A DNA stretch of 64,000 nt from the NCBI GenBank assembly GCA_000002445.1, contig CP000068.1, positions 1,408,001 through 1,472,000 of the forward strand, read 5' to 3'. A program made the translations under genes and the position numbers. The stretch's first letter is position 1. Every line of letters starts with the position of its first letter. Under the pieces are notes generated by a model. The model ran no database searches. It saw nothing but the letters and a program-made list of their open reading frames with translations, and was not told the origin of the DNA. Positions 1 through 64,000 of the stretch are shown in pieces. This DNA is from Trypanosoma brucei (Eukaryota).

Positions 1-246
1 TCATAACTCTAGTTAATATCAATAAAATAACCAAAAGTGGAGTAGAAGTCATTTTTTACCCCATTACTCAAATATTTTACAACTATTGGAAACTATGCAG
101 CCAAATTTCCAATTTTAAGAATTTTGATATTTTTAAACTTTCACTAATTTTCAAAGTTCACCAAAAATTGTTAAAATAAATCGAATTTAAAAAATTTAAG
201 AAAATTATCTCGAATGAAAAAGATCCATAAAATAGAGCAAAAACTG

Positions 247-1671
247 TTAAAATACTAGAATACTCACAAAAGCAGCAGCCACACACAGAGCTAATTTTTT
301 TATTGAGGAGAAAACTACCGTTTGGGCAGGTTTCTTTATCCTTTTCGGGGTCGCTATCACTTTCCTTTTCCAGCCGCAATGCTTTTTGCCATCCTTGTTA
401 ACTGCCTCACATGCATCCTTGGTTTGATAACTAGAGAAACTTTCCCCTGATGTTTTATCCCCGTCTTTCTTTTCTCCTTTTTTGTCTTCTGTATCTGTTT
501 TCTTCGGTGCGTCTTCTGCCGTCTCTTTTTTCGTTGTTGTCGTTTCTTTTTGCTCCTTAAAAAATGCAGCTGGTAGTGCGGTGACTTTCTGGTCTCCACT
601 TAGGGCGCTGACCTTTTTCGTTTTTTTGGCCTTATTTTCGTAGTATACTGTTGTGGCTGTTTTTATCTTGTCCCATATCTTTGCTTTAAACTGCTCTTGG
701 TCGCTGCCATAATTTTTGTTTATAAACGCTTCTGTCGCTGTCGCTACTTGCCCTGTGATTTCCACGGTCGGCGCTGTTGACATGAGCAGTCGGTTTACCA
801 GCAAACTGAATGCCGGGTGCGATGTGTATGTTTCTCTTTTGCTGAGGTCCGGTATGTTGGTTAGTTTGGCGTCTGCGGCTGCAGCTTTGCTTAGTTTTTT
901 TTTGTTGTCCGCTGCCGTTTCGTTGCTTAGGTTTATTGTCCCCTGTACTGTGGTCGCGAATCGGCCGTTGGCAAGTGGTGACGTTCCTGCCGGCCCGTGT
1001 TTTGTCCCAAATTTAATTTTTGTTTTTAGTTTGTCAGACCCGTCGTTGGCGTCGCACGGGGTCCCTTCGGTGTTTTTGTAACAGGCTTGGTCCAGTTCGA
1101 TTGCTAGCTGCGGTAAACCTATCCCTTGGCCGTGGTCAAAATTTAGTTCATCGTATGTGTATTCTTCCGTGCCGCTTAGTTTCGGGCACGGTTCTCGTTG
1201 GACAGCTACTATGGGCGCTGCCGTGTACTGTGCAGTTCCGAAGTGTCCGGAGGTTTTCGTAATGATGCTCCCGTCATATGTGCCGCTTAATTTTTTGATT
1301 GCCTCAAAGAGTGCCTTGCGCTGTGTTAGCGCATTAAGCGTTTCTGATATTGTTTTGCTAGCTGTTGGTAGGTCAGTTGTTGCATCCTGCTGCACATCGA
1401 TTGCCACTGCCAGTAGTGGCTGCACCAGTTTGGCTAGTTCTGCATCTGTCGAGCCGGCTGCCATTTGCAATTCCGACATATAAGCGGCGTTGGACGCTAT
1501 TTTCTGTAGCGTTTGCGGCATTGCGCCCTCCAGTCTGTTCAGGGCGACATCGATTCTAGCCATGCATGTGCACGGGTCCGTGCAATCTGCTCTGTTCTTG
1601 CTCTGCTTATCGGCGCCGGCTGTTGCAATCACCGCTGCTGCGATCAAAGTGGCGAATTTTAGGATATGCAT
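247..1671 (-). CDS. VSG: Variant surface glycoprotein (VSG), full-length ORF 474 aa
   Basis: True ATG (revcomp of cat at 1669-1671). N-terminal signal peptide MHILKFATLIAAAVIATAGA. Cys-rich C-terminal domain. Hydrophobic GPI-signal tail ...LALCVAAAFVSILVF, TAA stop at 247-249. Degenerate 16-mer-like 3'UTR downstream (lower coordinates). 70-bp repeat upstream at ~2495-2612. Confidence 0.85.
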   Translation of the reverse strand: MHILKFATLIAAAVIATAGADKQSKNRADCTDPCTCMARIDVALNRLEGAMPQTLQKIASNAAYMSELQMAAGSTDAELAKLVQPLLAVAIDVQQDATTDLPTASKTISETLNALTQRKALFEAIKKLSGTYDGSIITKTSGHFGTAQYTAAPIVAVQREPCPKLSGTEEYTYDELNFDHGQGIGLPQLAIELDQACYKNTEGTPCDANDGSDKLKTKIKFGTKHGPAGTSPLANGRFATTVQGTINLSNETAADNKKKLSKAAAADAKLTNIPDLSKRETYTSHPAFSLLVNRLLMSTAPTVEITGQVATATEAFINKNYGSDQEQFKAKIWDKIKTATTVYYENKAKKTKKVSALSGDQKVTALPAAFFKEQKETTTTKKETAEDAPKKTDTEDKKGEKKDGDKTSGESFSSYQTKDACEAVNKDGKKHCGWKRKVIATPKRIKKPAQTVVFSSIKKLALCVAAAFVSILVF

Positions 1672-2494
1672 GTTTGTTTGTGCCTATTTTTTTGTAAGAG
1701 TCTTTTAGAAAGACAGGGAAGGGAGTAGTCATGACTTCGCTGTACTAAAAAGGCCACAATTTCGTCATGGCGAACACGTTTGTAACAAAATAGCGCATAT
1801 GCTTTCAGCTGCCTGTTTTCTATGGCCTTGTCTCTTTGCTAAGAACCAGATCTTCTCCGTTTATGTCGCCTGGCTGTTTTTGTTGATCTAACCCTTGCCA
1901 CTGGCGTGGCCACATAGCCTTATTTGCGCCACTTTTTGTGTTTAGACTACTAAGTACAAATAATACCCTGTAAAAATATTGTGATCCGTTTGCCGCAGAT
2001 CTACCAAGTCTTTTCACTATTTACTACATTATACAGCTAGAGTGAAAGTTCTATACAGTCCATGGTTTACCTAGTTTGTTCCACGTGGTTGACAGCATGT
2101 CCCATTCTCAGATAGAAAAGACACAGATAACACCATCAGTAGAGTAGAACCTAACCTTTTTTAATTAAGTGCGGGGAAAAATCAGTTTCTAATCCAATTG
2201 TATTATTTTCGTCTGTTCATTTTCTTATTCTGTTGTTTCACTCCATATTTTCCTTTCTCTTCTCAGTCTTTCGTTTATTCTTTTGCGGATAAAGTGGCGA
2301 CACCATTTGGGCAGCTCACCGGAATCTTTCCAACTATGGTTGTCGACTCTATGAACTCCTTGTGTATGATCATGACCCCCGTCATATTTGCGCATGAAAC
2401 TGCGTATATTCCCTTCCACTCTGTCCCTCAATAACCCGCATTGTAGTCTCATCGCTGTCTTAACTGCATCCATTTTGACCGTTATTTACTCATC

Positions 2495-2555
2495 AATACT
2501 GCTCTTATTATAATATTCGTATATACACACTCATAGCACTATCCTATTATTATTA

Positions 2556-2586
<31 letters not shown>

Positions 2587-2612
2587 CACTATTTTCATTA
2601 TTATTATACCCA
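2495..2612. repeat. VSG-associated 70-bp repeat unit(s) with (ATT)n tract, reverse orientation
   Basis: Contains ctgctcttattataatattcgtatatacacactca followed by (tta)n. This matches the conserved GT-rich core of the T. brucei 70-bp repeat (reverse complement) plus a triplet tract. Confidence 0.85.
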
Positions 2613-2744
2613 TAATCCACGTTCATAACAAATTTTGTAATGTTATTAATTTTTTCAAACTTTCAAATATGAATGTTTCTTTAAAAAGTGTTAAAATAGG
2701 TCACATTTCACAAATTTTTATAAAATTCTCGAAATTCTACCTAA

Positions 2745-4290
2745 CTCACAAGGAAAGAGCCGTCACAGAAAATTTCTGATTGAGGAGAATAGAGGAATCT
2801 TTGCAAGTTTAGTCTTCCCATTTGCAACTTTTGTCACCTTAATATTTTTGCCTTATAAGTTCTGTGTCTTGCACATTCAGTTGTAGCCGCTCCACCTCCT
2901 GAATGCTCTCCTGTTCCTTGGGTTTTCTGCTGCCTTTCCTCTTTAGGTTTGCATGATCCTTTTCCATCCTTTTTTGCTTCCTATACTTGTTTTGGTTTGT
3001 ATGTCGGATCTACTACGCACTTTCTGGTGTCGCCTTAGCCACTGAGTTCACAACCATCTTTGCATTCATCTCCTGTTCCTTTTTTTTCGCAAGTTTTATC
3101 TGTTACGGCTGTCGTCTGTGGTTGTCCGTTGTTGTTCTGCATCTTTGGATTTGGACACGTTTGTTTTTTAGAATATAGTGTCCTGAGTTCGTCATCAAGA
3201 TATTTGTCGTCGGTTATTTCGGCGAGTTTCGCTTCGAACACGTTATGGAGATCGAAAACAACCTTGTAGTCTTTTTCTATAGAAGAAGGAAGATCATTTT
3301 CACCATCGCTTTTTGGTTTTGAGTTTGGTACAAACGAATTTCGTATTACTTCGTTTGCCTTTGCTTGTTCGAATCCCTCTTGTCGCAACAAACCCATTGT
3401 GTCGGATGATATGTCGTCCATGTGTCGTAGAGCCTGCCTGTGCTGTTCAACTGCCGTCGCTAGCGCCGTGCCTGCCACAGCTTTTTTTCCTGGGTCACCA
3501 GCACCGAATTTGACCGCTTCCGTCGGGTTGGCGTCGCCGTTGTCGTCGGCAGTTAGGTGGATGGTGCCCCCAGCGAAAGTGATCGCCTTTGGGCCGTTTG
3601 TATCCATGTAGAATTCCCCCGAGTCCATATAAGTTAGGGGATGTTGGCCGGTGGCAGCCTTAGTTGTGTATATCGAGGTTTTTAAGGTCGTGTCCGCAAA
3701 CTTGGCTGCACCTAGAACAGATGATCTTTCTGCTGCCGCCGCTGGCTTGAATTCGCCATTGTATCCGCCTGTCCAGTCAGCTGCTAGAGCTGTCCCGTGC
3801 GCTATCCCAGTCGTGGTGGCTGTGCCTGGACTGTCTGTTGATAGGTATAAATAACTGTTCTCAGCGAATGCTCAGTGTGATATCTGGTGAATTATGTGGG
3901 TGAACTCGTCTGTGCGCCCGGCACAGTATGCCGCAGCGCCGGCTGCGGTGTTGGCGGCCCGCACTGTCGTATATAACTTTTTGTTTAAGCTTGCCAGTTC
4001 TTTTTGTAGAAGCCTGATTAATTTTTCTTTCGATCTTTAGAAAGTTTTGTTGCAGCCGTGTAGAGCTAGCAAAACTTAAAGTTTTTTGTCAGTGTTTTGG
4101 ATAGACAGCGCCCTGCTGTTGATCTCGCTCACAAGTACGTGAGGAACGAGCTTCAAATCTTTTGAGATTGTGCATAGTGGCCCCGGAGCTTTCGACGAAA
4201 AAGCGTCTCCGTGGTTCGTTTTTGCCGGCATCGTCTCCCCCGCCAAAGCTGCCATGGAGACGAGAACCACTGCCATCGCGCGAGCCATGT
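2745..4290 (-). pseudogene. VSG: VSG pseudogene (multiple frameshifts)
   Basis: Minus-strand fragments 4076-4288 (signal-peptide-like MARAMAVVLVSMAALAGE) and 3035-3628 (Cys-rich C-domain ...CEKKGTGDECKDGCELSG). A GPI-tail-like end near 2760-2830 sits in another frame. Partial 16-mer gtgttaaaatagg at 2688-2700. Confidence 0.7.
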
Positions 4291-5835
4291 CAGGGTGGAA
4301 ATATTTCTCTACCTATGTGATCGTTTGTTGCTTCGTGGATGTCCTTCATCGTGGAAATCGTGCGTGGAGAGAGTGGTTTACCGGCTGTGCTGGTGTTTCT
4401 GGTGCCTTTTCTGCCGCAAAAAATTTTGTGCGAGCCGTTTTGACGCCGAGTTATTGTTGAAAAAAAATGTATGCATTTTCTTTCTCTTGATTTTTGTTCT
4501 AGGTCGCTTACTGTTTTTTGCTGTGGTGTACGTTTTTCGCGCTTCGCTGACCTTCACGGAATGTGCACAGTTGTTTTTGTATAATTCAGGCTGCAAAAAA
4601 GATGCTATATTCCCCTCCTGACTTTTCCGTGTGGAAGGTACAACACAGGAGATACACCTGATGAACACTTTACTTCGCGGTTCAAATTCTAATTTTTACG
4701 TGAGTGCCTTACTCTGGTAAACTTTTTCTCGTTTTCATCCATAAAAAACATATGTTTTATAGTTATCCAGGTTCTAAAATTTTAAAGGTATTTAAGAGCT
4801 CTCCGCATATAAAGTTTCATCTTTAATTGTTTCTAATCCCTTCCATTTTTCAGAGTATTTCCTGCAGCTTACATCCGGGAGAAATGAAAATATAGCGTTA
4901 TTGTTTTTACCTTGCGCGTGGACTTGAGCACGTCAAACCACGATTATGGTTTATTCTCTGTTTTTTCAGTGTTTTGGTAAGCAAATGCCATCTTGAAGAC
5001 ACTTTTGTTTTGAAGCTTCTTGATATGCTTTATCATTAACGCACCACCGTTTTTTGTGTAAATTAGTCTGGCTTCAATGGATTAAACGACGTAATCTTGC
5101 ACAAACAGGGAAGATTTGGAGTGTTTGCTGCCACCTGCGGTGTAATTCATACAAAGTTCCTTTGTAGTATGATACATGTGCTACTTAAAGCCATTTCATC
5201 CCTTTATTTTTCTTTTTACTCTTCCTCCAACTCATTGTTAGTCCTAGTTTCAAAGTCCTACACCCATAACATTATAGTGTTGCTCACAAATATTGTTGAT
5301 TATTGCCATATATTATGGGAAGAAGATTTAGACATTATATTGCAAATATCGAATGCATTTTTACTACATGTCCCTCACCTCTCTCTTCAGAGCTATAATT
5401 ATAATCTGCAATAAGATTTTAAAACCATAGTTTTTACCATCATTTTCTCTGTTACACGTATCCATTTTAGAATGAACTATAGAGCATCATCTTCTTTTTC
5501 TGATGTATTATTTTCTTTATGTGTTTTTTCGATCTCAAATCTTGTGCCTTTCATTCTGTATTTTCGTTTCATCTTCTTCTTCTACTGATCCTATCAACTT
5601 TTATAATGTAGCGAGTCCAATTTACCTCTACACTAGACTCTATCTCACTCTCATTGGTCCATTCAGCAATATCTTTGTGTATGATACTGCCCATCAACTT
5701 TTTTGTGTTTAAACCTGTGATTCTTCAAACTCCTCTTCACTCCACTACTTTCTCCCATTTTATCTTTTTCACTTTTAACATGTCCTATTTTTGGAAGCGC
5801 ATTTACTGTTATCTTACCGTCATTTTTGCAATATT

Positions 5836-6192
<357 letters not shown>

Positions 6193-6336
6193 AAATAATA
6201 TTCAAAAAATAAAAAAAATTATAAAATGTTCATAATCAAACTAACTTTACACGCTTTCTTACTCTATTACTTTACACCTAGAGACTAATTTCTTACATAT
6301 TTTAGAAAGGTTCTTTAAAATAAATAAGTTTCATAA

Positions 6337-9300
6337 TTTTTTTATTGTGCATTTAATCTGCACACACCTTAACTGTTCAATATAGCATCGCATGGAGGAT
6401 ATTTATTTTCCTAATATGTTTCCCGTTCTCACGATCCGCCACTCGCTTCCCCTTCTGGGGCCTATCTAACGGTGTCCTGTTGAGAAAACCCATTTAGATA
6501 TTGTCTTCCACAATTTGAGGAAAAAACTCATTGGTTTTCATCTCAGTGTGTCGCATATAGTCAGTGGATGTTTAGCATGATGGTGACCTTTATCACTATT
6601 TACTCGCGGTCGGGTTATAAATGTCTTCGTATCTATAGTGGGAGCCGTAATTTCCCTCGGAATGAAGGCTGCCCTTAAGAAGTTCACAAGCTTAACACTA
6701 AAGTATAAGTAATCCTCTTTCAGACTGTCTACTCTATGCTCTGACATGAGCTTACTCAAAGCGGAAGACTGTAATAGGTGAGCCGATGTTTCTTTACATT
6801 TTTCTTTTATTCACTTCTGCTCATCAGTGTTACGTGACTGCCCATGTGCTGCTTGGAGGTGCATTGTGAGATATTGATTGTGTGCAAATACCTTCAAGCA
6901 GTGTGAACATTGGTGCTCGAGAGAGGTCTGTGGTGTGATTTCAAGGGATCGTTCTTCGCGCTTCCTCTTTACAGTGATTGCATTTTTGTGGTGTGTTCTG
7001 GTATTCCAAACTAGTGTACACCATGACATGTAGGTGTTTTTCACACCTTCTACAATCAAACTCTTTGAGAGGGTTCTCTGTGTGCCATTGAGTCTTACTC
7101 AGTTTGTGTTTAGGCTCTTTTCTTTGATCGTATATATTTCCTTTTCATCATCTGGCGTGTCACGCTCGGTCACCCTTTTTCTTTTTCTTGACATGAAGTT
7201 CAGTTTTTGTGTGTGTGACGAGCCTGAGTTAGGGAGTGCTCTATCTATGGTGCTGACATTCGATCTATTTTTGTTAGTGTTTTCTGGTTGTGTAATTGCA
7301 CTATGGGGGTTGTTCACAAAATTGACATTTTGGGTCCGCATTTTCGATGCTCACGCACTTGTGGCGTGTTAGACATGCCTTGCTTTTGAAACCCCTCTTG
7401 CATTTGTCACAACATAAAGTTTTGGCATATTGTCATCTTTATTTTTATTATCTCCACCAGTGTTTTCCTTTGCTTACAAATTTGATATCTCATTCGTTAC
7501 TTTTCTTATATTTATCGACTTTGGGTCTGAGTGAGATATCATGCCCGTGGTGTTTTGTATTCATATGGCTCAACATCCAGCTGTGACGGTACTCTTTACC
7601 GCATATCTTACATGTTTCTCTCTCCGGCAGCACGTGCTGTAGTTGTGCGCTTGGTTCCCCTTCACTCTTCTCCGGAGTGCACTTATGTCTGGTGAGCCAG
7701 GTTTTGCTTTTATATACCTGTTTGCAGCGAAGACATTTGTATGCTTGTGTTTCTTTCTGTTTTTCATCTTAGCTGCTCCTATGCTGCACTTCAGTTTGTT
7801 GTATTTATGTTTGTCTGCTTTTAAGGATGTTTCAGACGCATATGCCTGGTCAACCAGCCATACGTGGCATACTGCTTTGGGCACCATTGCCACTTGTGTA
7901 CAGTTGTTATACATTGTTCTTTTTCTTCTCGTTTCCTCTTTTGTCGCTCTATCCATACTGCTGGAGTTTTCGGAGGCTGTTGTAGCATGTGTTGTTGCAG
8001 TAGTCCCCTTTCTTTCGAATACGTTACCACATAAGTGACACTGATAGACGCCAGAATACGCCTGTGCTGCTATTGGCGCAATCTTTAATTCAGGAAGTGC
8101 ATTTTCACAAACCACCTGATGTATTTTTAACATGTGAATATCTCCAGCTTGTCATCTCTCACACATTATGTTGCAAACTGAGCATATGACAGGGTCATTC
8201 TGTCTTGTAGCTATTACCACCTTTCCTTCCTCATTTTATTACATCTTTGCAGTGTTTTGAGTAATGCAGTGATATTCTTGAGAATGTTATCCGTATGGTT
8301 TGCACACCATCTACACTCCAGTTCGTCCACTTTTCATGTGATCACCTTATACAGCAACCCAAAATGTTTTGAAGTCCCTGTTCTAAATTGAGCTAACAGT
8401 GACTCATCTTCCCTATCAGCATCCTTTCTTTTTGGATGTTGGTTTCATGTGGTTAAGTAAAGCACTGCGGTGTGTGTTTTTGTGCCGGCCTTCCGCAATG
8501 TTCCGCTGTGCCTGATTACGTAATTGGCGCATTATACATCTTAAAATGTCGGTGATTAATGCAGGGTTAGGTTTGTGGCATGTGGTTTCCTTTGTTTACG
8601 ACCTCGTTCACTTTGTTATTTCTCGGGATATGGGAATGAAAAAACTCAAACTGAAGTGACATGGCTACTCTCAGTTTCATGAAGTGTATGATCAAATTCC
8701 ATATGCATCACAGTATGGAATCTTTCACTACTGTAAGACCCGTTTTAAGTGCCATTAATAAAGGCAACAAGTCTGCGAATATTTCCACTTTCATTTTTCT
8801 ACTCTCTTTGATCATTATTACTGACTTAAGTTTCATAAGTCCTCCCTCCATGGTTGCACACTCGCCTCTGTAGCTGTACACTAACCTGTCTGCTCCTTTC
8901 TTCACTTTTACCACATTACCTTGTCTAGGGTATATTATCGCGCCGGCACCAGAGGATTTATTCAGTCCCACCCACCCATCCGTACACACTTGGTAATCGT
9001 AGTCTTTGAATCTGCGTACACTTTGCATTATGTGTCTTTTTTATCGCTGTCTGAAGAGTCAGAATGGAGACCACCTGGCGTTGCGGTGTTGAAGTATAGT
9101 CTCCTCTCCAGTTGCAATACGTTTGCCGTGTGTGGCGTCTCCGATCCATCTACTTTCTCATACAAGTATGGCACACTCAACACACGCGTGTGTATCGGAT
9201 GACTGTGTGAGAACATTTTTTCCACTGTATAGACCGTTGCCTTACCGTTCGCTTTCCTTGTTAAATAGTATTCTATTGCTCGTCTGTAAGCAACATCATC

Positions 9301-12032
9301 TATCTTGTGAAGGCGGGCCTCATTCATGGCATCTTCCCGATTCGCGTACTTTGGAATGCTCGCGATAACATGTTCCTTCTGCGCATGTACTCGGTCAAGC
9401 TTTTTTTTGTATGATGGAGAATCATTGAGCCAGCATGCAGCGGTACCATAGCATAATTTCGCCTGGATTAAGGCTAAGTAAAATGCTCGGATGCTTTCTT
9501 TACTATCCTCCTATTCAGGTGATGCAACAGCACTTAGTTTCATTAATCTCATATTTTCTGCTGTTTGTAGGGTGTGAGCATGTTTGTTTACATCCTTGTG
9601 TGGCTACATTGTCATCCCAAGGAGTCTGAGATATCTCTTCTAATGTAATCTGTACTCTCCCACCATTAGGTGTAATTAGTCTCTGTCTCTCACCACAAAG
9701 AACGTCTATTGCGTTTTTTCTGCAGACACCTTCATATAGCGCTCTGCTGACCAGCTCACTATACAATCCAATCCTGTTTGTATCGTCTACCGAATAGCTT
9801 CCATGTCAGTGTTAGAAGACACTATCGTGAGGTCGTCTGTGAGTAAGCAGTGTTGAAAGGCTGGTATGGCATTTAATTTCGCGCTGAGGAACTCTATTGC
9901 GATAATAAAAAGCAACGGCCACAACACGGAACCTTGTACAACACCACACGTGAGCTGTATTTTCTTTGAGGGGGTGTTGTTTATTAATGCTACTGCAGTC
10001 CTTCGCTACAGAAAATTAGCAACCCATGCAATGAGGCGCATGTTCACCTCATATCTTTTTAATGCATCCATTATGCACATGTGATCCACAGAGTCAAATG
10101 CCCTAGCATAATAAATGAATACCGTAGCAGTTTTTTCTCCTGCTACTCTATGAGTCATGGAGTCTGTGCGTTTCATGGTGACGTCTAATATAGACTTCCC
10201 CGGACGAAAATCAGTTTGCTTTGGTTGTAGCTTACACTCTACTGTGTCTTGTATGCGTCACGCTACATTCCTCTTCATGAGTTTACAGAGGGTGCTTTTG
10301 AGCGTGATGGGCCGGAACGATGACATACACTTGGCCGGTTTGTTGGGTTTGAGCATAGGGACAATAACGTCATGCTTCCACTTTTTCGGCATCCTGCGTC
10401 TCTGTAGGCTACAGTTGAAAAGCTTGAGGACACATTACTTGGTACGGCATCCTAATTTCCTCAGTTGTTTACGATGTATATCATCTTTACCGGAGGCAGT
10501 TCTTGAAGAGAGTTCCTTTAGTGCTGTCTCAAGTTCTGCCATCGTAACTGGTTTATAATTTACGTTTCTCGATAGGATATACTCATGAGAGAAGCATCTG
10601 GTGCCTTCGTCGACCGCTCTCTCTTTACATTTCTGCTTGCTACTTGGCTTGAAGTATACGTGTTAGAGGGTGGTCATTCACTACCAGAACTGGAGATGAC
10701 AGTGGCCTCGGTTCATATATGGATTTAACTAAATTCTAACTTTTTGTATCGATCACTGAAATCTTTGACGCATTTTCCCTCCAATGTTGTAGGGACGTTT
10801 CAGCGAGAACCTTCCTTCTCTTGTTTATAAGGTCATCCCTCTGTGCTTCTCATTTGTGCACTCCCTTATTCTCGTGTCTAGCCCAGTTAGTTGTCGTTTC
10901 CAGAGTTGTGGCGATACCTCCTCACCATTCGGTATTGTTTCCTTTGTTGCTGTGCGAATGCCTTTAGTCTCTGCTTTTTTTATGGCATCCACGTTCTTTC
11001 TTAACTTCCTTCGTTTTTTCAACATTATTATACCACACACTTTTCCAAACTTCCTCCAACTTGTTTTGTTCCAAGCATACAACGTCCTTCTTGGCTTTGT
11101 AATGGCGATCATTTCTAAACCTATGCCAATGCATACCTCAAATGTTATCCAGTAGTTGTCACTGTCTAGAGTGAGGCTTGCCTCACATCTTGTGACTTCG
11201 CAGTCTCTGTACATCGTAATGTCGGACGACGACCTAATTGCCGTTTGTGGAATTCCTCTCGTTGGTGCGCCATCATTTTGCATTTCTGACATCGTTTTGT
11301 AGACACCAGTTTACAGTGCATTCTCCAGCTGCATCATTTGGGTGAAGCGTGTCCCATAACTCATGATGGGCGTTTGTACCGCATCCCATCAACAGTGTTC
11401 TATTTGAGCTCTCAAAGATTTCAAGCGTGGATATAGTGACATTTTTCTGTGGAAAGTAAGCTGATTTTACTGTTAATATCAGATCAGCTAAAAAAAAACA
11501 GTCTTGCCGAGACTCTTTCCGGCATATCCTCCTCTTTCAGACCTTGGATGACTCCCACGCCATCTTTCACCAAAGTCGATTCCCTACCATGTGAAGAATG
11601 CTCTATCCCCATGTGTTCATATATACTGATTTTTAATGTGCAGCACTCTTCTGCTGCAAAGTGAGTCTTGTGCAATAGACAGAAAACTACCATATCCTTG
11701 TGGAGCTTCTTCTCTGAGGCGATCCGCTTACCATGGGAGAGACCCCCGGCATTCCACTGGGATCCACGAATGACGAGACCGGGATTCTGTTCCACATATC
11801 CGCTAAGAAGCATACGTATCCCAATCGATGCACTGTTGCACGTTCAGAGGAGCAGTCTAATATATTGCTTCATCCCAGAGGACTGATGCTGCTTTTTGCT
11901 TCTTTAGCTGTCGCCGAAAGCCTGTTTCCAGCCCCAATTCTGTCGTACCGGGTATGATGCGGACACTTGGCTTCCACAGACTAGACGGGTACTAGACCCT
12001 GGCATCACGATAATGTGTCCGGCGTCAGCAGG
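6337..12032 (-). mobile_element. Degenerate ingi/L1Tc-related non-LTR retroelement (DIRE-like), copy A, ~5.7 kb, non-coding (many stops)
   Basis: The high-coordinate end is homologous to the ingi/RIME 5' terminus (gacgccggacac...ccagggtctagtacc versus ingi cctggcgattccggccacc...ggggtccagtacc). Minus-strand ORF fragments resemble ingi: 11484-11813 MLLSGYVEQNPGLVIRGSQWNAGGLSHGKR (ingi MLLSGDVEENPGPSLRGMQWNCAGLSQGKR), and 10825-11292 ...SDNYWITFEVCIGIG (ingi SPDSDHHHIFFDVVVGDG). An RT region lies at ~9500-10560. C2H2 zinc-finger fragments at 6538-8133 (CHLCGNVFERKG, CSHCLKVFAHNQYLTMHLQAAHG). The low-coordinate end finishes in a short poly(A) on the minus strand (ttttttt at ~6336-6343). Confidence 0.75.
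11484..11813 (-). pseudogene. N-terminal ORF fragment of DIRE copy A with degenerate 2A-like motif (GYVEQNPGL)
   Basis: 109-aa ORF aligning to the ingi ORF N-terminus. The D(V/I)ExNPGP 2A motif is mutated. Confidence 0.6.
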
Positions 12033-12089
12033 GAAATTTATAGATTTATATAAAATTCTTAAAATCCTTAAAACTGTAAAATACTAAAA

Positions 12090-13716
12090 TTCTTCAAAGC
12101 TCATAGCAGCAGCCATGATCAAAGACAATTTCTTATTTACTAGAAAACTACAATTTGGGACCTTTGTTTTTCAGGCTCATTCTCGTTATCTTTCCCCTTT
12201 CTCCATGCACAATTTTGCTTGTCGCCTGTTTTGTCATTTTCACAAGCTTTCTTATCAGTTCCGTGTTTTGCACATCCAGTTGCAGCTGCCTTCCCTGCAG
12301 GTCCCTCTGCTTCCGCTCCTGCTCCTTCTTTAGTTGCTTGTTCGCTTGCTGCTGTCGTATTCAATTTGCACTTTTTCCATTCACCAGCTGCCTTGTCATC
12401 CCATTCAATTCCGCTGCCTGTTGTCACTGCTGTCGGTCTGTTATTGTTACACACTTTTGGTCGGTATTTGTTTTGAGCGTGCCGGCCGCAGTTGTAGTTT
12501 CGGCCAGTCCGCTTGCAGCGTATGAAATTTCCACTTCATTTGCTACCGCATAGGCGGCCTCCCTCGTTGCTTTTAGTTGGTCTTCGACGGCTTCTGCTGC
12601 TTTGAGTGCATCTTTCCTTGCCTGCAGCTGATGTTGCAGTTGCCGCAGTTTCTCTGCCCACGTTATTTGTTTGAAGCCGGTTGTTCCGGTGCCCGTATAT
12701 GCCGTATACTTTACGCATAGCCCGTTATTGGATTTACCGCCACAGTTGCCGGTGTTGTATGCCCCGAGGTCTCCGTTGCCGCTAATTATCCGGATGCTCC
12801 TTTGGAGGGTATCTAGTGGGCCTTTGATATCGGCGGCGCTTATTGTTGTTTTGTCTGTTTTAGCGCAGTAGGCTAGGACGGTTGTTACTTGCGCGGCTGT
12901 GGGGACCGAGGCAACGGTCCACTGCTCGGCCGCCATGCCATGCCCGCAAGCTTCGTCCTGGTTGTTCGAGTCCGCTTTGACGCATAAGCAGGCCAGTGTG
13001 GCCGCTACTGAGGTAGCTTTTGTTGTCGGCAGTGCATCTTGGCAGTAGCCGGCGCAGTTCGTTGCCGCGCCGCTCCCGAAGGCGTCCGAGTGGGCCACTG
13101 TTGCTCCGGTTTTGCCTGTCTTGCCGAACACCGCTGTCGCTAGCGTCTCTGTCAACGAGCTTGGTCTGGGTTTGTTTAATTTTTGCTCAAGTTGAGTCCG
13201 CGCCGATTGAAGTTTCAAAGCTATGGATTCCAGTGTTCGGATCCTTGCCAGGGCCACTGTTTTGAGTTTTTTTGATAAAGCCTCAAAGCCATGCTGCTTG
13301 ATTTCGTCTGCTTTAGTTGGGGTCTTGGCATCTTGTATTGCCTTTATCCAGCGTGCCCACGCGTCGTACCATCCGCCAGGATCACTCATACCGTGTGGAA
13401 ACTTTGTTTCCCAGGTTTTACCATCTCCCCCCTTGCTGAATTTTGCTTGCCACTCCTGTGAGCTTAAAGTCATATTTAGCGCTTTGATGTCTTCGAAAGC
13501 CTGTTTTCCTTTGTCGCTGTCCACCGGTAAGGTGGGTTTGCTTTCAGAGAGTGCGACTAGTTGGCACAGCGCGCCGAACTCCAATGCATTTGTGCCTGGT
13601 TGTACGTTGCCGGCGTCCGCTGTTGTCAAGCTTGACATCAATGCTATTAAAATGCTCGCCGTTTTCATAATGGATGTTTGACTCTTTATCTTGATCATTT
13701 TTTCTTTAAAGTTCAA
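12090..13716 (-). pseudogene. VSG: VSG pseudogene (B-type N-domain; frameshifts in C-terminal region)
   Basis: 12424-13716 ORF has signal peptide MKTASILIALMSSLTTADA and an N-domain. The C-domain (NCAWRKGKDNENEPEKQ) is in a different frame (12140-12454). A GPI-tail SFLLNKKLSLIMAAAMSF sits in a third frame at ~12095-12150. DIRE copy A starts only ~60 bp downstream of the stop. Confidence 0.75.
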
Positions 13717-14694
13717 AAAATGTAGAAAAGTGACGTGTTTTGGGAAACCGGTGTTTGTTTTTGGAGTTTAGTTTTGGATTAAACTTGGTATATTTCATTA
13801 TTTCTAATCGCTATGCCCACATTTTAGTTGGACATTGGAAGAAAGCGAGTTTTGTTTAGCTTGAGATCTTTTGCAGCTAGTAAACGATTTTAGTAAGGGT
13901 TACGGGTTAATTCCATGTGCCAGAGCCGCGCTGTGGAACAGAAGTTGTTTGTAATGGTCAGTTGGCCTGATGTATAGTGGTGGTGTCAATTGTTGCATCC
14001 ACCCTAAGGAGTAAATGTATTGCTCAAGGAAAGTTTGCTCTAGTAGCGACACGGTGTTTTTGGTTGCCGGCGCAGGCCAGCTTCGCCTTAAATATTGAGG
14101 TTAAAGGACAGTAGTGCGAATGCATTTTTTATCAGTTTCTTATCCTTAAAACTACCCTTCTTTAAACGCCTTACCACATATATTTCCATAGTCAATCTTC
14201 AATTCCATTACCTGCCGCACAAATTTAATTTTTCCCAAACTCTCTTGTTCTAAATTGCCTTTTCTCTAACTTTTTATACCAAGTAAGACTATACACAACA
14301 AACTTAGCCCTTTCCCCCATGGAATTAAGTTCCCTGGAAAATGAATAAATGAGGTATGACAAAAGTCCCCGATATGCGGAATAGAAAAGAAGTTCTCCTT
14401 ATAATCTAGCCCGATCATTTCTCTTCTCCTCAAAACAAATCTCTGTCTAATATCCTCTTCCTGAACGGCACTTCATATTAGCAGAGGCTTTGAAATACTC
14501 TGATCCGACCACCATTCCTCACTTTTTTTGAGTAATACCCTAAATGCATATTTACATTTACTAAATGCCCACTTTTTCGTTAGCACATCACCACAACTAG
14601 GATAGGATTCTCCACTGAGAGGTGATTTTAGTAAATGCGGTAACTTTTTATCCTCTTCTTTTTTCTGTGACCAACATTGAAAAAATTTTATATC

Positions 14695-15135
14695 TTAACA
14701 TGCTTTTTTGTGAATTTCCTTCTCACTAAACATCTTTTCATTTTCTGCAAAATTTTGTATAAAATATTCTACAACCTTTTCGTATTTTTCTCCGTCAAAA
14801 ACAATAACATCTGACCCATCAACAGTTATTACAATATCTTCATCACTTGCATTCTGTTTTTCTAAGAATTTCATAACCCATCTAGCTCTTTTGACATGGC
14901 TATACAAACATCCCGTTGCAATTGTAATAATTTCAACGTTTCTTAGTTTGGCACTCAATGTGAATCTACGCCATCCTTGATGTGCATAAGTTTGAACTAC
15001 AATCACGAACACTCCGTGGATTATTGGGGTTATTATGTATTGTGCCGTTTCACCCTCTTGAACAGATACTGATCTTAAATGCACAAAATACAAAGATATC
15101 GAAATTAGTAGAGTTCTCAATATAACAAATTTCAT
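14695..15135 (-). CDS. Hypothetical 146-aa type-II membrane protein with GT-A-fold-like (Rossmann beta-alpha-beta, DxD-like) N-terminal region. Possibly a truncated glycosyltransferase-like gene.
   Basis: ATG at 15133-15135. N-terminal signal-anchor KFVILRTLLISISLYFVHL. Alternating hydrophobic strands/helices ending in DEDIVITVDGSDVIVFDGEKYE. A paralogous degenerate copy at ~54280-54720 shares ~1 kb of flank. It lies in the co-transposed region between a 70-bp repeat and a VSG. Confidence 0.45.
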   Translation of the reverse strand: MKFVILRTLLISISLYFVHLRSVSVQEGETAQYIITPIIHGVFVIVVQTYAHQGWRRFTLSAKLRNVEIITIATGCLYSHVKRARWVMKFLEKQNASDEDIVITVDGSDVIVFDGEKYEKVVEYFIQNFAENEKMFSEKEIHKKAC

Positions 15136-16009
15136 GCAATAATCTGCCTTTGTGTTTGATATTGTTATAAGAAAGTAATATAAAATGTTAAGGAAAGAAG
15201 TTAGTTGTGATACTAAGGTGTTTAGTAACGTAATCAGTATTTACATATCTATGTGAGCTTTGCCCTTATATTGTTATGATTATCTGTTAAACGATGTTTT
15301 CTCATTGCTTGTAGCGTATTTTTCAAGATGAATATACCGTATTATTTTGGGAAATTACATTCACCCACAGTTATTGGTCTACACCACGTTAACTCCACCG
15401 TACATTTAATTCTTTGAATTTCCCCATGAATTACAATTGGAATTAAAGTATACATTTAAACTTTCCGCTTTGAACATACTAACATTAAAAACATTACTAT
15501 TATAACTACCCCAAAAAGCAAGTCTCGTCATTAGACTCTCATTACTGCCCTTTCATGGACTTCTGTTACTTTCCGCGCTACCACCAACTCTGCAGCATAA
15601 CCTACCAATTTCCTAGTGAAATATGAAGCGCAATATCCTCCCCTTGGTGTATCATTTATTTTGTTGCTGTGATATTGTAAATTTTGTTGTTTAATATTGA
15701 ATTTTCTTTTTTTCTTTTCATCTTCTGTCGCTGTTTCTCTGGAAACCGTAGCTACTCATTATACCCGTGCACTGGAATCTGTCTTTCCCTCATTGTCCAC
15801 TCCATCATCTCTCTGCATATGCTGATAATCATTTTCACATTTCTGTGTTTTGAAGCTGCGAATATTCCATTTCCTTCTTTTTATTTAAGGATATCCCTTT
15901 CTTATTTAATAATATCCCTATTATCTTCTATTTCTCACGTTTGTACCCCCACTCCACCTTTCCATTATCATATATGATTCTATTCTATGCATCCACTAAG
16001 TCATCATTA

Positions 16010-16330
<321 letters not shown>

Positions 16331-16508
16331 CAATTTTCTTTTAATAGTCATGAAAAATGAATTGAATAAAATAAAAACCCCTTCATTTTTCATGACTATC
16401 ACCATATTAATTTGCACCCATAGGATACTATCATACGAATTTTACTGATTTATAATTTTTTAAATACTTTTAAATTTCTCAAAATAGCAAAATTTAACAC
16501 ATTTTTTA

Positions 16509-17954
16509 TCATCGAAGAAAAAATGCAGGCAAAAGAGGGGCTTTATGAATGACAAATGAATTGTTTCCTGTGGTGTTTGTGGTTTTGGCACCTTTCCCTT
16601 CTTGGTTTGCTTTTTCTGCTGTTTTTTGGCCTTTCTCACTCAATGTGCACTTTTTTGCCTCATCTTGTGCTTCGGCGTTCCACTTGCATGGCGTTTTGCA
16701 TTCTGTGTCTTTGTCAATCTTATTGCACTTTGCTTCGGCTGCTTCTTTGGCAGTTTCCGATTTGTTTTGGGCTTGGAGTTGCCGCTTTGCTTCTAGTAAC
16801 TCTGCCTGTTGTTTTTGTTCCCTCACTTCGCGGTCGTGCAATGTTTCAGAAAGGATTTGCTTCAGGACGGCGGGCTCTTTGATTTCTTTCAGCTGCGTTC
16901 CGGCAGGCTTACCGGCTGTGTCCTTGGGTAGTGTATATTCCTCGACTAACTTCCAGTTGTTGTTTGTGAAATTTGCTGGGTCTTTACCGAACACTGTGTC
17001 TATTTGATCTTGTAGTTGCTTTTCCGTTGTTTCAGGCGTGACTCCGTAGACAATCCGGAAAGCTAGCTTGAAGTGCTGTTCAGTTTTTAGGGCTGAAATA
17101 CCTTTGTTAGTGTAGCCCGCTACTGGCGTGGTGGGGCTTGAAAATCCTTTCCAGGCTTCTGCGATGGCTGCTTTACTTCCTGCCCCCGGATTCGTCGCAA
17201 GGTCGTTTAGCTTCCGTTCGTTTGTTACAGTCGGTGTAATTTTTAATAGCCCGCCCGCCACTTCGACGCCAGTCCCAAGGCTGGTTCCGTCGACGTAGCC
17301 GTTGTTGTTGCCGAGCGTTAGCAGCTTGCACCCTGTTTCGCCGGTTGTGGTTTGTGCTGGTGCTGCTGTTTCGTATTTTTTAAGTCCATTGTCATCGATG
17401 ATGTCGTTTGCCGCTACGCCCGTTGGGTCGTCACCGATTTGTGCTTTGCAACCGCCATGAGCTTGGGCTAGCTCAGTTAAACCTTGCTTTAGGCCGGTTG
17501 CCTCGCTGCCGTCGTTAGTTGTGATGCACCCCTTGGTGTTCGCTTGCCTCGGCCCTGCCGCTATGGTTAGAAATTCTTTGATTTGACCTAGAAGTTTGGC
17601 GGCATTTTCGAGGTTATTCCAGAAAGCGGGTTCTGTTTTACCTTCTGTGTGTTTTCGGGCCGCTGCTGCTTCGAAGCTCAGGTAGGAGGCGAGGACGGCG
17701 AATCGCCGTCTTGTTTGGGCATCGGAAGTTGATTGTTGCAGAATCTGCGTACGTGTTTGTTGCAGCCCCATGTCCAGTGAAAGCTGCCTGTGTTTCTGTT
17801 GAGCTAATTTGGTACCGGCCATTCTGTCCTTGAATGCCGCATAGACATCGCAAAGGTTTTTCCATGGTGTTGTCTTTAGCGGCTGGTTGTTGGTGGTTTT
17901 TCCTGGTGGTGCCGATGCTAGGCATAGTATAAGGAGGGTTGCTGCCAGCCGCAT
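16509..17954 (-). CDS. VSG: Variant surface glycoprotein (VSG), full-length ORF 481 aa
   Basis: Signal peptide MRLAATLLILCLASAPPGKT. Large N-domain. C-domain with conserved Cys. Type-2 GPI signal ...TTNTTGNNSFVIHKAPLLPAFFLR (ends in R rather than the usual F). Confidence 0.85.
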   Translation of the reverse strand: MRLAATLLILCLASAPPGKTTNNQPLKTTPWKNLCDVYAAFKDRMAGTKLAQQKHRQLSLDMGLQQTRTQILQQSTSDAQTRRRFAVLASYLSFEAAAARKHTEGKTEPAFWNNLENAAKLLGQIKEFLTIAAGPRQANTKGCITTNDGSEATGLKQGLTELAQAHGGCKAQIGDDPTGVAANDIIDDNGLKKYETAAPAQTTTGETGCKLLTLGNNNGYVDGTSLGTGVEVAGGLLKITPTVTNERKLNDLATNPGAGSKAAIAEAWKGFSSPTTPVAGYTNKGISALKTEQHFKLAFRIVYGVTPETTEKQLQDQIDTVFGKDPANFTNNNWKLVEEYTLPKDTAGKPAGTQLKEIKEPAVLKQILSETLHDREVREQKQQAELLEAKRQLQAQNKSETAKEAAEAKCNKIDKDTECKTPCKWNAEAQDEAKKCTLSEKGQKTAEKANQEGKGAKTTNTTGNNSFVIHKAPLLPAFFLR

Positions 17955-19787
17955 TTGCCACTTAGTGCTAGTTTTCTTACGAATTTACAGCGTTTTTGGT
18001 CGTATCAAATGCTACGTATTCTTTTATTGGTTTAATATACGGAAATTGTGAGCTTCTAGCGCTGTATATCTTACTTTGTTTTTTGTTAAGCTACGCCTGC
18101 GGTGACCGCGGCGTAAATTGCTTGATTTTATTTAAACTGGAACACAGTAAAAATATAAAATACCAAAAATTTATAAAAATATGAGATAAATAAAAATTCA
18201 CAGATCTCCTGTGACTTCAGCACCACATATTCTTGATTTTACTAGGGTTAGGTTTATCTTACGCTGCGCTCATATCAGTCATAGGAGCAAAATGTGGTCT
18301 ATATTGTAAATGGCCTTGGGCTTATATTCTGATCCTGGCGACTTGTAGTGTTCCAAGATATGAAAGAGAAGTGTTTAATTCGAAAGAATTAGACTGTTGC
18401 GTATACCAGTTGTTGGAGAGTTTCTGCTTGAAATCTTCTACAAAAAAGTTGGTTCTAGCCAGTGTTTGTGTATCGTTTTATCTTGAGCGTCACATTTCTC
18501 GGAAATAAAAAAGAAGTGGCTATTCTCCTTGGCTTCTTTCTCATTAATTATGCGGTTTCCATGGGCTAGTGTCAGTCGGCGGCTACTGCCACGGCGCTGT
18601 CGCTTGTGTTTTTGAACTCCAGTTTATAACCATTTATATTACTCTAACGAATCTTTTTCCTTAGCCCATAATATTTTGTCGCTAGTTTAAAATCATAGCG
18701 ATTCCCAACTTATAAAGTACATTTAAATCCACCCAGATTTAAAATATGGGTTTCTATGCTTTTTAAACATTGGTTTTTTCCGGCGATTCACCATTATTGC
18801 ATGCCAATTCACTGATAATATAGCGCCACTAATTCTGACAGATAATAGTCTCTGGAGGTACATGCAGCGAATTCTTGTATTTTTTAGAGCGACTTCCTCT
18901 TGTAGCCATTGATTTTCTCTAATTGCACTTTTATCACCTTTTGCGAATTATTGGTTTATGCATGAAGTCGGTACTTGCGAGAACTCTCTAATGAATTATA
19001 CCAACCCTGAGTATTATCGCTGTACTGCCGCTGCGCTAGTATAAAATTGGTATAGTGTTGCTGTTATGTCCCATAGATAAAAAAGCTCCTATAACGGCTC
19101 ATATGTACCTTTTAAAGCAGTTGCGACGTTTTCATTCGTTTTATTTTGACAGAATAGTACATTAGTATTCTCATTTTTAAAATTCTGCTTCAGATAATAT
19201 TATATTTCTGCCCATAAGTGTTTGCCATCATTACTATGTGTGATGAAAAAAGTTTGGCAATACCACACAATGAGTCAGCATCTTCTTCTTTTTTCTGCCC
19301 CTGCCTCTACTTGTACATTCTTATAGCTGATAACTAGGATACGATACCAGATTAGGAACTACAGTCGCCACAATCATCATACGTTTTTGATCTTTCCACA
19401 TCTGTATGAAATACACTGCATAATTGGCTCCTTTTTTCTCGATGTATTATTTTCTCCTGTACGGTATTCTCCTGCATCCACTTGTTCAATTCCATATTCT
19501 CCCTTCTCTTTTTTATTCGCTGCTCCTATAACTGAAGATCACGTGGCGACTCTATATTTCCAGTGCGAGCGAACATAAAACTTTATGATTTTCACCTCAT
19601 TGGTCTTGTTTAAGATGACATCGTTTATAATTTCCTTGCTTGAGAGTGAGCATCATATATATTTCTCACTTTATTTTCTTCTATGAAATTCCTACCACTC
19701 GATTCTTACTATTTCACATTCACCCACACTAATTGCATCCTTGCTATTGTTTTTTCTCCTCTCGTTTTTTATTTTATTGCGGAAACC

Positions 19788-19890
19788 ATTACTCTTATTA
19801 TAATATTCGTATATACACACACTCACAACACTCTCCTATCACTATCACTATGATTATAACTATTATTACCATAATTGGTATTCATAAAAT
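19788..19890. repeat. 70-bp repeat unit
   Basis: cattactcttattataatattcgtatatacacacactcacaacactctcctatcactatc... Confidence 0.85.
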
Positions 19891-20035
19891 AATTAGGGAT
19901 ATGAAACTCTCGTAACAGCACTAACATTTCACCCTATCAAATTATACTTTACATATATGAGGAACTTTCACGCCAAAATTTTAAATATTTCAAAATTACT
20001 AATATTTTCATTTATTCGAATATGTTCATCAAAAA

Positions 20036-20051
20036 GTGCTAAAATATATCA
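20036..20051 (-). promoter_or_regulatory. VSG 3'UTR 16-mer element (1 mismatch)
   Basis: gtgctaaaatatatca is the reverse complement of TGATATATTTTAGCAC (consensus TGATATATTTTAACAC). It lies downstream of the VSG fragment 20144-21490. Confidence 0.7.
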
Positions 20052-20143
20052 AAATAAAAATTATAAAAATTATAAACTTTATATAATTAAGCAAAAATAC
20101 TTAAATGTATAAAATATTACCCAAGTCACAAAAGCAGCAGCTA

Positions 20144-21490
20144 TCAGAGAAAATTTCTTATTGAGGAGAATGCTGGAATCCTTGCAATCTGTTCCCTCCC
20201 ACTTACAATCCGTAGATTTGCAATCTTTCTCAGGTTTGCCTTTGCAGTTATCTGTTTTTGTTTCTGTTGTTTTAGTTTGTGCTGCGTGGGCGCCATTCTT
20301 TTTAACCTTTTCTGCATCTTATTTGCATCTTTTTTTAGCTTCTGTTTTATCAAAACTACATGCCGCAATTGCATGGCAAGCCGTTTCGTCTTTTATGGCG
20401 TAGCAGACGTCTTCTGTGACTGATGTATCGCATTTTAGTGGTTCTGATTGCTTTGCTAACGCTTTGACAAGCATATTTCTTGCAACCGTCCTTTTTTCTT
20501 TGTCTTTTTGTGTCTAGGTTCCTGTTAAAAATTGCTTGAGCTCTTTACGTAGGTTAGAAAATACGATCTTTTTTATAGTTATTTCTTTGGCTTCGCCGGG
20601 CATACATAAATAAGTGCCTTCAACTTTGGTGTCGTCGATCTAAGGGTCGGTGTCCTCTCCGAGGTTAGCTAGCTTTTTTAGAGTGGCGAGAGTGTTTTGC
20701 AGTGCTGACGTTACAGCGGTGTATCGGCTCTGTGTTTCCATTATTGCCGATGTCGACGGTTTTGTGTGTTGCGTGCTCCAAGCGTTATTGTTGCAAGCCG
20801 TTCCTGCTATATTGAGTAATTTGCCGGTTAGATACAGGGTAGCTTCGTTGCCGTTTTCATGCGCGAGTATTTCGTGCGTGTTTATCGTCCCACTTAAATG
20901 GCATTTACCGTTAGCATTTGTGTCAAGAGCAGGCGTCCCTCTGCCGCTTATTTCGCCCGTTAGAGCTGCCAGGCTTGGTCGTTTTGTTACCTCTGCGTCA
21001 CCGTGATTTCTCTGGATCTCGTTACCGATTACGCAGTTTGGTATGTCTTCCTTTGTTGCAACTTGGTTGTCACTGTTGGTTCGTGTCATGCAGTACGCTT
21101 CCCAGCGACAGTGTTTTCTTGGATTTGAAAAACATCTCTGTCGTTTCGCTTATTTGTCCCGCAAGTGTTGCCGTCGATAGGGCCGCTTTGATTAACCATG
21201 GAAGGTTTCCAGCGAGCGCTTGTTGTGCTTTGTCGATTTCCGAGCTGATATACATGTAGGCATTTAAGTTGTCGTCAGTATATTCAATTAGCTCTTTTTT
21301 AAACATGAGTTTTAGGTTTGTCGTCGTTGATTTTAATTTTGTCTTCGATTCTGGCATTTTTGTCACCATTGCCGTTGCAAAGTGGCCTATCTCTTTTAAA
21401 CTTTTGGCGATCCCACAGGCTAGGTTGAAGCCCGCTGCAGGCCACGATTCTTTAGTTCCACTGCTGCACTGACAATTGCGTGGAAACATA
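20144..21490 (-). pseudogene. VSG: VSG pseudogene, N-terminally truncated at the ingi insertion and frameshifted
   Basis: C-domain fragment at 20144-20374. N-domain fragments at 20640-21089 and 21070-21480. The reading frame runs directly into the ingi 5' end at ~21490. No signal peptide is found on either side of the ingi. Confidence 0.7.
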
Positions 21491-21725
21491 TGACAAATTT
21501 CCCCTGGCGATTCCGGCCACCTCAACGCGGTGCCGGGGTCCAGTACCCAGTATCATCGGGGGAAGCCAAGAGCCAGCAGCGTTCCTTTCATGGGGAACAA
21601 TGCTTTGCTCCGGCTACGGCATCATACAGCACAAGGATCAGCAGCGTCTTGCTGGGACACCGTTTTTCATTTGTCGGTCCCTGGGCACGTGCCAGCGTAT
21701 CATCAGCAGTATCATCCGCACTAAG

Positions 21726-23768
21726 ATGCTGCTGTCCGGTGATGTGGAAGAGAATCCCGGCCCGTCGTTGCGCGGAATGCAGTGGAACTGCGCCGGGCTA
21801 TCTCAAGGAAAGAGATTAGCACTCCACAAAACCCTTGTTGATGAGCGGATTGCCTTTTGTCTGTTGAGCGAGACAAGGATGACGCCTGGAGAGGCGGCTT
21901 GCTTTAGCGTTGCTGGCTACCAACATCACGGAATAGCTCGTAACTGCAAAGGAGGTGGTGTATCAATACTAGTGAGGGAGGACCCACCAGTCGAGACCGG
22001 TATGGCCGTTGTTGGTCGCATTGAACAAGTGCATGCAACAATTCACCTTGCACGTGGAACGGCGCTGACCGTCACGTCGGCATACATCCCACCAAAACAC
22101 ACCTTCACGGCAACTGACCTAGATACGCTTCTGACGACTGACGGTGCCCAGCTCATCGGTGCAGACGCTAACGCACACGCGTTGGCATGGGATCGCGCGA
22201 GCCCACCAAATACCAAGGGTGAAACCCTCACACAGTGGTGCATTGACAACCAGTTTCTGGTCTGCAACACTGGTGAGTGCACCAGGTACGCGCGCCACCA
22301 CGGGGAGTCCACCCCTGATGTGACACTGTCAAGGAATTGCACAGTGTACACGTGGACATCGCTGTATTCTCCCGATAGCGATCACCATCACATATTTTTC
22401 GACGTTGTCGTTGGAGACGGCACAGATGCACTGAGCTGCCCACGGCTTCGAAAGCCCATGTACGCATGGCTAAAAGCTGACTGGAGGAATTTCCGTCTCA
22501 AGGTTGACGAGCTCTGCAGGAAAATTGGTAGAGAGAAGAACGTCAACACCCTGGAACAGAAATTGAGCTCCGCCATCCGCATTGCGACGAAGGTCTCCGT
22601 CCCCCGTGGCTACAGAGCAACGGCACCACATTGGACACCTGAGCTCGCGAAACTCGATGAAGAGATCGCTGGATGCGGACCATCCAACCGAAGGGAAAAG
22701 TTGGTAGCCACGCGTAAGCAGATCCTGGACCGTACCACAAAGAAGAGATGGAGCACGCTATGCTCCAGACTTGCGGTGTCAGACCGCTGCAGTTGGCACA
22801 TTGTAAAGAAGGTATATGCGCCACGACCACTAACCACACCGGCGTTACTTGTTGATAACGCGGCCATCACGGACTACCGTCAAGCTGAGAGGTTCAGTAA
22901 GCTGTACTCGTCCCGCGCAAGAAGGCACCCCGACTCACACCCACCGGCACCCATAAAGACGATAGCGAGTGAGTTCAGTCCCATCACGATGGCTGAACTA
23001 CGGAGATCGATCAAACTGCTACCGTGTGGATCCGCAGCCGGACCTGATTGCTTATACAACGAGGCACTGCAACATCTCGGCAGAACAGCGCTGAATGTTG
23101 TTCTGAGGCTATTCAATGAGAGCCTACGAACGGGAGTCGTGCCGCCTGCATGGAAGACTGGCGTTATCATCCCCATCCTGAAGGCCGGAAAAAAGGCGGA
23201 GGACCTCGATTCTTACAGGCCTGTGACGCTCACGAGCTGTCTCTGCAAAGTCATGGAACGCATAATTGCCGCGAGACTTAGAGACACTGTTGAGTCCCAG
23301 CTGACGCCGCAGCAATCAGGCTTTCGCCCCGGATGCTCAACGCTCGAACAACTCCTGCACGTCCGCGCTGCCCTCTGCCGTCCCACACACCAATCTCGTA
23401 CGGGTGCTGTATTCGTTGACTACGAGAAGGCATTCGATACAGTAGACCACGACAAAATTTCGAGGGAAATGCACAGAATGAAGGTATCACCCCACATTGT
23501 GAAGTGGTGCGTATCATTTCTGAGTAACCGAACTGGCAGAGTGAGATTCAAGGAGAAGCTTTCCAGAAGCAGAACATTTGAGCGAGGAGTGCCACAAGGA
23601 ACTGTCCTTGGCCCAATCATGTTCATTATTGTCATGAACTCGTTGAGCCAGCAACGCCTTGCAGAAGTGCCGTTACTGCAGCACGGATTCTTTGCAGACG
23701 ACCTAACGCTGCTTGCGAGACACACAAAGAGAGGGATGTCATCAACCACACACTACAGTGCGGTCTAA
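21726..23768 (+). pseudogene. ingi ORF fragment 1 (2A peptide, endonuclease, reverse transcriptase), ends at TAA 23766-23768
   Basis: MLLSGDVEENPGPSLRGMQWNCAGLSQGKR...FADDLTLLARH. Continuation is in another frame from 23771. Confidence 0.85.
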
Positions 23769-23770
23769 AC

Positions 23771-35865: not shown

Positions 35866-38800
35866 CATTGTGATTCCGACCACCTCATCGTGGTGCGAGG
35901 GTCTAGTACTCCGTCCAGAAGGAATCCAACTGCCCCTATCACACACTCTCCGACAGGATTGTGACGAGAAACAGGACTTCTACCACAAGAGAAGGAGAAA
36001 GTAGCAGCATCGGCACTCTGGGGTAAAGAAATATATTAGACTGCTCCTTTGCAGGTGCGAGCGTTCCTCGATTGGGATACATAGGCTTCTACTACTACTT
36101 AGTGGAGATGTATAACAGAATACCAGTCTCATGACTCTTGGAGCCCAGTGGAATGATGGAGGTCTCTCCAAAGCAACGCGGATCGCCTTAGAGAAGAAAC
36201 TCCACAAAGATATGGTAGTCTTCTGTTTATTTTAGGAGACACACTTAGAAGCAGAAAAGTGCTGTGCATTAAAAATCAAAGGATACCAACACATGGTGTC
36301 ACATTCTCTGCATGGTGGTAAGGTATTAATTCTAGTGAGAGAACGCGTGGAAATCATCTAAGGTCCGAAGAAGGAGGGACTGCCGAAAAGTTCCTCGGAA
36401 ACACTGATGTTTTCAGCCGATTTAACGTTAAATATAAAATCAGCTTACTTTCCACAGAAAAATGTCACTATATCCACGCTTGAAATCTTTGAGAGCTCAA
36501 ATAGAACACTGTTGATGGGATACGACACAAACGCACGTCATGAGTTACGGGACCTGTTATGCTCAAATGATACTGTAGGAGAATTTTTGTGGACTGGTGT
36601 CTACAAAATGATATCAAAATTGCAAATGGTGTCAACCCAACGATAAGAATGCTTCACACGGAAGCCATGCCATTTCCAGACGTTACGATGTACAGAGACT
36701 GCAAAGCCATAAGATGGGAGGCAAGTTTCAGTCCAGATAGTGACAACTACTGGATAACGTTTGAGGTGTGCATTGTGATTGGTGTAGAAACGATCGTCAT
36801 TGCAAACCCGCGAAGTGTGTTGTATGCTTGGAACAAAGCAAATTTGTGAGAGTTTAAAAAATGTGTGGCGTAACAATGTTGAAAAAATTAAGCAATTCGA
36901 AAAAAAAACGTGGATTCCATGAATGAGGCAGTGACTAAAGTCATTCGCACAGCAGCAAAGAAAACGATAACGAAATGTAAGTGAGTATTGCTACAGTTCT
37001 GGACACAAGAACTCGCCGAACTGGACACAAAAATAAGAGAGTATACAAATGAAAAGCACAGAGATGTCCTTACATAAAAGAGAAGGAAGGTTCTCACTGA
37101 AACGTCCCTACAACGGTGGAAGGAAAATGTGCCGAAGATGTCAGTGACCGATATTAAAAGTTCGAGTTTAGTTAAGTCCATTTATGCACAGAGAACACTG
37201 ACATCTCCGGTTATGGTAGTGAATGACCACCCCCTAACACGCAGACAGCAAGATAATAAGCTAGCACATATGTATAGAAACTCGCCGACGAAAGCACCAA
37301 ATGCTCCTTCCATGAGTACACCATATCGAGTGAGCGGAAAATTCGCACCAATAACGATGACATAATTTGAGATGGGACTGAGGGAAATGTCTTAAATCAC
37401 TTCCCCCTGTAAAGATGATATACATCGTAAACAACTGAGGAAATTAGGATGCCGTACCAAGTAATGTGTCCTCAAGCTTTTCAACTGTAGCCTACAGAGA
37501 CGCAGGATCCCGAAAAAGTGGAAGCATGACGTTATTGTCCCTATGCTCAAACCCAACAAACCGGCCAAGTGTATGTCATCGTTCCGGCCCATCACACTCA
37601 AAAGCACCCTCTGTAAACTCATGAAGAGGAATGTAGCGTGACGCATACAAGACACAGTAGAGTGTAAGCTACAACCAAAGCAAACTGATTTTCGTCCGGG
37701 GAAGTCTATATTAGACGTCACCATGAAACGCACAGACTCCATGACTCATAGAGTAGCAGGAGAAAAAACTGCTACGGTATTCATTTATTATGCTAGGGCA
37801 TTTGACTCTGTGGATCACATGTGCATAATGGATGCATTAAAAAGATATGAGGTGAACATGCGCCTCATTGCATGGGTTGCTAATTTTCTGTAGCGAAGGA
37901 CTGCAGTAGCATTAATAAACAACACCCCCTCAAAGAAAATACAGCTCACGTGTGGTGTTGTACAAGGTTCCGTGTTGTGGCCGTTGCTTTTTATTATCGC
38001 AATAGAGTTCCTCAGCGCGAAATTAAATGCCATACCAGCCTTTCAACACTGCTTACTCACAGACGACCTCACGATAGTGTCTTCTAACACTGACATGGAA
38101 GCTATTCGGTAGACGATACAAACAGGATTGGATTGTATAGTGAGCTGGTCAGCAGAGCGCTATATGAAGGTGTCTGCAGAAAAAACGCAATAGACGTTCT
38201 TTGTGGTGAGAGACAGAGACTAATTACACCTAATGGTGGGAGAGTACAGATTACATTAGAAGAGATATCTCAGACTCCTTGGGATGACAATGTAGCCACA
38301 CAAGGATGTAAACAAACATGCTCACACCCTACAAACAGCAGAAAATATGAGATTAATGAAACTAAGTGCTGTTGCATCACCTGAATAGGAGGATAGTAAA
38401 GAAAGCATCCGAGCATTTTACTTAGCCTTAATCCAGGCGAAATTATGCTATGGTACCGCTGCATGCTGGCTCAATGATTCTCCATCATACAAAAAAAAGC
38501 TTGACCGAGTACATGCGCAGAAGGAACATGTTATCGCGAGCATTCCAAAGTACGCGAATCGGGAAGATGCCATGAATGAGGCCCGCCTTCACAAGATAGA
38601 TGATGTTGCTTACAGACGAGCAATAGAATACTATTTAACAAGGAAAGCGAACGGTAAGGCAACGGTCTATACAGTGGAAAAAATGTTCTCACACAGTCAT
38701 CCGATACACACGCGTGTGTTGAGTGTGCCATACTTGTATGAGAAAGTAGATGGATCGGAGACGCCACACACGGCAAACGTATTGCAACTGGAGAGGAGAC

Positions 38801-41553
38801 TATACTTCAACACCGCAACGCCAGGTGGTCTCCATTCTGACTCTTCAGACAGCGATAAAAAAGACACATAATGCAAAGTGTACGCAGATTCAAAGACTAC
38901 GATTACCAAGTGTGTACGGATGGGTGGGTGGGACTGAATAAATCCTCTGGTGCCGGCGCGATAATATACCCTAGACAAGGTAATGTGGTAAAAGTGAAGA
39001 AAGGAGCAGACAGGTTAGTGTACAGCTACAGAGGCGAGTGTGCAACCATGGAGGGAGGACTTATGAAACTTAAGTCAGTAATAATGATCAAAGAGAGTAG
39101 AAAAATGAAAGTGGAAATATTCGCAGACTTGTTGCCTTTATTAATGGCACTTAAAACGGGTCTTACAGTAGTGAAAGATTCCATACTGTGATGCATATGG
39201 AATTTGATCATACACTTCATGAAACTGAGAGTAGCCATGTCACTTCAGTTTGAGTTTTTTCATTCCCATATCCCGAGAAATAACAAAGTGAACGAGGTCG
39301 TAAACAAAGGAAACCACATGCCGCAAACCTAACCCTGCATTAATCACCGACATTTTAAGATGTATAATGCGCCAATTACGTAATCAGGCACAGCGGAACA
39401 TTGCGGAAGGCCGGCACCAAAACACACACCGCAGTGCTTTACTTAACCACATGAAACCAACATCCAAAAAGAAAGGATGCTGATAGGGAAGATGAGTCAC
39501 TGTTAGCTCAATTTAGAACAGGGACTTCAAAACATTTTGGGTTGCTGTATAAGGTGATCACATGAAAAGTGGACGAACTGGAGTGTAGATGGTGTGCAAA
39601 CCATACGGATAACATTCTCAAGAATATCACTGCATTACTCAAAACACTGCAAAGATGTAATAAAATGAGGAAGGAAAGGTGGTAATAGCTACAAGACAGA
39701 ATGACCCTGTCATATGCTCAGTTTGCAACATAATGTGTGAGAGATGACAAGCTGGAGATATTCACATGTTAAAAATACATCAGGTGGTTTGTGAAAATGC
39801 ACTTCCTGGATTAAAGATTGCGCCAATAGCAGCACAGGCGTATTCTGGCGTCTATCAGTGTCACTTATGTGGTAACGTATTCGAACGAAAGGGGACTACT
39901 GCAACAACATATGCTACAACACCTTCTCACAACTCCAGTAGTATGGAAAGAGCGACAAAAGAGGAAACGAGAAGAAAAAGAACAATGTATAACAACTGTA
40001 CACAAGTGTCAATGACGCCCCAAGCAGTATGCCACGTATAGCTTGTTGACAAGGCATATGTGTCAGAAACATCCTGAAAAGCAAACCGACGTGACACAAC
40101 AAACGGAAATACAAGATGTGAGTAGCGAAGATGAACAGGAGAAAGGAAAAGAAGCATACGAATGTCTCCGCTGCAAACAGGCGTATAAAAGGAAAACATG
40201 GCTTCACCAAACATAAGTGTAATCCTAAGCAGGGTAAAGGGAAACCAAGCGCACAACTACAGCACGTGCTGCCGGAGAGAGAAACATGTAAGATATGCGG
40301 TAAAGAGTACCGTCACAGCTGGATGTTGAGCCATATGAATACAAAACACCACGGGCATGATATCTCACTCAGACCCAAAGTCGATAAATATAAGAAAAGT
40401 AACGAATGAGATATCAAATTTGTAAGCAAAGGAAAACACTGGTGGAGATAATAAAAATAAAGATGACAATATGCCAAAACTTTATGTTGTGACAAATGCA
40501 AGAGGGGTTTCAAAAGCAAGGCATGTCTAACACGCCACAAGTGCGTGAGCATCGAAAATGCGGACCCAAAATGTCAATTTTGTGAACAACCCCCATAGTG
40601 CAATTACACAACCAGAAAACACTAACAAAAATAGATCGAATGTCAGCACCATAGATAGAGCACTCCCAAACTCAGACTCGTCACACAGAAAAAACTTGAT
40701 TTCCACGACAAGAAAGAGAAAAAGAAGAGACCGAGAATGACACTCCAGAAGGTATTAGAAAAATGTTCGATCAGAGAGAGGAGCTCAAACACAAAAGGCA
40801 GAAGGGCAAACAAAGAACCATCGTAGAGAGTTTGCATGTAAAAGGTGTGAGAACACCTGCGTGTCCTGGTGCACCCTAGCATGGAATACCAGAACACACC
40901 ACAAAAATGCAATCACTGTAAAGAGGAAGCGCGAAGAACGATCCCTTGAAATCACACCACAGACCTCTCTCGAGCACCAATGTTCACACTGCTTGAAGGT
41001 ATTTGCACACAATCAATATCTCACAATGCACCTCCAAGCAGCACATGGGCAGACACGTAACACTGATAGGCGAAATGAGCTAAAAGGAAAATGCAAAGAA
41101 ACATCGGCTCACCTATTACAGTCTCCCGCTTTGAGTAAGCTCATGTCAGAGCATAGAGTAGACAGTCTGAAAGAGGATTACTTATACTTTAGTGTTAAGC
41201 TGACGAACTTCCCAAAAGCATTCTTCTCTCCGACTGCAAATTCGGCTTCCACCATAGAAGCGAAGAAATTGATAACCCGACCGCGAGTAAATAGTGATAA
41301 AGGTTACCATCATGTTAAATATTCACTGACTACATGCGACACACTCGGATGAGAACCAGTGAGATTTTCCCCAAATAATGGACAACAATATCCAAAGAGG
41401 GCTTCCTCAACAAGACACCATTAGCCAGGCCCCACAGGAGGAAGCGAGTGGCGGATCGTGAAGATGGAAAACATATCAGCGAAGGATGTTGCCACAAGGA
41501 AAGTTTATATTGATCGATTGAGGCGCATGCAAGTTAATTTACAATGATAAAAA
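35866..41553 (+). mobile_element. Degenerate ingi/L1Tc-related retroelement (DIRE-like), copy B, inverted relative to copy A
   Basis: 5' end tgattccgaccacctcatcgtggtgcgagggtctagtac is homologous to the ingi 5' end. It is collinear with copy A without indels over >4 kb (x_A + x_B = 47899). ORFs 38871-39191, 38572-38871, 38133-38384, 37815-38033 and 40313-40552 are 100% identical in protein to their copy A counterparts. RT motifs in plus frame at ~37680-38060 (FDSVDH, GVVQGSVLWP, LTDDLT). Ends ...caatg followed by a short poly(A) ataaaaa at ~41546-41553. Confidence 0.75.
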
Positions 41554-41759
41554 TTTTAGATTTTTTATATATTTTAAAATTTTCAAAATTTTCAACAATT
41601 GACTCGTTATGAAACAATGTAAAAGCATATAAAGTTTCAGAAATTTCATAATATTCCACCAAAATAAAAAGTATTTTAGAAATTTCATAAAATTTATATA
41701 AATTCTTTATAATCCTCAAAGTCCGCAAAATACTAAACTTATAAAAGCAGTAGCCATAC

Positions 41760-43314
41760 TTAGAGCAAATTTCTTATTGATAAGGGAACTGGAATCTTTG
41801 TAATTCTATCCTTCCCATTTGCAATTCGGAGATTTGCAGTCATCCATTTTCTTATCCTTGCATTTCTATGTTGTTGTTTCGGTTCCACAAGTTTGAGTTT
41901 TTGTTTCAGGGACACCATTTGCTGTGGATTTGGTTGCGTTAAACTTGCACTTTTTATCCTCTTCAGTTTCGGTACTGTTATAACTACAGAAAGGTTTGTC
42001 GTTGCATTCGTTTGCATCCTTTATTTTATTGCATTCAGTTTCCCCTAAGTTGTTGTTGCTCGCCGACAACCGGGCTACAGTCAGCTCCTTTCTTAGTTTG
42101 CTTATAAGCTCCGCTGCTTCCTTCTCGCAAAAAGCCAGGATCGCCGCCAGCTGCCCTGGCTCCGTTACAGCTCGTAGCTCTGTTTCGTCGCCGTTGTTAA
42201 TTATTTTCATTGTCAATTTGTAACTATAGACTTCGTGGAGAAAGGCTTGAATTTTGTCTTTTACTGGTTCTTTGAACGCCTTCTTGACTTTGTCGTCTAG
42301 CTTCAGGTTTGCTTTGTCGGTTGTGGCGTGGATGAGGTGTAAAACGGCTTCTTGGAGGTCCGGCGTCGCTTCAGATACCGTGGTGTTGTCGTTTTTGGCG
42401 GGGTTTTCTGTTTAAAGTGCTTCAATGGCGTTATAGAGGTCGTTCCATACCTTCGCGTCGCCTGTTGTTTGTGCCTTTGCCGTCCCCAACCCCAGTATTG
42501 TTAGGGCATTGTTCGCCTGCGAGACACTGATGAGGTTCATGGCGAGTTTCGCTGGCTGTGTTAGGGCTCCGTCTTTTGCTAGTCCGTTTGCGTTTTGAGC
42601 GTTGAAAAGCACGCAGTCCTTGCTCGCTTGTGTTTGGTGTTCGTTGGCGCTGGCCGCCTCAAGCATGTTTGTGAAACCGCTGGCGTCCGTTAAGTCGAGG
42701 TTATAGTCTCCGGTTACGTCTATGTTTGGCGTTACTGCGCAACTTGTGCCGCCTGCTCCTTGTAGTTTGGTTGCGTGGCAGTAGCCGCTGTTAGCTTGGT
42801 CGAGGAGGCAGCCTTTTCCGCCGTTTACAGTGTGCGTCGCAATCGTCAAAAATTCGGTCAGTCTGCCTTGGAAGTATTCAGCGGCGCTGCTTGCTTTAAT
42901 GGCAGTTTCAATGGCGACACTTGTTAAATTGTTTAGCGTTTTTTCTGCTTTTGTGGCAAAAAATACTTGCAGTATCCGGGCTTGCCGGGCTTTATCCGCG
43001 TCCGCTGTTTTCATTGCAAAGATGGCGCAACGTGTTGCTGTTTTGCTTAGCCGCTGAGCTAGTTTTGTGGTTTCTTTTAGCTTTGTGGCCGCTGCTTTAG
43101 GCACCTGGCCTAGTTTGTCCGCAAGGCCGCATATTTTTGTCCAGGAGCCGTGAACCATGCCGTCGCCTGCAGCCGGGGATGCCTTCTGAGAATTTACTAT
43201 CATTATGAGCAAGGCTTGAGCGAATGCTGCTACCGCCTTCATTCTTTTCTTTGTTTGGCAGAGCTTTGACAAAACTATCGGTTTGTGGTATTTTTTTAAG
43301 TACAATTCTGCCAC
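41760..43314 (-). pseudogene. VSG: VSG pseudogene (frameshifted)
   Basis: N-domain ORF 42412-43314 with signal peptide MKAVAAFAQALLIMIVNSQKA. C-domain 41866-42216. A GPI-tail region at 41760-41870 is in another frame (PVPLSIRNLL). Confidence 0.75.
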
Positions 43315-43466
43315 AGATATGATCAGTTTGATTGAAAGTCCGACAGTCTGGTTTGTCTCTCCTTGATGTATAGCATGGTTTTACTACTTTACAAAATTTA
43401 TTGCTTTGGCTGTCGCTGCGGGGGAGCGAACAGCTTTAAGGTTAATGATTAGGTACATTTTTTTTT

Positions 43467-43805
43467 TCAATCGCTTGTTGCTTCTTTCCACTGAACAAAC
43501 AAGTTAAAGTGAATTACGTTTGGAACTGTAAGAGATTTATCTACAACCGCTATGTCCAATCGAACTGCTTTCCGCACTCTCACGTCTCCTTTAAGCACGC
43601 CGAATGTAACAAAGTTTAGTCTGGCGTAAAAAGTCGTTTCTCCATTTCTTGCCTGTGGTTGTTGGTGCATATATCCGTCGGTTTTGTCCAGGCAGTCGCT
43701 TAGTCCAGTGTCATTTTCTAGAGCTTGGTGTTTACACCTATTTATCCCACTTACCTCACTTCCAAAAAACGAATTTTGGAACAGTTCGTCTTCGATTTTC
43801 GTCAT
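43467..43805 (-). CDS. Hypothetical ORF (112 aa) in VSG upstream region; may be non-coding
   Basis: ORF only. No recognisable domains and no paralogue in this window. Confidence 0.15.
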   Translation of the reverse strand: MTKIEDELFQNSFFGSEVSGINRCKHQALENDTGLSDCLDKTDGYMHQQPQARNGETTFYARLNFVTFGVLKGDVRVRKAVRLDIAVVDKSLTVPNVIHFNLFVQWKEATSD

Positions 43806-45084
43806 TGTTCTACATGGTTAACGACTTATTTTATTTATTTTATGTCCTACTTGCTTACCTTTAGTTTCTCCTCCATAACTTCACCGCCCCACGTTTTGGA
43901 GGGTGTGCAGGTATCTTAGCTTGTTTCTGGAGGTTTGCAAAGAAAGCGCTGAGTAAGGCACAGAATCTCCATTTTTCTTCTATCCTGTACTACTATACAC
44001 CTATATCTACAACATTTATTATGTATTGGTTTCACTGCACTCTATAATTTGTTTGCTTACAGCTACCGTTCAGCTTCTGATTAACAATGTAACGTTAGTG
44101 TTACTGACGTACAATGTCGATATTTTTTTCTTCCTGCAATCAATTTGTGTCGTTTTCTAGAAATTCTGGTTTCCATTGTTTAATTACGGTCCATAAAGTT
44201 ATTTCGTTGCCGCTTCTTCTGTGTTAATCCATGCTGTTAGCTATAAATAAGAGACACATCCTATTTTAATTGCTTGTGCTCTTTAAACGGCTTTGACGTC
44301 TCGCCAATACAGAAATACGGGAATGGAAGAATATCACCAGTGACTCTCTCTACTTCATAGAGTTCTTCAATTGCCTCATCTATGTTATATCTAAATCAAC
44401 TTCCTCGCTGTTTATGCTTCTTTTTATATCGCTGGTAACATAATAGCAGTCCAAATTTTAAAATAATCCTCGCAATAATATTATAAATATTTTTACAGAT
44501 GCTAGCACTATTTACTTTGTTTGATAAAAAATACATTGACATAACTTCAACTGTAAACAATACCGTTCCAATACAGCTGCTTCTTATGGGTTTTCTGCAA
44601 ATCTAGATATTAGAATTCACAATTAAATTAAAAACTACATTTACTATTGCTATCTCTTCCATAGCATATATATTCACTTTTAGTATAATAAGTGGCATTA
44701 TCTGTTACTGTTTCATGTTATTTTGTGTTACGACGTCTTGTGGCCTATCTTTTCATTACATATTTATCATTTTTTTATTTTTTTCTCTCCATTCTTCCGC
44801 AGATGACGTAGAAATTCAATTTGGCTACTAAAGAGGACTCTTTCTATTCCTCATTGTCCTCTTTCTCATTGCATTGCGCATGACGGTGACCATTTTCATG
44901 TTTGTGATTGAAACTTGAAATCTTCAAAATTTCTTCGCTTTATGTTTCTCCTTCTGCGTTCCATTTTATAATATAACTTTTCTTTGATGTTTTGTTTAAT
45001 TAAACCCCCACTTACTTACTTCAATTTCACCCTTGTCGTTGCCTTCAGTTTTTCTATTTGTCTACTAATTCAGTTACCAAAATT

Positions 45085-45160
45085 TTGTTATTATAATATT
45101 CGTATATACACACTCACAAAACTCTCCTATCATTAGCATTACTATTATAATATTACAATA
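45085..45160. repeat. 70-bp repeat unit
   Basis: tgttattataatattcgtatatacacactcacaaaactctcctatcattagcattactattataata. Confidence 0.85.
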
Positions 45161-45434
45161 ACTAATGTTTATAAATAACCAAAATAAGAAGATAAACCAA
45201 GATGGAAAAATTTTAGAATAGCACTCATTTTCATACCATATTACCGTGCTGCTCTACACCGATAAGTTACTTTCATGCCAAAATGTAGTTCTTAATCTAT
45301 TCAAAATTTCACTAATTTTCACATTTTCATCAAAGGGTCTTAAGTTGTATCAAATTTTAGGAAAATTTAGCAAATTATCTCAAAGTATAAAATTTGATAC
45401 AGTTGGGTAAAAATCTTTAAAAAATTCAAAATCA

Positions 45435-46940
45435 TTAAAATCCTACAAAGCTTATAAATGCAGCAGCCATACTCAGGGCTAAATTCTTACTGACCAGAAA
45501 ACTGGAATCCTGAAACTTGCCTTCAATCCAGCCGCAAACTGCCTTCCTTCTGTGTGGAATATCGCCAATCACAGCTTCACAGTCTGTCTGGTTCTGAAAG
45601 CTGCTGCACACAGGTTTGGCAGTATTACCCCCGTCCTTGCTTTCTCCTGTTTTGTCTGCTGCATCTGATTTGACGTCTGATTCGGGTGCTGTTTTTGTTG
45701 CTGCTTCTGCTGGCTTTTGGTAACGCTTGCTGCTAAAGAAAGAAAAGGCCAGCCCCGCTTCTGGTGTGTTTGCAATCTGTTCTATATTTTTGGTTTCCGC
45801 CTTGCCAGCCACTTTGTACGTCACTTTGGGATGCGTTAATGTTTTTAAAAAGTTTTCTGTGAGTGGTTTGCTGTCATTTCCGAATATATCTGCGACGCGT
45901 TTTTGTAGTTTTTTCTTGTCTTCTTGTTTTTCTGGGTCTAGGATGCCTGGGGGATAAATTAAAAGTTGCGCTGCTATTTTAAGCATGCCTGGATCTTCAG
46001 CAAGCTCCTTGGGGCTAGATGTCGAGACCGCTGTTGGTTGCGCCGGCTACACGGTTCTGGCGTTGCACAACGCTGCTGTTAGGTTGTCGAGAAAGCCATC
46101 TTTTTTGTCTTGCAATTTGGGTTTTGTAGCGCAGGTCGTTCCGCCTGCTGTTCCGTCGAATAAACTCGTCGCTGTGTATTCCTTGTCGTCGTCAAATTTG
46201 AGGTCCGCGCCGATGCCGTTGACTACGCTTTTTCTTGGCTGCGCGCCTGTTGCGCAGTCTTTTGCTGTATTTTGCGTCATGCTGGCAGTGTTGCCGTCGC
46301 CCGCCGCTAGCGCTATAATGGTTGGCGTCCTGTGCGTGAAGAATGTGTCTGGTGCCGCTTTGATTTGTTTAGCTGTCCTTAGTTGTTGGCTTTCCAGCTT
46401 TAGCGCCGGCGTTCGGTCCTCTGTGCTGTCGCATTCACTTCCTCGGCTTGGGGGCTGGTTTAAAGTTATTGTGCATTTTCCTGTGCTTGTCCCACCAGTT
46501 AGCGTTCAGTCATTGTGCGCGAATGTTACAGACTTTTTGGCTGGTTCGCTTTTCCGTCGCATCTTCAACGCAGCTGCTATAAGATCTAACCTGACCGACA
46601 ACTGTTTTAGCGCCTCCCTGCTTGCTACAATTTTTTGCCTGTTTGCCTCCTGTGCTCTGGCTGTCTTGGCTTTGGCGAGTCGCTCCAGCGCGAGGTATCC
46701 TTTTTCTTTGGCGCCGTCGTCGACGGCGGCCACTGCTAGCGCGTATTTTTCACTTTCGGCGCTCATGGCGTCTGTTGCTTTTTGTGCCGCTATTATGTTT
46801 CCTTCAAAGTGCTGTTTTAGTTGCGCCATGTAAACTTTTTCGGTGCAAATGTCAGTTACCGCTGTAAAAGCTGATTGTTCATCTTGGGCGCCGCAGACTA
46901 CTGCAATGAGCATTGTCGCAAACGCCGCCCTGGTACACAT
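45435..46940 (-). pseudogene. VSG: VSG pseudogene (frameshifted)
   Basis: N-domain 46506-46940 (MCTRAAFATMLIAVVCGAQD). Middle fragment 46047-46280. C-domain with GPI tail 45435-45986 (...DSSFLVSKNLALSMAAAFISFVGF). Confidence 0.75.
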
Positions 46941-48159
46941 TGAAGGCTGGTGGATAGCCGTATAGCTTTGGCTAGTTTTTTCTACCTTTTTTTATTACTC
47001 AGTTCCGGTGGCCTAAAATACACAAGTTTTGACGGCATTCGGTTCATTAATACTTGCAGTATCTAGGACGTTGTCTTTTAGAAGTTGTTGTGGTCGCCGG
47101 CTTTGGCGAGTTTGCATCATTTAATCTGATAACGCTGTTGTTTTAAGCATTCGCCATGTTGTATTTGTCAGCCGGTTGGGGTCCCTGTTCAAATTTTCTG
47201 TGAGTGAAATACTTAAAATGCTACATCTGCGCTTGTTCTGGAATGCTCTCGCTTCATAAAGCAAGGAAGGCGCTCTTTGTGCCTCCATTGTGGGCTGTAC
47301 ATTGTCATTTAGATGTCTGATAATCCAAATTAGCATCCATTTAAAATACGCTAATTTACCTTTAATGTGGGGTATAAATTTTCCGTTGGTTTAGTGTCAT
47401 TTATTCCTTTCTTATTTGTTTATTCAACTTTTTTACAACTCTATATATCTAAAATATTTAGAATTTACAGTCCTCACTATATTATATCATTTGTAAATCT
47501 CCTGTTCTTGTTTTAACTTGAAATAACCTGGAAAGTTGTTGTTTCTCCTGTGTATGACTCCTCTGCTTGTTCTTTCTATTATTTTGTGCGCTTGTATCTC
47601 GGTGGCGGTAAATACTGGGTCATATCGTCGGTTAAAGCTCTTTTTTCTGCTTTTTCTCTTCTTATCCGCGCTGATAATTGTGGTTCTGAGATTCACTTTA
47701 TATGAATCACAAATTCTTGAAACAGCATTAGTGTCTGACCAGTACACTAATAAGAAAATAGTGCAATATCTTTTCTGCCTTCGCGCTAGTCACAAACATT
47801 CTCTTCCGCGTTACATTCGCGATTATTTATTCTTTTCGTCCTTTTCTTTACTAAAGCGTTTGTCGACATCTTCTTCTGCTTGTTATTACAGCAAAAACAT
47901 ATAAACTCCACTTTTTACGTACATTGGGCTCCATCCCCCATCATTGTTCACTAAATCACTTACTCATTCATACACACGTCATCATATTTGTGTTGGCGCA
48001 TGTGCATCTTCAAATCGTCTTCCTCTGCCCTATTTCCTCTATTAATATTCCTTCTTATTTCTCATCTCCTTTCACTTATTCACTCACTTAGCATAATTGT
48101 ATCCTTTCCACTATTTTAACTGCTTATATTTGTACAGTGTACTTTTCTTTACCATAAAC

Positions 48160-48295
48160 TTTATAATAATATTAGACTATACACACTCACACCACACCCT
48201 CCTATTATTATTATTATCATAATCATCATCATTATTATTTTTATTACTGCTCTTATTCTTATATTCGTATATACACACTCACAATACTCCCCTGC
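48160..48295. repeat. 70-bp repeat units (2)
   Basis: ...attagactatacacactcacaccacaccctcctattattattattatc... and ctgctcttattcttatattcgtatatacacactcacaatact. Confidence 0.85.
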
Positions 48296-48456
48296 CTTTA
48301 TTACAATCCATAAAATAAACACAATATGAAGACTTTCATAATGAAACTATCTTTTTAACCATATTACCCTGTTATATTACACCCACAGTCCACTTTCGTA
48401 AAAAATTTCGTATCTTCATTTTCTTTTTTAACAATTTGAAGGTTTTTATCGAAAAG

Positions 48457-48472
48457 TGTTAAAATACATTAA
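48457..48472 (-). promoter_or_regulatory. VSG 3'UTR 16-mer (2 mismatches)
   Basis: gtgttaaaatacatta downstream of VSG 48524-50050. Confidence 0.65.
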
Positions 48473-48523
48473 ATTGTTTCTAAATTTTATGAAATTTATA
48501 AAAATATCTATTTTGAAAGAAAT

Positions 48524-50050
48524 TTATAAAATTGAGAAAAATTCTAAATATTTTTCATTTGAAGTCAAAAATGCAGGCAAAAGAGGGACCTTATGAATGA
48601 CAAAAGAATTGCTTTCTGTGGTGTTTGTATTTTTGTCATCATTACCTTCTGTTTCTTGGTTTGCTTTTTCTAGTTGTGCTTTCACATCCTTTTTTAACTC
48701 ACACTTTTTGGTGTTTCTATCAAATATACAGCCTTTCTCCTTTAGAGTTTCACATTTTCCTTCGTCACCTGTCGCCTCATTGCATAGTTTCTCCTCTGGT
48801 GTCGGTTGGGCTGACGAACAGTTGCAAGCATCCGCGGCTGTAGGGATGTTTCTTTGAATGGCTTTGTTGATCGTGTAGTTTGTTTCTAGTTCAGTGAGTA
48901 AGGGTAGGTTACTGATCTCAGCAAGTTTCGTCCCCTTCGTAACCCCGTGGGAGTCCTCTGCTAGCGTCATTGTTTTCAGTTTATTCCAGAACATTGTTGT
49001 TGGATCTGGGTCTTTGCTGCCGTACAGTTTTTCCATTGCTTGCTCTTTTTCCTGTCCGCTGAAGGGTTTGCTGGCGCCAACGGCTGCTGCAAGCGTGGCG
49101 TCAAAGTTGGCAAGGTTTTTCAGGGCATTTTTGTCGGGAAGCTCGATGGTGTTTATTACAAGTGCCGGCTGTGACAATTTGTTGAATGATTTTTCGGCAT
49201 GCCTTTTCTTAGAATCGCCTTCTGGCCCTGCTAGGCTGCTGAGGTCCGTGAGTTGGGCGTCCGTGCTGCTTAGACTGATGAGCCCCATAGCTACGTGTTT
49301 GTTGGCGCCGTAGGTTGCGCTTTCTACCGGGCCGTTGTTGTTGCCGCCGCCGTGTATTTTGCAGCCTTTTGCGTTGGTCGACCATAGGTTGTTTTTGTCT
49401 GTTTTGCGTTTGTACCCCCCTGGTCGATGCGCACTTTTGTCTTGCCATCCTGTTGTGTGTCCGAGGTCGGTCGCTTTGCAATTTGCTACCTGCGCCGCGA
49501 GTTGGTCGCTTGTGTATAAAGTCCCTGCGTTTTCGTCATCTGCAAAACAACCGTTGGTGTTGGCGTTTGTTGCTTGTCCCGCTATATTCAGATACTCGTA
49601 GAGGCCGCGGAGCAAGTAGTTGCTCCGCCTTATAGCTTCTATTGCCAACATTGCGGTTGCTTTAGTAAACTTGGCTGCTTCCTCTGCTGCTGTTCTGTGC
49701 AGGGCGGCGCTGATTGCTTGTAGTTGTAGTGCCTCTTGGGCGGTCGAAGCTGCTGCTATTAGTATCCGTACCTTGGCCAAGACGGCTTGGTTCGCCGATA
49801 GCTTGTCTGCTGCCGCCGTTAGGCCATCGGCGTGAACCTGCTCCTTGGCCCTGACTTCTGCCGCAATATCGCAAACCTGCTCCAAGCCATTCTTTGTGAG
49901 TGCTTTGTCGTTGGCTGCTTTTACCTTCGTCCGGTTCGCTGTACCGCAAAGGAGCAGTATTAGCGCTATCCAGTGGTGCATATGTGTTGTGCCGAAAAAG
50001 TAAGCTTTTGATCCACTTGAATGTGCGTGTCTCTGCACCAGTAGTGGCAC
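48524..50050 (-). CDS. VSG: Variant surface glycoprotein (VSG) ORF 508 aa with stop-codon loss and 12-aa C-terminal extension
   Basis: Probable start MHHWIALILLLCGTANRTKV (signal peptide). N- and C-domains. Tail ...NTNTTESNSFVIHKVPLLPAFL then TSNEKYLEFFSIL. The canonical TTTTAA stop context is changed to ttcaaa. Confidence 0.8.
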   Translation of the reverse strand: MPLLVQRHAHSSGSKAYFFGTTHMHHWIALILLLCGTANRTKVKAANDKALTKNGLEQVCDIAAEVRAKEQVHADGLTAAADKLSANQAVLAKVRILIAAASTAQEALQLQAISAALHRTAAEEAAKFTKATAMLAIEAIRRSNYLLRGLYEYLNIAGQATNANTNGCFADDENAGTLYTSDQLAAQVANCKATDLGHTTGWQDKSAHRPGGYKRKTDKNNLWSTNAKGCKIHGGGNNNGPVESATYGANKHVAMGLISLSSTDAQLTDLSSLAGPEGDSKKRHAEKSFNKLSQPALVINTIELPDKNALKNLANFDATLAAAVGASKPFSGQEKEQAMEKLYGSKDPDPTTMFWNKLKTMTLAEDSHGVTKGTKLAEISNLPLLTELETNYTINKAIQRNIPTAADACNCSSAQPTPEEKLCNEATGDEGKCETLKEKGCIFDRNTKKCELKKDVKAQLEKANQETEGNDDKNTNTTESNSFVIHKVPLLPAFLTSNEKYLEFFSIL

Positions 50051-51544
50051 TGGCTGTGGTTTATGTGACCCTTCCTATCGCTGTGGAATTCACTGAGATA
50101 TTTGCGGCGGTATTATTCCTGTAGCTTAGCTCTGTTGAGGTGGTGGTGGTTTTTTGGCCTTGATTTCCTGCGTTTCACTTTGTCTGTGTTTGGTCTGTGG
50201 CGTGTATATTGTCGTAGGCACCCAGCCTTTTGTAGATTCAGTGCCTACAGATCGGCGTAGTTGTGCAGTAAATGGGTGTGAAGTGGTGCTGTTTTACTAG
50301 AGAGTTGTGCTGTATTACCCACAAACATAAAATGAGAAGTGCTACAAGCTGCCCGTCAGTTTGCTTCTGCGAAACCTGGAAATATCCGTTTACAAAATTC
50401 TCGGCCATCCTGACTCCTCACCTACCAAATACCCATCTGATTTCCCACCAGATCAACCTTCTATTTCTATAAAACAGTGAGAAACTCCATATATATAAAG
50501 TATCTTTCATTTATTGTTTTAATGGATCCTATTTTGTTCTTATTTTCATGCACCACTTTCCGGTGGAATGATAATGAACAGCTGTGGTTTTCATGAGAAC
50601 ATAACGGCTTTCGTACCCGCTCTATATATTGGAGGACTTGACCTGCAGTTCCGATTAAGCAGTGGCCATTTGTGGTTTGTCTGCAATTTATTTAGCTGCT
50701 GATATTTCTTTATTCCCTCCATTAAACTAGGATCTTCTTTATTCCTAATATTGAGCGCTGGATAATTGAATGCGGATAATGTTTAGCTTCTCTAAGGTAT
50801 CTAATAAGAGTTATCTTCCAAGTTATTTTTTGTATCTCATAACTGTCCTTTAACAATTCATATATGTACTATTTTCTGCAATTTCCGCTGGTTTCCTCTT
50901 CTTTTCCTTTCCACAGTAATCTATTAGTAATCATAGTTTTAAATTTTTTTATACATAATATTATAATGTTTCCCACAAGTGTTAGCCATTATTACTATAT
51001 ATGAAGAACAGAAGAATTTGACAATACATCACACTCACCCAATCCGTACGACCTCTTTCTTCTTCACCTCTGAACATTAGGATCCTCCATCAGATTAAAA
51101 ACCACAGCCACAAAAATAATCTACGCTGTGCTATCTATCTATTTTTAAATAAAACACTAGGCATCATTGACTCATACTTCTTTTTTAATGATATATTATT
51201 TCACATTCTGTTGTTTCATCTTACATTTTCTTTCCCTCTTCTCCAACAACTTTTATAATCCATACGGGTTACATACGGACTCTATTACGCATCTGCACTT
51301 GACTACGGCTCACCCTTAGTGTTTTTCATTACATTATAGTTTATAAAGATTATCAGCTTCATATTTGTGGACGAAACTGTGCATATTTTATTTTCCTCCA
51401 TGTATTTCTTTTTTTGCGTTGCTTACTAATAATATTACTCGCGCTTTCGCCTTCCAACTTCCTTACTCACCTACTCCAACTGCACTAGCGCCAGTATCTT
51501 AGGCACTTCTATCTTTCGTTGTCTGTTTTGTCTTCAGAAGAAAT

Positions 51545-51625
51545 CTTAACATAATATTAGTATACACAAACTCACAACACTCTCCTATAATCATCATTAT
51601 TGTCATTATATCTATTATTTTAATT
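51545..51625. repeat. 70-bp repeat unit
   Basis: cataatattagtatacacaaactcacaacactctcctataatcatcattattgtc. Confidence 0.8.
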
Positions 51626-51778
51626 ACTAATATCCATGAAATAAACAAAATCATCAATAAAGAAAATTGGAATATCACTTATTTTTTATACCCTGTCACC
51701 CTGTTGCTTTTCTACTTTGCACCCATAGGCCACCATCATACAAAAATTCGTATTTTAAAAATTTACACTTTTCCAAAA

Positions 51779-51794
51779 GTGTCAAAACATATCA
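51779..51794 (-). promoter_or_regulatory. VSG 3'UTR 16-mer (2 mismatches)
   Basis: gtgtcaaaacatatca. Confidence 0.6.
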
Positions 51795-51875
51795 AAGTGT
51801 AGCAAATTTATAAAGTTCTCTCAAAATAGAAAATTTTCATAATTTTCATATAATTGAGCAAAAACACTTAAAATA

Positions 51876-53397
51876 CTAAAATGCCATCAAAATCATAGAG
51901 GCAGCAGCAATCAGATCAGATTTCTTTTTGACGTCAAAACTGACATCTTTGCAAGCATTATTCTCCCATTTGCATCCAGTAGCCTCTCCACAATCTTTCT
52001 CTAGTTTCTCTTTACATTTCTCCGTTGTTACTGTGGCTCCATCGCCTTCTTGTTTTTCCTGCTCTGCAACCTGCATTTCGCTTGGTTTGCACAATCTGTC
52101 TACCTCAGTTTTACCTTTCCATTTGCATTCTGCGGACCTGCACGTGGAATTGGTACGGAGTTTCTCACATTGTGCTTTGACCTCTATTTTTGTTTGTTTA
52201 GTCGGCGTTGCCGCTTTGCTAAACGCCACTGCCAAAATTCTGGCGCGGATTATCGCCTGCTCGGCTTCTTCTGCTTTTTCGTCCAGTGCTTTGTTGATCT
52301 TTGTGGCTGCCTGTTCGGTTTCGTCCGAAGAAACCAGGTTTGCTGCGAGTGATTCGAACGCCGTTAGCCACGTCAGCTTCTTTGTGCGTTGCCATCTGTC
52401 GCTAGGCCTGTGAATTTTATGCACATGCCCTGTTCTGATGACCCCGAGCAGCCGGTTGGTCGAAACGTACCTAGGTAGCCATGTGTGCCGTCTGTGTGAA
52501 TTAGAGCCTTGATTGTTTTAATCGCAGCTTCAAGTTCTGCCGCCGTTACGGGTGTCTTTGCGCGCTGCGCCGCAGCTTTCGGCTAGTGTTTCGTAGTCTT
52601 ATTTTTGCGGTGGAGTTGTTCCGGAATTCCCTGCGTTATCCGGTTCTGCCTTTTCCGTGCACGCGCCGTCTATTACCTTGTTGGTTTGGCCCTCTGAGCA
52701 CAGACAAGCCAGTACTGCGATCGCTGAAGCCGGGTGTGCGCCGGTTCCTGTTGCTGTACAAGCGGCTGCCCTTGTCCCTGATACCGTTTGTCCGAAAGGA
52801 ACCGTTGCGGGGATGTTGGCTAGGGTTGCTGAGGATGACCCAAGAGTTGCCGTCGTTATGATTTTGTCCGGTGGATTCGTGGTTGGCGCTGCGGTGGAAG
52901 GAGGTAAAGTCGGGTATTGGCCTAGTATTTCCTCTGCTGACCTTGCTATTTGTGATACTTCGGCCGCCGCCAGCTACTTTTCTATTTCTGAGAGTTCCGG
53001 TGTGGTGGCTTTTTTGACCTTCTGGTTGCCTGCCTCTTTTTTTAGTGCCTCGGCTGCGAGTGCCCAGTCAGCCCAAAACTCTGATTCACCTACCTCTTTT
53101 AGCTCGGAAGCTAAAAGCGTTTTCTTGCACTGTTTTGCGGTCTGGTTCCTTGTAGAATTTGGCTTGCCAGTAAGCTAGTGAAAGAGTGAAGTTCAGTTGC
53201 TGTATGTAATTATATACTGCCGTTTTGGGTGGGGTTATTGGCGTGACTGAGACGGGCCTTTTTGTTAGCCTTATGAAAGCACACAAGACTGCATATTCTG
53301 CTCTGTTTTCGCCATACACCATGTTGCCACTGGTTGCCAGTTTTGGTCCGATAATAAGAAGTAGCGCTAATGCTAGACGGTGCATGGCCGCATACAT
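51876..53397 (-). pseudogene. VSG: VSG pseudogene (B-type N-domain, frameshifted)
   Basis: N-terminus 53086-53397 MHRLALALLLIIGPKLATSG...QQLNFTLSLAYWQAKF (cf. ALNMTLSSQEWQAKF in VSG 12090-13716). C-domain with tail 51876-52424 (...CKDVSFDVKKKSDLIAAASMILMAF). The middle part is out of frame. Confidence 0.75.
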
Positions 53398-54279
53398 GGA
53401 TTTACTGGTGTGGTGATCTTGGAAAGTGGAAAGCAGGGCTGAGGCATAAGATAAAAATAGACAAAGTCACACATGTAGCGTGGCGATATAAAGTATTTCT
53501 ATTGATGTGTACCTTATACTGAATTAGAAAGGGAAAGTTTCATATAGAATGGCGTTGAAAAAATGCTTCTTTTCCCCTCTTCTGTAATGTAGTTTAACAG
53601 TTCGGACAGAATGTACCGTACTTGTTCGAATGGCGCTGATTTTTTCTTTTAATGGCTTATTGACAGTGCGTAACCTGAGAATCATCCATGCAAGGCCGCA
53701 CAGCTCCTTTTTCGTTCCGTCTTCCGGCTGGGCAGTCATCATAACTTTGCTACCATAAACACTTCTCCTTCTTTTAACGCATCACGACAAATATTTAAAT
53801 ATTCAAAATAAAATTTATCCTCATCTATCACATAAGTTTTAAGTTTTTCAAAATATGTTGTAATTTCCTTCTCTCCACTTCTCTATACCAAGTAATAATT
53901 TTCACAAGCAGTTTCGCTTTTTTCTTTCATGCAACAAGCTCCCAAAGAAAATGAATGAATGGAGTCTCTCTAACTTCACTGTTATATAAAAAGAAAAGAA
54001 AGGCTCCCCATAATCTAATCCAATCATTCCTCTCCTCAAAAAAAATCGCTCTCCAACAGCTTCTTCCTGAACTGCACTCCATATTAGTAGAGGTTTGTGA
54101 ATACTCTGCTCTGACCACCACTCCCCACTTCCCTTTAGTAATTCTCAAAAACTATAATCAAATATCTTAAAAGCCCATACTCTGGCTATTAAACCACCAC
54201 CACTAAGATAAGATTTTCCACTAGGAGGTGATTTTAGAAAATGAGTTAACTTTTTATCCTCTTCTTTTCTGTAACCTAC

Positions 54280-54720
54280 ATTAAAAAATCAATAACATCT
54301 ATCTGTAAATGCTCTTTGTGATCTGAGTTCATAAGCAAATCCAACTGAGGAGCATAACATTCTGATATTGTCATGAATATAATAGGGGAAATTTTCTTCT
54401 CTTTTACTATATCTTCTCCACTAAACTTCTCTTTGCTTTCTGCAGTATTTTGTATAAAATATTCCACAGCAGTTTCATATTTATCTCTATCAGAAGCAAT
54501 AGCATCAGAACCATCTACAGTTATAACAATGTCCTTATCACTTGCATTCTGCTTTTCTAAAAATTACATAACCCATCTAATTCTTCTAAGATGGATATAC
54601 AAATCTTTCATTACAATTGTAATAAATTCAACATGGCTTAGTTTACCTTTCAAAATGAGCCTACACTATTCTTGAGTTGCATGAGTTTGAACTACAACCA
54701 CAAAGACTTTAGGATTTCTA
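54280..54720 (-). pseudogene. Degenerate paralogue of the 14695-15135 GT-A-like gene
   Basis: ~80% nucleotide identity to 14740-15010 and to the 14100-14690 flank. Disrupted by stops (ORF fragment 54276-54467). Confidence 0.6.
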
Positions 54721-55124
54721 GTAAAATTCTCCGTCATATCTGCGTTGTTATTTGTTTCGTCATTAAGAAGAGATAGTGAGTCTAAACACACTGAATGCAA
54801 CTGTAATGGTAAAGTTCTCGAGATAAGAAACTTAATGTCACAATTTAACCTAAAAGATTCAAGTGGGTTATAAAAAATTTAATAAAACCTTAAGAAAGGA
54901 AACAAGTTGTGACACTACTGTTCTTTGATAAGTAAATTGTGTTTACATAAATAAGTAATTCCTCGTTTTTTATGACATATCTGTCTGTGTGTGTATATTC
55001 TGTGTCTTCAGCTTGTAGTTTGGAACTTATCTACAGCAGCTATAAAAGTCAGTTACACTCAATGCGCCATTTCCATTGTTATAAGTGCTTCTGTTTTGAA
55101 AAACAGTTTGATTCATACCATCTC

Positions 55125-55200
55125 TTTTATTATAATATTCTTATATATACACTCAAGACACTTTCCTATTATTATTATTTATTATTATTGCTATTATAAC
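55125..55200. repeat. 70-bp repeat unit
   Basis: cttttattataatattcttatatatacactcaagacactttcctattattattatttatt. Confidence 0.8.
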
Positions 55201-55364
55201 CCTACCTAATATGCATAAAATAATTTAAATAAACTAAATTAGAAAATTCAAATATTACGCATTTCTCATACCATATTACTCTGCTACTTTGCATCCATAG
55301 GCTAATTTCATACCAAAAATACTAAAATTCATTATCTTGATAATTTTTAAGGTTTAATCAAAAA

Positions 55365-55380
55365 GAGTTAAAACATATCA
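55365..55380 (-). promoter_or_regulatory. VSG 3'UTR 16-mer (3 mismatches)
   Basis: gagttaaaacatatca. Confidence 0.55.
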
Positions 55381-55470
55381 AATTTTATGAAGTTTATAAA
55401 ATTCTTTCAAATATAAAAGTTTCATAAGTTCCTCAAGATTTATAAAAAAACATTTATGAATTTCTAATTT

Positions 55471-56860
55471 CTAAAACTCTACCATACTTACAAAAGCAAC
55501 AGCCATACTTAGAGCCAATTGTTTATTTCCAAGAAAAGTGGAAGAGTGGAAACCAGGAGTTACTGGGCCAGTGCCTTCGACATAGGTAATCCATCCACAA
55601 AAGGCTTTCTTCCCTTGGAGAATCGGGCCAGTTATTTTGGCGCAATCCTCAGGGGTCTGTGTGGCAGAGCACTTATCTGTTGCTCCTGCGGCTCCATCTC
55701 CTGTACCTTGGGTTTTCTGTTCTTGTCCATCTTTAGGTTTGCATAAATCCCCTTCGGTCTTTTTTTGCCATTCCATTTGCATTTATTGCTTGCTGCACAG
55801 GTCGGGTTTGTTTTTTGGGTTAAGCAGACTGAACCTGGTGTTCGCTTGGTTTCGGTTGGCGTCTCTACATTCTTCATTTCTGTTGGTATTGGGGTGTATA
55901 GTAAGGCCGCTGCTGTTGTGTTTATTAGTTTGATCTTTGCTGCTACCATATCAAGCTTGTTTGCTGCTTTCTTCTGGGAGTCGAACGCGGCTGCTGCGGC
56001 CTTGAGGGCTTATTTCCATTTTAACGTTGCATCTTCGCCTGTGATTTGTTCCTTGCTGAATTTAGCGCACCGTCCTGCGTTACCGTCCATGCGTCTTCGT
56101 TTGGCGAACTCTGGCAATCCAGGCAGCAACCAAGGCCTGCGTTTGCGTCGGTATTCGCGCCCGCACAAAGGCAAAGTAGTGTCCCGTACAGACTGTCGGT
56201 CGCACCTTCGCCTGGGGTGTTGGCACCGGCCGAACCCTTGCCGCAGAATGTCTGCCTGTCGCTGCCGCTCTTGATCTGCCCGGTTTGGCCGGCCTTGCCG
56301 TAAAGCGCCTCTGTTTGCTTTCGTTTTATGGCTTCCCCTTTTAGCTCTACCAGGTTGCCGCTGGCGCTGGCCTGAAGAGCCAGGGCTTCTTCTAGGAGGT
56401 ATTTTACCTGTTGTTTTAAATTTTCATTGCGTCTGTGCTTTTCCCAGTCGCCGAGAGCTTTTCTTTCTGGGTCTGTTGCCGGTAGGTTTGCTACGCGTTT
56501 CCATTGCTCCCAGTGGTCTGCGTAGTACTTTGTTTCTCCTTGATGCTGGTCGCGGATGGTATCCCAGGGCTTTTCTTTGTTTTTTTCAACAGTTGTCCGA
56601 ATGTTGTCATCGAGGAGTGTAAAGTTCATGGCAGTGAGGGTCTTGATAATCTGGTTTATTTCCGGCGGCGCCTCCAAATCTTTTGCTGCCGCTTTGGCGA
56701 ACTGAATTAAGCTGCAGACTGCAGCGAAGTCCGCTGCGTTTTCCCCTTTGGTTACTGCCGCGTCAGCAGTTAAAACTTTTTCGTATAACACTGCTATTAA
56801 AACGCAACAGAAAACACTTAAACCCATGCCGCGTCTTATTGAAAGTCGATCTAGTGGCAA
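55471..56860 (-). pseudogene. VSG: VSG pseudogene (B-type N-domain, frameshifted)
   Basis: N-domain 56021-56860 (MGLSVFCCVLIAVLY...TAMNFTLLDD). C-terminal fragments 55632-55949 and 55471-55782 (...LALSMAVAFVSMVEF). Confidence 0.75.
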
Positions 56861-57350
56861 GTGTTTCTCTAAAAAATGGTGTCGAAGGATTCAACGGGTG
56901 TTGCTGTGATGCCTGCCCTGTTGGAAATATCGATGACGTTAACAATTACCGCCACGTTGGCTGTACAATTGAAAGGCTTAAAAAATTATTGTGAATATCG
57001 CAGTCTTCAAACAAACAGTCTCTCTCGTTTCACTATTGGTACAAACAAAAATAAATCACATTTCTCAAGCACAACTGCGAAAAAAATACTAAAATAAAAG
57101 TTATTTTTTAAACTCTCATAAAATACCAAATTATGGTGTTTCTGAATGATTTCTTATAAATGGGGATAAATGAAAAACTAATTATAAAATTTGAATTTTC
57201 ACTCTGAATAATAGAGTGTCTCCTATGATCAGCTTGCGTAAAGTTTCATTTCAACATAGAAACACATGGAAGTTGTGAAAATTATGAAAAAAGTTCGATA
57301 TAAACTTTGTTTTTCAAAAGGTTCAACTTTTAATTCTAAGTTTCTTTAAT

Positions 57351-57378
57351 ATATATATATATATATATATATATGGAT
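57351..57378. repeat. (TA)14 dinucleotide microsatellite
   Basis: atatatatatatatatatatatatatat. Confidence 0.95.
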
Positions 57379-58699
57379 AGATTTTTGTATCTATTTCCGC
57401 TTTTAAAAACTATTGTTCATTCCTTATTGAGAATAACGTACACTTTTCTATAACAGACAATCTAAATCTTATGTTTTGTTCTTATTCATATTTGGCGGAA
57501 ATTTTCTACTACATGCTTGCACAATAAATATGTCACATTGCTGTTCTTCACTGACGCAATTTCTCGCCTTCTTCTGGAGGGCGTCATCTCTATTTTTATG
57601 CCGCTTGTGCTTTTACCTTGGCAATTTTTGTTCTAACCTCAATCTCTATCTGGTATGGTTAACCTTTATTTGTTCAGAAAAGTTTGCTTGGCTCTTATAT
57701 TTATATTAAGTCCCCGTAGCTTGTAAGCATTTTACGTCCTCAGCCATATTCTAATATGAAGCCAGCGGAGGCCCACTCGAACATCTTTTCAGCTTATATA
57801 AAGTCTCTCTAACGAATTGTATATGTGCTATTTCAATTAGTTTCCGGTTTTTTTATTACTTTTATGTATACAGTTATCCATTGTTGTCCCCGTTTATGAT
57901 GTTCTTTTCCAGATAATATTGTTGCAACAAGTGTTGGCGCTTATTACTATATCTAACAAAAACAAAAGACTTAAACACCACCTCACACTTATCAAACCCC
58001 TTTTTTCTCGTACTCCTGCTCCTTTTTTGCAGTTGAACATTATAATATGTTATCAGATTAAAATTACAGTTACAATCATTGAGGAGGCATCATCCATGCA
58101 TTTTCGAGTGAAATATAGCAAAACATGTCAACCAATTCCTAAAGTATTATCATTTTTGTCATGTGTACTTGCATATATTTTTGATTGATTACATTTTTTA
58201 GTTACGTCTTTTCGTGCACTATTGCCGCTGGTGCAGATAACATAGCAAATTGATTTGTCATGTACACTGGACTATGTCTCACCCTCATTGGCCCCTCCCA
58301 TCATATCATTGTAAATAAAACTGTGCGTATTTTATCTTATTAATTTTTTTGGGTTTGTGAATTTTTTTAAATATTCTCCGTGCACTCGCATTCCCATTTA
58401 CTAAATTTATCTTGGTGAACCTCTGCGTTTAATCAAGTGCCTCTATTGTTTCAGTATATTTGGTATTCACACACCAAATTCTTATAATGATACTACAACT
58501 ATAACCCTAAATCACTAATAAAATGCATAAAATAATCAAGAATAACCAAATTACAATATCACTAACTTTTTATGCTATATCACCATGCTGCTTTATATGC
58601 GGCATTCATATGAAAGTTACATATTTTTTTAATTTTCACAAATTTCATAGAATTGAGCAACAATCCTTAGGATGCTAAAATGATAAAATGCTACCAAGC

Positions 58700-60215
58700 T
58701 CCGAAATCTTAAGAAATTCAAGAAAATTTCTTATTTACGAGGAAACTGGACTATTTGCGAGGTTCGCTCTCCCACTTACATTCCGGATATTTACAGTCTT
58801 TTTGCTCTTTTCCTTCGCACTTGGAGTCATTTTTCCAATCATTTCCTACTGTTTTGTCTGCTTCTTTTTGTGCTTTTCCCCTTTCTCTCTCAGTACACAT
58901 TTTGGTCTATCTTTTATGTTGGCATCGTATTTGCAGTTTTTGTCATCATTGCACTTTTCGGCGTCTGTTTTTTCGTTGCAAGTTTTCTCTATTGATTTTA
59001 CTTCTTTTTTGCCATTTTTATGTTCATGGCTTTCACTTTTAGTTTGTTGTTTTCAGCTTGTTGCAAGAAAATTTGGGATTTATATGCGTTGATTTTGTAA
59101 CTGAGATATTGAATCAGTTTCTTCGGTGTGTTAAGTTCAGCCACAGTGTCGGCCTCAGATTTTTCTGCCTGTTGTTTATCTATTGGTGTATTTTGTATAG
59201 TGATCCACAACTTTTTTAGGTTGGGGCCAGCATCTCCTGCCATTCTTTTGAATGTCCCTTCCGCCTTCTGGTCCGCCGGGTCGTCATTCTTCGCAAGCCT
59301 GCTTTGCACTGCCAGCTCCGCTTTTATTGGCTTTATCAGGCTTTCGGTCGCTATGGTGTTGATGAGGTCCTATTGCGTTTCCTCAGCCTGTGCCGGTTGT
59401 CTGTTTTCTAGATTGTTGAGCAAATGATGGGCTAAGTTGATTATCTTTTTGTTGCCGATCGGTTTTGTCTGTGGCGTCTTCCCGACGCCGTGGACTAGTA
59501 GTGCCGCATTGCCGTCTGCTGTGAATTTTAATATAACGGCCATGGTTTTTTGTTTGTCTGGATTGAATTTGTGTTACCGGTGTTCCTGGCTGCGGTGGGT
59601 ACACATTTGTTGTCTTCTGTGTTTGTTGCTGCTAGGTTTGGTCGTACGCGCGTCAGCTCTGAAAACCATGCAGGTATTATTTTTGTGTTGCTGATTTTGG
59701 TTACCGCTGCCGTCAGCGGTGACAGTTTGACTGTGCATCGACTTAGGATCGCGTCATCTGCTGCTGTGCTGGCTGCTGTTTGAGTGTTTAGGCACCGGCC
59801 ACTGCTTGACTGTGCGTCCAGAAGGCTTTTCAGAGTTTGCTCGATGTGGCCGGGACGGGTCGACGCTACCGCCGCCGCTTCAATATTTTGGAGTGTGTCA
59901 CTTACCACCCCGTTTAGGCTTGCTGTGAGGCCGCTTATCGCTGTGGAAGTTACAACACTGAGTGCAAGGGTTGCATTGGTGTCGCCTACTGTTGCTGCTC
60001 TTGAAAGCGGTGCTATTGCCAACGTAAGCGATGTTTGACCTTTTTTGGTTTCTTGTAGTGCGATCCAGGTTACTCTACTTGGCGCTTTCGCTGGGTTCGC
60101 TGTAAAGGTACAGGCCTTTGTCTACGCTGCATAGCCGCTGGGGTTGCTGCCTCCGTCTGTTAGTTTTGTCAGTGGGCTGAGCAACGTTACAGCAACCGCT
60201 AAGCGTACAGATTCT
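58700..60215 (-). pseudogene. VSG: Highly degenerate VSG pseudogene
   Basis: Signal-peptide-like start MAIQIESVRLAVAVTLLSPLTKLT at ~60213. Fragments 59528-60022 and 58998-59309. Minus-strand C-terminal signature ...SGRANLANSPVSS*IRNFL at ~58700-58800. Confidence 0.55.
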
Positions 60216-61054
60216 ATTTGAATAGCCGTTTTTGAATGTTCTAGTATGCCTATCTCTAATATTCCCTCCCTCTTTTTTCTTCCTTTACTTTCGCGATGCT
60301 ATTTTCTTTTATTGCCATTTTTCAGCTTGAAAAAGGCTACGGATTTGGTTCTGTGCCGTCTTTCCTGCGACTACAGTTTTTCCTGTCTCGATTCTTGCTC
60401 TAGCGTCCTGTTTTTTAGCTGGTGGCGAAGGACACTTCGCTACTGTTCGCTGTAGTTAGGTTAGCAATCGTATTTTCTAGTTTTTGGCACAAATGTAATG
60501 CATATTTGGCCATTATCTATTAAACCTTCTCTGCATTATTGCCACCGTTGCAATAATACCCCAAATTTAACCTTCGAATCCTCAGCGTTTTCTAAGTTTA
60601 ATATTTAACATTAAAGTACCCCATTATATAAAAAATCAGAGTCACTACCATCATCTCCTCTGTATCATCTATCCATTGTTGTGTAAAAATGGCACATCAT
60701 TGTTTGCTCCTGATGTATCATTGTTCGCTGGGCTTCCACCTAGTCTGTCATTTCGTTGAAAAGTTTCATCTTTCCTTTTTCCTCTGGTATCGCCGCTTCT
60801 ATATATAACGAATACATTTGGCTTGTAAACCGTGCTCTCTTTCTCTCTTTCTACACCTTATTATTCTCTCCATCATCTACTTGTGATTGAAGCTGAGCAT
60901 ATTACACGTCCCTGCTGTTCCGCTTTTCCTCTAGCAATACTCCTTTTGATAAATTCTTCTTACCAGCTGGCCCACCCACTAACTCACTCTCATTGCAACC
61001 GTTACTTTTGTTTAACTGCTTCTATTGTGGTTGTCCATTGAGTTCTCATTACTA

Positions 61055-61135
61055 ACCTTATTATAATATTTGTATACACACACGCACTACAGACTCTAGT
61101 ATCATTAGCATTACTATTATAATATCACCTAAATA
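61055..61135. repeat. 70-bp repeat unit
   Basis: cttattataatatttgtatacacacacgcactacagactctagtatcattagcattactattataata. Confidence 0.8.
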
Positions 61136-61346
61136 TTTATAAAATATTTAAAATAAGAGGATAAATTGAAATTAGAATAGCATTCGTTTTTAATGCACTA
61201 TCACCTCGCTACTTTGCATACACATTCCAGTACGATACAAAAAATTTCACTAACCTTCACAATTTAGTTAAGAAATGTTAAAATATAGAAAGTTCTTGTA
61301 AATTATAAAAATAATTAAAATAGCAAATTCATAAAAGGAGCAGCCA

Positions 61347-61598
61347 TCAGGGCCATTTTTTTCCTAGTAGAAAACTACTATTTCGACACTTCTCCGTATT
61401 CCTGTCGTCTTCACCATCTTTACCCTTCCGCCATGCACAATTTCGTTTACCGTCTGTTTTGTCATTCTTAGAAGCGGCTTTATATATATGCGTTGCAAAT
61501 CCAGCTGCAGCTGCTCCCTCTTTTGGTATCAGTCCTGTTCCTGCTGCTGTGGTTTCTACTCCTGCTTTAGGTTTGTACTCTTTTTTTGTTGTCATCAT
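61347..61598 (-). pseudogene. VSG: VSG C-terminal-domain fragment
   Basis: ...DGKRNCAWRKGKDGEDDRNTEKCRNSSFLLGKKWP is similar to the C-domain of VSG 12140-12454 (NCAWRKGKDNENEPEKQ). No N-domain is present. Confidence 0.6.
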
Positions 61599-61739
61599 AG
61601 TTGCAGCCGGAAGCTGCGCATCCTTCTGTGGTCTTGCTCGTGACAGCTTTGAATTTATTCTGTTCCTCTTCTGTTATCTTCTAAAGAGATCCCTTTCGTT
61701 AGTCGTAGGGATGAAACTCGAAACCGCAAGATGGGCGTT

Positions 61740-64000: not shown

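Follow-up and report, generated by a model that had tools for sequence, protein, structure and literature searches.

The 64,000-bp stretch of Trypanosoma brucei DNA analysed here (the window) carries two full-length degenerate retroposons, copies A and B, inverted with respect to each other in a silent VSG array and related by a mosaic of near-identical tracts and much more divergent sequence. We consider it probable that these TbDIREs inserted independently and decayed, and that A and B recently underwent templated, non-crossover gene conversion with one another. The two copies are:

6337-12033, minus strand: copy A, full-length degenerate retroposon (TbDIRE, Tvingi/Tcoingi-like subclade), 5697 bp
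35865-41553, plus strand: copy B, full-length degenerate retroposon of the same family, inverted relative to A, 5689 bp

The inverted ingi-like pair proposed in an earlier sequence-only reading of this DNA is thus real, and the coordinates given there were correct to 1-2 bp. A repeat search returned the pair as five collinear inverted arms, and blastn as a single HSP (A 12017-6408 versus B 35881-41483; 90.3% identity over 5642 columns). The 5' ends lie at 12033 (A) and 35865 (B), and the 3' A-runs, which are all that remains of the poly(A), end at 6337 (A, 7 nt) and 41553 (B, 5 nt). The homology ends at the element boundaries. Immediately upstream of the two 5' ends, some 21 nt show 67% similarity, which may stem either from a common target preference or from an ancient duplication; the flanks beyond them are unrelated. 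A and B constitute the sole large repeat within the window, which contains no third DIRE or DIRE fragment.

Both copies are TbDIREs of the extinct Tvingi/Tcoingi-like “ingi6” subclade (TbDIRE2) and not ingi proper, so that the earlier description of them as degenerate ingi-like elements holds and can be made more exact on the strength of RT identity and an NJ tree. The order APE-RT-RNaseH-zinc finger is kept in both (tblastn with the Tbingi and Tvingi polyproteins), and neither is coding, each being broken by dozens of stops and by several changes of frame. Over the RT region, identity is 49-55% with the ingi proteins of T. vivax and T. congolense; with the Tbingi present in the window it is 32-33%. 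In the comparison that assigns the RT domain to the subclade, the figures are 50-51% (Tvingi/Tcoingi) and 33% (Tbingi). In the NJ tree, which took in copy B, Tvingi/Tcoingi and Tbingi and left out L1Tc, copy B and Tvingi/Tcoingi grouped to the exclusion of Tbingi in 200/200 bootstraps. Membership of Tbingi, the active ingi/RIME family, was rejected because similarity to the window's Tbingi is low (about 60% in nucleotides, confined to short patches, and 26-38% in amino acids) and neither copy has a largely open reading frame. The 76-79-nt ingi-clade signature (the Pr77 hallmark) is found at both 5' ends, where alignment with Tvingi (L001) and Tbingi gave 47 invariant columns of 136 over the first 120 nt. 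An Rfam scan of the whole window produced no match, and hence no ribozyme model at this signature.

11957-12033, minus strand: 5' ingi-clade signature of A, from the alignment with the B, Tvingi and Tbingi 5' ends
35865-35941, plus strand: 5' ingi-clade signature of B, from the alignment with the A, Tvingi and Tbingi 5' ends

DIREs and their target motif, TTTTxxxxxA^Axxxxxxxxxxx, were defined in PMC3820030, where this subclade is represented in T. brucei by just eight long elements, all degenerate and extinct. A and B could be either two of these eight TbDIRE2 copies or additional ones. With published TbDIRE2/ingi6 (Bringaud et al.; PMC3820030) they share the length of about 5.7 kb, the 76-79-nt 5' signature, the upstream TTTTxxxxxA^A, the domain order with its stops and frameshifts, and an RT that belongs with Tvingi/Tcoingi and not with Tbingi. 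They differ in that the poly(A) tail is cut down to 7 and 5 nt and a target-site duplication is not recognisable, and the published account makes no mention of mosaic identity between copies.

Each copy is preceded by a target motif of its own, the frequency of which is 0.001-0.005 per position, and a bona fide T. vivax Tvingi in L001 is preceded by the same TTTTxxxxxA^A.

12034-12055, minus strand: target-site motif upstream of A, TTTTATATAA^ATCTATAAATTT, an exact fit to TTTTxxxxxA^Axxxxxxxxxxx
35842-35864, plus strand: target-site motif upstream of B, TTTTATTAAA^AATTTTGAAATAT, a fit with 1 nt of slack

Since each copy has its own motif and the flanks are unrelated, this arrangement points to independent insertion of A and B. 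A 12-bp target-site duplication was also sought, pairing of the A 5' flank with the A 3' flank signifying no inversion and pairing with the B 3' flank signifying inversion. In these AT-rich flanks the best match was 10/12 (P ~0.09); the duplications are not recognisable at the 3' ends, which weakens the case for independent insertion and does not remove it.

The identity between A and B is sharply bimodal, with change-points that segmentation places to within a few bp. The background is homogeneous at 72-76% (apart from one 340-bp piece at 83.5%), as expected of one old divergence time, and is interrupted by five tracts at 99-100% identity which together amount to 3.25 kb:

11388-11467 in A, minus strand / 36437-36516 in B: tract 1, 80 bp, 100% identical; perfect run 87 bp
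7990-10489, minus strand: main tract in A, partner B 37410-39909, 2500 bp with 6 differences, covering the RT and RNaseH regions
37410-39909, plus strand: main tract in B, partner A 7990-10489
8577-10302 in A / 37597-39322 in B: perfect run inside the main tract, 1726 bp
7241-7650 in A, minus strand / 40249-40658 in B: tract 3, 410 bp, 100% identical; perfect run 425 bp
6842-7001 in A, minus strand / 40889-41048 in B: tract 4, 160 bp, 100% identical; perfect run 171 bp
6692-6791 in A, minus strand / 41099-41198 in B: tract 5, 100 bp, 99% identical

The longest perfect run, 1726 bp, contrasts with the runs obtained by chance in 10,000 permutations (runs test; mean 63, maximum 170). Substitution divergence is 22.5% (543/2413) in the background and 0.24% (6/2500) in the core, where the six differences are clean substitutions rather than homopolymer indels and cluster toward the tract edges (P ~0.006). 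All 22 of the indels found with MAFFT, which range from 1 to 9 bp and include one of 9 bp and one of 7 bp, fall in the background and none in the tracts.

Pairwise alignment therefore bears out the patchy, non-uniform identity profile that the sequence-only reading had described, and modifies several of its details. An identical core exists, its size being not some 1.9 kb but 2.5 kb of near-identity with six differences and a perfect run of 1726 bp; the four other high-identity tracts had gone unremarked. The copies are not collinear without indels for more than 4 kb, since the strictly ungapped stretch is only 2740 bp. A constant coordinate sum of 47899 extends for about 3.4 kb, and would not do so but for two 1-bp indels that compensate each other; offsets of 3 and 21 bp do not agree with the measured indels of 1-9 bp.

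The distribution of lesions follows the same borders. With Tvingi as a guide to stops and frames, the unconverted 5' 1.5 kb contains 14 stops, 11 in B and 3 in A, of which not one is common to both copies, and the frameshifts there differ as well. In the core, each of the 13 stops in one copy has its positional counterpart in the other (coordinate sum 47899); A and B also have the frame changes in common, as well as the stops within tract 3. In all, private stops, frameshifts and every indel are confined to the outside of the tracts, and the lesions within the tracts are all common. An apparent common stop in a divergent region (B 37075) arose from reading A in the wrong frame, and is private in the Tvingi-guided frame. 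Neither lesion density nor distance to Tvingi separates A from B as the donor copy: the divergent parts of both possess their own stops and frameshifts and lie at a comparable distance from Tvingi.

Near-identity beyond chance within sharply bordered tracts, lesions common inside and indels and private lesions outside agree with the earlier proposal that the patchwork is the signature of gene conversion. We envisage that each copy would have inserted on its own into a spacer between cassettes of the silent VSG array, the two in opposite orientations, and that both would then have decayed independently, accumulating 22.5% substitutions, 22 indels and private stops and frameshifts. Much later, damage in one copy would have been repaired by homologous recombination templated by its partner on the same chromosome, at a distance of 24-30 kb, the outcome being non-crossover gene conversion. 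That the tracts are discontinuous may be due to several events or, equally, to one long heteroduplex resolved by short-patch mismatch repair; T. brucei recombination is known to tolerate mismatches and to show discontinuous short-patch repair (PMC1904282). A point against this explanation is that sequences with no more than about 77% identity should seldom undergo strand invasion.

By analogy, the conversion appears to be a neutral consequence of the templated, RAD51/BRCA2-dependent repair from which mosaic VSGs arise. Break-induced mosaic formation in T. brucei is templated gene conversion in which the donor remains intact, and not crossing-over (PMC13233330). Mosaic-VSG conversion (PMC13233330; PMC1904282) and the A/B mosaic have in common non-reciprocal short to medium tracts between imperfect homologues, a silent archive, sharp junctions and discontinuous patterns, and the 80-410-bp tracts lie in or near the published size range. 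They differ in that A and B are both silent, non-coding and unselected and form inverted repeats on one chromosome. The 2.5-kb tract is much longer than reported VSG mosaic insertions (<300 bp, mean ~55 bp, when break-induced; PMC13233330), a difference which also counts against the conversion reading.

Ectopic conversion between dispersed repeats is generally common, and A and B might each have been converted by a third DIRE copy or copies elsewhere, or homogenised along with their family, in which case their identity would be indirect and neither their proximity nor their inverted arrangement would matter. This is unlikely: for every one of the five tracts, A and B would each have had to receive the same donor segment with the same borders, where a single direct transfer per tract is simpler, and only eight long elements, all degenerate, are reported for the subclade (PMC3820030). 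A bimodal profile would also be produced if A and B had recently been identical throughout, by whole-element conversion or inverted duplication, and the 72-76% segments were later imports from divergent DIREs; the 67% likeness of the ~21 nt upstream of both 5' ends speaks for this history. It demands six separate imports, all equally divergent, is at odds with the unrelated flanks beyond those ~21 nt, and has to account for private lesions and a comparable Tvingi distance in the divergent parts that fit simple independent decay. We regard it as very unlikely.

It is highly improbable that the identity is false, the reads of one copy having built or corrected the other during assembly or polishing. 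A recent survey of trypanosomatid mobile elements names false assembly duplications as one way in which extinct elements may come to have zero-divergence copies (PMC12278014), but mis-polishing needs near-identical sequences, and here the tracts sit with sharp borders in 72-76% DNA, would require five coincident errors, and include in the core six clean substitutions instead of homopolymer indels. Selection for a domesticated RT/RNaseH gene or a functional RNA would explain why the core roughly matches the RT-RNaseH region. The core holds 13 in-frame stops and several frameshifts, has no Rfam match and shows no synonymous-type variation, and selection cannot keep 1726 bp at 100% identity beside neighbours at 75%; the probability of this explanation is vanishingly small. 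Birth of the mosaics by template switching during retrotransposition was likewise judged unlikely, the tracts being far younger than the background divergence and the T. brucei subclade being reported as extinct (PMC3820030).

Searches of other data returned no counterpart of the locus. An exact look-up of two intact VSGs from the window gave no match on record in public assemblies, an exact 41-mer of the core was absent from the metagenome contigs searched, and a protein search with the concatenated DIRE C-terminal ORFs had no match. A concatenation of two VSGs gave no protein match at E <=1e-30, a threshold the loosening of which would yield only paralogues; close relatives thus seem to be missing from that protein database.

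Because DIREs are unselected, the A/B mosaic is a neutral record of recombination in a silent VSG array. If conversion is the correct explanation, tracts of 80-2500 bp were exchanged, with no crossover, between partners that share only about 77% identity and are separated by 24-30 kb, in the same kind of reaction as mosaic-VSG formation, here free of immune selection. Conversion would then take its place beside segmental duplication and assembly error as a third explanation for zero-divergence extinct retroposons (PMC12278014). Neither the family of the elements nor the mechanism of recombination nor the setting is new, the observations imply no novel function, and on this reading the mosaic is an ordinary product of DNA repair.

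Two other systems are comparable. Head-to-head DIRE pairs at T. brucei centromeres (chromosome 4; PMC1868937) also consist of inverted DIREs on a megabase chromosome. Between its two elements the centromeric pair has 3.5 kb of arrayed 149-bp AT-rich repeats, and it lies where directional gene clusters meet, whereas A and B flank 24 kb of VSG cassettes, where no such repeat array was found. In the work on Leishmania SIDER repeats by Ubeda et al. (2014), as cited in PMC11739655, direct and inverted repeats derived from these retroposons drive the rearrangement and amplification of genes; extinct ingi-clade copies provide dispersed RAD51-type homology, and inverted repeats are potential recombination substrates there as here. 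The product in that cited account is an extrachromosomal amplicon, selectable under stress, whereas A and B show sequence transfer only, with no sign of amplification or rearrangement.

The DNA bracketed by the pair contains, as the sequence-only reading had it, five VSG cassettes and one ingi:

12034-35864, no strand: interior, 23.8 kb; five VSG genes/pseudogenes, a glycosyltransferase-like fragment and one Tbingi
12140-13716, minus strand: VSG, B-type, frameshifted
14380-15135: glycosyltransferase-like fragment, weak sub-threshold match
16509-17954, minus strand: VSG, intact
20091-21525, minus strand: VSG pseudogene
21502 to ~26830, plus strand: Tbingi
27355-28562, minus strand: VSG pseudogene
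31714-33171, minus strand: VSG, intact ORF

Every VSG, within and outside the bracket, is on the minus strand, so that no net inversion has been fixed in this haplotype. The scanned ORFs in and around the interior encode VSG domains, ingi RT/APE/RNaseH and the weak glycosyltransferase-like match, several having no match; no recombinase or switch machinery was found among the larger interior ORFs scanned. The suggestion that the pair might act as a switch of VSG orientation is consequently unsupported, and nothing in the sequence favours the hairpin proposed along with it, the spacer being 23.8 kb. Moreover, silent VSGs serve as copy templates (PMC13233330), so that their orientation has no known effect. 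A 16-mer-like VSG 3'-UTR motif following B (41565-41580, plus strand, 3 mismatches) was considered as a mark of past inversion and set aside, about 1.2 such motifs being expected by chance.

A side-effect of conversion is a 2.5-kb near-perfect inverted repeat, a good substrate for more exchange that in principle could also serve to invert the interior; such an inversion would be mechanically possible through a rare crossover. So long an inverted repeat might make part of the antigen archive unstable or reverse its orientation. That it is an active recombination hotspot, so that populations would contain both orientations of the 24-kb, five-VSG segment or isochromosome-type breakage products, is improbable; were it so, the reshuffling of subtelomeres would have a structural driver in dead retroposons arranged as inverted pairs. 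On the same reading, if the region were read through on one strand the pair could, by analogy with the inverted-repeat siRNA loci known in T. brucei (PMC4721609), yield DIRE double-stranded RNA and siRNAs.

The 64-kb window contains a single large repeat, an inverted pair of degenerate retroposons here called copy A (minus strand) and copy B (plus strand). A repeat search of the window returned it as five collinear inverted arms (6.5-11.3 kb versus 36.6-41.4 kb), and blastn joined A 12017-6408 to B 35881-41483 in one alignment of 5642 columns with 90.3% identity. The pair had been recognized in the sequence-only reading, with coordinates which agree with ours to within 1-2 bp. The ends are base-precise: copy A extends from 12033 (CCCTGCTGACGCC...) to 6337 and copy B from 35865 to 41553, the last position of each being the end of its terminal A-run. 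The homology ceases at the element ends, and the flanks are unrelated.

Copies A and B align collinearly with the polyprotein encoded by the Tbingi (T. brucei ingi) element in the window, in which Pfam identified APE, RT, RNaseH and C2H2 domains, and stops are abundant throughout both. Similarity to this Tbingi is limited to 26-38% at the amino acid level and to about 60%, in short patches, at the nucleotide level. The conceptual RT region of copy B matched ingi proteins of T. vivax and T. congolense in the protein database (44-55% identity); over 507 shared residues copy B was 49-50% identical to these proteins versus 32% to the window Tbingi, and a neighbor-joining tree grouped it with Tvingi and Tcoingi (the T. 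vivax and T. congolense elements) to the exclusion of Tbingi in 200/200 bootstraps. A full-length Tvingi from T. vivax contig L001 can be aligned over the entire length of A and B, RNaseH and zinc-finger ORFs included. The 5' signature that is conserved in the ingi clade is present in both, and a 2A-like motif has decayed to SGDV*QNT in B and SGYVEQNPG in A. The target motif TTTTxxxxxA^A plus 12 nt precedes Tvingi, Tcoingi and the TbDIRE group ingi6 (PMC3820030). It is found at the expected position upstream of copy A (TTTTATATAA^ATCTATAAATTT, an exact fit), of copy B (TTTTATTAAA^AATTTTGAAATAT, with 1 nt of slack) and of the Tvingi in L001; its frequency, AT-rich parts of the window included, is 0.001-0.005 per position. 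Target-site duplications were sought at the 3' ends of A and B, and none was confirmed. The RT affinity, collinearity with Tvingi, 5' signature and target motif together place A and B among the TbDIREs (degenerate ingi/L1Tc-related elements) of an extinct Tvingi/Tcoingi-like subclade, of which the reference genome holds eight long elements (PMC3820030). The earlier description of the pair as degenerate and ingi-like is thus apt as long as it is not read as ingi proper.

The identity between A and B was profiled by global alignment in 100-column bins with penalized-likelihood segmentation, and proved to be bimodal. The segments are as follows:

Segments of the A/B alignment (length, identity, coordinates)
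Background segment, 580 bp, 72.2%
Background segment, 900 bp, 76.2%
Background segment, 340 bp, 83.5%
Background segment, 240 bp, 74.2%
Background segment, 50 bp, 76.0%
Background segment, 340 bp, 76.2%
Tract 1, 80 bp, 100%, A 11467-11388, B 36437-36516
Tract 2 (core), 2500 bp, 99.8%, A 10489-7990, B 37410-39909
Tract 3, 410 bp, 100%, A 7650-7241, B 40249-40658
Tract 4, 160 bp, 100%, A 7001-6842, B 40889-41048
Tract 5, 100 bp, 99%, A 6791-6692, B 41099-41198

The copies match without interruption over at most 1726 bp (A 10302-8577, B 37597-39322); in 10,000 permutations of the 595 differing columns the longest such run averaged 63 bp and never exceeded 170 bp. Substitution divergence is 22.5% in the background (543/2413; Jukes-Cantor 0.27) and 0.24% in the core (6/2500). 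The core has an abrupt left border: 34 differences crowd the 110 bp preceding A 10490, and the next 100 bases are perfect. The tracts, 3.25 kb in total, are free of indels; all 22 of these (1-9 bp) fall in background segments. The sequence-only reading had put the identical core at 1.9 kb (2.5 kb here), the ungapped collinearity at more than 4 kb (we measure 2.74 kb) and the offsets at 3 and 21 bp, and it did not include the four high-identity tracts beyond the core. The six core differences concentrate towards the edges of the tract (a central gap of this length has P of about 0.006), which suggests either nested events or heteroduplex ends that were incompletely repaired.

The lesions of both copies, scored by reading each against Tvingi, follow the same division:

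Lesions in A and B
Unconverted 5' 1.5 kb: 11 stops and 1 frame change in B, 3 stops and 4 frame changes in A, none in common
2.5-kb core: 13 stops and several frame changes in B, all of them recurring in A at corresponding positions (coordinate sum 47899)
410-bp tract: the stops in B recur in A, all in common

A separate target motif precedes each copy and the flanks are unrelated, so the two appear to have inserted independently; the lesion pattern fits two such old insertions that decayed separately and between which sequence was exchanged later.

The most likely source of the tracts is templated, non-crossover gene conversion between A and B, in which damage in one copy would be repaired with the other as donor. 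Mismatches impede recombination in T. brucei but do not abolish it, and its discontinuous patterns have been ascribed to short-patch mismatch repair (PMC1904282). Break-induced formation of mosaic VSGs depends on RAD51 and BRCA2, uses imperfect homology, leaves the donor intact and mostly inserts less than 300 bp (PMC13233330); the tracts of 80-410 bp are comparable, whereas that of 2.5 kb is unusually long. A divergence of 0.24% predicts 0-1 differences for the small tracts, so that all five tracts are compatible with one age, and one event with patchy repair and several events therefore fit equally well. A third DIRE copy might have served as donor to both A and B, but we consider this unlikely, as the tract borders are identical in A and B and are most simply explained by direct transfer. 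Still less probable is that the identity is an artefact of assembly, since polishing cannot create false identity between sequences which are only 75% alike. Purifying selection on the core is ruled out, as the core is non-coding and shows no variation of any kind. Chimeric elements produced by retrotransposition are unlikely, the tracts being about 100 times younger than the background; the extinction of the Tvingi/Tcoingi-like subclade in T. brucei (PMC3820030) also counts against them.

The interior between the copies (12034-35864) holds, as had been proposed, five VSG cassettes plus the ingi:

12140-13716, minus, VSG, B-type, frameshifted
16509-17954, minus, VSG, intact
20091-21525, minus, VSG pseudogene
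21502 to about 26830, plus, Tbingi, nearly full-length, with APE, RT, RNaseH and C2H2 by Pfam
27355-28562, minus, VSG pseudogene
31714-33171, minus, VSG, intact ORF

The Tbingi, whose coding region is broken into three ORFs in different frames, inserted at the 5' end of the pseudogene 20091-21525 in the orientation opposite to the VSGs. The pair had been suggested to promote hairpin formation or inversion of this block as a switch. With a spacer of 23.8 kb intrastrand hairpins are implausible. Inversion of the block by crossing-over within the core is possible but was not observed. The minus strand carries every VSG inside the pair and every VSG outside it, which indicates that no net inversion is fixed in the assembled haplotype. 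No recombinase was found among the larger interior ORFs scanned. Silent VSGs serve as templates for copying, and we know of no role for them that depends on orientation.

The DIRE family is already known, as are inverted DIRE pairs at centromeres (PMC1868937), segmental gene conversion within the VSG archive and, in Leishmania, retroposon-mediated rearrangement. The searchable literature yielded no account of two DIREs undergoing conversion within a VSG array; the exchange is an instance of a known process rather than a new one. Its mosaic is of value chiefly as a neutral trace of recombination in the silent archive. Conversion of this type also provides another way to account for the zero-divergence copies that PMC12278014 notes among extinct elements.

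Both DIREs occupy a like slot, with a VSG 3' end on one side and the next 70-bp-repeat region on the other. The adjoining VSGs (12140-13716 and 41731-43314) lack the VSG 3'-UTR 16-mer TGATATATTTTAACAC within 3 mismatches in the gaps 12034-12140 and 41554-41731; the same search found it at 10 other minus-strand (VSG-strand) sites. Because it is missing from both, the DIREs may have inserted into, or displaced, the 3' UTRs of these genes. Runs of (TAT)n or (ATA)n with 21-61 units (2545-2607, 5935-6118 and 16058-16236) mark 70-bp-repeat regions upstream of VSG cassettes, and 5880-6129 and 16003-16250 are direct repeats with 90% identity. A non-VSG fragment is present between VSG cassettes in two direct copies with 77-79% identity, at 14380-15135 (interior) and 53989-54708; ORF 14695-15135 has a weak, sub-threshold Pfam match to the glycosyltransferase domain GT_PLOD (E = 2.6e-4), and the fragment may be an array-associated glycosyltransferase pseudogene. 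In a large protein database two intact VSGs of the window had no match at an E value of 1e-30 or better and the DIRE C-terminal ORFs had none, so that this database seems to lack close relatives from the source organism. Lastly, an interstitial telomere repeat of about 16 TTAGGG copies, read on the minus strand, lies inside the array at 62240-62337, roughly 140 nt downstream of a perfect 16-mer (62475-62490) and roughly 200 nt downstream of the stop codon of the VSG at 62534-63787 (minus). This VSG looks like a gene that was once telomeric and came to lie internally through capture or healing.
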